Shown piece after piece: positions 1-64,000 of a stretch of 64,000 nucleotides of DNA; within the stretch, counting starts at the first letter, position 1; each line of letters begins with the position of its first letter. The stretch spans positions 186,001-250,000 of the forward strand of contig OZ237737.1 of the NCBI GenBank assembly GCA_965178125.1, given 5' to 3'. The notes beneath the pieces are model-generated. The model was given only the letters and a program-made list of their open reading frames with translations, was not told where the DNA came from and searched no databases. This stretch comes from Bilabrum cf. latius (Eukaryota). Made by a program: the position numbers and the translations under genes.

Positions 1-3000
1 TGCCTCTTTGTCTGAGCCAGCTCCTTTCGCCTTACCCTTGCCCTTGCCCTTGCCTCCCGCGCGCCTGCCACCCTTGGGCTTCGCAGCCGAGGATGAAACG
101 CGCCCTGCGCCCAGCCCGAGCGCCCCCGGGTCCGGCCCGCAGTAGACCCAGTCCAGCGCAGCGTGGAACTCGCCCACGTGGTGCGTGAACACGGGGTCGT
201 GCCCGAAGCAGGCAGACACCGACGAGGCCAAGGACAGCGGCTTGTCCAGCATGGAAGTAGACAGCAGCCCGTGCCACGCACCCTCCGGTGCCAGCCATCC
301 TTCCGGTACCATATCTCGAAGGCGGGGCAGCGACAGCAGTGCAGCCGGGTATGGCACACCCTTCTTCTCTCCCTCTCGAATCTCGCTCGTGCTGGCCTTG
401 ACGGTGCCCCGTGACAGCAGCCTGTGCATGGGGTGCGAGCTGAGCGCGTTAAAGTCCCCACCGATGACGAAGAAGGGCCAGCTCGGCCGCCCAAAGCTGC
501 CCTTGGCCAGCTGCCCATCGGGGTCCGTTGCCTCCAGTGAGGCCCGAAGCCTCGCCACGGTGGCATGCACGCACGCGGACATCTCCATGAGCTGCAGGTG
601 GGGCTGCCTGAACTGCGCCGTGATGTGCACGCTCACGGCCATGCCCACGTGCGCCGTTCTCCTGTGCCTCAGAACCACAGCAGCGGCCACCTCCGGCAGC
701 GTCGACTGGAACAGCGCCCTGGTCTTGGCCGGCTGCTCCGATTGGGAGATGGCCTCGTCCCCTAGGTGCACGTCGTGCTTCGAGATGCACTCCCAGTCGG
801 CCGTCTGCCAGTGAATCGAGGGCCCGATCGCCCGACCAGCCGTGGGCCTGCCGCCTGCCTTGCGCTTGCGGCAGTGCAGCCCCTCGTAGCCGATCGTGAC
901 GAGTGCGCCGTTGAGCCAGCGCTCGTGGTTCTGCTCAGAGGAGCCCCTTCCATTGCGGTTGCCGATCCGGACAGGCATGGGATCCGCCTCTGCGCCGCCC
1001 TTCTCTTCTTTGCCCTCGCCCGCACCTGCACCGCTGCTGGCACTACCACTACCGCTGCCGCCCGTCTCTTTCTTGGCGTCCTCCTTGGCTGCTTCGTCTG
1101 CCCTGCGCTTGAATGCCTGCGCGTCCTCCTCCTTTGGTGGCGCGTCCTTGACAACGAGAGCGACAGCGTCCGGCGTCTGCCAGCTCTGGACCTCCTGCAG
1201 CATGAGGATGGACGGGAGGCGGAACCTGATCTCCTGCATGTGCAGCGCGCGGCGCCACTCCCACTGCATTGCGGTGCGGGAGGCGTACGGGAACTGGTGC
1301 GGCCCGCAGAGGTCGCCTGCCAGGAGGTTGCGAGTCTCGACCACGAAGGCAGTCTTGTCCCGGCCCAACCTCTCGAGGAAGCAGCGCTCCAACGCCGCCA
1401 CGGCACGAGGTACAAGTCTATCCGCCGCTCCGACGTCAAAGGAATCCCGCCGCGCAACCGCAGACGTTTGATGCCCGCCGGCTGCACCAGCCTGCCCTGT
1501 CGCCGCCACTGCCCCAGCCGAGGCACGATCGTCAGCCCCATCAGACGACAAAGACGAAGGAGATGAAAGAGGCTCCAGCTCCAAACGACGAGCCAGCAAG
1601 GCGGCGGGCGCGCATCCCCGCAGGCCCAGCGGCCGGCTGTACCACCGCTTGCCGCTGGCCAGCCGTGCGGCCTCCTTGCGCCCCACCCCATCCGTGGCCC
1701 CATCGCTGCTGAACCGCGCCTCTCCGTCGCTTCCCTCTCGTAGCATCGGCCGGGCCTCCTGCCCGCCGGTGCTGGACGCACCCTCGGTGGATCCACGCGA
1801 CGATGACGCGGATCCGCTCGCGCCACCGGGCGCCAGCGCGGGCACGCCGGGCCTAGCCCCCAGCGTGGCCCCGCCCACCGTGCTCGCATCACCTCCAATG
1901 ACCGAGCGCGCGCGGATGGCCTTTCTCGCCCTGTTCACTCGTGACTGCATGCGCAGCGCGCTGGTGATGAGTGCCTGCAGCAAGTGGGGAGACTCCTCTC
2001 TGTGGTGGTCTTCTGCAGTGTCACCGCTGCCGATGCCGCTCATGGAGCGCAGGACTGCGGCATCCACGCTCGATGACGCACCGGCGGATGCTCCTTCCCC
2101 GCTTCCATCCGGCAGCGGCGTCCCACCAGCCTCGAGTAGCGACTCTGCGTCTGCTTTCCTCTGCCTCGCTCGGTCCCCAAGCGTGCCACCACCACTGGCG
2201 AAGGTGTTCGAAGCTTGGCGGCCATCGGCATCTTCTTGGTCGAGACTTTGCTGCCGGGAGAGAGGAGGCACTCCCGGAGGATCTGCGCTGCCAGCCCCTG
2301 CCCCCGCATCGCCACGGTTTACGTGCCTGTGAGCCGCGAGCGCAAACACGCGGAATGCGCTGTCGTCCCTTGCCACGCTCTCGCCGCGAGCCATCGACAG
2401 AGGTGCCAGTGAGGGCACCTCGCCCTCACTCTCACCGCTACCGACGTCACTTGCCCCAGCCGAGCCTGCGCCTGCACCACCGCTTGCGCTGAATCCTTCG
2501 CCCGCACCGTCCGATTTCCTCTCCTCCGCGTCCTCATCGGCGAACGGCGCCAGCGACACGTGGGCCTCCCGAGAGGCACGCAGCCCAGCCATTATGCTGT
2601 CGCTTGCCCCAGCCCCGCCCTCGTGGTCGCCACCATCCCCAGCCCCGCTGCTGGCACGGCCATTTGGGTCCTGCTCAGAATCGCTCTCGCTATCGCTGTC
2701 GCTGTCGCTCTACCCCACGCCGGACTGCTGCCTAGTCAGGGCGAAGCGGAGCCCTCGCGCCACGGACAGACCGAGCAGGGCAGCATGGTGCTCCCGACCA
2801 CCACCCTCGTGTCCCAGCTCAAGAGCATCGTCATCGCTACCGCCCTCGTCTTCCTCATCTTCGCTGTCTGAGGACTCCGAGGACCCGCCCGCGCCACCCC
2901 GTCCACTCTGCTACTGCACCCGAGCCAATGCCCCGCCCTTACCCCTGCGACCCGCCGTGGGCATCTCTATGAGTCCAGTCCCCTTGGACGATTCATCAGA

Positions 3001-5064
3001 CGCATCCCCCGTCGGACCCTCCTCGGTCTCGCCGGCCTCCAAGCTACCCCTTGCCCCGTCCACGGCGCTCGCGGCCGTCGCTCGGCACAGCTGCCTCAGC
3101 CGCTTCACGGCCCCAAGGGACAGCACCCACCGCCTTTGGAACGGGAGGCCCTTCCGCAGACGGGCGTATCCTTGGTCCAGCACCGCGTCTACTTTCTTTC
3201 CCGACACTTCACCCGCGCCCTTGGCCTTGTTCTCTCCATCTACCAGCTCCCTGACCTTGGCGGCGTACCCGGCTGTGATGACCGCGTGCCGGCTGCACAC
3301 CAGGGCGGCGGCGAGGAGAGAGAGGCCGCGCGCATTCAGGCAGGGAACAACCGCAACGGTCGCACCTCCTTGCGGCGCTGCGCCATCCGCGGGTACCAGG
3401 CCCTGGTGCCTCCCCAGAGCTTTGACGACTCGAGGCATGGCTTCGAGCAGGACCCTAAGACGGATGCGGGGACTGGGACCACACAGAAGCTCCGCGTGAA
3501 GAGCGGCGTCGTACACGATGCGGGCGGGAGACAGCGAGTAATCGATGGCCAGTCGCAGCTCCTCGGCCGCCTCGAGGTCGGCTCGGGGCAGGGCACCGAG
3601 GCCCAGTGCCGCGCCTGCCTCCGTGGCGGCCTGCTGGGACATCGCCTCGCTTGGGGAAAGGACCTGTTCGTCTGTCTTTGAGCTGACTTGCGCCTCGGCT
3701 GTGATGAGTCCACCGGCACTCCCACTGCCAGCCCCCTCCTCCGGCGCCAGCGCCCTACCACTACCACTACCACTACCACCACTGTCACCGCCAGTGCCCC
3801 CGCTCGCAATAGGAGCAGTGTCCCAGAGGGGCACCATGCCCACCTCCTTGCGCCCCTCGAAATCCTCCCCCAGCACCACCATCTCGACGGACTCGCTCTT
3901 CTTCAGGGCGCCCTGCACCTCCAGCGGGGTCACGCTGTAGGTGCTCAGCGGGGGCACGACGCAGGCCACGGCCACGGGCACCACGTGTGCGCTGTTCGAG
4001 GTGGCCCCGACCTGCGGCCAGAAACCGTCCTGGTGGAAGTGCTGCAGGGAGAGCCAGGACTCGATCTGCTGCCGAATGTGCTCTTGCCGGCTGGCCACGC
4101 GCACCATCCACGCGCCGTGCACTGACGGGTCGCGACCGCTTGCTGCCGGCCCTGCTCCAGGTTCGCCACCAGCGGCAGTGGGGCCGGATCCCGCGAACAC
4201 GACGAGGGCAGGGGACCCGCTGGCGGCCCTCAGCAGCAGCCGGGGCGACCGCACGACCGCCCTGACGTCCTCCCGCGCGGCGAGCTCGTGCAGCGGAACC
4301 GCAGTGGCGCCCGCCTTCTCGCCGTCGAAGCCGTTGCCGCGCATGGCGCGAGCGACCGGCATGGCGCGACGCAGGACAGCAACGATAAAATGGGTGCGGA
4401 GGTCGTCGGGCAGCAGCTGGCAAGCAGACCCGTCCGGCGCTACCTGCAGCACCTGCGAGGACCGCAGCATCGAAGCCAGGAGCTTTGGGAGTGCAGAGGG
4501 ATCTGGAACGCCCTCTGGCACACCTGATGACTTGCGCGACTTGCGATTTGACACTTTCCCTCGATTTGTCGAGTCGTCTGCTGCCCCACTCTCCGCGGCG
4601 GCAGCTTCGCGCTCGCGTACCTCTGCCATCGCCGCCGCCTCTGCGGCTGCTGCTTTCCTAGCCGCATAAACATCCCGCCAATGATCGCCCAAGTCTACCA
4701 CCCGCTTCACTTTGCACAACATATGGATGTCAACGAGGGGGCTGGAAGGCATTTCGGAGTCGGCGTGCAGTTCATCAAGATCGTCGCCACTCCCGACGCT
4801 TGCAACGTCGCTGTCTGCATCATCATCAGTGGGCACAGACCCACTACCCGCTCCCAGACTAGACGGACCAAGTGCGGGCCCACCCGAATTGGGACGATCT
4901 GCGCCGTCCAGGTGGTGAATGGTGACTTCGCGCAATTCGGGCGCAGCCGTCAAGAACAGCTCCTCAACGAGCTGTGTGAGCGACACAACAAATTCGCGGC
5001 CCGGTCGAAAGTGCGATTTCGCTTTCTTTTTTCCTTTCTTGGACTATTCCCGCGAATGGGGCAT
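1..5064 (-). CDS. Large protein (3'-partial, >1680 aa): N-terminal degenerate La-type HTH motifs plus C-terminal CCR4/Angel/nocturnin-type EEP phosphoesterase domain
   Basis: One frame runs from ATG 5064 off the window edge once TAGs at 5044, 2911 and 2710 are read as Gln. EEP motifs: VVETRNLLA..QFPY...W.WRR, ILMLQEVQ, VSVHI, VIGGDFN. La-like segment IRQQIESWLS..F.QDGFW. Start codon uncertain. Confidence 0.75.
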
Positions 5065-5438
5065 GCTGGGCGGCGCAGAATCCGACACAATGGTGGTGAG
5101 CAGCTGCAGCCACGCATCACACACTGCTGCACTTTTTGACCCGGAGGTTCTGCGCCGTCAGGAACGGCACGGAAAACTCCTTTTGGCAGGCTCTGTCTGA
5201 ATCACGCAGCTAGATCGAAGACTTCCATCTTGTTTGCAGCCATCCAAACTGCAATCGGTCAACACGACGCCTTGGCCCTACCGGCCGCCAGCGGGCTCCT
5301 CCTCCAAACCGAGCCCCGCCCTGTTGTTAACACCTGTGCTCGAGGGGAGGACACCACACTTACCAATACGCAAAGGTTGTCTCAAGTCGCAGCCCATCTC
5401 AAGCCCTACAACAATCTCCGCCTTTCCCCTTCACGGGA

Positions 5439-6954
5439 TCAGTCCGATTTGGAGCCCCCACGGACAGCCGACCCAGCCCCGGACCCAGCCCCAACGCCGG
5501 CCCCCACCGCCCCCGCCCCCGCCTCCTCCTTGGGCACAGCATCGGACCAGAGCCCCACGCCGTAGAAGAGCGCGATTGCAAGCACGTCCCTGGCCATCTG
5601 CAGTGCCGCCGTGAGAGGGTCCAGCGTGGAGCCGTCCACCTCGTGCCAGTGCACCGGGACCTCCACGAGCGCCATCCCTAGGCGGTGCGCCACCATGACC
5701 AGCTCGACGTCGAAGGCCCACCGCTCGATGTGCAGCACGGGGAACAGGCGCCTGGCCGCAGCCCTGGTGAAGAGCTTGAAGCCGCACTGCGTGTCCTTGA
5801 TGCTGTGCCCCCCGCCCAGCACCATGATGCCGGTGTGGAAGCCCCACTGCAGCAGCTTCCTCAGGGGAGACCGGTTCACTGTGGGCCCCCCCTCCTCGCC
5901 GGTAGCGACCCCGCTGCCACTGCCACTGCCACTGCCACTGCTGCTCATGGCAGCGCGCTGCTCCTCCATGGCAGCCCGTGAGCCAACCGCCATGCCAGCC
6001 GCCCGGCTGCCGAGGGCAAGGACCGCGGGGTCGCTCAGCGAACCTTCGCTGAGATCACCGGAGGAGGAGGCCCCGGTCGAAGCCGCCAGCGAGGCCGCCT
6101 TGGCCTTCCCCGGTGTCTTGTTCTCCAGCTCTTTCAGGAGCGCCCTGTGGAGCGCCTCCACGTCAGAGGCGCGAGTGGCCCCGTCCGCGTCCGCCATCAG
6201 CACGAAGGCGCCCCGGGCCCTGAGCGCGCCCTTGCGGACGGCTCCGCCCTTCCCGTGGTTCTGGTGCAGCCTGCACAGCCGCAGCTTGTCCACGCCCCAC
6301 TTGTCGCTGTACTCCCAGGCCACGCTCGAGGTGGCGCCGTCGTCGGGGGAGCCGTCGTCCACGATGATGATCTCCCAGCTGCTCGGGTACAGCTCGTCCA
6401 GAACGCCCTTCATTTCGTTCAGCATGGTTGGCATGCGAAGTTTCTCCTTGTACGCGGGCACGACGACCGTGATCGCCAGCTGGGCCGCGTCGTGGACCGA
6501 GGGGAACGGCTGCAGCGACCTGCGCGCAACGTTGCAGCTGGTGGGAGATTCGCATGTTATGTAGCGTGCCGGGACGATGGGCCAACACCTCACACGGACA
6601 GATAAGGTTCTCAGTGAGACCGCGCGATCAGGGTGCGCCTCGTCGGGTCGGAGCAAGCGAATCAGTTGACGGTTTCCACGTTGGATTGGCGCAACTCACT
6701 CTTTGGGACCTTGTTGGAAGGTGTTCTCCTACTGATGGTCTGCAGTCTTTGTGCTAGACCATGCTTGGTACAGGGGCACGGCGAGCCAAGCAGCCAACAG
6801 CGCCTGCGAGGGGAAGTGGGTAACTTGATTGATGGTCGCGATCAGCTGCATACTTCACATTCACGCAACAGACAAGCGAAGCCATTGCGACTGATCGATC
6901 AAGACTTAAAAACAGAGTAAGGCATACCTGGACGAACGTCGGGGGCACAACCAT
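5439..6954 (-). CDS. ALG5: Dolichyl-phosphate beta-glucosyltransferase (GT2)
   Basis: Motifs PFPSVHD, VVVPAYKE, EIIIVDDGS, NHGKGGAVRKG, LMADADGAT, IKDTQCGFKLFTR, ERWAFDVEL, WHEVDGS. TGA stop at 5439. The 5' exons (ATG 6954, two GT-AG introns, one TAG at 6729) are a manual model. Confidence 0.9.
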
Positions 6955-7217
6955 ACGCCCTGCAGGCAAAGTGCACCCAAGATTTGGTGCCTGCTCATTT
7001 ACAATTCAATCAGGCATACATCTCACGACACCAGCTGCGGCACATATTCCTAGCCAAAATAGTACTGTTACAAATAAGTTCGACTGGTCGCCATCCTCCA
7101 TATCCTGGATTTCGCTATAAGTGTGAATCAATCCTAGATGGCACGTTCCCAGATCTAACATGCTCCATCCAGTATTGTGTAGTTATTGTATATTACTTTA
7201 AGCAGGTCCATTTAAGC

Positions 7218-7289
7218 TCCGTAATGGTGTAATGGTTAGCATATCTGGCTCTCACTCAGGTAATCCGGGTTCAATTCCCGGTTACGGAA
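7218..7289 (+). tRNA. tRNA-Glu (anticodon CTC)
   Basis: Cloverleaf: acceptor TCCGTAA/TTACGGA, D-arm GTGTAATGGTTAGCAT, anticodon loop CT-CTC-AC, T-loop GGTTCAATTCCC. Followed by a poly-T Pol III terminator. Confidence 0.95.
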
Positions 7290-7394
7290 ATTTTTTTTGT
7301 TCAAAATCTGCCTTTGGTTGAATGACCCCCTGCTGTGTTGTGTTCACGACACCACGACTAGACATCAAATCGGTAATACCGCTGTCTATGCAAA

Positions 7395-9125
7395 TCATGT
7401 GCCAGATTTGCTCTTCTTGGCCTTCTTGCTCTTCTTCGCCTTCTTGGATTTCGTGGCCTTGCCACTGCCGTCCTCCGTCCGGCGACGCTTGGAGGCCTTG
7501 TCCTCGCCGGGCGCGGTTTCAGTCACACCATCCCCGGATCCTGCTTCCCTCCTGCCTCGCTTGGAACCGAGCGCCTCTTGCTCATCCCCGCTCTCTGCCT
7601 CACCCTCCTCATCCTCCTCGTCGTCCTCCGAACCCGCTCCCTCTACCCCGGACTCACCCGCTTCCTGCTCCTGTTCCTGTTCCTGTTCCTGTTCCTGTTC
7701 CTGTTCCTCGGCCCCGGCCTCACCCCTGTGCAGCCTGGCTGCGAGCTTCCTGATCTGCGGCCGCAACGAAGCGAGCACGATGGGCAGCGCCTCCTCCGTG
7801 CGGATGGTGCGCGACCCCTGGCCCGGGCACACGTTCAACCACAGGTCGAACAGGGACCCGGGGTCATCGGCCGCGAAGGCCAGCGCGTCATCCGCCTCGA
7901 TGGCCTCCTCCAGGCCGCGGACCCCACCCAGCACAACGAGCAGGTGCTTGAAGGCAGGCAGGCGGGCCTTGCCCCCCGGGCCCGTGTCGTCCACGTCCGC
8001 GCCGCGCTCCGATGTCCCCACGGTGAAGTCGTACCCCCCGCTGTGGGGACACTCCGCAAACACGTGGGCCAGGGACGTGGCCATCCGCACCTGGTACCCC
8101 CAATACGTTCCGCTGGTTTCGCGCGGCGCCGACGGCCCGACCGCCTCCCCTTCCAGCCTCCCCCTCTGCCTACGCCTGTGGTGGTGTGTAGCACCCCCCC
8201 CCGCGCCCCCGTGGTGCCCCCCCCCCACCACCGTGGACAGGCCCCTCCCGCTCGCCGACATCTCCCGGCGCCCCGCGTTGGCTACCATGGCTGCGTCGCG
8301 GCCCGCGTCCGCGATGGCACGCTGTGACGAGTGCAGCCTCACCGTGACCCGCACGCCGGGCCGCAGCGGAGCATCCAGCGCCACGGGCTTGGCCAGCCCC
8401 GCGTCCGCCACGCACCCCCTGCCACCGTGCGAAGAGGAGGAGGAGGACGATGACCCCACGTCCCCTCCATCCCCAGCAGCCCCCCCGGCTGCAGCGTCCC
8501 CGTGTCCACCCCCGAACCCCGCCTTGGGGTCGATCGTCACCGCCTCCCTGAACTCGCTCCACTCGTCACCCCGCAGGTGGTGCGGGGCCCCGAGGGGGTT
8601 CATGAGTCCCACGAGTCTCAGGTCTTTGTGCATACCGAACAGGTTCTTCCTGATGTACTGCGGAGTCTCCACGTACTGCAGCAGGCGCGCCATGAAGCCG
8701 CAGAGCTGCGCGCCCTGGCTCTGGCTAGCGCCCCCGGCGCTGCTTGCACCGCTAGGACCGTCTCCGATGCTCGAAGAGTTGCCACTGCTGTGCGATTCCG
8801 CCGGCGCCAGGCCGATCTCTCCCCCGCGGGATCGATTTGCTCCGCCCTGCCCGTCGCGGGAGCCCTTGCTGTCCCGCGGCCGTCTGCGCGAACCGCCGTC
8901 GTGAAGGTGGGACAGGCCGTCGTCGAACACTACAATCTCATCAACATTGAAAATCCCAGCGGCTCGAGCGACCTGGCCCACCACGTAGGTCTGAAGTTCC
9001 CGCGTCTGTACGTTGGCAAGAATCGAGCCCGGAAGAGCGACCGACACCGTGTACGGGCGCGGAATACCTTTCTTCAGACCAGCATGTCCAACATCGCTGC
9101 AATAAAGTGGGTCTAGAGAGCTCAT
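7395..9125 (-). CDS. SPOUT1: SPOUT-family RNA methyltransferase (C9orf114/CENP-32-like)
   Basis: TVSVALPGSIL, GQVARAA.IFNVDEIVVFD, LQYVETPQYIRK, PL.APHH, YWGYQVR, GYDFTVGTSERG, QGSRTIRTEEA. Intronless, TGA stop, (EQ)n and K-rich tail. Confidence 0.92.
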   Translation of the reverse strand: MSSLDPLYCSDVGHAGLKKGIPRPYTVSVALPGSILANVQTRELQTYVVGQVARAAGIFNVDEIVVFDDGLSHLHDGGSRRRPRDSKGSRDGQGGANRSRGGEIGLAPAESHSSGNSSSIGDGPSGASSAGGASQSQGAQLCGFMARLLQYVETPQYIRKNLFGMHKDLRLVGLMNPLGAPHHLRGDEWSEFREAVTIDPKAGFGGGHGDAAAGGAAGDGGDVGSSSSSSSSHGGRGCVADAGLAKPVALDAPLRPGVRVTVRLHSSQRAIADAGRDAAMVANAGRREMSASGRGLSTVVGGGHHGGAGGGATHHHRRRQRGRLEGEAVGPSAPRETSGTYWGYQVRMATSLAHVFAECPHSGGYDFTVGTSERGADVDDTGPGGKARLPAFKHLLVVLGGVRGLEEAIEADDALAFAADDPGSLFDLWLNVCPGQGSRTIRTEEALPIVLASLRPQIRKLAARLHRGEAGAEEQEQEQEQEQEQEQEAGESGVEGAGSEDDEEDEEGEAESGDEQEALGSKRGRREAGSGDGVTETAPGEDKASKRRRTEDGSGKATKSKKAKKSKKAKKSKSGT

Positions 9126-9307
9126 CGATCAAGAAGCGCGTAGATGGAGCATGCAAGCGCAGTTGCAGATTGGTGCCTTGAGATGAACGTTCCATTTCTA
9201 CAAGCGAACCTTGTGGGAATTTTCAGGTGCTTTGGCCGGTTGGGGCCTTTGAAGCGCCATCTGCCAGTTCCAAGGCCATATTTTGCTATACTTGGATGGC
9301 TGCAGGT

Positions 9308-12300
9308 ATGTAGACAATAGATTCAACATTTCCAAGGGTTGAATCGGAGTGTGTGTTGTTCAATCAGATTGCTGGAGTAGATCTACACCGGCACGACGCC
9401 ATTGTGCAGAGCGTCCAGGACCGCACACGCCTCTAGCAATACGCAGGGCCCTTGCACCTAGACGAGCATGAGTTTGAGGGGTATGTTACACAGTTTGAAG
9501 AGCTTGGCGGAAGCGTGAGTCCTGTCTTCCGGACACATTTGTGACGATCCAAAAAGCTCAAGGCCTTTGTCCGGCTTCGACGAGAACGTGTTGAGCCAAA
9601 GTTGCGATACGAGTGGTTCGCCGCTTCACGAATAACGCCATCTTCTTAAGCACACTTGGAATACTTTCCGATTATTCGCTCGTAGCCACGATGGCAGCAC
9701 GGCGTAAACTGCGCTGGCGATCGAAACAGTAAAGCATGGTAATTGCCCTTGTCAAGGACTTCCTTTCCCCGCTTCACCCTCGCGCACCCGTACCCTGCAG
9801 TTTCGAATGACTGATGACGATGAGTCCATCTTCCCCAGGGCCGATACTGATCGTGGCTACTCAATAGAGGCCGGGCCTCTCGTTTCAAGGCAAACGCTGC
9901 TTCTGCGGCCGGGAGACATCGTCATTCCGGTGTGCCACGAGGGCATGAATCGATCTCAAACCATGCACTGCCTAGCGGAAGCGCTCGCTCGCCTCTCGGC
10001 TGAAGCGTGGCCGGACCGCCCCAGGATCGCCGTGATGCCACCCCACGGGGCCGAGACAGGCTGCGACCCCCACACCGCCTACAAGGACCTGACTGAGGAG
10101 AACTACTTCGGGTACCTCTACTCGCCCATCAACCCGTCCAGTGACCCGGCCGAGTGGCAGCACAGGTGCCACCGGGCGGTCTTCGGCAGAGACAAGGTGG
10201 ACAGGTTCGGGCTCAAGGCGCTGAGAGGCTCTGGCCGCATCCGTTCCATCAACTACACGTACGATCCCGGCGTGCCCATCAGCATGGTGGAGCGCACGCG
10301 ACAGGCGCAGCGCTAGCACATGAACATAACTCTGTACAGCCCTGAGTGGCTGCGCGGGTGGGCCTACTAGCACGAGCCCGCGAGTGGGGAGGCGGGGGCT
10401 GCTGGAGGTGCTGCCGCGGGAGGCGCGAGCGGTGCTGGTGCTAGGGCTGGCGCTGCTACTGATGGCAAAGGTACCCGTCGCATCGTGTTTTTGTGTTTCA
10501 TGCGCGGCGGCCCGATCGTGATTCGGAGGCTGGTGGAGGCCTGCCAAGAGCGGGGGGCTGGCGCAGATAAAAAGCCTCTGTCTGGCGTGTGCGTGGCGTG
10601 TTTGCCACTGGGCGACAACATCTCGAGGGCGGGGGCAGAGCACAACGACGGGACGCCGGAGGCAAATGAAAGGCGGGGCAAGGGCAACCAGCTTGCGATC
10701 GAGAAGACACTGGAGCAGTACTCCCGGATCGTGCGCCCGCTGCTGCCAGCCGACGGCAACAGGGCCCGAGATGCGATATCTGCCCGGCTGCGGTCGCTGA
10801 GGGCGCCAGCCGAGCTGCAGCGGAAGGTCCTGCAAGCTATAGAGGAGCGTAAGCAAGCCATGGTCGCATGGGAGCGGGAGAGGGCCGAGATGCTTGACAG
10901 GCGCATGGAGGGTGCTGGTGCTGGTGCTGGTGCTGGTGCTGGTGCTGGTGCTGGTGCTGGTGCTGGTGAAGACGGCGGGCCGGATCTCGTAACCGCTGCC
11001 ATCCTCTAGGCGCAGCTGAAGGGCCTGCCCAACGTGAACAGTGTGAGCCCTGTGCTGGAGAAGCATACCATGGGTGCTCGCAGGAAGGCGTGGGCAGACC
11101 GTCGCAGGAAGGCGTGGGCAGACCGTCGGAGCAAGAAAACCCAGCTATCAGGCAAAGGACGGGCAACTCTCTGGGACAGGTCTTCTAATACAACAGCATC
11201 GATGCAGAGTGGTGGTGCGCACTCCTGGTCGATTGACAGCTATAGCATGCTGCATCAAGACGCAGCTGTCCGTCGCCGGGACCCCGCGGCGCCCAGCGAG
11301 GACCATGGTGTGCTAGACAATGGCAATGGGGAGGGTGAGGGCAAGGAGGACGACGACGAAGGACACACCGGCATGCCGGGCGGGTACGACAGCGGAGACG
11401 CAAACAAGGACGTGCCTAGGGCGCGGGGTGGGTCAGCGTCTTCAAGCAAGGTGGACAAGCCCGCACGGTCGAAGGCTGGGCAGGACCCTGTGGACGGGGG
11501 TACATACCCTCGGGAGGGCGGGAGTCGGTTCAGATCGAGAGGGGCCAGGCGGAGCAAAGAAGAGGAGATCTTCGACTGTGCTCGGGCTTGTGTTGCAGCT
11601 GAGGCCCGCTAGAACCAGGCACCATCAGCTCCTCTGCCGTCCGACTCCGACTCGCAGCAATCAGGCAAGCTTCGGCCCCGGCCCGGTGAGGATGCCGACG
11701 GTGACATCACCGTGGTGGGGGTGCCGAAGAAAAAGGAAGAGCCTTCCTGGGGACAGGACGAGACCGCAAGGGAGGGCGAGGGCGATGGCGGCGACGTTGC
11801 TGCAGGTGGCGCGGGTGATGGACAGGCTGACTTCGAACTAGAGAGTGCCAAGGCAACGTCTGCCCGCAGTCCGAAAGCAGCACCCAGCGGTCCTCCCGCT
11901 GCAGGCTCCGGGTCATTGCTAGCAGGAGCGGTACAGCCAGCAGTGTCGGAAACTAGGACGTAGGGATCGCAAGGTACGTCTGCTCTCCGTCAGGCTGGCA
12001 GTGGAATAGTATAGGGCCGCCATGAAGAAGAGCACGGCCAGGGCTCACTTGTATCGCATGAAGGTGCGTCCGGTGGGCACTGTAGATCTACTGCACACCG
12101 TGAGCGGGCAAGCTAGCCCCAGCGCTCGCTGTATGAACCCGCGGCGAATGTACCCGTTAGAACTGCCTCTAGCCCCTCACACGGGCATGATCGTTCGGCG
12201 AGCCGCGGCAACAAGGCAGGCGAGCCGCGGGGCGTGGAGCGGGCATCGTCATGGTCAACAAGGGATGCCACCTCCACTGGCAATCACATCGGCAGTGGTG

Positions 12301-12443
12301 AACTTCGCTCGGCGCCGGCGCCAGAGTCGGGGTTTGACGACAGCTCTGCTCAAGCGGGGGCATCCCGGGGTAGCGGCGCAGGGCATGCGAACGGAAGAAG
12401 CCAGGTGGGCGGTTTACGTAGCCCGAGGACCGGATTGTGGTGA
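9308..12443 (+). CDS. Uncharacterised protein, paralog A, with LMW-PTP/Ssu72-like CX5R motif (VCHEGMNRS) and long low-complexity C-terminus
   Basis: Exon 1 9308-9514, intron 9515-9800 (GTGAGT...CTGCAG), exon 2 to TGA 12443. Five listed ORFs fuse in one frame across TAGs (9311, 9434, 10314, 10368, 11007, 11610, 11961, 12012, 12114). Homologous to 25872-27928. Confidence 0.75.
10911..10968 (+). repeat. (GGTGCT)n coding microsatellite (Gly-Ala repeat)
   Basis: Visible hexamer run inside paralog A. Confidence 0.9.
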
Positions 12444-12544
12444 CTCGGCTGTGGGCCTGCTTCAAGTTGCTGCTGCTAGACGCAGTCGATGCTTGATTCG
12501 AACTAGATCAATACACGCTCACGTTGGCTGCTCTCCGCCATGCA

Positions 12545-13622
12545 TCAGCGCTACATCCCTGTTGCACCACCACCACCACCACCACCACCGACGCTAACTC
12601 CATTCCCGCTGCACCAGAGCTGCTCCGGTACAGGCCTTCCCCCTCGCCTGGCAGCCAGCACTGCCTCGCCCACCGCCCCCCACACCCTGTCCTCCACCTG
12701 CTCCATGCTGCCCTCCGCGCGCACCACCCGCCACAGAGGGGCGCCGTCGGAGCCGAGCGCGCCCGCAGCGTCGTCCGCGTCCTTCAGCTCGGCGAATCTT
12801 CGGCGAACCTTCGCCTGCAGCTCCGTGGTCTCGTACCGCTCGCTCCCGAAGCCGCCGCGCTTCTCGGCCGCCGCGGGCGGAACTGTGAGGTAGGCCACTG
12901 CGTCTGGCTGGGGGAGACCTGCATCCGGGGCCCTACACCACTGGAGCGATTCATTCGACTAGAATCCGGGCTTGGCCGACGTGAAGGCCACCCCGCTGTA
13001 GACGTACCTATCGCACACCACCGTGGTACCGCTGTGCAGAGTTTCCTCGAGTTCAGATCTGCAGCATCGCGACGAAGGAGTTCGAGGTCGTAGCCACCAT
13101 TTAGCAATGCAATGAAGCGGGCAATAATGATCTCGGCATTGAGTTAGCCAGAGACTATGCTCTCACACTTTCTCCCAGCGGTTCGCCGAAAACAGCAGGT
13201 GCACTGCTTGGTCATCCAGCTCAGATGAGTTCTGCAGATAGGAGTTGATCATCTTGCCTATGGTGGTGGTTCTGTCTGCGGCGGAAGCGTTCATCGAGTA
13301 CAAGCACCATAGACTGGGAAGCACCAGTCAACTCTGGCCGCATTCGAATCGCCGTTGCTTCGAGGAGGGTCTCACCAGGAAACCTCCAAACAACCGCCTT
13401 CTTTCCGTCTTGGTTGAGCCTATCAACAAGTCTCTGGACTTGAGTTGTTTTTCCACACCTGTCTACCCCTTCGAGCACGATGAACGCGCCCCGACTGCGG
13501 GACTCTGGTTGCTTGCCAAGGGAGGAGCACGAAGAGAGCCCTCGCAAGTTACCAAACCCCAACGTCAGAGAGATGCCACATAATGCTGATGACATGATGT
13601 GTTTTTGTGCACGCCGCATCAT
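12545..13622 (-). CDS. DTYMK: Thymidylate (dTMP) kinase
   Basis: [74 protein letters not shown]. Two introns. In-frame TAG at 12959 and 12551; TGA at 12545. Start could be 13595. Confidence 0.92.
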
Positions 13623-13859
13623 GTTGTACGAGCGCAAGTGCAATTCGAGGGTTCGTCATTTTGGCTCCGGGAGGGCCTCGCTTGTTGCGCGGCGCCGCTT
13701 CCGCAGTGGCACGCTCGCTTCATAATCGGTTTCCTCTGCACCACAATTTCCACACCAGGCTAGGCTTACGCGAGCACGAACGCCCAAGTACAGACGTCAA
13801 ATCTGGTAAAGTTTGTGTACTAATAACGTCGCACAGCTTCCAGCCTCACATTGCCAGAA

Positions 13860-16800
13860 ATGGCCAACTCTCCAGGCTTGGTGCACAAAACGGCTAGAAC
13901 AGTCCTGGTGATTTCTGCTCTGATTCTTGCATCAGAGCGGAGTCTTGCCAGGGCGGCGGATGCAGAGATTGAAGAATGTGCCATTTCTTGCAAGGCCTGC
14001 GAGAATGGTGATGCCGACGTGAGTTTAAGTCCGAAAAGGCACCGAAGTCCAAGTTGTAGTCCCCTTTGCGCTCGTTTCGTCTTCATTCCGTCCGAGGACA
14101 TCCACACTCTGCGCCTCCTGGGTCATTGACCTGCTCACTGTGCGCGTTGTTGTGGTGTCGGTCGTGGGCGGTTCTAGCCGAGCGTGCAGCCACTGCACGT
14201 GCTCTCCTTTGCGCTCCGTGCGTTGCGCGCACATGTTGCATTGTCAGAAGTTCTTAAGGGTTATTGGATGCCTCTAAGCCGATACATTGGCTACCTAATG
14301 ATGTTTTTGTCGTATCATTCCCGTCGAAAGCCAAACTACGCCTGCTCAATGTCGATGCCTCGCAGCTGCTGGGCGGGCTCGTGCGAATCTCGCCCATGGG
14401 TGCCGGCCAGGTCTCCGCGGACCTAGGTTCCTACCGCTGGTTTGCAGAAACCTGCGACATCGACGACGACGCCTCCACCTGCAGCGTGGAGGTCGTGGTG
14501 GGCGACGACATCGACCCCGCCAACCCGGACTCTGTCGCTGCCTACGGCGCCGCAGTGGGCCTCTACAGCGGCGTGCTCATCGTGATGGCAGTGCTCACCC
14601 TCGTGTTTGCCCTCTTCCTATGCATCGGGCGCATATGCTGCGGGTGCTGCTGCAAGCCAACGAGCTGCGTGTGCCTCAGGTGCGGAGGCCCCGAGCCCAC
14701 GCTCCGGACGTGCTGCCTGGGGTTCAGGCGAAGCACCACAAAGGGCGATTTCGGGTACCCATGCGCCGAGCGAGTGGCTGCATTCGCCGGCATCACAATT
14801 ACCGTGCTGCTCCTCGGCGTATTTGCCATCCTGGGACAGACGCGCGGCAACCAGGCCTTCACGGATGCGACCATGTCGGTGGCACAGGCACCGGGAGGAC
14901 TCGCCCGGTCGCTGGCTCAGGTGGACGAGCCTGCCTTCGTGGCCTTCCTCTCCATCGGGAGCAACAACACCATCGGGTTTCTGAACGAGACCGCCGACCT
15001 GCTGTCCAGCACGGTCGACTTTACGTACACGGCCGGCCGCATGCAGTGCGTCCTAGACAAGGTGGACGACCTCACCGATGTGGCCGCGGTCCGCGCGCAG
15101 ATTGGCGCGCTGGAGGCCGCCGTGGGCGGGGTGGGGGACGGGATCCAGGGCATCGCGGACGCTGTGGACACCACTCGCGCGCAGATCGACCAGGTGGGCC
15201 TGGCCATCAACGACACGGCCGACACGATCCAAGCGGTGGGTGTGGCCCAGGCCAACACCACGGCGGCCCTCCAGGGCCTCGCCGCATCCGTCCGCCGCGC
15301 CGAGAGCGCCTCCCTGGCCGTGTCCAACTCAGGCACTCCCCCCGGCGCGGCCCAGGCCATGGCAAGCAGCGCGCAGGACGTGGGGAACAACTACCCCTCC
15401 GACGCCGACCTCCAGGGGGGCCAGCAGGGCATCAGCGACCTGCTTACCACGAACGACCTGAATGGGGACCAGGCGGCGCCCACCGCGGAAAGGGTCACGC
15501 TCCGGCAGCACCTGGCCTCTGCGAGAGATGACCTCAACGACATGGGGGACCCGAACGGCACGGCCAACGCCATCGTGGCCTTCAACGACGCCATCGACGA
15601 CTTCACGGCGGATGGGGGTGCGCTCGACGGCATCGTGAACGCCTTCAACCGCGTGAACGGGGCCCTGTCCCAGTTCCCCGCCAGCAGCGTGCTGGGAGAC
15701 AAGCTGGACGCCATCGAGAACAGCGTGAGCACCATCAGCGTGGCGGGAATCTCGAGCGAGCTGGCCTCGCTGGGGGCGGCGCTGGCGTCCTTCCCCTCTG
15801 TGGAGCCCACCATTCAGGAGCTCAACAAGATCTTCGTGCTTAGGGACATCGCGGGGTGCGTGGTGGACGCGGTGAACGAGCTGACCAACCTGAACGATAC
15901 CATTTTCGTGCTGCCGGACGAGATCGCCGACATCACCTCGCTGGCAGGCGACATCAACAGCACGCTGGCAGACGTGGGCGATACCATCAACGACGCGGCC
16001 ACGAGCCTTAGGGACGCGGAGGCCGAGATCGGGGGCTAGAACCTGACGCAGTACCAGCTGGACGTAGACAAGGCGCAGGTGGACCTCGAGTCGTCCCTTG
16101 CCGCCGTGAACCTGACCAAGGTGAGGGCCGACCTTGGCTCGGCCTCACAGGGCGCCACCGACGGTGTCAACGCCTCGCTGGTCAACGACGTGCTCGACCT
16201 CAAGAACACCCTGCTGTCAGCCAAGCTGGACAACAACACGGTGCAGGCCTACAGGTCGCTCTCGGCGGTCTGGAACCAGGCCGTGGCTGCGCTCACCGCG
16301 GAGCTGACCTTCTTCGATTCCTTCCACAAGGGAGTGTGCTCCTCCGACCCGACCATCCAGTGCGAGACCGACGCCGACTGCCCCTCGCCCGACACGTGCG
16401 ACGACCGGGGCACGAGGCACTGCACCGCCAGCCCGAGCACCACGTGCGCGGACAACAACGGATGCACCGCCCCCGACCAGTGCAACGTGGATCCAACACG
16501 CACCGGCGCGGTGAGCGGCCTGCTGAGCGGGCTGGAAAACAACCGGCCCGACACGACGGCCGTCTCCGCCGCCACGCAGGACGCCGAGGACCAGTTCTCC
16601 GGCGTCAGCTTCTCCGACTTGCAGTCGGACATCAACGGGACGATCGACTCAATCGAGTCCATTGACACGGCCTCGCTGACAACGGATCTGGATGGCGTGC
16701 GCGGGCAGACCGCCGCCCCCAGTCTGGCGAGCACTCGGGCCTCGCTCGTCGACGTGAACGCCACGGTGCAGGACGTGGATTTCGCATCGCAGCGGGAGGC

Positions 16801-18418
16801 GATCGACGACATGGACGAGCAGATCACGGACGTGAGAGAGAACCAGCTGGACCAGGCCAGGGACGTGATCGACTTTGTGGACGTGCTGCAGGAGCTGGTC
16901 GAGGAGAAGATCCCAGAGTATGCGGGCCGGCTGTCCGCCGCCCGCATGGGCGAGCTCAGGGAACAAGGGGGCCTCTCCGCTGTGTTCCTCGAGGTCATGC
17001 TAGTGGCGGACGACATGACCCGCACGCTTGCCAACAGGTCCTCGCTGCTGCCCATCGAGGAGCCCACCTCGCTGGCCAACGAGACGAGCTCCGTGACGGA
17101 GATCCTCGAGCTGTTCGACGATCCCGCTTATCTCGAGGCGGGCTCCGTGTACTTTCTGGCGACACTCGCGGACCGCGCGGTGGACGGGCTGGGCACGCCC
17201 CTGATCAACCACACGGACGCGCGCGCCAAGTACGTGCAGACGGACGCCAGCGGGGAGAACTACCCAGACGACGCGATGTGCCTGACAGACGCGTGCATCC
17301 GCAACGACAACGAGAGGTTCCACACGGAGCCGCTGGCCGACGGGCCCCTGGGGCTGCCTATCCCTCTGTCCAGGGAGACGCTCGTCTCCTTGCCCTACAT
17401 CATCGTGGCCATCTTCGCCATCGTGGGCCTGCTCGCGTGCCTGGCGCCCATCATGTGCGAGTCTCCCCAGTGGCAGAAGGTGCCTTCCGCGTGCTTCGCC
17501 GGCTGCTCCCTGGGCTTCGCCCCCTGCATGCTCATCTTCGGGGCTCTCTTCCTGCCGCTCGTGATGGTCTTCAGGGACACGTGCGCGGGCATGCCCAACG
17601 TGGCGCACCAGTACGTCAAGGTCAGCGGCCGGGGCCTGTGCGCGGGCACCCTCGACGGGGTGGGAGACGCCTCGCTCTGCAGCTCCAACGTGAGCCTGGG
17701 CCTGGGCGGGGACCCCATCCCTGTCACGTACCGCCCCCTTGACACCATCAGCGCGCTCTTCGATGGGTGCGACCCTGCGGAGGACCCGCTCCGGGAGACG
17801 TTCGCCGCCCTTGCTAGCGGCCTGAGCGACGCCGTGAGCTCGGCTGCCGACGAGATGCTGGAGGGCGACACCGGCTTCGAGCTGCGGGCCCCGATGCAGG
17901 CCATCCTCACGAGAGCTGCCCGGGGCCTGGGCGTGTCTGCGGGGCAGCTGGTGACGTCTCTGCACGAGGACGTGCTCCGCTGCGACAGGATGCACGGCAC
18001 GGTGGCGGGCTTCAAGGAGGCCCTGTGCTGCGAGGTGCTCGACTCTGTGTACTGGCTCGTCTCCCCCTGGATCCTCATGGGGCTGGTGCTCCTGTGCCTA
18101 GGGACCCCATGCGGGCTGCTAGCCCGCAAGCGCATCCCGTCGTCCATGTGGGGAACAGCGTACGACGAGGAGGCCGAGAGAGTCAAGGCCGCGCAGGCCG
18201 GGATCATCGGCCTCGGGGGGGGAGAGGGAGCAGGAGGTGGCAAGGGAGCGACCATCAACGTGAGCGTCAACAGCGTTGGAGGTGCAGAAGAGTTTGCTGT
18301 GAGGAACGGGGCGGCTCCCAGCCCCAGCGCGCCCCCGCCGTCCTCAGCCTCGACCGCTCCGGATGCGGATGGCAAGTCAATGTACGCAAACCCGACCTAC
18401 CCCGCCTCTAGGCAGTGA
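13860..18418 (+). CDS. Large multi-pass membrane glycoprotein with prominin/tweety-like topology
   Basis: Signal-peptide-like N-terminus; TM followed by Cys-rich loop (CIGRICCGCCCK...CGG); large helical N-glycosylated loop; paired TMs; second loop; final TM. ORFs 14264-16039 and 16079-18418 join in frame across TAG 16037. The 5' exon structure (intron donor 14019) is uncertain. Confidence 0.65.
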
Positions 18419-18683
18419 GTGGCGAGGAGGTGCGGATGGGTTCGGCATTCAATGAGGTGTAGCTTTCTTGCCTTTGCAGCGCAGTAGCTGCTCGGGATCC
18501 GAAAGCGAGACCTGGGTCAGTCCGAGGTGAGTGGAGGGGAGGGGGGAGCACGTCGCTCTGCAGACAGGAAGCGGTTCATTGTTTAGTCGGCGCTTGATTG
18601 TCAAGGTGCCGCAAATGTGTCAGTTCGAACATTTTTCAGTTCTGTATAAACAACTTGTGTATTCTCTCCACTGAAAGCTCTTG

Positions 18684-19280
18684 TTATCTCTCTACGCTTG
18701 CCCCATCAGCACCACCCTCGGCGGGTGCTCTTGTAGGGGATGCCTCTTCGACTGGTGCAGCCGAATCAGTTCCCTTCTTTTGGATAACAGATCCAAACAA
18801 TGCCAACCGATACACAACCATTCTGCCATAAAAGTCACCAAGGCCCTTGAACACGAGCCGCATGCGGCCAACGGCAGCTTCGAAGGGGCCTACGGCGAGC
18901 ACCTGCTCGGTGGCCACCTCGGTCGGAAACACGGTACATCCAGGCAACCAGTCACTCTCATCCGCCAATGCAGCCTCTCCAGCGTCTGTAGATACCTACA
19001 ACTCAATTTCATTAGCACCAAATCCACCCTGGAACTGCACGTGCAAGTGTGTCGGAGCAGTGTGTCTTCGGAGGCGAATTTCAACCCAGTGTGACTCCCC
19101 TGCCTCCGATGACCAAGATCCCTCCGGTTTTGATGCATCTAGCGCTAGTTTTGGCCCGTGCTTCTTCTTGCTCCCCCCCAAGCAGGAGCTACAGCGAACT
19201 TTGATATCCTCAACTCTCGTCAACTCCACAGATATATCCTCACCGCGACCTCCGTCCACTCCACCTGAAGCAGATGCCAT
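18684..19280 (-). CDS. NR2C2AP: NR2C2-associated protein (TRA16)-like galactose-binding-fold protein
   Basis: W.S..G..HW, VQFQGGF and DFYGRMVVYRL motifs lie on both sides of an in-frame TAG at 18996. Ends in TAA at 18684. Confidence 0.8.
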
Positions 19281-19432
19281 TGTTAACTACTCTCAATTCT
19301 TGCGTGGATGCTGTCCTTCCGTCCTTTGGCTGCAGAATAGCCAAATTCGATACCATTCTCCTTTGCGGAACCACTTTTTCGCGGCGCCGGCCTAGGCCCC
19401 AGAAAGGGCCCGCCGGCACTCATTGCCTAGCG

Positions 19433-20427
19433 ATGGCTTCTTCAGGGGCATCTGCCGCGCCTGATGGTTCCGGGACCATGGCAACTATTAAGACATATGC
19501 TGTTGGTGACGGAAAGGGGAGGTAGTACTACGCTTGGCTGGGTGCCGCGTGGGGCCTGTCGACAGTGATGCTCTTCAACCTAATGAGGCGTAGACCAATG
19601 ATGTTCGGTGAGTACACGCTCATCAAGGCTGTTCCTTTCCGTATCATGTATTTGTTTCTTAGGGTTTCCCCTTTAGAGTAACCTTGCTTGCCTCTGCTTC
19701 GCCTGCTGCTGGTTGCGCAGAGCCTTGGATGCACGTTGGAGCTGTCACCGTGGTTAGTGCTGGGCTCTATCAGGTAGGTGCCGCCCTCGAAGACACTCGA
19801 AAGTATCAGGATAAAGAAAGTCGAGCGTATTTGCGAGCTCCGGAGTGGCTTGGCAAGGAGGAGGCGTGGAACGGGATCCGACTGGACGGTCGCGAGCAGG
19901 CCATGCGCCTCGCCGCAGTGAGAAAGGCCGTGGTCCACCTGGACGCGCAGGCCATCGAGGCTGGCGAGATGGAGAAGCCCGTGAGCTCCCGGCCCGCCGC
20001 GGGCGCCATGCAGGCCCTCCGCTCCATCCGCGCGCTGTCCCAGAAGTGCCGCGACGAGCTCAAGGCCGCCGCAGAGGCACAGGGCGAGGAGCTCCCCGAG
20101 AAGGTTAGGGTCTCGCCCGAGGACGAGGCGCGCGTGGCAGAGGCCGTGGCTCGATTGCTGCTGCAGGGCATCGGAGGGGAGGGCAGGGACGTGGGGCCGA
20201 GGGCGGTCCTGAGGCTGCAGGCAGCGGCCAAGGACACGGCCGGGTGGCTGCTGCGGCCGAGCGGGGACTCGGATTCCCACCCGCCGGGGTCTCTCTTGGC
20301 GGAGTAGCTTGATGGTCTTGCGGGTCACGAGGTGACGAATGACGTGGTGAGGGAGGTGGTGGCGGCGTGGAGCGCGGCGTGCGGCCTCTCGACCGAGCAG
20401 GCGATGGCCGCTGCGGGACGGCAGTGA
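19433..20427 (+). CDS. Complex I subunit B14.5b/NDUFC2-like N-terminal domain with ~200-aa C-terminal extension
   Basis: After splicing (intron 19608-19720) it reads WLGAAWGLSTVMLFNLMRRRPMMFEPWMHVGAV, resembling plant-type B14.5b (GALLGLG.QMYSNALRKLPYMRHPWEHV). TAG at 19523 and 20305; TGA at 20425. Confidence 0.6.
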
Positions 20428-20683
20428 GAGGAGCATGGCGCATTTGCGTGCATGCGGGAGCACAGGGGAGACTCAGGCGCTGCGACTGTCCTCGACAGGT
20501 GATTGTGATGCTTGTGTTGATGACCACAAGCGAGAACGCGTCGCATTCCTGCTGCACTCGACTGTCAGTCAGTCTCGGTTGCGCCACCGGACCTTGTCAT
20601 CATCACACTCAGCCAATGGGCGAGCGAATTTACCATTGCGATCCACCACAGCCGAGTCCATTGATCGCAATAGTGTTGCAGTT

Positions 20684-23617
20684 ATGGAGGCCGTAATCAT
20701 AGGCTACAGTGCCCGCGAACTCAGCATCGGCGGCTTGGCATTCTTGTGCTTTTGGATCGGCTGGCTGCAGTTGAGCTCGTTTTGGGCTGTTTGCGCCGCT
20801 GCTCTGGCAGTTTTCCTTGCAAACATCCCGACAAGGCAGAAAACAGAAGATGAGCAAATTGATAGCGAGCTCAAGAAAGAAGGTAGCCACCTCCGCCTGC
20901 TTCGACCACTCAGGCTCAACGACCTCGACGCGCGAGACAGGCCGCAATGGCTTGTCTCGCAGGATCATGACCGCGTTCGGTGGCTGAATATGGTGCTCCA
21001 GGGGGCTTGGGTCAACGTAGGTGATGCGTATGAACCTATGCTTCGCGATATGTTGTCTGGCATGCTGAAACCAGTCTCCAGCATGGTGGGCCCGCTAGCT
21101 CGCTTCATCCCAGGCGTATCGGCCTCTGACATCCGCATGCGCTGCGATGTAGTTTCGTTTGGTCGAAGCGCGCCGCAGTTTACGTCTGCGCGAGGCCGGC
21201 CTGTGGACGAGGCTACCGGTGTGCAGGTGGACGCCGAGTTGGACTGGTGGCCGGGAGCTGTGCCCGAGCATTTTCCCCCGCGGGCAGCCACGGCCCCGGA
21301 CGACGAGGAAGACCACCACGACGCGGGCTCAAAATCCACCGCAGCCGAGAGGGCAGAGCGCCGCGAGCTGGAGCGCATGCGCCAGGAGGCCCACCGCGTG
21401 GGGCTCGTGGTGGCCATCTCAGCGCACGTCGGGAGGGTCCGCCTCTTGGCCGTCAGAGCCGTCGTGAAGAACCTCCGAGCGATCGTCCGGCTCTCATTCG
21501 AAGGCCCCCAGCCCACCGCCCCGTTCTTCGGCTCTTTGGGCATCTCCATCGTGGGTACCCCCCGGGTGGACTACGACATCTCTGCGTGGGAGAGCCTCCA
21601 CCCCCTGGACCTCTGGTTCGCGAGGGACCTCCTGGATGGGGTCATCCGGAATCAAATATCCAACCTGCAGGAACCGGCCCGCATCTCGATCCCGCTGGCG
21701 GGGTCCGATGCCGCCGACGAGTCGGTCAGGCAGCGGGCCCCGGAGCTGGCCCCGGCAGACTCCCAGGTCGCAGCGGTGGCCATCGTGCGCGTGCGGGGGC
21801 TGGTGCTGGACCCTGCTGGTGGCCAGGCCGCTCTCGCCGGGTCTGCAGAAGCAGCCCTGCTGGCAGAAGAGACTGTGCTCCCATGGGGCGCCGGGAGCGT
21901 GGATGGGTAGGATGAGGATAGCATGGGGGGGAAAGGAGGGGACGGAAGGGACAGAGGGGTGGGTCTGGGCGCAGCGGGACAGGCGGGCGGGCAGGGACTC
22001 GGAGTTGGAATGGGTCCGAGGAGCCCGGGAGCATTGCGCGGCGGCGTGCTGCCCCCAATCGCGGCTCCCGTGGAGGTGCCTGCCGGTTCTCTTGCCACCC
22101 TCAGTGCCGGGCTGGAGCTGCTGGGGAGGGCAGGGACCGTGCAACGGCAGGAGGCGAGTATCTTGCCGGTGGGCTCTGGCGTGTCGCGTGCAAGTGCATC
22201 ATCCGGCGGCGTGGCTGTTTCCTCCGCAGCTTCCTCTTCTTCCCGTTCTGCCCCATCTGTGGGCGAGTTCCTCTTCCTTCTGTCCGACAGCCAGCTGCCC
22301 CAGGCCAGGGCACTCGCGCAGGAGGAGCAGGGGGCCATCCAGGCAGTGGCCAAGAAACTGGCGGACAAGGACGGCGGGAAACACGGCTCTGAGGCGAGCA
22401 AAGAAAGCGACCGGCGGTTGGGAGCGCCTGCGGGGCCACCCACTGACATTCATGGGCTGCCCGCAGCGACGCGCAACAAGCTGCGCAAGCTAGGCGAGGA
22501 TGTGGCCAGGCGGGCGCGGGGAGCCACAGCGATCGTGCAGGCCGCGGGGAAGGTGAGGGGGGAGGCCAGCGGGCAGCATGGATCGAGAGAAGAGGCTGGT
22601 CCGGGTGCGCCTGGCAGCAGGAGTCAGCCGTTCTCCTTCTCGGCCAGGGTGCCGGTGGCCGGCCCTGCTGCCTCTGGGATGGGCGTGGGCGTGGACGGCC
22701 GCACGGCGCGCTGTTCCCTGGCGGTGCTGAGTCACAGGGGCAGGACGGGCGAGCTTAGGTGTGACGTCACTCTGCTGGCGCTGAGGCGGGCCCCCGCTCT
22801 CACCCGGGGACCGCCTAGCGGTGGCGGGGGCACGGGTGCAGACACGGCTCGAGTGGAATCGGAAGCGGGTGCGGGTGCGGGTGCGGGTGCGAGCGCGGGG
22901 CGGGACAGCAGCCAGGGCATGGGGCGGACTGCGGTCGAGGCTGAGGACCGTTCGGGGCTTGGGCTGCTTGCGAGAACGTCGGGGGCCGGTGAAGATGCAT
23001 TGCGCGGTGGTGCGCCTAGCCGGGGAGCCGGAAGTGCAGCGGTCCACGATGAGGTGAGGCATCGGCTCCGATCGCTGGCGGGGTCTGTGCCCGCGGCATG
23101 GCCCACACGAGGGGTGCTTCCAGGTCTTCTGGTGGTCCGTGTGACGAGTGCACGGCTGGAGGGGGCGGGGCTGGAACTCCCCGGACCTCGTCTTCCGAGC
23201 GGGTCGCTGTCCCTGCGGCTGGGAGCCCGGTCCTCGTCCTTGGGCCCGGTGGGCGTGCGATCCGCCGGTGTGACGAGTGGTGATGCGGGTGCCGGTGGAC
23301 AAGGGGGTGCGATGAGGCCTTCGGCGGCTGCAAAGTATCGGTTGAGTTTCGACGAGGACGCCAGGCTGCTGGCGCGTGACGCCGTCACGCAGAGGCTGCA
23401 GCTCTCGCTGTCTCTGTCGAGGGAGGACGGGACAGCGAGAGAGCGCGATGGCGAGCTGCACGGCTCGGTGGACCTGAGCCAGGTGGCGCTGCAGCCGCGG
23501 CTCTTCCTGCAGGCTCGGGTGCCTGTGCGAGCATCCAGGTCCGGGGAGGCGGGGCAAGTGCTCCGGGGCACGATTGGGATCACGCTGACGCTGCGGCCAT
23601 TTGTCGGCATCCCCTGA
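20684..23617 (+). CDS. Extended-synaptotagmin/tricalbin-like SMP-domain protein with degenerate C2 domain(s)
   Basis: N-terminal hydrophobic hairpin; SMP signature RPQWLVSQDHDRVRWLN..L..AW, SFG..APQF, PFFGSLGISIVG.P.VDY; C-terminal C2-like region. Joined across TAG 21908; TGA at 23615. Confidence 0.75.
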
Positions 23618-23747
23618 ATGGGAATTGATCGATTACTTCTAACTGTACGGTTAATCGCAGATCTCCCAACACGCTGTGCACGGTTGAGGCAGTTGCAGCG
23701 CACGAACCTGCCAGTGTCCACGCCAACGGTGGCATCATTAGAGCAGC

Positions 23748-25467
23748 ATGATAGCGGCAGCACTTGCTTTGGCTGCATGCGCAGCAGGGTCTGATACTGT
23801 TCAGATCCCTGGTCTTGGCGGAGTCGCCGGGAATGTGCTGCAAAGCTCCCGCGAGTTTCTCGGAATACCGTACGCCAAGCCCCCAATCGGTGACTTGCGC
23901 TGGGCCGCGCCTAAACCCTTCGGTGGCTGGAACGGCACAAGAAATGCGACGCAGTATTCGCAGAATTGTGCTCAGTATGGATCGTTCAACCCACCCATGG
24001 GCAATACAAGCGAGGACGTTAGTGACCCACGGAATGAACTCTTTGTGTGATTCACATGTTCGACTTGGTGTTCTCGCTACGCAATACTCGTTGTTGTAGC
24101 CATATCTATCCACGCAGTGTCTGTACCTGAACATTTTTGCGCCAGTGTAGGCACCAGTGTTGCGAGCATCTGCTGTCATGCCTTCGGCGGAGCCGCTTCC
24201 AGTTCTATTCTACATGCACGGGGGTTGTTACGAGAATGGCGGGTCCAACGAAGAGCGATTGAACGGGACTTACTTCATCCAACGAACAGGGCAGAAGGTC
24301 CTTGTCGTCGTCGTGAACTACAGACTGAGTATCTTTGGTTTCCTCGGCGGCGACGCGCTCAGGGACGCCGGCGCTGGAGGGACCACGGGCAACTGGGGGA
24401 TGCTGGATCAGAGGCTGGCGCTCGAGTGGACCTACAACCATATATCTGCCTTCGGTGGCGACCCGAATAACATCATGATATTCGGGGAGAGCGCAGGGGC
24501 GGGCTCTGTGGCCAACCACTTGGTGCGCCCCGCCTCGATGAAGTACTACCACCGAGCCGCCGCCTAGTCGGGTGCCTTCGCCGAGTGGATCGCAAACCCG
24601 GGGCAGTGGGCACAGGCACAGTACGACAAACTTCTGTCCATCACGGGTTGCAAGGATCCGTCCTGCCTCCGCGCCCTAGACGCAGATGCCGTAAAGAAGG
24701 CGGGCCCGGAGGCAGGGTATGTCCCGTCCCCCGTCCCGCTCGAGGGCTTCCCCTCCCAGCTCAGGTGTGTGTGGGCACCCGTGGTGGACGGAGTGGAGCT
24801 GAAGGCGCACCCCGCCACGCTGGCGCGGCAGGGACAGCACGCCAACGTGCCGTTTTTGCTGGGCACCAACAGGGACGAAGGGGCCTCCTTCATGGGAGGC
24901 CGCACGCTCAAGAAGGCCACTGCCGCCGACCTGCTAAAGTACCTGACGCAAGACCTGCAGCTGAACCAGACAGTGGCAGATGCGGCTCTAAAGATTTACA
25001 ACCCCGATAGCTTCAACGACACGGACTGCTGCAGCCGGTACTTCTGGGCAGCGACCCAGATGCTGGGCGACCTCACCATGACGTGCGCTGCACTTGACGC
25101 GGCGACCTGGTGGAAGCAAGCAGGCGGGGCCCCGGCGGTGTACAAGTACTATTTCACGCACGCCCATGCCGGCAGTCCCTTCGTCTCTCATGCCTCGGAT
25201 ATCCCCTACGTCTGGCACGTGGACCCGCTCTTGGATCCGCAGGCGGGAGGGACCGTGGTGTCCGACCACATGAACGCCTACTGGTCCAACTTCGCGAGCA
25301 CGTCAAACCCGATGAAGGGGCCCCAGGCGAGCGCGGATCTGCCTCAGTGGCCCGAATTTCAGGCAGGGAACAAGGTCACCCTGCACATTGGGGACAGCTC
25401 CTTCCCGGCGCCGTCCCACGAGACCAAGTGCGCATTCTGGGGCTCGGTGGGCTACCTGCCTCGATGA
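23748..25467 (+). CDS. Secreted type-B carboxylesterase/cholinesterase-family enzyme
   Basis: Signal peptide, FLGIPYAKPPIGDLRW, SED|CLYLNIF (intron 24018-24117), HGG, NYRLSIFGFL, GNWGMLDQ, FGGDP, FGESAG, HRAAA[TAG]SG, GTNRDEG, SHASDI. TAG at 24148 and 24565. Confidence 0.95.
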
Positions 25468-25604
25468 GGCAAAGGGCTCGGTGGGCTACCTGTCTAGGTG
25501 AGGCAAAGTGCTCGGTGGGCTACCTGCCTAGGTGAGGCAAAGGGCTCGGTGGGCTACCTGCCTCGATGAGGCAAAGGGCTCGGTGGGCTACCTGCCTAGG
25601 TGAG
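25441..25604 (+). repeat. 34-bp tandem repeat (~4.8 copies) spanning the carboxylesterase stop codon
   Basis: Unit GGCTCGGTGGGCTACCTGCCT(CGA/AGG)TGAGGCAAAG, repeated head to tail with no spacers. Confidence 0.92.
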
Positions 25605-25871
25605 AAGATGGGCCTAGCGGGTTGGGTCGGCGCTCGCGGCTAGCTGAAGTGGGGACTAGTACGGTCCTCGAAAAACAGAGCAAGTGGGGTTGTTTGTGGG
25701 TGATGTCCAACAGCATGACTGATCAGCATGATCAGGCTCTTGGTTGGACCTCAGCAACAAGATCCGGATTGCTGGTGGCAAGACTACATCTGACCGATTC
25801 TTGCGTCCAAGATACTGTATACATACTGCCACAAGTCAGCCAGGGCATCTGATCCGATCAGTCAACTCCCA

Positions 25872-27928
25872 TCAAGATATCACGCAGCAAGGGCACCACG
25901 AAGCACCTTTCTGGTCATGGGCTCCAGCACCCCTCTGCACTTGCTCACCGTAGGCATTACGGCGGCCTAGCAGCTCTCGTTCCTTGCTGGAGACACTAAC
26001 GTCGGAATCGTTGCTTTCTCTGCTGCCAACTGGCACGCCGGGAGTGCCGGCAAAATTCGGGCGCTCGCTGCCACTGGCGAGAGTTCCATACGGCCCACCG
26101 GGTGGGACTCCTTTCGCACCCCGCCGCGATATGCCCTCGTTCTCCAGGCTTTCGCCCCTTCCGTTAGGATTTGGAGGTGTCGCAACCCCACTCGCACGCT
26201 GCTGCCGCTTCGTCGGTACTCCCTGCTCCATCTAGGCTGCTGCAGCGTCATTTCGAGTACCAGTGGTGCCAACCGCACTGGCCCCAACAACCCCTTCCAC
26301 ACCAGATACTGCCGCTGCGCCACCAGCAATACCATCAATTATAGCACCAGCACCCCCAGCCCCAGCCCCAGCACCAGCACCCCCAGCACCAGCACCCCCA
26401 GCACCAGCAGGACCAGCACCAGCACCAGCACCAGCACCAGCACTAGCACCAGCACCAGCACCAGCACCGCCACCGCCGGCCCTCCTTACCATAGCAAGCT
26501 TGCCGAATGCTGTGTGCCTCCACCGTCCAAATTCTTCTCTGAGTCCATCTACACTGCGTAGAACCTACATTTGAAGCTCGGCTGGCGCCCTCAGCGACCG
26601 CAGCCGGGCAGATATCGCATCTCGGGCCCTGTTGCCTTCGGCTGGCAGCAGCGTGCGCACGATCCGGGAGTACTGCTCCAGCGTCTTCTCGATCGCAAGC
26701 TGGTTGCCCTTGCTCCGCCTTTCATTTGCCTCCGGCGTCCCGTCGTTGTGCTCTGCCCCCGCCCTCGAGATGTTGTCGCCCAGTGGCAAACACGCCACGC
26801 ACACGCCAGACAGAGGCTTTTTATCTGCGCCAGCCCCCCGCTCTTGGCAGGCCTCCACCAGCCTCCGAATCACGATCGGGCCGCCGCGCATGAAACACAG
26901 AAACACGATGCGACGGGTACCTTTGCCATCAGTAGCAGCGCCAGCCCTAGCACCAGCACCGCTCGCGCCTCCCGCGGCAGCACCTCCAGCAGCCCCCGCC
27001 TCCCCACTAGCGGGCTCGTGCTAGTAGGCCCACCCGCGCAGCCAATCAGGGCTGTACAGAGTTATGTTCATGTGCTAGCGCTGTGCCTGCCGCGTGCGCT
27101 CCACCATGCTGATGGGCACGCCGGGATCGTACGTGTAGTTGATGGAATGGATGCGGCGAGACTCTCTCAGCGCGTTGAGCCCGAACCTGTCCACCTTGTC
27201 TCTGCCGAAGACCGCCCGGTGGCACCTGTGCTGCCACTCGGCCGGGTCACTGGACGGGTTGATGGGCGAGTAGAGGTACCCGAAGTAGTTCTCCTCGGTC
27301 AGGTCCTTGTAGGCGGTGTGGGGGTCGCAGCCTGTCTCGGCCCCGTGGGGTGGCATCACGGCGATCCTGGGGCGGTCGGGCCACGCTTCAGCCGACAGGC
27401 GAGCGAGCGCTTCCGCTAGGCAGTGCATGGTTTGAGATCGATTCATGCCCTCGTGGCACACCGGAATGACGATGTCTCCCGGCCGCAGAAGCAACGTTTG
27501 CCTTGAAACGAGTGGCCCCGTTTCATCGTGGTAGCCTTTGGGACCGGGCTCGGGCGTGATGGAATCATCGTCATCTGTCATCGCAAACTGCATTCAGTAG
27601 GGCAATACAAAATGAAAATTTGTCGTTGCAACCGAGATGGACCCCGCCGGTACAAGTATGCACAAGTGTGGATACGGAGCGATACGGAGCGACGCATGCA
27701 AGAGTCCTGGACTCAGCTCACCGTGCCACCAAGCCCCTCAAAAATCTTAACAGAATCTTCAAACTCGCTGGCATCAAGGCGCATTGGGCCTGCATACTTC
27801 TGCAAGCGGTCGTGACTGCCAGATTTATCCCTCATGGCATCGAAGTCCTCAAGGGAATCGCCAACGATCTGGCCGCTGAGCACCCTCCTCCATTCCACCG
27901 GTGGGAAGGTCGAAGCTTCGAAGCTCAT
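25872..27928 (-). CDS. Uncharacterised protein, paralog B, with CX5R motif (VCHEGMNRS)
   Basis: Exon 1 27928-27722, intron 27721-27588 at the same position as in paralog A. Four exon-2 ORFs fuse across TAGs at 27075, 27021, 26565 and 26232. TGA at 25872. Confidence 0.75.
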
Positions 27929-28099
27929 ATTTGCCTGATAGATGCTACTTGTCTCCAGCAGAGCGCTACGTGTGAGGTCTAAATAGCTATGTGGATCGGA
28001 CTCTCAAAAAGGTCACGTCTCCGTAGGCGCTTCCTTTTTTGCCACAATGACTTCTAAATATGAACGACTTTCTTCGACTTCGGTGTATACCGCGCACGT

Positions 28100-30719
28100 T
28101 CAAAGTCTAGGCCTCTTGCTGGAAGGAGAGCGAACCTGGTCAATGGGCGGACCATGCGCATTCTCTGCGCTGAGAGAATCGCTGGTTGCAACCGCTGCCG
28201 CACCATGACTTGAAGGTGGCAAAGTCTCATCCTGAGACGCACCAGTACCCGACCCCACTTCCCTCTTCCTCTTGGACCCGATCGAGGGAGACTCTGATCC
28301 CGATGCCGCACCTTCTGCCTTCCCAACGTGCTCCCCTTCGTGCTCACTCACCCCTACAGGCGCGCTAGAAGCAGATCCCTCCCCACCGCCTGCATTGCTC
28401 GAAGCAGATCCCTCCCCACCGGCTGCATTGCTCGAAGCAGATCCCTCCCCACCGGCTGCATTGCTCGAAGCAGATCCCTCCCCACCGGCTGCATTGCTCG
28501 AAGCAGATCCCTCCCCACCGCCTGCATTGCTCGAAGCAGATCCCTCCCCACCGCCTGCATTGCTCGAAGCAGATCCCTCCCCACCGCCTGCATTGCTCGA
28601 AGCAGATCCCTCCCCACCGGCTGCATTGCTCGAAGCAGATCCCTCCCCACCGCCTGCATTGCTCGAAGCAGATCCCTCCCCACCGCCTGCATTGCTCGAA
28701 GCAGATCCCTCCCCACCGCCTGCATTGCTCGAAGCAGATCCCTCCCCACCGCCTGCATTGCTCGAAGCAGATCCCTCCCCACCGCCTGCATTGCTCGAAG
28801 CAGATCCCTCCCCACCGCCTGCATTGCTCGAAGCAGATCCCTCCCCACCGCCTGCATTGCTCGAAGCAGATCCCTCCCCACCGCCTGCATTGCTCGAAGC
28901 AGATCCCTCCTCACCGCCTGCATTGCTCGAAGCAGGTCCCTCCCCACCGCCTGCATTGCTCGAAGCAGGTCCCTCCCCACCGCCTGCATTGCTCGAAGCA
29001 GGTCCCTCCTCACCGCCTGCATTGCTCGAAGCAGGTCCCTCCCCACCGCCTGCATTGCTCGAAGCAGATCCCTCCCCACCGCCTGCATTGCTCGAAGCAG
29101 GTCCCTCCCCACCGCCTGCATTGCTCGAAGCAGGTCCCTCCCCACCGCCTGCATTGCTCGAAGCAGGTCCCTCCCCACCGCCTGCATTGCTTGCCGCTGC
29201 ACCATTATCACTACCACTATCGCTGTCCCCATCGCTGTCGCTGTCGTCATCACTGCCATCTTCCATGTGCACTGCACCACCGCCGGCCACCTGCTTCATG
29301 CGGTCGGAAATCTGCTTGAGCTTGCTGGCAATCTCCTGCCTCTCCTGCACGTCCTCCTCTCGCTCCATGTACTGCGCCTGCACTGTGAACTCCGCTGCAT
29401 CGTGGTCCAGGATGTTTGGGAGCCGGTGCGGGGGCAGCCGAACCAGCTTGAGGGAGGCGGGCGGGACCTTCTCATCCGTTATTGCAGATGTAGCTACTGC
29501 AGGCGATAAAGACGATGATGAAGAGGAAGAGGAAGAGGAAGAGGAGGAGGAGGCAGACGATGCAGACGAGGCAGATGAAGACTGGGGCGCAGGTACAGCT
29601 GCACTGCCGCTGCCTGCTGCCCCAGCATCTCGACCCTCGCCCTCGCACTCGCCGTCGCCCCCCCCTTCCTTCGGCTCCTTGCCCTTGGCGTAGTAGCAGG
29701 GGTACTCCGGGTGAGCCTCCACCGCTCTCCTCCTCATCAACGACCGAGCCACGCCGCCCATGCATTCCACGAATGTCTGGCAGGGCGATATCCGCAGCAC
29801 CGTGCCGAATCTCGGCTGTCCCTTGTGCAGCTGGAACTGCGCGCCCTCCAGCGTGAACCTCACGTAGTCACCGGCCCGCAGCTCCCCCGGGTCCTCCTCT
29901 TCCACCATCCCCGTCATGTCAGCCACCTTCATCCCCTTGGGCACGGTCAGCACGTGCCTAGCCTGGCCCACGTTGCCCATGGGGTCCAGTCCTTTCTCGA
30001 TGAGATCCCGCGCGTCGTCGATTTCCTTGTTGCCGAACCTCTCCGCACGCGCCTGCGCGAGCTGCTCGGCCTCGCGCCGCTGCCGCACGTACGCCCCATT
30101 GATCTGGCGCGCGAGTCGGGTGGCGAGCCGCGCCGCGTGCAGCATGCCCACCTGGTCCTGCCTGCTCTTGAGCGGCTTGGAGATTGTCCTGTGCTTCTTG
30201 AGCGCGACCCGCCACTTCTCCTCGGCTTCCTCGGACAGAGGATCGGGCGCATCGATGAACTCTCTCTCCATGGTAGCAAGTGCGCCGGAATCGTGCAGCT
30301 GCTTCCATTCCTTGGGCACCTGCCCGAAGAGCCGGAGGAACCGCACAGCTAGGGCCGGTGGCAGCCTCTCGCCGGGCCCGTCGGGCAGTCTCAAATGCGG
30401 CGCCTTCGCTGCCGAGTCCCCCCGTCCTGCCCCAGGTGCAGCAGCCGCGGCTGACCTGGATCCTGGGCCCGACGCAGATGGTGGTGTTGGCGATGCTGCA
30501 CCATCTGCACTGCTGGTTGCATTGCTTTGTGCCACCGCCCTGCCCCTGCCCCTGCCCCTGCCCCTGCCCCTGCCCCTGCCCCTGCCCCTGCCCCTGCCCC
30601 TCCCCTTCTTTGGCCCTGCACCCTTCCCTTTCGATCCTGTTGCCTTCCCTTTCGATCCTGTTGCCTTTATGCCGCTCTTAGGATCCTTTCGCTGCTTCTT
30701 GGCGGGCCCCTGCTCCTTC

Positions 30720-30788
<69 letters not shown>

Positions 30789-32035
30789 GCGCTCCCACCT
30801 GCGCCCGCCTGCTCCTCCTTGCCCTACCCAGCGGTTAACCCCTGGGCAGCAGCACTCGTGGCGCTGGCTCGCAAGGCCATCCGCAGGGCCTACTGCTCAG
30901 ATACCATGGACGGCTGCAGGGCGCTGACGACGCGGCTGCGGCTCCTCTTTGCCTTCCGGCTCGCGATACTGCCAGTAGTGCGGCCCGTTCGCGCGGCCGG
31001 CACGTCATAAATAGGGCGTTGCTTCACTTCGGCAACCTCGTCGTCATCCTCATCGTCATCGTTGTCGCCATTGTCACCGTCATCGACCTGGTCCTCTTTC
31101 TCGTCTGCATCCGGCAGTTCCGGCGGCTCGTACTCAGCGAACTGCCTAGGTTGCTAGTAGGCCATGTTGTACCAGGCTCGGGGTAGGTCTGGCCCTGAGC
31201 TTCGAGTGTATGGCTCGCGGTGCTCTCTCCAAAAACTTTCGTCGTCCAAAAGGAGAGGCAGAGCAGTTCTGCGGTCGCAATACTAGAACTGCCAAAAAAG
31301 GCCGTGCTTTCCCTCCCAAGGGCACACCGCAAGATCCTAGATGTACAGGACGGCAAGAGCCCACTCTTCAGAGATGCCATGATCCTGCATGAATTTCCTG
31401 TACAGCTTTCTTTCTTCTTCGCCGTGCAGCAGGCTCTCGTCAACAACCAAAGCAGGCCATCGACCTGTCGGCCTTTGACAAGGGGCCATAACAAACTGGG
31501 CTGGAACCGCCCGCAAGGCCTTGCAGTAATCTTTCGATTCTAATCGAATGCTTTCCAGTTGCTCCAGCGACAATGGAGCTTCACTTTCGCTCTCGCTACC
31601 GCCGTCGTCCGTTGAGCAAGATTCAGATTCAGAAGCACATGCTTGGCCCTACTCATCGGCCGCTGAACCCCCACTCTCCATCTGACTATCATTTGAAGGT
31701 ATTTTCTATTCAGCTGCTGCTTTGGCAACTTCCTGCTAGATTGCAGAGAGGGGAAAACGCCAAAGATCGATTCGCGGTCCATTGGTGCAGGGAATAAAGC
31801 GTGTCTCTAGGTATGTCAAGGGTGTATTAGAGCAGCTAAAATATTAAGTATAGCCGAGGAAAATATCCGTGATGCTTACTTCGCGCTGCTTTGCTTGTCT
31901 AGCGGCCGCTTCGTCAACTTGCTCCAGGATGCTTGCTTGCATGTCACCCTCGCCATCACTGTCATCACTTTCGTCCAGAATCGCCTGCGCGTTGGACAGA
32001 GATTGATTTACTTCGTCCTCTTCGGAGTCGCTCAT
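28100..32035 (-). CDS. Large acidic/low-complexity protein with PWWP-like segment, UIM-like motif and repeat-rich C-terminus
   Basis: Exon 1 32035-31880, intron to ~31737, then one frame to TGA 28100 across 7 TAGs (31706, 31659, 31337, 31283, 31154, 30890, 30824). QFVMAPCQRPTGRWPALVVD is PWWP-like; SEQQALRMALRAS is UIM-like; NLS-like KRKR and KRPRL. Confidence 0.6.
28368..29191 (-). repeat. 33-bp coding minisatellite, ~25 copies, encoding (ASSNAGGGEGS/P)n
   Basis: Unit GAAGCAGATCCCTCCCCACCGCCTGCATTGCTC (+ strand), head to tail with few variants. Confidence 0.97.
30537..30787 (-). repeat. Coding microsatellites: (CCCCTG)n = Gly-Arg repeat and (CTG)n = poly-Ser
   Basis: Visible runs at ~30537-30600 and ~30722-30787. 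Confidence 0.9.
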
Positions 32036-32166
32036 GCCTACGCCTCGCTAGCCAGAGCGGACAACTGAAAGGTACTACCTGCGCATCGGGTAGGTTCCGC
32101 AGTAAATTCAGATCCGCCGATGGAACACGTGCCTAATTCGAAACGTTGGAACCTTTTAGCGCAAAG

Positions 32167-34685
32167 TCACTTCTTCTTCTTGCCCTTCTTCTTGCCCTTC
32201 TTCTTCTTCTTCTCCCGTTTGATCCGCTCCGCCTCAAAGACTCGGATTCGAGCGATCTCCTGCTCCCACAGCTGCTCCCTTCGGCCAAGCACCTCCTCCA
32301 GCCGCCCCCGGGTCTTCTCTAGCAACTTTTCATCCGCCCCTGCCTCTCGCGCACCCTCTATGACCCGCTCCAGTTGCTTGCCCAGGTCGTCCACCTGCCA
32401 TACGGCTCTCAGCTGAGGCGAAGGGTACAGCGGCGGCAGCGGCTCCGGCTCGGGCTCCTCCTCTTCCCCCTTCTTCTTGGGCTTGGGCTTGGGCTTGGCC
32501 TTCTTGGCAGCCTCCTTCTTTGCCTTCTCCTCCGCCTCGCGAGCTGCCAGCTCCTCGGGCGTGGGCTCGGGCTCGGGCGGCAGCTCGTACGCGGTCGGGT
32601 CGTCTTCCGCGTGCGTGACCGCCACCTTCTCCGCCTCTGCCAGGCCCATTTCCAGGCCGTGAGTCGCATCCCCCAGCCCCACCTCTGCCTCCAGTCGAGT
32701 GAGCAGACCACCTGCATCCACGAGCGAGTTGTTCTCCGGGTCCCCGGACCTGACCCGCTCCACGCAGCGCCTCAGGCGGGAGATGTCCCCGTCCACCGCG
32801 TGTGTCGCCACCGTGATACCCTCGCACATGCGGCGCAGCTGCTGCATCTCCACCTCGCTCTCGCTCAGTGACGCGGCCTGCAGCCCGATCTCCAGCCGCC
32901 GAGGGGACACCCCCTTCTTCCGGGCGGCCTCTACTGCCGCACGGACCGGGGCTGCTGCAGTCCTCGATGCGGCGGGCCTCTGCGCATGCAGGTCCTCGAT
33001 GGCTCCTTTTAGCTGCACCCATGCCTTGAGCCTGTCCAGTGCCTTCTCTCCCCTGTCGATGAGGCAGGGATTCGCTCTCAGGGTCTTGGCCTGGTCGATG
33101 GCGCGGGCGAGAGGGCCCAGCTGGGAGGCGGGAAGGTCAGGCTCCTGCTCCAGGGGCACTGGCTCGAACTGCACCCCGGGGCTCTGCATCATGCCGCCGC
33201 CCAGCAGCGCGCTGTCGGTCAGTCCGATGGCGCCGCCGCCGTCGTCAGTTCCCAGGCCGGTTCCTAGGCTGCCGATGCCCGTGGCGGCGTCCTCATCCTC
33301 GTCCTCCTCGTCCTCCTCCTCGTCCTCTTCCTCCTCCTCGATGTGCCCAGCGAGCGCGCCGCCTGGAGTGGTCGGCGGTGTCGGGCCACCCTTGCTGCCC
33401 GGGGCTCGCGGGGAGGACTGTGACGAGTGAGACCCCATCGGCTCCTCATCGGCCCCTGCCCCGCTCGCAGCGTGCGCCCTCTCCTCCTCCCCCCCTTCGG
33501 ACCCCTGGGAGTCCCCCGGACCCCCACCCGGGGGTGCTCCGATCCCCCAGCGACCCTCCCCCGCGCTCTCCCTCGACCCCCCCTCCACCGAAGGGCCCGC
33601 TGTTCCCTTGGCCTCCGAGCTGAAGCCGCTCATCTGCCCGCCGGGTGCCGTGCTGAGCCCTCCACCCCCCCTGACTCCGGCCCCGCCCATGCCCCCCTCG
33701 CTCGACTCCGGATCCATCGCGGCGAGCAGCTTCTCCTCGGCATCCCGCAGCGTGAACTCAAAGTCGCTCGAGATGCGGACGGGTCTCCGGACGTCCGGCT
33801 GGCTCGCGCTCGCAGGCACAGCGAAGGCGTTCGACCCCTGCTCCGAGTAGAACTTCCCGGAGCAGTGGCACAGGAACTGCGGCTCCGCAGGGCCGAAAGC
33901 GGCGGCGGTGGCGGGGCATGTGGTCTGGTTCTGGGCCTTGAGCAGCAGAGCGCGAGCGGACGGAGTCGAGGCGCAGGCGAGCGCGGGATGCCCTTCGAAA
34001 TTGAGCATCCTGGCGTAGAATCCAGCGGACATGACGGCCTCGAGGATGTCCGTGCGGCCGTTCATGGCAGCCAGGTGCAGGCAAGAGTTGCCGCGGCTGT
34101 CGATGTCGTTGACCCCAAGGCCCTCCAGAAGTAGCAGCCATACAACACGTACGTGACCCTGCAACACAGAGAGAACAAAAAGAGGCAGTCATGGATAAGG
34201 GTGTGCGCGCAACCCAAGTCTGCAGGCGGATCAAATGAGGTCAACCTGCCGCAATGCCTCACCTTGAACACTGCCCAGTGAAGGGGAGAAATCACAATTT
34301 TCTGCTCCACGCTGGCCTCCATAGACTTTTTGTTGCCCCGCTCGTTCTCCGCGGGCGTTGCTTGCACGCTGTCTTCCGCGAGGTCATCGGCGTAGCGATC
34401 GCCGAGCAGATCGTACTGCGCACGATAGTCTTCCCCGGCGCCAACCTCGAGCAGAGCCTCGACGCTTTCATGATCTCCAACAAAACTAGCCCATACAAGC
34501 GGGCTCCACCCCTTGGCATCCCGTGCGCTTATGGCTTGCTGGTGATCCCTCAACAGCTCTTTCACGCGTGGGGTATCGCCGTGCTGACACGCACGAAGCA
34601 GGATTTGCGCCGCTTCTTCCGCCATGACGGGAGGTGGAGCGGGCGGCCCATCGTCCAAGTCGATACTTCCATCATCTAATGCCAT
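32167..34685 (-). CDS. Ankyrin-repeat protein with acidic linker and Lys-rich C-terminus
   Basis: Ankyrin motifs DAKGWSPLVWAS, SPLHWAVFK|GH, DSRGNSCLHLAAMNG. Intron 34262-34159; TGA stop. Confidence 0.85.
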
Positions 34686-34797
34686 GCTGTGGCCACGGTA
34701 TGGCCTTGTCTCCACGAGCGCCAAACGGAACTCAAGTTGCACTGCACGAACGTACGAATGAACGAGACAGAGCAATTCACCGCAAAAAGTGGGTCAG

Positions 34798-37700
34798 ATG
34801 TCCTTCAATAAGCGCGGGAAGAAGAAGAAGTTGAGTAAACGAGTGGGATTTGGTCTGAACGACGAGGAGGATGCCGACGACGGTCCCTTGCGTCGCCGCA
34901 TCGGATTGGGCCGCAATGCTGTCCCCGATGAAGGGCTGCCCGCAGGAAAGCCGACCAAGTCAACGAAAAAACGGGCCCGCAGAATGCATTTTGGGACACA
35001 GAAGGCAGATTACGACCGCAGCAGCACGAAATCCATACTGAAGTCTGAACCACCTCCAGTCGAAGCAGATATTCAAGTTCCCAATCCCGGGCAGCATTTG
35101 CCATCCTCGGCACTGGCCAGTAGCGCTGCTGTGCGCATGACTATTGTATCAGGACTACCAGACTCGGATGAAGAGGACGACGCCTTGCAGCAAGCGGAGA
35201 TGAAGCGCCTCGCGGACGCGGCCAGGCAGCAGCGAGCAGTCGCACGCCAGCAAGCCATGGAAGATGAGGAGGAGTACATCCCGCTCGAGGCGAACTTGAA
35301 ACAAGCAGAAGGTCATCAGCACAAGCCACCCAGTCTTCCATCGAGCAGCGCGTCTGTTGCCGCGCTAGGGTAGCGGCTCTTCGGGGGCACGGGCAGCGCC
35401 AGCGAGCGAGCACTCGAAGGGTCGATCCCCCCTCCAGGCAACGGACCCTCCGCGGCGGGCAGGAAGCGCTCGAGGCACTCGTCACACCGTTCTGCAATGG
35501 ACCGATGGGAGCAGGAAGCCATGGAGCGCGGGGGCGGCACTCGGCACGCATCATCACCCAGCCAAGGCGGCAGCAACCGGACCGGGCAAGCTTCCGCTGC
35601 AGCCGCTCAGGCGGCTGCAGACCCGGGTGGGGCTACCGCTGGCGGTCGGCTGACTTGGCGATCCATCGACTCCGTGCCTGCTATGCAGCCCAGCGATGCA
35701 GCTGTGTTCCCTGGAAGTGAGCAGGGCGTGCAGCTCGCAGGCCGGCCTGCCGAGCCAGCGGGCCAGAGGACAGTGCGTGCGCTGGGACTGGGGGCCGTGC
35801 TGGCAGCGAGGCAGGCCTTGGATCAAGGTGGAGAGAGACGGACTAAAGGCGGTAGAGACGGAGCTGATGATGGATTTTCGACGGATCTAATTCCAGGGAA
35901 CACACCAGGGAACACGGACGGGATGCCTCCCGACGAGGTGCTCCGCTAGCTGGGGCTCGATGAGGAGGACTGGGCGGCGCTGGACGCGGTGGCTCGCCGG
36001 ATCGACGCATCCAGGGAACAAGGGATCCGGGACCGTGATACGGCACGGCAGCAGATGCAGGGACTGCAGCTGGAGATAGAGGAGGCGGAGAGGGCGGCGC
36101 AGTCAGCCGAGCTGAAGGCGGATGAGGCGTCCAGAGAAGCCCTCTCGTTCAAGGAGGCAAGCGGGCTGGTGACCGGACTCCGCTCCCTGCACGCCGCGAA
36201 GAGGGGCGTGTTTGCGAGCGTGCGACGCGCCGCGGCCCAGGTGTGGCAGGGCACTAGGGGGCAGGCGCAGTCGAGGTGGCAGGCGGCTCTTGCCCTCGGG
36301 CTGCGGGGGGACAGCGGGGGCGGGGGCATGGGTGCAGCCAAGGTGCTGTGCGGGCCTCCCGGTGCTAGCGACCTGCTTGTCGGGATGCTTGGCGAGACTG
36401 AGAGGAGGATCCGAGGGAACAGCGGGGCTGGGGCGGGTGCTGGGAGTGGTGGTAAAGTTGGAGGAGGAGGAGCTGCGTTTGATGTGGCTGATCTGCAGGC
36501 GGCCTCCGGACTGGCTGCATCCAAGTGGTGGACCGAGGCGAAGGGGATCGGGCGGCGCTCGTGCGGTTGCAATCTGCAAGACGGAGCGGGGTCCTCTGGT
36601 TCGGCTGCATCGGAAGAAGTAGCCTCTCTGCAGGTGCTCTTCGCGGAATCGCTGGAGCTGGTCCTACTGGCAGACGGTGCGGAGGCCGCGCTGGGCACTG
36701 GCGTCGGTGCTCTTCGAGAGCGGCTGGGGCAGGTCCGCCGAGCAGCCTCGCAGGTGATGGAGGACGTAAGAGGGGAAGATTACGCCGACATTCAGAGAGT
36801 TCTGGGTCGATTTGAGGCGCTAAGGGCAGCTGCTCCAGAGGCGTACGTGGCTGGCTTTGTGTCAGAGGCGCTGCCAGAACTGCTGCGGCCGTACGTTGAT
36901 GCCGAGGTGGCAGGGTGGGCCCCTGGACTCGATCACTGGAGCGCCAGCTTGGGATCTGATACCGCGCGTGGTGATGCACGTGCTGCTGCAGAAGGGCTCG
37001 ACGGCGGCGCGCCGGAGGCAGCTCGCTCGAAGCCTGTGAACATGACCGACTGGGTATGGTTCCGTGCCCTGTGGCAGTACGCGGATGGGGCGGGGGCAGA
37101 AGCGGCGAGCAGGGCGGCGGATGCAGTGGGTGAGGGAACAAGTGAGGGAACAAGCCGGGAGCAGGGGGCACGGCTGACCGACGACGACCTCGTGCCCGCC
37201 GTGGTGAAGCACTCGGTCTCGCCACGCGTTGCGGAGGCAGCTTCGAATGGGGCGTGCGTCTCGTGGCCGAGCACATGCGCCTCCGTGGCCGCGGCTGCAA
37301 CCCAGTGGGAACAGCTGGAACCGGAGGAACAAGAGCTCGAGCGTGTCGCCGACTCTCTGGAGGAGGGCGCCGTATCCGAGGCAGGGGCGCTGCACTCGGC
37401 CTGCATCGGTGTGCTGCTTCCGCACTCGTCACACATGAGTGTCGCCACTGTGCTGGGCTTGGCACAGGCGGTTCGGCTGTCCGTGTCTGTGTGGCAGCTT
37501 GCCCCCGTGATCGGCTGGGGGGCAGCCGCTGGGCTAGTGGCCGAGCACGTCGTCGGGTCCAAGCTGCTCCCGCTCGCCGATGCTCTCGCGTTCGAGGGGG
37601 GCTCAAAGGCGCAGCCTACCTCGTCTTCTTCTTCTTCTTCTTCGTCATCAGACCAGCCGGGACAGCCCAGCCCCGGGAATTGCTGGGTCGGTGCAGCGTG

Positions 37701-38097
37701 GGTCTGCGTGCTGGCGCTGCAGTGCATGAGCCCGCGGCTGGGCCTGGCCTGGCGAGAGTTATGCAGCGGTGTGACGAGTGAGGGGTTGGCTGGGGCGGTG
37801 CCCTCTGGAAAAGAGCAGGCGGGAGGAGGAGTGGAACACATGGAAGAGCGAGACAGGTCCTGGCTGCCCGAGCCCGCTGCCCTGGAGTCGTGCGGGCGAG
37901 TGGCGGCGCCTGTCGTGGCGGATATCGCTGGCAGGCTGACTGCATCCCTTCCGAGGTGTGGCGAGGGCCAATCAGCCCGCCAGCTGGTCTCAAAGGTCCG
38001 TGCTCTGCGGGCGCTGGGCAGCGGGCCAGGAGCAGATCCGTCGATGGGGGCGCTCACGGGGCATACTGCGCTTGATACTGTGATCATGGCGTCGTAA
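34798..38097 (+). CDS. GCFC-domain protein (PAXBP1/GCFC2/ILP1 family, spliceosome disassembly)
   Basis: RWEQEAMERG and VMEDVRGEDYADIQRVLGRFEALR...EAYVAGFVSEALPELLRPYV..EV.GW.P match the GCFC domain. Three ORFs join across TAG 35371 and 35947; TAA stop. Confidence 0.75.
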
Positions 38098-38315
38098 AGA
38101 GATGGTTTGTATTAGGTATGGCATCGAGAATCAAAACATAGGCTGAATGCTGGTTTGCTGCGGCAGAACCATTCGCACATCTTGCGGGCTGAACGGACAC
38201 TCGCGTCACATTCGGGTGCACGATCGTCGATTCCATTATTCCTCGTTTTCTTCCCGTTGTAAGGCCAAACTCACAACTTTCTTGGCGAGGTTAGCTTGAT
38301 AAACTAGTAGTTGAC

Positions 38316-38900
38316 ATGGCTAGGTCAAGTACTGTGGCGGGCGCGAAGCGCAGGAAGAAGTCGAAGGTAGTTCGTCGATAGGTTGCGGCTGGGAGCGCAG
38401 CACCAGTGCAACGCAGGGCGAGGCCAGGGCAGCGTGCGCTGCAAGAAATTCGTTATTATCAGAAGAATACTGGTCTCCTGATTCGGAAATTGCCCTTCGC
38501 AAGATTGGTAAGGAACCACTCGTTCGCGACGTTGTCCCGTGCTGGAGATCGCTATATATTCGCCCCGTGCTATGCTCTCATTTTGTCTCGCAGGTTCGCG
38601 AGGTAACCCATTATTACACTGGAAGCGATTTTCGCTGGCAAGCTAGCGCGCTGATGGCTTTGCAAGAGGCTAGCGAGGGGTACCTTGTGGGCTTGTTCGA
38701 GGACGCGTGAGTTTACACATATTTCGATCATGACATCACCCATCAATGATGCGTTCGTGTAAATCGAAGGTTATTACAAGTATCAGCTCTTTTTCTGCCG
38801 CAGAAATCTGTGCGCCATTCATGCGAAGCGTGTCACTATCATGGTTCGCGATATCCACCTCGCCAGAAGAATTCGGGGCGTATCGGATGCAGCTGTTTGA
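38316..38900 (+). CDS. CENH3: Centromeric histone H3 variant (CENH3/CENP-A)
   Basis: Three exons (38316-38507, 38594-38706, 38804-38900). H3 fold with a non-H3 N-terminal tail, PFARL (H3 Q68 lost), FRWQ (F84W), EDANL (T107A) and loop 1 one residue longer. TAG at 38379. Confidence 0.88.
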
Positions 38901-39247
38901 TGCAATAGGTGGCTAAATGCGCACTGCGCATCGAAATGTAACGGGTTGTGCAGGGTGCCCGGGGAGGTTGGGCAAATCGGGTCCGCGCGTGGATCGCCAC
39001 GTGAGGATTGCTTCAGGCGATGGCGGTAACTTGGTGAAGGCGATGGATACTTTGAATAATTCTGAGAGTAACAACGTTTGTTCGACATCAGGCTCCGTGC
39101 TATCATTCCCACGTCCCCCCACAAATGAATAAGGCACGACTCCAGGTGAAACACAAGGGACGCTCCGGTGGCTGGGACGCTGGCAATGCCTGGCCCACAG
39201 CCTGGCAGCTAGGAAGAGGAATTTCGTATCAGCACTGCGCCTGCCTA

Positions 39248-40373
39248 TTACTTCCCACCCTGGCTCCCAATGAGCCCACCAACTAGCCTCTGCACCCAAG
39301 CCGCCCCGCCCTCTTCTGCCGCCCTTGTACCGGCACTTGCCTCATCCCCCTGCCCCTGCCCCTCCCCCTCCCCGTGCGTCCTCACCTCAGGCCCAGCGCC
39401 CGTCATGGGCATCCCGCCCGTCCCCTGCTTCCTACCGTGCTTGTTCCTTGCCTGTCTCCGCTCCCTCCTCGCCGCGCCCCTCTCTTCAGACTCCCAGGGA
39501 TCCGGGGGGAGCCCATGCACGCGGATCCCGGGCAGCAGCCGCCTCAGGATCAGGTCGACGAGAGTGTAGATGAGACTCTAGAGAACCGCGGGGCAGTTCA
39601 GCATGAAGTGCAGTCCATAGACAGCCTTTCCAACCTCCTCCTTGCCCACCACCGCCCCGGCCGCGGGCAGAGACGCGTGCATGAGCCTGGCCAGCAGCTC
39701 CTCCCGGAACCCCCACATCTCCTCCTGGCTCCACGGGTCGCCGAACTTCATGAAATCGCCCCCTGGCCACAGCAGCTCGCGCACCAGGGCGAGATGGCCG
39801 CCCACCGAGTCTCCGGAGAGGGACCGCTTGTACCAGTCTCCCAGCTGGGCCGACATTGTTCCCTGGTACAGGAACACGCCTAGGGAGCGGACGGCGGACA
39901 CGGCGGAGCGCTTCAGCAGCCCCTGCTGCTCCACCTGCAGCACCGTGGACACGAGCCGGAATATTTTATTCTCCGCCACAGCGAGGTCGTGCGGGCTCAG
40001 GATTGGGCCCGGCCCGAACCGCGCCATGTCGGCCAGTCTCGTCCGAATCACCCTGGGAGTCGCTGCAGAGCCCGCCTCCACCACCCAGCTGGCAGAGTGC
40101 CCGTGCCCGCGGGGAGTTGCCGGCCCCCTCACCGCGCCCACGCTGGACGTACCGAGTGCTGCGCCGGCAGAGGCGGAGTGCTTGTGGTGCCCGAGGTGAC
40201 GAGCCGACCTGGCTTGTGCCCTGGCCAGCGCACTGCCACCCTGTGCGGCTCCTCCTCCTCCTCCTCCGCGGAATGACACGGTGTGGCGATGCTTCGACAG
40301 TGCCTGCTGCTTGTCCCCACCACCCAGCACACCCGCAGCACCTTCGCCGCCATCTCCATCTCCGGCTCCACCT

Positions 40374-40406
<33 letters not shown>

Positions 40407-43400
40407 GCATCAGATGCCCCAGCCAGCCCCCAGGCCAGTGCGCCCAGATCGCCCTCAGAGTCAGACCTAGGGGCCAAGAACCCGCGCATCTCGAAGGATT
40501 CCGCCACTCCGAACGTGCGCATGGCCTGCGTCAGCCATCTCCCCAGCGCTCTACCCCTCTCCTGCACAAACGCCGCACCGACACCCGACAGGATGGTCTT
40601 GGGCGGCAGCGTGGCGGTGTATCTCCGGAAAGACTTCTTGAGTAGCCCGTGGACAGCGTGGAACTCCCGGTACCGGACGAAGTTCGTCCACCTGAGCAGC
40701 CCGCTCATCACGTGCACCTCGTACCGCGCTATCTGCCTGACCACCCGCCCGCTCGGGTCGTGCCGCTCCTCGATGATGGGCGCACCCACGCCCGCAATCA
40801 GCGGCGCGGTCGGCTTGAGCAAGATGTGCCTCTGCGCGAGCGACTGCCGCGTGCTTCGACGGGCGGGGCACAGCTTCCGCTGCAGCACCGCACGCACTGC
40901 GACGTAAACAGGGTTGCGGAACCGATTCAAAGCATGCGCGGCGCCTCGAGGCGAGGACTTGTCCTGGAACCCGCCCCTGGAGCCAGCAGCTGCGGCCGTC
41001 CCGCCTGCAGCGACTGACTGCTCCTCCAGCATGCTGGGCGGCAACGGTGGCATGCTTCTCTCTGCGTCAAGCAGTGCCAGCCTCTGCTGGGGCGTTAGCA
41101 TGGGCGATGCGCCGGACCTGACCGGGCTGTAGCCTGCCGGAGATCCAGCTGATCCGCCCTATGCCCTGCCAATGGCCCCCGCGCCCACTCCTCCCCCCGC
41201 TGTGGCCATGGCAGAACGGGACACCTGCGCGTTACCCACAGCCCCTGCCGCCGAACTGCTCCCCATGAACATGAAGAGAGACCCCATCGTCCGTGCAATC
41301 CCTCGCGACTGAGCAGGATCGTCGCCAGGCTGCGCCACACCCAGCGCCACCAGGGTGTCGAAGGAGACGGCCGCGAGATGCCCCTCGGTCACCGGGGCAA
41401 CGGGCGGTCGTGGAAGACGTCTGCGCGTCCTGGGGCGACGCTGCATCCCCATAGCAGCCTCACCCTCCCCTGCTCCAGATCGGGTGCTAGTCTTTGTGTC
41501 CTCCCCTTCTTCTTCTTCTCCTTCTTCCTCACCCAGTGAGCTCATGCTCTCGTCTCTCAGCCTGCGCATTGCCTGAATGTCCTGCAGTATAGAGGCCTGC
41601 GCGCGGGTCGCTGCCCTGTCAGATACCACGGCTGACACGCGCTTGTATCGGCCACCTGACCGTCCACTGCTGGATTTGCCTTTCTTATGCTTCTTGTGCT
41701 TCTTGTGCTTGCTATCCTTGCTATCCTTGCTATCCTTGCTGTTGTGGCTGCCCGCATGTGGCTTGTCAGTTTGTGCAGATTCTGCCGTGCCTTCCGCTCC
41801 TCCATCGTCGGTAGACATGGTAGCAGTTGCGGCAGCGGCTGCCACCTGGGCCTCTGCTTCCGTGCCCGCACCTGCATCGTCCTCAGGAACGGCGGGTAGT
41901 GCCTCTACAGGCCTAGCAATCGTGTTGGTGCGCGATCTGGACTTGCGCGAAGGCATCCTGGGGCGAGATCGAAGACTGGCAGGCTCCGGAGACTGGGCTG
42001 CCCGAAGTGGGCCCGACAATTCCGTAGTGCCTTCCATTGAGCTTCGTGCGCCTGCCTCTTGCTCCGTCGCTTTGCCTTCGCCGGTCTCCACCTCCGCGTC
42101 GTCATCAAATAGGCTCAGGCCACCGAACAGGTCCATGTCAACGTCACCCTCGCTGGCTCCAGCCTAGGCACCAGCAGCGGGAGGGTCCATACCTGTGCTC
42201 CTACGGGATCCCGCTGCCTGTCTCTGCGCCCTCGCTGCCCTCTCTGTGGCTAGCTGCCCCGCATTACCCCCAAAGTAGTTGCCGTGCAGCATGTGACGGT
42301 AGAGGCCGGCCCCGGTGCCAGACCCCGTGCCGCCGTCGTCGTCGGTTGCACCTGCCATCCAAACGCCGACTTCCGCCCGAGCCGCGGCCGGTGCGTTCGA
42401 AGCAGTGGCCCCGCGCATCGTTTGAGAGGGGGCTGACTGCATGCGCACGAGCGGAGACCGCGCTGCACGTGAGCGAGTAGACCCACCGCTACAGCTGCCA
42501 CCGGCGCGCGCACTGCCATCCTACACCGCCGCCCCGTTGCTATCGCGGAGCCCCTGTCCCTGCGCGACCTGCTCCTGCTCCTGCTCCTGTCCCGCGCTCT
42601 GGTTTCCTTCCCCTATGGATCGCCTCGACCGCCGCAGGAGCTCTGCCATGGACCGCCGTCTCCTCGGCGACTTCCGTTTCTCGTCCACCTCGGGAGGGGG
42701 CGGGAGACTCAGACCCTCGAAAGAAGCCGCGCTAGAGCTAGCCTCCCCGGATTGTCCGACCCCCCCTGGTGATGCCAGAACAACAGACAGGTTAGGCTTT
42801 GTTGCAGCTGAAGGCTCCGGTCGTCCTGTCGATTCTCCGTCACTCACCGAGGCCCCAGTCATTGGCGCTGCATCGCCTGTACCGGTGGTACTGGTGCTCT
42901 AAGCCGGCACATCCTCCTCGTGCAGTCGTGCAACGCCGGCGTCGATTCTGATTTCGGCATCGTCCCTCGGCTTGGTGCTGTCTACATTACTATTGCCCTT
43001 GGCTTCGTCCTCGTCCTTCACCTCTGTTGGACTCGCCCCGCCAACGAGCGCATCCACAGCCGCTTCCACCTGCACTCGACGGCTGGAGTCTTCCAGCGCC
43101 GCTTGACGCACCGCAGCCACAGCTTCAGTGGGCGCACTCGGGCCCGCAGAGACCAACGTCCTTGCAGCTGTGCCAGACGCAGCGGCATCGGTTGCGGGCG
43201 AGCTTACTTCGTGCTGCTTCTCATTGGTGGCTGGCCTCGCAGATGAGCTACCCGTACCCGTGGTGGGGATACTAGATGCGGAGGCATCTGCAGCCTCTTG
43301 TACGCCAGCAGATGCTGCAGTGGATGCTGGCACAGACTTGCCCCGGATTTCTGTCTGTCGTGGCGACTGTGCAGATCCGCGCCGCCCTGACACCTCGCAT

Positions 43401-45103
43401 TCAGCTGACGCAGCGGCAAATCGGTTGCCGTTCGCAGACTGCCGCTCGCCGTCCCGGATTCCGTGTGTCCCACCCTCCGCCGGTGCTGCCATCGCCGCTG
43501 AGGGCGGACCTCTGGCCGAGCTTGGGGTGCTTACGCTCGACCCCGGTTGCTCGGTCTGCTTGCCCTGCGGCTCCGCCTGCTTGCCGGAGTCATCGCTCCC
43601 AGTCGTGCCCTGGCCGATCCCTGCCGCCTTGAGCGAGTAGAGCAAGAGCCATGCCACCATCGAGGGATCCAGACTTGCGAGCCCGGGCTGCGCCACGCAC
43701 GACACGATGACCTCCCTCAGCAACAGCCCAAGCGCCGGCGACTCCTGCTCCTGGGGGGGCACGAGTCGGTGCATCAGCTGCGAGATGACGGGCCGTAGGT
43801 ATGCGTTGGCTGTCCTGGCTGCTTGCTTCATGCTGCGGTCCCCCGAGGCCTGAGGATATGCCTCGGACCCGATCACGCCCCTCAGGTGCGCCTGCTTGGT
43901 GGATGACAGGTCCACCGCGGGGTGCAGCACGCCCTTGGCAGCCTTGAACTCTCCGAGCACAAGCTCGATCTGCTTGGTCTCTTGCTTGCGGAAGGTGTCG
44001 CTGTCCCCGACCCGCACACCAACGCCCGCACCACCTGTCGGCTGAGAGTGCGTCTCGGATCCAGCAGCAGTGGCGGAAGCAGCCCCAGCGGTCGAAGCGC
44101 CGGCATGGCTTGATTTCGATGATGGCATTCCGCCAAGATCGCTGCTACCGCGTCTGCTGTCCGCTCCATCGTCCACCGCACGTGTCTCCTGGCCCCTGCC
44201 AGCTCCAGAAGTAGGTCCACCTGCCGACTTACCCTGCCCCTCATCCTTGCCCTGCGGCCCCGGCCCCTGCGATCCGCCACTACTTGTGATGCCACCGCCC
44301 GCTGCCGCCGCCAGCCTGGCTCCCCTCAGAGCCGCCCTGGCAGCGTAGTCTTCTGGCCGCACGCGGGAAAAGGTGGATCTATTTCGAGCAGATGCTCGCT
44401 GACGCATGATTTCGGTCCACCTGAGGTGGTAGGCCACCGCGTCCACCACGTCGTGCAGCAAGAGAGCGGGCACGGGGAAGTCCGTCGACATCTGACCAAG
44501 GCGACCTAGCACGTGAGTGAGCATGGTCGCGACGTGGAATCTGAACTCTTGGTCCACAGATATATTGCCATTGTACCAAAAGTCCACAAAATCTCGCAGA
44601 ATAAACTCCACGATGCGGCCAAGCTCCACTGCGACTTTCTGGGGCATGTCGAATCTCTGCGATAGCATTTCGGCTGGAATATCCGGCACAGGCACCGGCC
44701 TGCCGTCGCCGTCACGATTTGCTCGAATCGATCCGGGCGGTGGTACCCCGAGGTTGCCGAGGCTGGCACTACCAGACGCCCGAGGGGCGCTTTCACTAAG
44801 CTTGGCCCGCACGTTTGCAAGGGCTTGAGACAGCATTCGAGACTCTACCTCGTCCGATAGCAGTGCAGTAGACGTTAACCTCAACTAATTGCTAGATTTT
44901 GAGCTTGATTTTGCTCCGTCATCGACCAGATCCTCCAGAAATTCTCGATAATGCTTGTAGCGGAGCCTTGTAACCATTCTGTTCCACATACCAGACCCTG
45001 CCTCGTAGGCCAGGAAAGCTACAACCACAGCACATACAAACGCAATCACGTAGTACAGTAATCCATATATCGTGTACAAAAGCCATCCAGCTAGGCCCCA
45101 CAT
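39248..45103 (-). CDS. PXA-PX-PXC sorting nexin (SNX13/14/25, Mdm1-like), ~1950 aa
   Basis: N-terminal TM, PXA (FILRDFVDFWY..IS.D.EF; LLLREVIVSCV), PX (RYREFHAVH..LK...LPPK), Nexin_C (LLWPGG; LIYTLVDLILRRLLP). Seven ORFs fuse in one frame across six TAGs (44885, 42899, 42521, 42164, 41159, 39578). TAA at 39248. Confidence 0.85.
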
Positions 45104-45235
45104 CCTACAGTTTCCCTTGGCGAGTTTTCGTGTTGCTCTTTGTAAGGTGTTAACCAAGAAATCAAGAGTGTGGCGACCTGTCGTCCGGCCAATCAAGTGG
45201 GTCTGTGCCTTGGTTAGAGCTCCTGGTAGGCTACA

Positions 45236-47087
45236 ATGGACGCCAAGACGAGAGAATATGCTGTAGCAGCTGCTGCAGGGGCAGGTCTTGTGTTAGGAAG
45301 CGTTTGGCTGGGTGTCCAGGTCGGCAAGCAACTCGCAAAATCTGAAGCTGCAACTGCAGGACCAGCCGATGCGACAGCGGCAAGCAGCAGCCGATCGGTC
45401 TCGTTCAGAGATGCTTCATATGCGTAGACACCCCCCAGGGCAGTAAAGTAGTCCGCGACCAGCGATGTGAAGCGGGGCTTCCGCGGCGGCGCAACGTCAC
45501 CCATGATGCGCGGCTTCGGCACGATAGGCGTATTCGAAGAGGGCAGCAACTCCAACTTGGTCATAGGACCACCTGCCTTTGATCTTGACGGGAAAGCCGG
45601 CTAGGCTGGGGATGATGAGGGGCTAGAAGGCTCCCCAGGGCCCGGCGGGGCCGCGCTGGGCGAGGGCACCGGCTCAACAAGCGTGGTGCGCAAGGGCAGC
45701 CTGGACGGGCCCGTGCTGCACCCGCAGGAAGGTGCAGCGGGTGATATTGCTTCCTCAGGGGACGGCGTTGCCAGCCGCACGCTGCAGCAGAAGCTCGAGG
45801 ATGCGGTGGGCAGCAACCCTCAGTGCGTGCGGCCCATCATCATCGTGGTAGGGGGCGCCAGCGGCAGCGGCAAGACCACCATCGCGCAGGAACTCTAGAA
45901 GCACCTGCCGCACCACAAGGTAGACAGCATCAGCCAAGACTCGTACTACCGCTCCCTGCCCGAGGGAACAGACGCCAGCACGTACAACTTCGACCACCCC
46001 GAGGCGATCGACTTCGACCTGGTGGTGCAGCACCTCAAAGACCTCGCCAAGGGCAGGGACGTGGAGGTGCCCAAGTACGATTTCACCACGCACAAGAGGC
46101 TGGAGGGCACCCGCCTCGTCTCGAAGCCCTCTGTGGTCATCCTGGACGGAATCTTCACGCTGTCCATCCCTAGCGTCAGGAGGAACTGCGACCTCACCGT
46201 GTTCACGCTGGAGGACCTCGACATTTGCCTGGCTAGGAGGCTGAGAAGGGATCTGCAGGAGAGAGGCAGGGACGTAGACAGCGTGCTTAGGCAGTACCAC
46301 CGGTTCGTGAAGCCGGGCTACCACACGTTCATCGCCCCCAGCATGCGGGAAGCCGACCTGATCATCCCGAGGTGTGAGTATGTGTGTAACAGCCCAATGG
46401 GCATCGATCGATCGACCCCCAATTCTGTTGAGAATGCAGTGATGCCGTCTTGGGTTTCCTGCGCTGCAAAGCTCCCGGGGAAGCATCTGTATCCACACCT
46501 GTCGTGCCCTCCCCTACCCACCCACCCCCGTCCGCTGCCCTCGATGACCCCCGCTCTTTGATGACCCTGCCCCTTTCCACCCCCGTGGTCCCACCCACCT
46601 CGCAGCGCGGGACAACAAGCGGGCCATCCAGATGCTGGCCCGAGACATTGCCACGCAGGTACGGAACCTCGAGCGAAAGTTCCGCCGCCTGCTTGCAGGT
46701 GGAAGCACCAGCGACATTCAATCGGTGGGCAGCGGCAGCATCGAGCACGGCAGGTCGAGCGGGAGGCACCCAGGATCCATGGCGGTAGGGGGGAGCGCAG
46801 CCGCCGCCACCCCGCCCGAGGGAGAGATGGAGTCTTTGTTGGTGAAAGGTAGTCGGACTGGTTCTGCTGCAGGGGTCGGGATGGAGGAAGGCGGGCCAGA
46901 GGGGGAGTAGGCCACTGGAGCTGCTACCGGTGGTGCTGGAGCTGGCGATTCGGTAGGCGACCAGACCCCTCGGCTGGATCTGGATGAGGAGACACTCCGG
47001 GGCGATGACCCCAGGCTGGATGCGCCCCAGCGGCCTGTCAGGAAGGAGAGCGACGCTTTGGACATCTCTGACATGAAGCAGGGGTGA
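45236..47087 (+). CDS. UCK: Uridine-cytidine kinase with N-terminal hydrophobic anchor
   Basis: GGASGSGKTT, ISQDSYY, YNFDHPEAIDF, VPKYDFTTH, LARRLRRD.QERGRD, QY.RFVKP, ADLIIPR. Intron 46374-46605. TAGs at 45425, 45449, 45602, 45896 and 46908; TGA at 47085. Confidence 0.9.
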
Positions 47088-47426
47088 TGCGACTAGATCT
47101 ATTCTAGCGTGCAGGCTCATACAAGTCTAGCCAGGGATGCTGCGTAGCATGGTGGCTCCAGGCGGTGGCTTGCAAGGAGATGTGAGGGGTGTGAGGGGTG
47201 TTTCGAGACAGGGTGCGTGCACCCATGGGTGGCTTTTGCTTGATTTAAGCGGAGCTTATGCAACAGCAATGAATTCATTTCTTAGGTCGGTGAGGAGCAA
47301 ACCAGCAGCAAAATCCATGGGGGCACCCCATTGCTCATCAATCACCACCACACGCACAGCGGCGCGCATCCTACTGCTCACAGTAATAGTATACCACCAC
47401 ACGCACAGCGGCGCGCCTCCGACTGC

Positions 47427-48533
47427 TCACAGTCTAGCCCCTTTCGCTAGAGAGCCTGACGATGCCCCGACGCCCGCCCCGCCTGCAGTACCCGCAGTAG
47501 ACTACCCCTCCCTCCCCTCTGCTCCCTCAGCTCGCGCCTCTGTTCCCTCACCGGCAGCCTTCTCGCGCCGGGGCAGATCCACCACGATGGGCGGCTACGA
47601 AGGGACGTATCGCAGGGTGCAGGTCGACGCGTTGATGTACGCGACTCGGCCTGGACCCACGCGAGCCTCTTCACTCGTCACATCCGCATCATCGCTCGTC
47701 ATACCCTCTGCTCCCGACAGCGGGCCGCTGGCAGTGACGCCGTAGCCCTCGTGTATGTGCCCAAAGGCAGATATGAGAGGCCTTATCCTCCCCTCGATCT
47801 CTTTGAGCAAGTCCACGTCTCCCGTGAGCATCCCTTGCGATGTTTTGTCCCCGTGTCCCACGGGTGGCCCGTGTGTGAGCAGAATATCCGTGTCATCAGG
47901 AATGGTGCCGTACAGCGCCTTTGCAGGGTCCCCTCTTTCCAAGTTGAATGCCCAATCATAGAAAAAAGCGCTCTCCGGTGATCCGAAGAACTTGTATCCC
48001 ATGACGGTCACGCTTTCGTTGTTGAGGTAGTGGATGCGGGCGCGCTTTGCAGCTTCGGACCGCAGCAGCTGCTCCGTGTCTGCGACGTTGACCTTCCCCC
48101 ACATCACCCTCGGCATGAACCGCTTCTTCCGGTCGTCGAAGCCGTTCTTATCCAGCGATATGTCATGGTTGCCTGCGATCACAACTACGGCTTCGGGTTT
48201 GCAAGGCAGCGCCGCGGCCCAATCGACGAACGATTCGATCTGGTCCGGCTCGCCGACGTTGGTGAGGTCACCACAGTGCACCAGAATGTCCGTATCCATT
48301 GGAATAGACTCTGGTACTATTTTTCCGTGCATGCCATGCGTGTCTGAGATGAATGCTAGTCTGACGCACTCCTTCGGCTTGGCCCCCCTCCTCGTTCTCG
48401 GGTCCCATGTTGAGGTGCCTTTGAGCGGCACGCAAGAAAACTGGCCCTACTTTTCCCACCATGCCCCTGGGTCTTTGGTATCCAATCGACTTGTTGACCG
48501 AGTCCCGGTCTCGCTCGAACCCACAGATGCCAT
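47427..48533 (-). CDS. Metallophosphoesterase, MPPED1/2 (239FB)-like
   Basis: ISDTH, HCGDLT, IAGNHD, LLTHGPP.GHGD, FGHIHEGYG, YINASTC...[TAG]PPIVVDLP. TAGs at 48447, 47595 and 47502; TGA at 47427. Confidence 0.9.
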
Positions 48534-48792
48534 TGTTCTGATGCGAAACCCTACGCCTGCAGCTCAAACAGACTGCCTTCGCTTCGCGATCAAAGAAACA
48601 GAAATCAATGCAGCCAAGGTAGTCACTCTAGACTATATTGTGTCTTAATGCGACCTGTGCGGCACTAGTCAAATCTAATTATGCATTTTCTTGGACTTGC
48701 CTTCGGCGATTCGGAATGTTGCCTTGTTGACCGTAGGTAAACAGACCCAGCCAGCAGACGCAGGTGCTTCAGATAAGGTCGTGCCCCACCCG

Positions 48793-50988
48793 ATGCACCA
48801 GGTTTTATTTCGTGTGAGAGCTCGATGGGGTCTTCGCCATGCGTATAAATTGGCACAGGCTGGGGCCACGCGTGGAACAACGTCACCGTGGCACCTGTAG
48901 ATGAGACCCTTTGGTCGTGCCGCCCCGATGGAAGCTCGCAAGCCGCGAAGTAGAGCTGCGGGTGATTCCACAGATGGCGGCAGGACCGTTGAAGCTGAAA
49001 TATAGGGGGAGCACCCAACAACCTTGTAGTCTGCCGACCAGTTCGCTGAGGCACTCCTTCAGGAGAGCTGCAGCAGACTGGCGCTCTTAAAATCATCAGA
49101 AAATAAGCCATTCTTGCCAACAGCTGCAGTTGGCAAACCCATAGTAGATGCTATGTCAAATCGAGGGAGTGGCAACCGCGTCTCGCTAGCATTCGACAGA
49201 CGCCACCACAAGGCGATTTTTTTGGAGCGCGGCAGCCGAACTGGTGTTCTGTTATGTGCATCTATATGGGGTGGAGCTAGAGGCTAGGCTGCTGCCCCGG
49301 TTCAATTTGCATCCGGCAGCCGAGCTGGTGCGGCAGAGGTCGAGCAGCGGCCTGCTGGCAGCGGGTGGTCTGGCCTCGTGTCGGGGCAAGCGTCTGCTGA
49401 GTCCTCGCCGCCTCCCTCCGTGGAAGACGTCGTGGGCGAATCCTTAGAGCTGTCTCGGGCGATGGGGAGCGCAACAGCGGCGATGGGGTTATGGAGGAGC
49501 GGCGGGGCTGTCGTGATCGGGGCAGACAGCACCTTCGGCTTGGAGCATGCCCATGCCGACGGGGCAGGTGCCTCGTCAGGGAACACAGGCACAGACTCAA
49601 ACAGCACGCACGGCCCTGATGGACTGACCCTTCCCGCGGTGGGTCTGTCCCCAACCGGGGACTCTCAGGGGTTCGGGAGGCAAGCAAGGGTGAAGCGGGC
49701 CTCCCAGCGGAGGACGGACCTCATGCTGGACGTGGCCGACTTCATTGGGGGCCTCCGGGGTGTTGTGGTGGCCACCGGGTGCGGTGGTGGCATGACTGCG
49801 GAGGACAGCGACGTGCTCTCTGCGGCGTGCGCCTTCTCCACCGGTCTGGGCCGGTCCGCCGCGGGCTGCGAGAGGGCGCTGGGGAGGGAGGACCTGGCGG
49901 TTGCAACCGCTGCGGGGACTGTCAGTGCGCTGCAGTCTGCGGTCCACGTGGCTACTGGCGTGCTCAGCGGTGCGAGCCACCTTGGGGAACAACGATAGGG
50001 GAAGTGGCAAGGTGGGGCTGCTTCTAGAATCCGTGCGCCCACGGCCGGTGAGGCAGCGGAGCTCCATGCGAGCGGAAGGGTCCCTGTCAGCCCGCTTCGG
50101 GGCCTGGAAGCTACCGTGGTGGGCGCTGGGTTCGTGGGGCGAGCGGTCACTCAGATGCTGCTGGAGCTGGGAATCGCGCGAGTGAAGCTGGCAGAGCGAT
50201 CGAGGGGCGCCGTAGCGCGGGCGAGGCACGCGCTGGCAGACGGCAGGGTCGAGATAGAGCACGCAGAAGGGCACGAGCTGCTCGGGCTGGACTCGGAGCT
50301 ACTAATCCCGTGCGGGCACGGGCCGCTGGTCACCCCCGCGAACGCGGGGACTGTCGGCGCGCGCATCGTGTGCGGGCCCCAGCTGGGCGCGATCTAGCAG
50401 CCTACCGTGGTGTCGCGGGCCCTGGCGAGCAGAGGACGGTTCGTTGTGCCAGCAGAGGTGGCGGGTAGGGCCGCGCTTGGGGCGCAGCTGGCGGAGACCG
50501 ACGGCATCTTGGCTGCTGCGCTTACGGACGACCCGAGAGTGGCGTTGCAGCTGGCGGCAGGCAGCGACGCGGGCATACCCTCAACGACGGAAAGACTGCT
50601 AGAGCCCGACTCCACGGCAGGGCGGTGGCGGACGGGCGACGGGTATGGCGCGCTGGTACACGGTCTAGAGGACACAGAGACGCCGGGAGAGTCGCATCCC
50701 ATGCTAGGAGGGGGCCACATGACCGCGCTGCTCGCCACTCTGCTGGAGGACGGGTGGCACAAGGGTAGCTAGCGTGACCAGGCGAATGCACGGGCAAAGC
50801 GACTGGACTAGCGGCTGGAGCGTGGCACGGGTCTGGACGCACATGGGCGGTGGCTGCAGTCGGTTGTGTACGGGGGCTGGAAACCGGGGGACAAGGCGCC
50901 TATCCGCAACTCGATCGGGCGGGGCAAGCTCCCCAAGAGCGTGGTGCGGCACAGAAGGCCTGAGCACACCGATGAGCAGGACTGGTGA
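48793..50988 (+). CDS. Divergent Leu/Phe/Val dehydrogenase-like protein, probably mitochondrial
   Basis: One frame across 8 TAGs to TGA 50986. Recognisable segments SLELSRAM..., DFIGGLRG.VVA...GGMTAED, VVGAGFVG (Rossmann), SELLIPCGHGPLV...ARIVCG. Arg-rich N-terminus. Confidence 0.65.
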
Positions 50989-51092
50989 TCGCAAGCTTCG
51001 TGAAATGCATAGGAGCAGATTGCTACCCGTAGATTGAGTAGTGACGCGCAGTAATGGGCTTTAGTGTAATACAGTATGCGAAAGGTAACATT

Positions 51093-54000
51093 TTAACAAC
51101 AAAGGTATGAGCAACAAAACCACGATCTCCAACCACCGTGTGGATGAGTACCACAGCATCCTCGGCTGCTGAGACCCGGCAGGCCCTGCTCTCCCGTGTC
51201 CTGCTTGGAGGCGATTACGTGCAAGCCTCTCCTCAGCGGCGTCACCACGTCCTGCACCTCCTCGGGCACCAGGGTCAGCAGCTCCCGAGCGGACTGCAGG
51301 GACTCTTGCAAGGCACCTGCCTCTGGCCAGTAGTAGATGGCAACTCCTAGAGAGAATGCCGCGGCGAATACCCAAGTGACCACCATGACAACGTGCATGG
51401 TGACGCTCAGCTGCCCCCCGAAGTCGGAGTCCATGCGAGTGAGGGCGAGGGCGTAGGCATCCCGCATGTGAGGCGACTCCAGCCCAGCCATGCGCAAGAT
51501 TCTGTCTCTGTTCTCCTCGGTATCTATGGCCACCTGGGCTCTGGCCGACGCGGAAGGGGGTTGCATCTCGAAGGAAGGCGCGGCTTGCGACTGCAGCTCC
51601 TTGGCAACCGACTGCAAGGCCACCACAGCACTAAGCAGTCCATGAGTTGCCGCCCCGCCCGCCACAATCTTGCATTCCCTCAGCTGCAGGTCGGGGTTGC
51701 TTTCAATGGCTACGGCCAACGAGCTGGCGTTTGTTGCAGCCCTCACAGCAACTGGCACCTCATCTGGTCCTGCATCTGCCACATCAATCCAGTGTCGCGT
51801 CGCGAATTCCTCCTTGAACACTGGATCGCAGGCATCTTTCAGCAGGACCGCGTGGCCGGGCGAGCTGTCGTCCAGTGCGGGCAGCTCGGTCGTCACGTCC
51901 ACCTGATCTGACCTGGTCGTACCCCCGAACTGGATCAGCTCCGACTTGGACGACAGCAGCGCGTCCTGCTGCACCATCCGCTCGTAGGCATCCAGCTGCA
52001 GATCCGAGCCGGCGGGGTAGAGGGCCATGCCCAGCGCGCTCCTGACCATTGCAGTGGCATGCACGGCCGAATGCTCGACGGAGGCGATGCGGTAGGACGC
52101 CATTTCTGCCGAGATGAGTCTAGCTCTGAGGTAAAGCACGTTGAAGAGCAGCAGCCCCAGCACCAGGATGACGGGAGACATAAAAAGTGAAACCTTGTTG
52201 CACACGAAGTTGGAGGACGAGGTGAAGGGTCGAGCGGGCGGCGGGATGGTCGTGTCGCTCGACATCAGCGCGTAGCTGTGGGCCGCAGAGTCTCCGCCCG
52301 CAGGCACCGCAGCGCCATCGTTCAGCTCACCGTGCTTGAGCGATGAGTGCAGCGGCACGACCTTGTTGCCGCGCTTACCGCCCCCAGTGCTCTCCGTGCT
52401 GTGGCGCACCATTTGCTTGGATTCGCCTTTGCCTTCTCCCTGCTTGACCACGCCGGACTCGATGTCAACGTACTGCACGCCGCCCATGGAAGCCATCTGC
52501 CTGGATGCGTCTTTCGTCTACCTCGCCGCGTGCGACCTCACCCTCCTTGCGACTTGCTTCTCCGCCGCTCGAAGCACCGCCCTGTAGGCCTCCTCGCCGT
52601 CCTCCTGCTGCACGAACAGCCGCTTCTCCTCCTCTTCGTCGTTCATGCCACCGCGCCCATCGGCGTCCGCCATTTGCACGGACTAGTCTTCTCTCTCCGC
52701 CACCAGCTGGTCCAGCCCCGTCTGTGCCCTCTCCCTCAGGGCCTTGGCCAGCCTGCGGGGGACGTGCAGCAGCAGCATGGTCACGGCCTGCGTGCGCTCG
52801 GAAATGTCACGCACTGCGGCGTAGAAAATGGGAGTGGCCACAAGCACGCACAGCGCGAATGCCACCGTGCCTGCTATGATGAGCTCTGTCTGCACGACCG
52901 GCATGGCACGCACAAAGTCCTTCTGCCGAATGGCCAGGCTGTGGTTCATGCCGCTCCGAAACGCGTCGTAGTTTGCGTACAGGAAGCGCCAGGCCACCGA
53001 ATCGTGCGAGTTGACCTGCTCCACGGGCAGTTCCGCCAGCCGCTCCATGGCCTGGTGCACCTCCAGGCCGAGATCCACCAGGCTTGTCAGCCGCGCGCTG
53101 GTTCCGTTGGAGGCCAGGTCAGCCGACGGCTGCGTGACGGCAATGTGCCGCATCAGCTCCCAGTCGAATGCCTCCTTGCCCCCGCTCTCCTGCAGCTCGA
53201 ACAAGTGCTCGTGGTGGTGGCGCATGGAAGAACTGTGCGCCGCCATGCGCGCCAGGTCGTGAACTGGGTCCTGAGGGTCTGCCGCGTCCAGCTTGTCGTA
53301 GACCTGGAAGTACCCGTCCACGTCCTGCAGCTGCGTCAGGCTCCCGTTCGACATGTCAACCACACGTCGGGCCTCGCCGTACCTGCCGAGCTCCTCTACG
53401 TACGACATGCCGTACTCGAAGTCCAGCATCCTCCAGCCTGCCTCTGTGAGCGCTTCTGTCAGACCAGAAAGCCGAGAGACAGCGTGCCGGAGCCAGATCA
53501 GCTGCACAGCACCGATGACAATCACCGCCAATACTAAGCCCACCAGCGTGAGTCGGGTACGGGTCACCTCGGGCTCCGTGGTCTTGGCCAGCTGCCTGAT
53601 GCTCTTGCGGACCACGATGTTAGCATGGGAGCCCATGCTTGCCATCGACTGCGCGTCTCCAGATTTCCCCATGCCCGCCATAAGGGACGACCGCGGCTGA
53701 TGCACAGCCTTTGATATGCCCTTTGCGATCGTGTACAAGCCGCCACTGGTTCGTTTCCCGAAAGAACGCCCCGCACCCATGGTCGGACTCTGCATGCTTG
53801 CTCGACGGGACGACGGCGGGCTGCCGCGCACCCTCTCCGTGATCCGCACCCTTGGCTTGCCATGATGGCTTGACCTCCTGTGATGGTGCCCGTGTGAGGG
53901 TCCTTGCAGGCTGTCCTTGCTCGAGAAACGGCTGTGCATCGTGCGCTTGCCGTCCTTCGTCACCACGATCCTTGCCTTGGAGGCGACTGCATCGATCGCA

Positions 54001-57000
54001 ACCTCTGGGACACTCCCTTTGATCTTGTGCCAGGACCTTCTCGCCCTTGCGATCCGGGTGGCGTGCTGGGCATCGGACTCGCTGCTGCTGGCCTCGTCCT
54101 CCTCATCCACGCTGCTGCCGTCGCCGTTGCCACCAGCAGACGCAAGAAGCAGCATACTGGGCGAGTCGTCAGGAGGCGCCTTCGTGCCCTTGACCACCTG
54201 CGGAATGCCAGCTGCCAGCAGCATCTCCTTGTGCCCGTTGTCCAGCCCGGCCGAGTCCTGCTTGGAGGGACCTTCGGAGCCCTGGGAGGACGCCGAGTCC
54301 AACTTGGCTCCACTGGAGAGGTCAGGCTGTCCGCTCGGATTCGAACGCGGTGGTGAAGATTTCTCATCGTCGTCCGTCTACTTGTGCTCTTCCGACTTGC
54401 TGGAACTAGTACCGGCGCCGACTGCGCTTTGTGACACCTTAACTCTATCAACGCTTCTCTGCTACGTCAGCTGGCCAGGACTCGTTAACTCTGCCGACCC
54501 CATCTTGTCTGAGCTTACCAGTTCGTTTGGCTGCGTTTCCAAGACATCGGTGGACAACGACTACTTTCCTTGGCTGTCAATGCCCGTCACAGAGCTGTTG
54601 AGCTGCCCGGCATGCATCTCCCATCTGTGACCGCGAGTCGTGCCTGCGTTTTGCTGAGGGGCATCGGCCAACGCATCGGATCCGTTGTCGGCGTCGCTTC
54701 GTTCTGCAATCTGGACGTGCTTTGCTTCTCCATCTTGACGAGGTTGATTTGGCGCCGCCCCGCTGCTGCGAGGAGACGAGGACGCATGCTAAGGGCGCTT
54801 ATCGACGTCGGCTGCAGCGGCAGCGTTGCGCCCCCTTCGGGTGGCTGAGACTGCGAGCATGCTGTCAGCATCATCATCGTCACCACCGGTGCCATCCTCC
54901 CCAGAATGCATCGTCTCCACATCACCAGATGTCAGGAAGCTGTCTTGGGTGCGACCACGCTCCCGCCTTCCTCCATCTACGTGGTCCGACTTGCGCCCCC
55001 GCCCCCGCCTCCCCTTCTCTCGAATGACCGGGTTGTGGCCAGACGATCCCAGCATGCTGCCGCCGCCGTCCGAGGATGCAGACGACCCAGATTCGGTGTA
55101 TTGCTCATCCAGTCCTCCACTGACCATTTCCTCCTGTCGCTTGTCGGCAAAGCTCCACCGAAGCACGTAAAACTCTCCCGAATTGGCCGGGAGCATGACG
55201 TGCTGCAGGTTGCCCAGCAGAAGCAGGTCACCAAAGGGAGTGCCCACCACTGGCACGAGAGATACCTTGGCTGCTTCTGCATCCAGAAGCGGCTTCACAT
55301 CTGCGACTCTCGCGCCGCGTTTCTTTGGACTAGTTGTGTCACCTGAGGCTGACGCACTGGCTGATCCCGGCTCCTACAAGTTCCTGCTACTGCTCTCCCG
55401 TGCCACACCGTTCATTGACAGCATGGAAGGGCCTCGCATGAGCGCAGCCTAAGCGAGCGTGGTCTGGTTCTGCACGGTCATGGACAGCTGACTGCGGCCG
55501 AGCGACCTGCGCCTAGGACGGGCTAGAGCACCGCGGTGCTCACGGGGGTGGCCTGGCGGGGGTCCAGGGGGCCCAGGTGGGGCCATCAGTGGGGACCGAG
55601 ACCCTGGTGGGCCAGGCACAAGAGAACCGCGACCTGAAGCCAGCAGACCAGTTCGCATGCCATTGTTGCGATCTGTGGACGACAGCAAGTCGCCATCGGA
55701 CACCACCGACTTGCCGTCAAGCGATCTTGGACTTGCATACGATGCAGATCCCACGCTTGAGCGGCGATTGCGCTGAACCTGCAGCGCCTCACGATTGTGT
55801 ACCGCAGCCCTGGAAGCCTCCTGTGCCGAGACTCTCCGAAGCCCGAACTGCTGCTTCATGTCGTGGACGGCAGGTTGTGCCCTGAGCTGCTTGACTTGTT
55901 CGCGATCCAGCTGTATGGTGGCCGAATGGAAGGAGGGCGCGGCGGTGGGGAAATACTGCAGCATCGACACCCGACCATCGCCTATCTGCTCATGGGTGAT
56001 CCCCAAGATGTCAGCAGACCGCTGTGTAGCTGCGTACAGCCTCATGCCGTTATTCGCAGCCGCAAACATGATGTAGTCTTCCTCCGTGATGATCTCTCGC
56101 ATCACAGCGGTGAACCTGGGCTCAAAGGTGCGCTCGTCCGGTGGCGACTCGATGATAGTCTGCCACACGGGGACCAGCGAGCCGTCTTGCCGCTGGTAGA
56201 ACACAGCCCTCTCGCGGTTCAGCACGCGAGTTTTCTGCTTTGGTGCAGCTGCAAATCGATTCAAGTACGAATCGTGCTGCGTTCGAATGGGCTCCGGCAG
56301 CACGCTGTTGATGTTGTGCCCAAGCAGCGCTGACTGCGCGAATCCAAGGATCCTGCATGCAGCCGGTGACGCCGCGACGATCTCTCCGATGGAAGACCCC
56401 TGTCCAGAGATGGCCACCACGGCGCTGCTCTCGTCCATGATCGAGAGCCTGGCTGCCTTGACGTCAGCGATGGCTGCGGCCGACATCCCTATCATGCCGC
56501 GGGCGGCGAGCTCCCTCCGCTTCGCTGCATTGGCACTGGCAGAAGCCATTCCTGCAGCCATGCCTCCAGCTTGGTGTGTTTGATGCTGGCCCTCAGCCTG
56601 ATCGACATCACTCGCTGCATGCTTTGCAGGTTGCAGCAGCGAAACCCCGCTAAGTACTCTGCGCTTGTCGCTGTTGTGCACCTCTTCCAATCGATCTGCC
56701 TTGTTGAGGTACTCTTGTGCCTTGTCTGGGTCCTGACCTAGGTCCATTAGATGCTTCGCGTATGCCCTAAGCGCGCTGGTGCTGTCGCTGTTTAGGTCCA
56801 GCATGGCTCTGTGCAAACGGTCGGCTTGCTTCAACTTGCGCTGCAGCGTCACCCCAATGTTCCACAGTCGATCCAGGTCAGGTGCCACCGCTGCCATGAC
56901 GGACCACAGCCGCGTGAGAAGCCTGAACGACTCCGTCCGGGCCTCCTGGGCCTGGTTGAACATCTGGTCGAAGAGCACCCTGTCGATGGGGGAGGAGCCC

Positions 57001-58855
57001 TCGGAGCCTGTCTCTCGCAGCTGGGTGGACCGGTGATAGATGTGAAATAGCACGTCTAGGGACGGAGACAGGCCCCTGGCGCGGGCAAGGGCCATGGCCT
57101 CGTGGAAGAGCCATGGGCTGTGATCCCTGAACCCGATGGACGCCAGCATGCAGGCCATCTCCGACTGCGGGAACTAGGTGAGGAGGAAGTGCATCCCCCG
57201 GAAAGCCTCTCTGAGCAGCCTGCGCTGCTCCGCAAGACGAACTCTCGATGCGCGGTCCACAGCGGCAGCAACGTTCCCGCCCTGCTGGGCCTGGCCACCC
57301 TGGTTCTGGGACGGCTGTCCCCCCCCTCCACCACCACCACCCCCTCCTCCCTTTGCCTCCTCATCGTCCTCCTCCAGCGCAGCAGCGGCTGCGTACGCTT
57401 GAGCGGTGGTGGCGTCCGCAAGAGACTCCAGTTTGGCCACCTGCCTGAGCCGATGTCGGATCCACGCGTTCACGTCATATACGGAGGAGGAGCCCCCGCT
57501 GAAGTCCTCCAGCCTCATGGACTGCACCGTGAACTGCCGCACGTAGACGAGCGTGCCTCCCGCGGTACCCGCCAGGATTCCACCCAGCAGGAGCAGGGCA
57601 GAGTGATCCTGCACCTCGTTGCTGCCCTGTGCGATGGCGAGACACACACCAAACCAGAGGTATGTCGCCGCAAACCCCGCCATGAGAGAGTTGATTGCTG
57701 GTAGGGGGTGCACCAGCATGGAGGCCTGCAGGTAGTACCACAGGGTGCCGCACCCGATGTGCAGCACCGTCATGTACGTGGTGCCAAGCAGCTGGTCCTG
57801 GAACAGGTTGGAGATGAGGGAGAGAAGCAGCATGATCAGCAGGATGGCCACGTCGAGGCGCCCAGTGGCCTTGGCGGCCCAGCTGGCAGACGTGGGGTCC
57901 TTGTCATGGAACACGCTAGCCACCAGGACGGCGAGCACTGCGATGATACAGTAGAAGCACAAAAGAGAGCGGAACGTTGCGCATCTCTGCATTGCAAGGC
58001 CTTCAGTGGACCGAGAGGCTGGGAACTCTGCCCCTGGCCGGCACGTGCGGAATGCAAGGGGCGGTGGGGTGCAGGCGAATGGAACAGCTGCCCAGTGGGC
58101 TTGCCCGTCCCGTCACCCGAATTGCTACTTCTATGCGTACCTCTACAAACTAAAATATGCGACGGACCACGTATTGCCCGAACCCATGGACGGCTTCGCC
58201 TTGTCTCACCAGTCAGTATCAGCACAAAGACGACAGTAACGACAGCTGTAACAACCCGGGATGGCGAACTGCATCGCACTCCAGCGCTCAACCAATCGTC
58301 TCCTTCGCACGCAAGCCCCCGGAAGAGGAGTCCAGCCAGCGGGAGATACAAAATCGAGGCCGTCAGCGAACCTCCCCACCGGAAACCTCTCAGCAGCAGC
58401 CCATTCTGGGGCCAATCTAGAAGGAACGATGTTGCAATAAAAGCTGCGGCTGCGCAAACACATGCAGTCCACGCTCCCGCCATCGCGAAGAGCACGATAA
58501 AGGCGCCAGTGCCCGAGGTTGCCGACGACGGCGCCAAATACCCGACGCTCCTCCCGAACCCGATGGCCCACGGCGAGTTCGACCATGGCAACGCATCGTT
58601 ATCAGCGACAATAAAACTTGACAGCTGTAGAAATCTAATAGTCTGAATCAGAATGAAAAGGAAGGTCACGTCGGCTTGCTGACGCGTCAACAAAGCAAGC
58701 GTTCCAAACACTGATCGGACCAGCTGCAATCCAACACGGTCTAGGCACGTATTTGCCCGATCCTAATCAAAGAATCCTGATCGTGCAGCGCTCAGCGACT
58801 GCGACATCGCGCCACCAGACAGGGAGTTGCTGCCACCACCGGCAACAGATTCCAT
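51093..58855 (-). CDS. Very large (~2500 aa) multi-pass membrane PAS-domain protein, TmcB/TmcC-like
   Basis: N-terminal multi-TM block, TPR-like region (LRAYAKHL), PAS domain (GEIVAASPAACRILGF....LLGHNINSVLPEPIRTQHDSYLNRF), then repeated TM pairs. About 10 in-frame TAGs, at least one intron (~58209 to ~58000, acceptor uncertain), TAA stop. Confidence 0.75.
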
Positions 58856-59345
58856 CGGCTGTTGGCCTAATTTAGAATGTCGCTCCGTTTCTCCCAGTGA
58901 ACAGTATTTTACAAATGATTCGTGCCTTCACGTATTTAAGCTGGTGTATAAACTCTAAAATCCAATGGAGGTGACCGCAGGTCCGATCCGACGGCCTACG
59001 CAAGTGTTTGTGACTGGTGCTTGATTGGGATCATCGTGATGAACCGCCGGCCGACTTTTGCAGTGATGACGAGTGCGAGATGTGCCACTGCAGCAAAAGC
59101 CTTCCTGAGGTAATGCGAAGCAATGAAGGAGCATCGAAGAGCCATAACTCATCTGCGCACACATCGACGTCTAAGGTAATGGTACAGAATAAAATCTTCG
59201 GCCTTGCAGCCACCCGAGGGTCGGGCACGGCGCGTTTCGCCCCCAACAGGACACGCCTGGCGACTCACGCAGCACCCCGCCATGCCCACGGCGGCAGCAA
59301 CACCCTCACAAACATCACCATTCTCAAGCTGGCCTCCAGCCGCCA

Positions 59346-60451
59346 TCAGCAGCACCCGCCCTTCTTGCCCTCGCCCTCCCCGCCTGCCTTGCCGTCGCTG
59401 GGCCCCCCCACCGTCACCGTCTCACCCCTGGGCAGCTCGGCCTCCTCCCCTTCGTCTCCCGCGTCCGCCTGCTGCTTGTCAAGGATAACCTGAATCTCCT
59501 CGAGGACCTCGGTGAAGGCCTCAGACACGTTTGTTCCCTCCATGGCGCTCGTCTCGATGAAGCCGAGCTGGTTTTCCTCGGCGTATTTCCTCGCTTCCTC
59601 CGTGGAGACCTCGCGCTGGTGATCTGGCTTGTCGCACTTGTTCCCTACCAGCATAACCACAATATTCACATCTGCGTGTTCCTTGAGCTCTGCCAGCCAA
59701 GTGTCGACGCTCTCAAACGTCTTGTAGCTGGACACGTCGTACACAAGCAGCGCACCGACGGCGCTGCGGTAATAAGCGCTTGTGATGGCCCGGTATCTCT
59801 CTTGGCCTGCGAGTGATGTATTAAAAACCGCGGAGGATACGTTAAGATTGGTTCTAGTACTACCGCTGCCGCCTTTCTCCGCTTTCCCAGCACTACGACG
59901 TGCTTTGCACAGGCCACGCAACGAGGCGGTACCAATAACAAAAGGCTGGCCGCAAACAACCGCCAATGCATAAACTGTCCATGCCAGTCTGACCTAAGCA
60001 AACTATGTTTGCAAGTGGCGCCACTCTCATCAAGCTCGCATGGCCCGAAGCATCCAAGCATTCCATCCAAGAGTAGAATCTTACCTGCTGTATCCCAGAT
60101 CTAGGCTTTGATTTTCTTGTCTGACTAAGTAGTGTATGTTTGCGTTGCAAATTCCACCCCGATGGTGGTCTTGCTCTCAATATTGAACTCATTCCTAGTG
60201 AATCGCAACAGCAAGTTCGACTTCCCCACGTGGGTATCCCCGATCAGAACGACTGCAAACAAAATGAGATGAAGATGCAAAGATAAGAGTGAGAGGATCG
60301 ATTGGTCACAGGCTGGAGCAGTGAGGATTCCCAGTGGCCAGCCTATGACCAATCCTCTATAGACAGGCGTCTCCCCAGCAAAAAAAGCCCAATTGAGCTC
60401 ACTTTTGAATAAATAGTCATAGTCCTAGTCTCCACCGGCTGCTCCTGCCAT
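59346..60451 (-). CDS. RAB11: Rab11-family small GTPase
   Basis: Exons 60451-60403, 60252-60085, 59806-59346: [40 protein letters not shown]...IKA[TAG][19 protein letters not shown]...GNKCD...ETSA...GGCC. TAGs at 60425, 60125 and 60101. Confidence 0.96.
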
Positions 60452-60571
60452 CTGAGTCCGTCTATGGAACACAAGCTGGCGCGAAAGGTGAAAAAGCTGC
60501 ACATGATGCGCGGCGCCGCTGCCTTTCGTCATCATCCTCGCCGACGAGCTGGCGCCCACTTGTTTTGCGAC

Positions 60572-62695
60572 ATGGAGCGCCTTGGTATGTATATTAGAGC
60601 ACTGGCTGCACAATTTCAATAGAAGATTGGTCGATCATCGAGTCATCCTCGGACTGCAGCGCACCGACTTTTTCGAGGCCCCGATATTCCGCTTCTTCGA
60701 GGCCCAGTTGTCCAACGGCAACTGCCGGGGTGCGCAGAACGACGCAGCTTGCACTGCTCCGCCACTGGTCTCACTAGTCAATCAAGAGTCACAGAACAAT
60801 CGCCTGCTGCACTGGTGGAGGAGGCAGGCGCGTCGGCTTCCGGGCGTGCCCGAAGACGCCCACGTCCTGACCATGACGAACCCCGCCGTCGTAACCAGGT
60901 TGTACCGCCATTGCAAAGGCCACAGGCCTACTTATCGGATGAGTTAACCGACGCTACTTTGAGTGAGGCCGGCGTTCCGCCGCACATGATAGGCAAACTG
61001 CAGCGTCTCAAGGTGAACTCGGCCACTCGCGTGCAGGCCGAGGCCATCCCCAGGCTGCTCACTCACCCAGACAGGGATTTTGTGATCCACTCGGAGACTG
61101 GCAGCGGGAAAACACTAGCCTATGCGGTCCCTCTGGTTGCCCGAATCGAAACAGCCGCGGTGCGAGCATGCCGCGCGATCGTGGTGGTTCCAACTCGGGA
61201 GCTCGCCAAGCAGGTGTCTGACGTGCTCGAGGAGCTGGTCCGGAGGAAGAACAAGAAGGGCAAGGCCAGCGAGGGGGCGGGCACACCCTCCATATCTGTG
61301 CGAAAGTTCGTCGGGGAAATCACCCAGGTTCGCTTGAATTCCCTCAGCAGGGACCCCCCCCACATCGCGGTGGGGACCCCCCAGACGCTCGCGGCCCTCC
61401 TTCCCGCGGCCCTGCGGCTGGGCATGCTGCAGACCGTGGTGCTGGATGAGGCGGACCAGCTGATGGCCCCTCATTCCCGCAAGGCCACGGAGCACGTGCT
61501 GAAGTGCGCCACCCGGGTGTCGGACCGACCCCAGGTGGTCATGGTGTCGGCCACCTCCAGCCTCGCTCTCAGGAAGGCCAGGGAGACTCTGCTGAGGAAG
61601 GGAAGGCGGGGCGTCACGGAGGAGATCAACATGCTGAGGCACGGGGTGGCCATGCGTGTTCCCTACAGGGCCAGGCACCTCGGCATTCTCGTACCCAAGC
61701 CCACCAGGAGGTAGAGGAAGGGAGGGGCCGGCGGAGAGGAGAGCGGTGTCAGCCCGGAGGCGGTCGCCTTGCGACCGAAACTGCGGGCACTTACCCGGCT
61801 ACTTGCCGCGCACCCTCCTGCAGCCATGCTCGTGTTCTGCTCCACGCAGGCTACGGCAGAGCAGGTGCTCGTGCACTTGGCCTCGAAGCGGGTGAAGTGC
61901 GCTGGCCTGCTGGCCTCGATGAAGAACCGGGAGCGGGCGGCGGCGCTGCGGCGTATGCGGGACGGCAGGGCGCAGGTGCTCGTGGCAACCGAGCACGCCA
62001 GCAGGGGCCTCGACCTCCCGCGACTCTCCCACGTCGTGAACTTCGACCCTCCCAAGACGGCAACCTCCTACGTGCACCGCGCGGGGAGGGTGGGCCGCAT
62101 CGGGAGTCCAGAGGGGCTGGTGGTCTCCTTTGTGGCGGGGGAGCCAGTGCCAGGGAACAGGGGGGCCGAATTGGATGTGATGAGTGCTGCTGACGCTGCC
62201 GCGGCGGGCTTGGGATCGGCAACGACGGTGACCTCGGCCGGTGGGGACGCGTCGGTCGTCGAAGAGGCAGTGGATTCGGGGGACGACATGAAGGCAGGGG
62301 GAGAGGGAGAGGCTGGGCGGAATGTGGGTGGTGATGGCGGTGACGGCAGTGGGAACACTCGCGGGGGGCGGGGTGGCGGGTTGCTGGCAGTCCCCGAGCG
62401 GGGGGTGCAGCTGATGGAGGTGGCGAGGGCAGTGGGTGCGAGGGGGGGCGGGTTGCGGTGGGCGGTGCTTCGAGAGAACTAGCTCGTGTACGGGGACGAC
62501 CGTGTGCTGGAGCCTGAGGAGGCGCTTGGGCTGGTGCTTGGGGACGAGGAGGAGGAAAACACGGACAAAATGGGTGGAGAGGGACAGTCGTGGGGCGATG
62601 CGGGAGGGTCTGCCGCTGCTAGTGTGAGCACAGCCCCTGCCTCGAGCTAGACCGCTGAAGCGAGTTTTGGTGTTGCAGCTATCGTCCGGGGCTGA
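60572..62695 (+). CDS. DEAD-box RNA helicase
   Basis: Q-motif TRVQAEAIP, SETGSGKT, PTRELA, DEAD, SAT, SRGLD, YVHRAGRVGR. The two RecA domains join across TAG 61712; other TAGs at 60620, 62480 and 62648; TGA at 62693. Confidence 0.9.
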
Positions 62696-62938
62696 TTAAG
62701 TATCGAGAGCTCAATGCGGTAGTTGATTGCGTAGTGTGTATGTGTGCATTTGGTCCAAGCCTCGCAGCAGGCGAGTGCGGTATATCAGAATCACCAAATC
62801 ACACGCAACAAATAGCTAAAGCGACAAGCAATCCTTTGCAGCACTTTTCCTGATTGATCGAAGTGGTTCTGTCACTGCGGTTCTTAAAATCAGTGCATTC
62901 ATATTGTTTTCTTCTACTGTTGGCCTTATTGTATTAAA

Positions 62939-64000
62939 ATGGCTGGCGTAGCCGGATCTGGTGACGGCGGAAAGGCAGGCGGGGGCTCCGGCTCGACGAA
63001 ATTTCCGTCTTTCGGCGCAAGCGATGACGCGGTGCTGAAGGCTTGCAAGCCCGATGCACCTGAAACATTGGGCGGCTGGGTGGAAGACACAGAGCCGGAG
63101 CACCCGAGCGTCGTGATGCATATGATCCGCTCGCTAATGCCCGGGTAGGACCTAACGCGTGTGACTATTCCATCGTGGTACTTGGAGAACCGGTCGCTTC
63201 TGGAGAAGTTTACTGACGTAATGATGCATCCAGAGATGGCACTCAAGTGAGATTGAGGACTGTTTCTAACTCAGCCTTGTATCGGTTTTGGGCGGCCAGT
63301 GTCGGGTCTCGATTGTTTTCACGGATTTATCTCTTCTACGGTAGCGCTAAGCGGGACTCGTTCCACCAAGTATTTATTTAGTATTCTTATCTAAGAATAA
63401 TTGCTATGTGGCTGGGCCCAGCGTGATAAGCGGCCATTAAATGCATTGGTCACCATCAACTGCCCTCCTCGCTTGCCATTGCCCATGCCAACTAGACAAG
63501 ACTGAGCACACGGTCCCTCCCCTCTCCGTCTTGAATGATCGTAGGGTGGTAGAGATGAAGACGCCTCACGAGCGCATGCTGCAGGTAGTCCGCTGGTTCC
63601 TTTCCGCGTGGCACTACAAGCTCAGCGGAATCAAGAAGCCGTACAACCCCATCATTGGGGAAACGTTCGCCTGCTACTGGCCGCACGAGGACGGCACCAA
63701 GACGCAGTACCTCGCGGAGCAGGTGCTGCACCGACCCCCAGTCACTGCGCTGTACATTGAAAACCGGAAGCGGGGCATCGTGTGCGACGGTTCCATCTGG
63801 ACCAAGAGCCAGTTCCAGGCCCCGCAGACCGCGGCCTCCCTGCTGGTGGGCAACGCCCGGCTGAACCTTATCAACCTGGACGAGCTGTACCACGTGACTT
63901 TCCCTAACTACTACGCGCACAACCTGCTGATGGGCACCATCCGCACCGAGGTGGGCGACAAGTCGGTCGTGATTTGCGAGAAGAGCGGACTGCGGGCCGA
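62939..64000 (+). CDS. Oxysterol-binding protein-related protein (3'-partial)
   Basis: PG[TAG]DLTRVTIP...LE.RSLLEK, intron 63247-63544, ERMLQVVRWFLS, KKPYNPIIGETF, YLAEQVLHRPP. Confidence 0.9.

What the first reader, a model, noticed from the sequence alone, without database searches (positions are those of the whole stretch)
18684..51095. TAA appears to remain a true stop (uncoupling from TAG)
Four genes end at TAA (18684, 38095, 39248, 51093), each downstream of the last recognisable domain. No internal TAA was found in about 50 kb of coding sequence, although CAA is used freely and TAG about 75 times. This separates the code from the common UAR=Gln code. Caveat: high GC would make TAA-Gln rarer than TAG-Gln, and four termini are a small sample.
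Basis: inference. Interest (0 to 1): 0.7.

Follow-up and report, generated by a model that had tools for sequence, protein, structure and literature searches.

The report
UAG reads glutamine, UAA still stops
This GC-rich eukaryotic DNA reads the stop codon TAG as glutamine but still ends genes at TAA and TGA, a rare split in meaning between two codons that nearly always change together.

Summary

**Codon counts.** In 18 long ORFs (16,582 codons, 49.8 kb) TAG is in frame 62 times, TAA 0 and TGA 0. If TAA were a Gln codon, the CAA:CAG ratio (109:497) predicts about 14.

**TAA ends.** Four genes end at TAA exactly where reported: 18684, 38095, 39248 and 51093. Coding signal collapses after these four TAAs as it does after 12 terminal TGAs (mean -0.37 and -0.36). 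It persists after 60 internal TAGs (+0.17).

**The one apparent exception.** An in-frame TAA at 31844 lies between two coding segments. It sits inside a 147-nt GT..AG intron that one RNA contig splices out.

**Support from relatives.**
- A metagenome relative (L001) is collinear with the window, also carries in-frame TAG, and ends the orthologue of one TAA gene at TAA.
- A 68%-identical relative of the largest TAA gene ends at the same Cys-Cys C-terminus.

**TAG = Gln.** This rests on a Gln column in acetylcholinesterase structures and one in Rab11 structures, and on codon partners in L001.

**Status.** This is the NCBI table 15 type of code, known from Iotanema and a few ciliates, here in a GC-rich, intron-poor, non-ciliate-looking genome of unknown lineage. 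The tRNA and eRF1 could not be examined.

The parts
18684..18686 (-). TAA stop of gene E (18684-19280, 198 aa, weak F5/8 type C match)
   Evidence: The next in-frame TGA is 15 codons on. Downstream coding LLR is -0.52. The L001 orthologue also ends at TAA.
38095..38097 (+). TAA stop of gene K (34798-38097, 1,099 codons, no Pfam family)
   Evidence: The next in-frame TGA is 127 codons on, past another TAA. Downstream LLR is -0.22. RNA contig X5 record 10 runs unspliced through the TAA to 38101. The cenH3-like gene starts on the same strand at 38316.
39248..39250 (-). TAA stop of the PXA/PX/Nexin_C gene (39248-45103), followed directly by TAG
   Evidence: The next in-frame TGA is 142 codons on. 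Downstream LLR is -0.16. No joint is reported near it in the three RNA runs.
51093..51095 (-). TAA stop of the TmcB-like gene (51093-57992, with further exons upstream)
   Evidence: The 313-codon open extension is the antisense of gene N. Downstream LLR is -0.57. Relative P0001 ends at the homologous Cys-Cys.
31733..31879 (-). 147-nt GT..AG intron of gene I, holding the only in-frame TAA (31844-31846) that lies between coding segments, and one TAG (31736-31738)
   Evidence: RNA joint 31731->31879 in X5, one contig, side 30 nt. Sequence. The spliced ORF is uninterrupted; intron GC is 0.45.
24565..24567 (+). In-frame TAG of the carboxylesterase gene, at a position that is Gln in acetylcholinesterases
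   Evidence: In the alignment to solved acetylcholinesterases the TAG position aligns to Q before SGA. L001 has GAA (Glu) here.
60101..60103 (-). In-frame TAG of the Rab11-like gene, aligned to Gln of the top Rab11 structure
   Evidence: In the one alignment printed (top hit, chain 3bfk_A), the TAG position aligns to Q in the stretch K-A-Q-I-W-D-T-A-G.
59346..59348 (-). TGA stop of the Rab11-like gene, directly after a C-terminal Cys-Cys
   Evidence: The role of a terminal CC as a Rab prenylation motif is recalled knowledge.
38898..38900 (+). TGA stop of a cenH3/H3-like gene (38316-38900, two RNA-supported introns)
   Evidence: Joints 38506->38593 and 38706->38804 are seen in X5, X6 and X7. 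The spliced ORF ends 7 residues after the R-I-R-G motif.

Best explanation
The window is nuclear DNA of a GC-rich (62%), gene-dense, intron-poor eukaryote. It uses a genetic code in which UAG alone has been reassigned to glutamine, while UAA and UGA remain the terminators. This is the same assignment as NCBI translation table 15.

Shown here:
- TAG is in frame in nearly every long gene, is present unchanged in transcripts, and behaves as Gln in comparisons.
- TAA never occurs in frame, and it ends genes at points where coding signal stops.
- TGA ends most genes.

Inferred, not shown:
- UAG is read by a tRNA-Gln with anticodon CUA, which cannot pair with UAA. The simplest origin is a mutated copy of tRNA-Gln(CUG).
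- eRF1 has lost or weakened UAG recognition while keeping UAA and UGA recognition.
For: **1. Codon counts.** In 16,582 in-frame codons there are 62 TAG, 0 TAA and 0 TGA, with CAA 109 and CAG 497.

**2. Coding signal.** I used a leave-one-gene-out 3-periodic Markov score over 40 codons downstream.
- 60 internal TAG: mean +0.174, with 49 of 60 above 0.
- 12 terminal TGA: mean -0.358, with 12 of 12 below 0.
- 4 terminal TAA: mean -0.368, with 4 of 4 below 0.

**3. No split ORF joined by a TAA** among all 328 TAA. The single candidate is intronic.

**4. Stop tally in the window:** TGA 17, TAA 4, with 2 genes running off the window. TGA ends the Rab11-like gene right after a terminal CC, and ends the H3-like gene 7 residues after R-I-R-G.

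**5. Relative L001.** It is 8,142 bp, 58.6% GC, and collinear with window 16685-24540 at 67-73% nucleotide identity over the five long blastn segments.
- Its orthologous ORFs carry about 8 in-frame TAG and 0 TAA (ORFs there were split at TAA/TGA).
- The orthologues of D, g19 and F end at TGA, and the orthologue of E at TAA, as in the window.

**6. TmcB-like C-terminus.** A full HMMER search gave 22 hits at E <= 0.001. P0001 (68% identical) ends with the same Cys-rich tail and final CC.

**7. TAG = Gln.**
- TAG aligns to Q in acetylcholinesterase structures and in Rab11.
- Six L001 TAG pair with window CAG x3, CAA x1, AAC and CGG.
- A likelihood over 12 TAG partners favours Q (-30.7) over K (-36.1) and E (-36.2).

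**8. TAG is in the mRNA.** Transcript-like contigs of X5 cover 15 TAG codons with 0 differing letters:
- 40418-45102: 5 of the 6 TAG of the PXA gene.
- 48754-51079: 8 of 8 TAG of gene N.
- 34803-36312: 2 of 2 TAG of gene K.
The same runs show five GT..AG joints that DNA run X1 lacks.

**9. TAG as terminator.** Tails after the last TAG stay coding-like in 15 of 15 genes (LLR 0.03-0.37). Nothing suggests TAG still terminates.
Against: - The sample is small: four TAA termini here and one in L001.
- For K and PXA no homologue corroborates the C-terminus. The search with K's last 465 residues found nothing. PXA's tail is low-complexity.
- For E, read-through would add only 15 codons, so homology cannot decide.
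- The coding score is modest, and 11 of 60 TAG also score at or below 0 downstream.
- Window TAG codons pair in L001 with Glu codons 3 times in 6 and a Gln codon once in 6. The carboxylesterase and Rab positions are Gln or Glu in the wider families (recalled). Gln over Glu therefore rests on a likelihood difference of about 5.4 nats plus the Rab11-specific Q.
- The intron that removes the in-frame TAA of gene I rests on one contig of one run with a 30-nt side.
- No tRNA-Gln(CUA), tRNA(UUA) or eRF1 could be examined.
- No protein-level evidence exists.
Confidence: 0.85

Rival explanations
1. Both UAA and UAG encode Gln (the common UAR=Gln code). UGA is the only stop, and TAA is simply too rare in a GC-rich genome to appear in 50 kb.
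For: - GC3 is 0.62-0.88 in the genes, so A-ending codons are disfavoured.
- All four TAA-ended frames stay open for 15-313 further codons before a TGA.
Against: - The expected TAA count is 9-14 from the A/G ratios of comparable codon pairs, against 0 observed.
- Coding score falls after 4 of 4 TAA, as it does after TGA.
- The 313-codon extension is the antisense of gene N.
- Relative P0001 ends at the homologous CC.
- The L001 E orthologue also stops at TAA, followed by AT-richer sequence.
- K's extension would run into the cenH3-like gene.
Confidence: 0.05
2. UAA has a context-dependent dual meaning: a stop near transcript ends and rarely a sense codon inside genes. This is what is reported for Blastocrithidia and Condylostoma.
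For: - Such codes exist (PMC5304391 passages; PMC12153298 abstract).
- A rate below about 1 in 5,000 codons would not be seen in this sample.
Against: - There are 0 in-frame TAA in 16,582 codons here, and none in the orthologous ORFs of L001, which were themselves delimited at TAA/TGA.
- The only candidate is in an intron.
Confidence: 0.07
3. In-frame TAG is not Gln. It could be another residue (Glu, Lys, Leu), or the TAGs could be removed or changed before translation by introns or editing, or the genes could be pseudogenes.
For: - Window TAG pairs with Glu codons in L001 3 times in 6.
- One of the paralogue pairs shows AAG against TAG.
Against: - Likelihood favours Q by 5.4 nats over K and E.
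- L001 TAG pairs with window Gln codons 4 times in 6, in conserved contexts.
- Q is the aligned residue in the Rab11 and acetylcholinesterase structures.
- Transcript contigs carry 15 TAG unchanged and unspliced.
- The genes are expressed, and their order is conserved with L001.
Confidence: 0.03

Closest known systems
Iotanema spirale (Fornicata) nuclear code: UAG=Gln, UAA and UGA stops (PMC5304391, passages read)
   Same: Same assignment: UAG is sense and read as Gln, UAA is kept as a terminator, and no in-frame UAA is found. The same mechanism is predicted there: a tRNA-Gln(CUA) derived from tRNA-Gln(CUG), plus altered eRF1.
   Different: - That paper says UAA stayed the dominant stop, whereas here TGA ends 17 genes and TAA 4.
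- That case rests on a transcriptome. Here it is 64 kb of genomic DNA with RNA support.
- The lineage of this window is not known. I could neither show nor exclude that it is a fornicate.
Ciliates with UAG-only reassignment to Gln: Hartmannula sinica, Trochilia petrani, Protocruzia tuzeti; NCBI table 15 (PMC11687900, passages read)
   Same: UAG=Gln with UAA retained as a stop.
   Different: This window does not look like a ciliate macronuclear genome. It is 62% GC, a contiguous stretch of about 23 genes on both strands, with 86-232-nt GT..AG introns. The usual AT-richness of ciliates and the gene-sized chromosomes of phyllopharyngeans are recalled, not tested.
UAR=Gln codes (Tetrahymena and other ciliates, hexamitin diplomonads, oxymonads, some ulvophytes, Amoeboaphelidium protococcarum as reported; PMC5304391 and PMC6299283 passages)
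   Same: A stop codon is reassigned to Gln. Reassigned codons probably arise by C-to-T change from CAG.
   Different: In those codes UAA is also Gln. Here TAA was tested and is not found in frame, and it ends genes.
Other UAG-only reassignments: rhizarian exLh (UAG=Leu), Scotinosphaera (UAG=Ser), phyllopharyngeans (other residues) (PMC5304391; PMC11687900 passages)
   Same: UAG is uncoupled from UAA.
   Different: The residue differs. Here Gln is favoured.

Membership tests
UAG=Gln / UAA+UGA=stop code (NCBI table 15 type) | UAG occurs in frame in conserved genes and corresponds to Gln | tested here: met
   - 62 TAG in 16,582 codons.
- Q is the aligned residue in acetylcholinesterase and Rab11 structures.
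- 4 of 6 L001 TAG pair with window CAG or CAA.
- Q is the most likely residue.
UAG=Gln / UAA+UGA=stop code (NCBI table 15 type) | UAG is present in the mature mRNA, neither spliced out nor edited | tested here: met
   Transcript-like contigs of run X5 cover 15 TAG with 0 other letters. One further TAG (31736-31738) is intronic.
UAG=Gln / UAA+UGA=stop code (NCBI table 15 type) | UAA is absent from coding frames | tested here: met
   0 in 16,582 codons against 9-14 expected. No TAA-joined split ORF among 328 TAA. The candidate at 31844 is intronic.
UAG=Gln / UAA+UGA=stop code (NCBI table 15 type) | UAA is used as a terminator at true gene ends | tested here: met
   - 4 genes end at TAA, with loss of coding signal after it.
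- The C-terminus is shared with relative P0001.
- The orthologue in L001 also ends at TAA.
The sample is small.
UAG=Gln / UAA+UGA=stop code (NCBI table 15 type) | UGA is a terminator, not a sense codon | tested here: met
   0 in-frame TGA. 17 genes end at TGA, including Rab11-like after its terminal CC and the H3-like gene.
UAG=Gln / UAA+UGA=stop code (NCBI table 15 type) | A tRNA-Gln(CUA) is present and no tRNA with anticodon UUA | not testable with these tools
   No whole genome is held. The window has only tRNA-Glu(CTC). L001 has no tRNA.
UAG=Gln / UAA+UGA=stop code (NCBI table 15 type) | eRF1 is changed so that UAG is no longer recognised | not testable with these tools
   No eRF1 gene lies in the window or in L001.
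UAR=Gln code (NCBI table 6 type) | UAA in frame at Gln positions | tested here: not met
   0 in-frame TAA.
Context-dependent stop/sense codes (Condylostoma, Blastocrithidia type) | The same codon is both internal sense and terminal stop | tested here: not met
   TAA is terminal only. TAG is internal only, as far as can be told: tails after the last TAG stay coding-like in 15 of 15 genes. A rare dual use is not excluded by 50 kb.

The most novel reading that the evidence does not exclude
This may be a eukaryotic lineage outside the ciliates and outside Iotanema that acquired the UAG=Gln, UAA=stop code on its own. Its only relatives that I found in the protein collections searched are unnamed metagenome fragments. 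The code is shared by at least two organisms that differ by about 30% at the nucleotide level (the window and L001), so it would be an established trait of a clade rather than a one-off. Genomic DNA and RNA runs exist for this organism. That would make it a non-ciliate case in which the predicted tRNA-Gln(CUA) and the eRF1 changes can be read directly from a genome.
Probability: 0.45. Interest if true: 0.7.

Novelty: new member of a known kind. Interest (0 to 1): 0.6.

Why it matters
UAA and UAG almost always keep the same meaning. The 2017 paper that first described exceptions counted at least 13 coordinated changes of both codons (PMC5304391 abstract). Uncoupled cases are few: Iotanema, rhizarian exLh, Scotinosphaera and some ciliates (PMC11687900 passages). 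Each new, independent case tests two ideas. One is that UAG can be captured alone by a CUA-anticodon tRNA. The other is that eRF1 can lose UAG recognition without losing UAA recognition.

There is also a practical consequence. Standard-code gene callers cut this organism's proteins into fragments. Its relatives appear in public collections only as pieces of 51-345 aa from a protein of about 2,300 aa. Calling both TAA and TAG as Gln would instead over-extend a fifth of the genes. Annotation should use table 15.

Tried and rejected
- **Whole-genome tests** (tRNA census, eRF1, genome-wide C-terminal tally) were not possible, because no genome is held.
- **Rfam** at gathering threshold found only the tRNA-Glu.
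- **Word-based homologue searches** found nothing for E, for the TmcB-like C-terminal 474 aa, or for the last 465 aa of K. This says nothing about these proteins standing alone, because the length windows exclude fragments.
- **Protein Atlas** on the SPOUT methyltransferase gave only generic eukaryotic clusters and no lineage clue.
- **A simple codon-usage score** separated coding from non-coding poorly. I replaced it with a 3-periodic Markov score.
- **Sequencing runs:** no RNA holder was listed as such. X5-X7 were treated as RNA only after laying them showed GT..AG joints absent from X1. Table 8 is cut, so transcript 3' ends at the PXA and TmcB-like TAAs could not be read. A contig end at 38101, 4 nt past K's TAA, comes from one run only and is at most a weak hint.
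- **Literature:** searches found no paper describing a GC-rich non-ciliate with UAG-only Gln other than Iotanema. As I do not know the organism, I cannot say its code is unpublished. The 2013 Protist paper and any later genome paper on Amoeboaphelidium were not in the library.
- **Phage reading** (code 15 is used by some phages) was considered and rejected. The window has spliceosomal introns, a histone H3-like gene, Rab11 and about 23 eukaryote-type genes.
Full report
**What the window is**

The window is 62% GC. Read with TAG as sense, it resolves into long ORFs on both strands. Pfam finds ordinary eukaryotic families:
- GT2 glycosyltransferase
- SPOUT RNA methyltransferase (PF02598, E = 4e-97)
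- type-B carboxylesterase
- ankyrin repeats
- PXA/PX/Nexin_C sorting nexin
- uridine kinase
- metallophosphoesterase
- TmcB-type TPR with a weak PAS match
- DEAD-box helicase

Smaller, intron-bearing genes were found by eye. The Rab11-like gene is confirmed, and the histone H3/cenH3-like gene. The thymidylate-kinase-like and oxysterol-binding-like genes are named from motifs I recognise, with no tool test. The gene at 19205-20427 has an orthologue in L001.

Three runs carry spliced forms of these genes. Their joints are GT..AG at 34157-34262, 38506-38593, 38706-38804 and 46373-46606, and in one run 31731-31879. DNA run X1 lacks all of them. The genes are therefore transcribed and spliced: this is eukaryotic nuclear DNA with few, short introns. 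No whole genome is held. The only RNA gene in the window is tRNA-Glu(CTC) at 7218-7289.

**The observation**

In 18 ORFs from first ATG to stop (16,582 codons, 49.8 kb), the in-frame counts are TAG 62, TAA 0, TGA 0, CAG 497 and CAA 109.

In the two other frames of the same ORFs, TAA occurs 33 and 33 times, TAG 96 and 101, and TGA 261 and 260. In-frame TAG thus reaches about 63% of its off-frame density, while TAA and TGA are at zero.

If TAA shared TAG's meaning at the CAA/CAG ratio, 13.6 would be expected. At the lowest comparable ratio (TTA/TTG, 19/128), 9.2 would be expected. The Poisson chance of seeing none is about 1e-6 and 1e-4 respectively.

**Guarding against circularity**

ORFs bounded by TAA cannot contain TAA. 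A sense TAA would instead show up as two adjacent in-frame coding segments joined by a TAA. I scanned all 328 TAA on both strands.
- 104 have 40 TGA-free codons on each side.
- 13 of these have positive coding score on both sides.
- All 13 lie off-frame or antisense within a longer annotated ORF.

One real candidate appeared. The TAA at 31844-31846 (-) sits between a coding-like upstream segment and the 1,247-codon ORF of gene I. The DNA shows a donor GTAAGC at 31879 and a pyrimidine-rich acceptor ending in CAG at 31733. One contig of run X5 joins across exactly this 147-nt stretch (its shorter side is only 30 nt). The spliced form is an open 1,262-codon frame, and the intron is 45% GC. That TAA is therefore intronic.

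**Do the four TAAs end translation?**

After the TAAs, the next in-frame TGA lies 15, 127, 142 and 313 codons on. The sequence just after each TAA is AT-richer.

A 3-periodic third-order Markov score, trained with the tested gene left out, gives these results for the 40 codons downstream:

| Codon class | n | Mean score | Sign |
|---|---|---|---|
| Internal TAG | 60 | +0.174 | 49 above 0 |
| Terminal TGA | 12 | -0.358 | all below 0 |
| Terminal TAA | 4 | -0.368 | all below 0 |

The four TAA values are E -0.52, K -0.22, PXA -0.16 and TmcB-like -0.57.

The long open frame after the TmcB-like TAA is the antisense of the convergent gene N, with matching third positions. A full HMMER search with the last 474 residues found 22 relatives at E <= 0.001. 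The closest, P0001 (68% identical over the match), ends with the same Cys-rich tail and terminal Cys-Cys as the window protein. More distant full-length homologues carry the same CC..CC motif and then run on for roughly 30-110 further residues to their ends.

K's extension would run into the H3-like gene, which starts at 38316 on the same strand. An X5 contig runs unspliced through K's TAA.

**A relative with the same code**

A metagenome contig, L001 (8,142 bp, 58.6% GC), is collinear with window 16685-24540 at 67-73% nucleotide identity over the five long blastn segments. It encodes orthologues of D, E, g19, F and the carboxylesterase.
- Its ORFs also carry in-frame TAG: about 8 in the orthologous ORFs. 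They carry no TAA (ORFs there were split at TAA/TGA).
- The orthologues of D, g19 and F end at TGA, as in the window.
- The orthologue of E ends at TAA, followed by AT-richer sequence.

The stop tally is TGA 17 and TAA 4 in the window, and TGA 3 and TAA 1 in L001.

**What TAG encodes**

- In the carboxylesterase, a TAG aligns to the Q before S-G-A in acetylcholinesterase structures.
- In the Rab11-like gene, a TAG aligns to the Q of K-A-Q-I-W-D-T-A-G in the top Rab11 structure.
- Over 2,027 aligned codon pairs between the window and L001 (1,221 identical), the six L001 TAG face window CAG x3, CAA, AAC and CGG. The six window TAG face L001 GAG x2, GAA, CAA, TCG and CCC.
- Using the substitution pattern of these same alignments, Q is the most likely meaning: log-likelihood -30.7, against K -36.1 and E -36.2.
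- Two paralogous genes in the window (9807-12443 and 25872-27593, 340 of 391 aligned residues identical) share two TAG at identical positions.

The Glu partners keep Glu from being excluded outright. The carboxylesterase and Rab positions are Q or E in the wider families (recalled).

TAG is in the RNA: transcript-like X5 contigs cover 15 TAG with no differing letter. After the last TAG of each gene the frame stays coding-like in 15 of 15 genes, so nothing suggests TAG still terminates.

**Mechanism**

Shown: UAG is sense and best read as Gln, while UAA and UGA are terminators.

Inferred from established knowledge, as set out in PMC5304391 (passages):
- A tRNA-Gln with anticodon CUA reads UAG but not UAA, and is one mutation from tRNA-Gln(CUG).
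- eRF1 must have lost UAG recognition while keeping UAA.

Neither molecule could be looked at here.

**Comparison with what is known**

The assignment equals NCBI table 15. UAG-only reassignment to Gln is reported for Iotanema spirale (PMC5304391) and for the ciliates Hartmannula sinica, Trochilia petrani and Protocruzia tuzeti (PMC11687900 passages). UAG-only reassignment to other residues is reported for rhizarian exLh and Scotinosphaera.

The window does not look like a ciliate genome. It also differs from the Iotanema description in that TGA, not TAA, is the main stop.

The lineage is unknown. Its closest relatives in the collections searched are unnamed metagenome fragments of 51-345 aa, which is what standard-code gene calling would make of TAG-interrupted genes. 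Five literature searches turned up no matching description. Without the organism's name I cannot say it is unpublished.

**Verdict**

This is a new member of a known, rare kind of code. The main limits are the small number of TAA termini and the lack of tRNA, eRF1 and protein-level evidence.

Noticed in passing
window 9807-12443 (+) and 25872-27593 (-): Two paralogous genes of no known family (0 Pfam hits). They are 340 of 391 aligned residues identical at the N-terminal part and then diverge into different low-complexity tails. They share two TAG codons at identical positions.
   Followed up: partly
window 28300-29300 (-), gene I: A long tandem array of an 11-residue Gly/Ser/Ala/Asn-rich unit (about 27 copies) lies in the C-terminal half of a 1,262-codon protein of no known family.
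   Followed up: no
window 50988-51093: Genes N (+, TGA at 50986-50988) and TmcB-like (-, TAA at 51093-51095) converge with only about 105 bp between their stops. An RNA contig of N runs to 51079. The antisense of N gives a 313-codon open frame that mimics read-through of the TAA.
   Followed up: yes
window 38316-38900 (+): A histone H3/cenH3-like gene with a divergent N-terminal tail and two short introns (86 and 97 nt) sits between the convergent 3' ends of K and the PXA gene. It is spliced in all three RNA runs.
   Followed up: partly
window 39245-39250 (-); L001 7143-7151 (+): Stops come in tandem. The PXA gene ends TAA followed directly by TAG. The L001 orthologue of F ends TGA-TAA-TAG. 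I did not test whether this is more than chance.
   Followed up: no
window 32190-32215, 40244-40270, 42565-42595: Many long-range 'joints' and loose ends occur in both RNA and DNA contigs at GC-rich low-complexity repeats, for example 32201->40248 with other letters between. They look like assembly-graph artefacts at repeats, not rearrangements.
   Followed up: no
window 45102-45103: An X5 transcript contig of the PXA gene ends at 45102, one base short of the first ATG of the ORF (45103). The true start of this gene may therefore be elsewhere, or an upstream exon may exist.
   Followed up: no
window 57836-58927 (-): A 363-codon ORF with several predicted membrane helices lies upstream of the TmcB-like ORF in another frame. 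It resembles the N-terminal part of full-length homologue P0018, so the gene probably has at least one more intron or exon upstream.
   Followed up: partly
runs X1, X5-X7 on window 31600-51599: Part of the laid contigs match at 95-99% rather than 99% or more: 15 of 44 in X5, 11 of 51 in X6, 11 of 52 in X7 and 5 of 19 in X1. This may reflect alleles, strains or repeats.
   Followed up: no

Follow-up and report, generated by a model that had tools for sequence, protein, structure and literature searches.

In nuclear genetic codes, UAA and UAG are nearly always reassigned jointly. Exceptions to this joint change have been described in Iotanema, a rhizarian, Scotinosphaera, an oligohymenophorean ciliate, and several phyllopharyngean ciliates. 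Iotanema spirale (Fornicata), characterized from transcriptomic data, translates UAG as Gln and keeps both UAA and UGA for termination; UAG is reported to account for ~8% of its Gln codons, and UAA is its predominant stop (PMC5304391). The phyllopharyngean ciliates Hartmannula sinica and Trochilia petrani are described with UAG as Gln, which is translation table 15, and 93.5-100% of the C-terminal alignments from these phyllopharyngeans end at UAA (McGowan et al. 2024, PMC11687900). Other UAG-only changes concern other amino acids: UAG is given as Leu in Rhizaria sp. exLh and three TARA ciliate MAGs, and as Ser in Scotinosphaera. The reassignment of UAR to Gln (table 6) is described for most ciliates, Dasycladales, the assemblage of Trentepohliales, Cladophorales, and Blastophysa, hexamitid diplomonads, and Amoeboaphelidium.

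It is highly probable that, in the nuclear genes of the eukaryote from which the window (the whole 64-kb stretch of DNA analyzed) derives, UAG is an ordinary Gln codon making up ~5% of Gln codons and UGA is a stop codon; UAA is very probably a stop codon as well, as in table 15. As described for Iotanema spirale, UAG alone would be Gln, as a minority Gln codon (~8% there, ~5% here), with UAA kept as a stop. Unlike I. spirale, which is known from a transcriptome with mostly UAA stops, the window has mostly TGA stops and a GC content of ~0.62, and the data are genomic loci of two related organisms. The inferred codon table, with UAG as Gln and UAA and UGA as stops, is the same as that given for H. 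sinica and T. petrani, but the window is GC-rich and shows genes of up to ~2,300 codons, GT..AG introns of 150-278 nt, and mostly TGA stops. The change from stop to Gln and the use of TGA as a stop are shared with the table 6 lineages, whereas TAA, which is also Gln in those lineages, is absent from coding sequence here. With the lineages in which UAG is Leu or Ser, the window eukaryote shares the uncoupling of UAG from UAA and a predicted tRNA(CUA); it differs in the amino acid, Gln. The full-text literature search, which covered a minority of subscription journals, returned no case of UAG as Gln in a GC-rich eukaryote that is neither a ciliate nor a fornicate, or in a stramenopile nucleus; a description by the submitters themselves is possible.

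The Rab11-family gene and its spliced contigs

The minus strand at 60451..59346 of the window carries a three-exon Rab11-family gene, whose spliced form is 678 nt long (225 codons and TGA). Exon 1 (60403..60451, minus strand, 49 nt) starts with ATG at 60451-60449. It is followed by intron 1 (60253..60402, minus strand, 150 nt, GT..AG) and exon 2 (60085..60252, minus strand), which extends from the P-loop GDTHVGKS to WDTAG and matches Pfam Ras (3.4e-17). After intron 2 (59807..60084, minus strand, 278 nt, GT..AG), exon 3 (59346..59806, minus strand) also matches Pfam Ras (3.6e-33) and ends with GGCC and then TGA (59348-59346). The spliced frame has no TAA or TGA ahead of the terminal TGA and no frameshifts, and its three internal stops are all TAG: codon 9 (60425..60427), codon 59 (60125..60127), and codon 67 (60101..60103), all on the minus strand.

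The sequence-only reading had pointed to the TAG at 60101-60103 in the minus-strand sequence ATC AAA GCC TAG ATC TGG GAT ACA GCA G/GT, and re-reading of the letters confirmed it. The two further TAGs that it had named (60125 and 60425) are in frame, as codons 59 and 9 of the spliced gene. It had also described all other motifs and the CC tail as intact. The hallmarks of the Rab11 subfamily are G1 GxxxxGKS, G3 DTAGQE, G4 NKxD, G5 ETSA, and a C-terminal CC prenylation site. The translation contains G1 GxxxxGKS, DTAGQE, NKCD at G4, ETSAM at G5, and the C-terminal GGCC, so that the description holds for these motifs. It does not hold for the P-loop, which is GDTHVGKS instead of the GDSGVGKS of the aligned solved Rab11s, with T-H in place of S-G in the interior of G1.

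Exon 2, with TAG written as X, was compared with the sequences of solved structures. Each of the 31 best-matching PDB sequences is a Rab11, Ypt31, Ypt32, RabA1a, or "likely Rab". The E-values for Rab11, Ypt31, Ypt32, and RabA1a are 2.6e-19 to 2e-18, followed by Rab25 at 3e-15 and by Rab2, Sec4, Rab5, and Rab35 at ~1e-10. The closest solved homologues of the window gene are thus of the Rab11 type and not other Rabs. The gene shares DTAGQE, NKxD, ETSA, and the C-terminal CC with the Rab11/Ypt31/Ypt32/RabA GTPases, whereas the GDTHVGKS P-loop belongs to the window gene alone in this comparison. The X of codon 67, at the Gln of IKAQIWDTAG, stands opposite the Q of IKAQIWDTA in all three printed Rab11/Ypt32 PDB alignments. 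In exon 3, the identity to other Rab11s among the matches listed is 51-61%, with the exception of one fragment (P0122) at 95%.

Contigs from four public sequencing runs (X1, X5, X6, and X9) were compared with positions 58500-62800 of the window. X1, the probable source DNA, covers the whole stretch as one piece with no differences and no joint at either Rab11 intron. The sole joint listed for X1 (from 59890 to 61424, separated by 2,827 other letters) belongs to another contig that matches poorly. In X5, X6, and X9, which are from two studies, there are contigs with a joint from 59805 to 60084 (278 nt; plus-strand ends CT..AC). X6 and X9 also have contigs with a joint from 60252 to 60403 (150 nt), which confirms the end of exon 1. 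The skipped intervals are exactly the two predicted introns. X5, X6, and X9, labeled only by an automated guess, are taken as RNA because the intron-less joints are present there and absent in the DNA run X1.

These contigs bear on the possibility that TAG is edited to CAG in mRNA. The pieces over exon 2 and exon 1 show no other letters, and the spliced form keeps TAG at all three sites: codons 59 and 67 in X5, X6, and X9, and codon 9 in record 18 of X9. A cDNA with CAG, or an untranscribed locus beside a TAG-free Rab11 copy as the only one expressed, were the outcomes that the sequence-only reading had set against its own claim; neither was seen in the spliced contigs of the three runs, which carry TAG. 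Because contigs drop rare variants, a minority edited form at the TAG sites is possible.

A related locus and the identity of the residue

A search for homologues of exon 3 gave P0122, a 95-residue fragment that is 95% identical and stops precisely at the point where two Gln codons follow in the window. A scan of metagenomes found L001, a 5,029-bp contig syntenic with window positions 57618-62445 at 72-86% nucleotide identity. The end of P0122 coincides exactly with a TAG in L001. Of the 80 Rab11-like metagenome loci scanned, L001 alone has any TAG or TAA in frame within the exons that align.

In L001, exon 1 of Rab11 begins at position 2166. The introns are at equal positions in the window and L001, and the intron sequences are unalignable. 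The odd P-loop GDTHVGKS is common to both loci, and the frame in both runs on to TGC TGC TGA. Each of codons 9, 59, and 67, TAG in the window, is CAA in L001. The reverse case is also found: CAG at 59474-59472 of the window (residue 184) corresponds to TAG at 3253-3255 of L001. The sequence-only reading had assigned TAG to Gln from one conserved site; the Q in the PDB alignments, CAA at all three TAGs, and the L001 TAG opposite a window CAG bear this assignment out. As all three internal stops are TAG and each of them is CAA in L001, the in-frame TAGs in Rab11 are more than chance. Between the window and L001, 53 of 55 residues in exon 2 and 107 of 112 in the exon 3 core are identical at ~80-82% nucleotide identity (79.9% in exon 2). 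Such conservation of residues despite ~20% nucleotide divergence indicates purifying selection on the Rab11 protein downstream of the TAGs.

A decaying pseudogene, with the TAGs as ordinary nonsense mutations, would fit the three premature stops under the standard code and the unusual P-loop. However, TAG accounts for every one of the stops, frameshifts are absent, and L001 keeps not only the residues but also the frame, the introns, the same P-loop, and the CC tail. Spliced contigs are present in three runs. A pseudogene is therefore extremely unlikely. The best explanation is that the Rab11-family gene is intact, spliced, expressed, and selectively constrained, with its three TAGs read as Gln.

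The orthologous set of the window and L001 comprises 1,104 aligned codons from Rab11, the DEAD-box helicase, the N-terminus of the TmcB-like gene, and an upstream exon. It includes 18 TAG sites, 10 of which pair with CAG or CAA. In the DEAD-box helicase, TAG in L001 is opposite CAA at window codon 208 and opposite CAG at window codon 248, which we take, from the consensus, to be the glutamine of the DEAD-box Q motif. In the TmcB-like ORF, TAG in L001 is opposite CAG at window codons 162 and 168. The other eight TAGs pair with TCC (twice), GCC, AAC, AAG, ACG, AAA, and TAT, mostly in variable stretches. Window TAGs opposite non-Gln codons of L001 are three, with one TAT (Tyr), one AAG, and one TCC; L001 TAGs opposite non-Gln codons of the window are five, every one of them in a variable stretch.

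The pairings with AAG, AAA, TAT, and TCC would fit TAG as a sense codon for another residue, for example Glu, Lys, Tyr, Leu, or Ser, which it encodes in other lineages. No residue other than Gln is paired more than twice, against 10 of 18 for Gln, and two invariant Gln positions of solved homologues, in Rab11 and in the carboxylesterase described below, align with TAG. It is hardly conceivable that TAG encodes a residue other than Gln.

TAG and TAA in the genes of the window

The window has a GC content of ~0.62, GC3 of up to 0.9, and genes of up to ~2,300 codons. In-frame TAG is present in 13 of its 15 gene-like ORFs, which also argues against decay of the Rab11 locus; the TAG-free pair is a SPOUT1-type methyltransferase and an ankyrin gene. 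The longest ORF is extended from 907 to 2,339 aa with TAG as sense and stays at 907 aa with TAA as sense. Confident coding sequence of the window (9,670 codons) has 336 CAG, 55 CAA, 20 TAG, and no TAA.

A type-B carboxylesterase is encoded by the ORF at 23752-25464 (Pfam COesterase, 5.6e-79). Its TAG at 24565..24567 on the plus strand lies in the conserved QSG motif and, written as X, stands opposite the Q in the HRAILQSGA of acetylcholinesterase. The DEAD-box helicase ORF (60293..62692, plus strand; Pfam DEAD 3.8e-31, Helicase_C 3.7e-26) is divergent from Rab11 and has in-frame TAGs at 61712 and 62480; further TAGs at 60620 and 62648 are in doubtful parts of the ORF. The giant TmcB-TPR/PAS ORF (50154..58112, minus strand) has nine in-frame TAGs between codons 41 and 2300, and the sorting-nexin-like ORF (38822..45415, minus strand; PXA, PX, and Nexin_C) has five between codons 201 and 2000. 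A membrane-protein ORF (14012..18415, plus strand) contains one TAG (16037-16039) in ~1,150 codons of GC3 near 0.9, and GC3 is 0.90 on either side of this TAG. Two paralogues in the window have TAG in common at two aligned sites. For the family of ORF 25875-27593, one weak homologue was found (P0121, 30% identity). No metagenome relatives were found for ORF 14783-18244, and no PDB match for the C-terminal part of ORF 47077-50985.

These genes also bear on inefficient near-cognate read-through, which, like editing, would involve no true reassignment. The loss of minority variants from contigs leaves room for editing, and no suppressor tRNA was found in the window or L001. Against this, the spliced contigs of X5, X6, and X9 show no other letters at the three Rab11 sites, and TAG occupies invariant, functionally needed positions: the one before DTAGQ in Rab11, the Q of QSG in the esterase, and the Q motif of the L001 DEAD-box helicase. 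With up to nine TAGs in one coding sequence, leaky read-through would be unsustainable. Editing or read-through is thus very improbable, and the reading of TAG as an ordinary Gln codon is retained.

TGA terminates the clearest cases. It stands after the CC tail of Rab11 in the window as well as in L001, and after the C-terminus of the carboxylesterase, whose alignment extends to the acetylcholinesterase end. In six further genes, GC3 and the coding score fall at TGA. Gene ends were assigned from GC3 flanks, which are noisy in low-complexity genes, supplemented by a codon log-odds profile; in the esterase, methyltransferase, and 14012 ORFs, the maxima of this profile overshoot TGA into neighboring genes. 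Among 11 assignable gene ends, at least 8 are TGA and 3 are TAA, the TAA ends being assigned by composition.

The three TAA ends are in the sorting-nexin-like, TmcB-like, and 34762-38478 genes, where, by composition, TAA is the first non-TAG stop at which the coding signal ends. The probable stop of the sorting-nexin-like gene is TAA at 39250-39248, with a TAG directly after it; it is codon 2056, and the cumulative coding score has its maximum at codon 2063. In the TmcB-like gene, TAA at 51095-51093 is the first non-TAG stop past the coding signal, and reading through it would give ~830 nt of antisense overlap with the coding region of the convergent gene. In ORF 34762-38478, the coding score is highest at codon 1059, and TAA at codon 1112 (38095..38097, plus strand) is the first stop other than TAG, with GC3 of 0.70 upstream and 0.47 downstream. 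The GC3 steps at the other two are not sharp: 0.68 then 0.60 for the sorting-nexin-like gene, and 0.55 then 0.47 for the TmcB-like gene.

If UAA and UAG were both Gln (NCBI table 6), with UGA as the sole stop, TAA could be scarce simply through high GC. TAA is scarce overall in the window, with 177 TAA against 388 TAG trinucleotides, and few sense TAAs are expected because CAA is few relative to CAG (55 against 336) in confident coding sequence. The assignment of the TAA ends by composition alone also leaves room for table 6. Scaled by the CAA:CAG ratio, however, ~3 TAAs are expected in the 9,670 confident window codons, in which 20 TAGs and no TAA are observed. The aligned coding sequence of L001 is less GC-rich, with 18 CAA, 22 CAG, and 12 TAG in its 1,104 codons; ~10 TAAs are expected there and none is observed. 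These counts come from a sample of 64 kb and 5 kb. All 12 TAAs inside TGA-to-TGA ORFs are in low-GC3 stretches near ORF ends; none of them has GC3 of at least 0.70 on both sides, against at least 15 TAGs. The ~830-nt overlap in the TmcB-like gene and the presence of TAA at three probable gene ends also count against table 6, which we consider unlikely. As TAA is absent from coding sequence and sited at probable gene ends, the most likely code reads TAG as Gln and terminates at TAA and TGA; for TAA, this conclusion draws on a small sample and on composition.

TAG may also terminate occasionally, because in the DEAD-box helicase and 9519-12440 ORFs the coding score weakens ahead of the next TGA, and the stops in between are all TAG. 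A strand-blind census of in-frame stops in GC3 windows (17,277 codons with 92 TAG, 9 TAA, and 42 TGA) was rejected because its filter picks antisense frames too. Relative to the sequence-only reading, the reassignment of TAG in genes throughout the window and the apparent retention of TAA as a stop are additional observations.

Mechanism, lineage, and significance

Decoding of UAG would fall to a tRNA-Gln whose anticodon, CUA, pairs with UAG and not with UAA, as can be drawn from established knowledge and from the account of Iotanema (Panek et al. 2017, PMC5304391). As a CUA anticodon reads UAG but not UAA, UAG can change its meaning alone. eRF1 would have lost or weakened its recognition of UAG and kept that of UAA and UGA, along the lines described in the same account and by McGowan et al. 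2024 (PMC11687900). The expected changes are in the N-domain of eRF1; for Iotanema, the account reports T32G, a change at the residue in contact with the third-position G. No tRNA-Gln(CUA) was found in the window, whose only tRNA is Glu(CTC), or in L001, which has no tRNA. Rfam found nothing besides the tRNA in the window, and there is no eRF1 gene within the 64 kb.

The SPOUT1 methyltransferase gives some indication of the lineage. Its best named relatives are 36-41% identical, and no named sequence exceeds 41% at more than 55% query coverage. The named top matches are stramenopile-rich among the best 120 listed, with no Viridiplantae among them. Atlas clusters for the methyltransferase are from Chordata and Streptophyta only. 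In a tree of 41 rows, the query has a long branch (1.3) and lies, without firm grouping, near Cafeteria, haptophytes, and unnamed sequences; it is outside the clade of Fungi and Metazoa (SH-aLRT 98). This placement is a lead only. Green algae with TAR as Gln are an unlikely source, because TAA is not a sense codon here and no Viridiplantae are among the named methyltransferase matches.

The chances are evenly balanced that the window and L001, at ~20% coding divergence, represent an independent origin of the UAG-only change to Gln in a GC-rich, intron-poor lineage of at least two species, with UGA-dominant stops unlike every described UAG=Gln lineage. If this is true, the lineage would offer a genome-level, culture-independent system for how eRF1 drops UAG yet keeps UAA and UGA.

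Standard-code gene callers shorten the proteins of the window organism and its relative, as exemplified by P0122, which ends at the L001 TAG. Annotation of the assembly that contains the window requires an alternative table. The window adds one more lineage, with an expressed Rab11 gene, to the few in which TAG is changed and TAA apparently is not. A further lineage of this kind, GC-rich, TGA-dominant, and represented by DNA of two species, would test whether a tRNA(CUA) and specific eRF1 changes are sufficient for the uncoupling of UAG and UAA. Such a lineage would likewise be a test of whether GC pressure, via the rarity of UAG stops, favors reassignment.

TAG usage and local composition

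The use of TAG tracks local composition. In the Rab11 gene, all three in-frame TAGs are located in exons 1 and 2 (60085-60451), which show GC3 of 0.44 and 0.64, respectively. Exon 3 (59346-59806) shows GC3 of 0.79 and contains zero TAGs. L001, a metagenome contig from a related organism that is syntenic with this region, is less GC-rich than the window. In the 1,104 codons shared between them, 12 TAGs are found in L001 versus six in the window, an approximately twofold difference.

The long ORF on the minus strand at 28103-32107 contains 10 TAGs in its N-terminal ~430 codons, an unusually high density, and GC3 is low there (0.35-0.65). Its C-terminal part contains a tandem array of about 25 copies of an 11-residue unit rich in Gly, Ser and Asn, and poly-Ser and RG repeats are also present. 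There is one TAA, at codon 88, which may be inside an intron or ahead of the start.

Conserved and apparently lineage-specific coding sequences

Two paralogous genes, at 9519-12440 on the plus strand and at 25875-27593 on the minus strand, are identical at 342 of about 395 aligned residues and have two in-frame TAGs in common. The Pfam search of this family returned zero matches. Its sole database homologue is the protein P0121, to which the similarity is weak (30% identity), and the family looks lineage-specific.

Upstream of the TmcB-like ORF, a conserved coding block is observed on the minus strand at 58300-58930, and its counterpart in L001 is at 3938-4358. The two are identical at 131 of 180 residues. 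This block, which may be an additional 5' exon or a separate small gene, includes the only TAG of the window that is aligned with TAT (Tyr) in L001.

The P-loop of Rab11 is GDTHVGKS both in the window (60190-60250, minus strand) and in L001 (about 2385-2410), while it is GDSGVGKS in the aligned Rab11 proteins whose structures have been solved. The His residue is at the position equivalent to G13 of Ras, and this substitution may alter the GTPase kinetics.

Gene ends and the tRNA gene

The SPOUT1-type methyltransferase gene is followed, about 100 bp past its 3' end, by a tRNA-Glu(CTC) gene (7218-7289, plus strand), which is the only Rfam or ARAGORN match in the 64 kb. The sorting-nexin-like gene probably ends with a TAA that is immediately followed by TAG (39245-39250, minus strand). 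If TAG is a sense codon, this TAA-TAG is not a true tandem stop.

Occurrence in other sequencing runs

Runs that contain sequence at least 99% identical to 58500-62800 come from four studies and carry four distinct organism codes (A-D). A "protist metagenome" and an "algae metagenome" contain small parts of it. It may be that the organism is widespread in other sequenced samples, whether as an associate, a symbiont or a contaminant.
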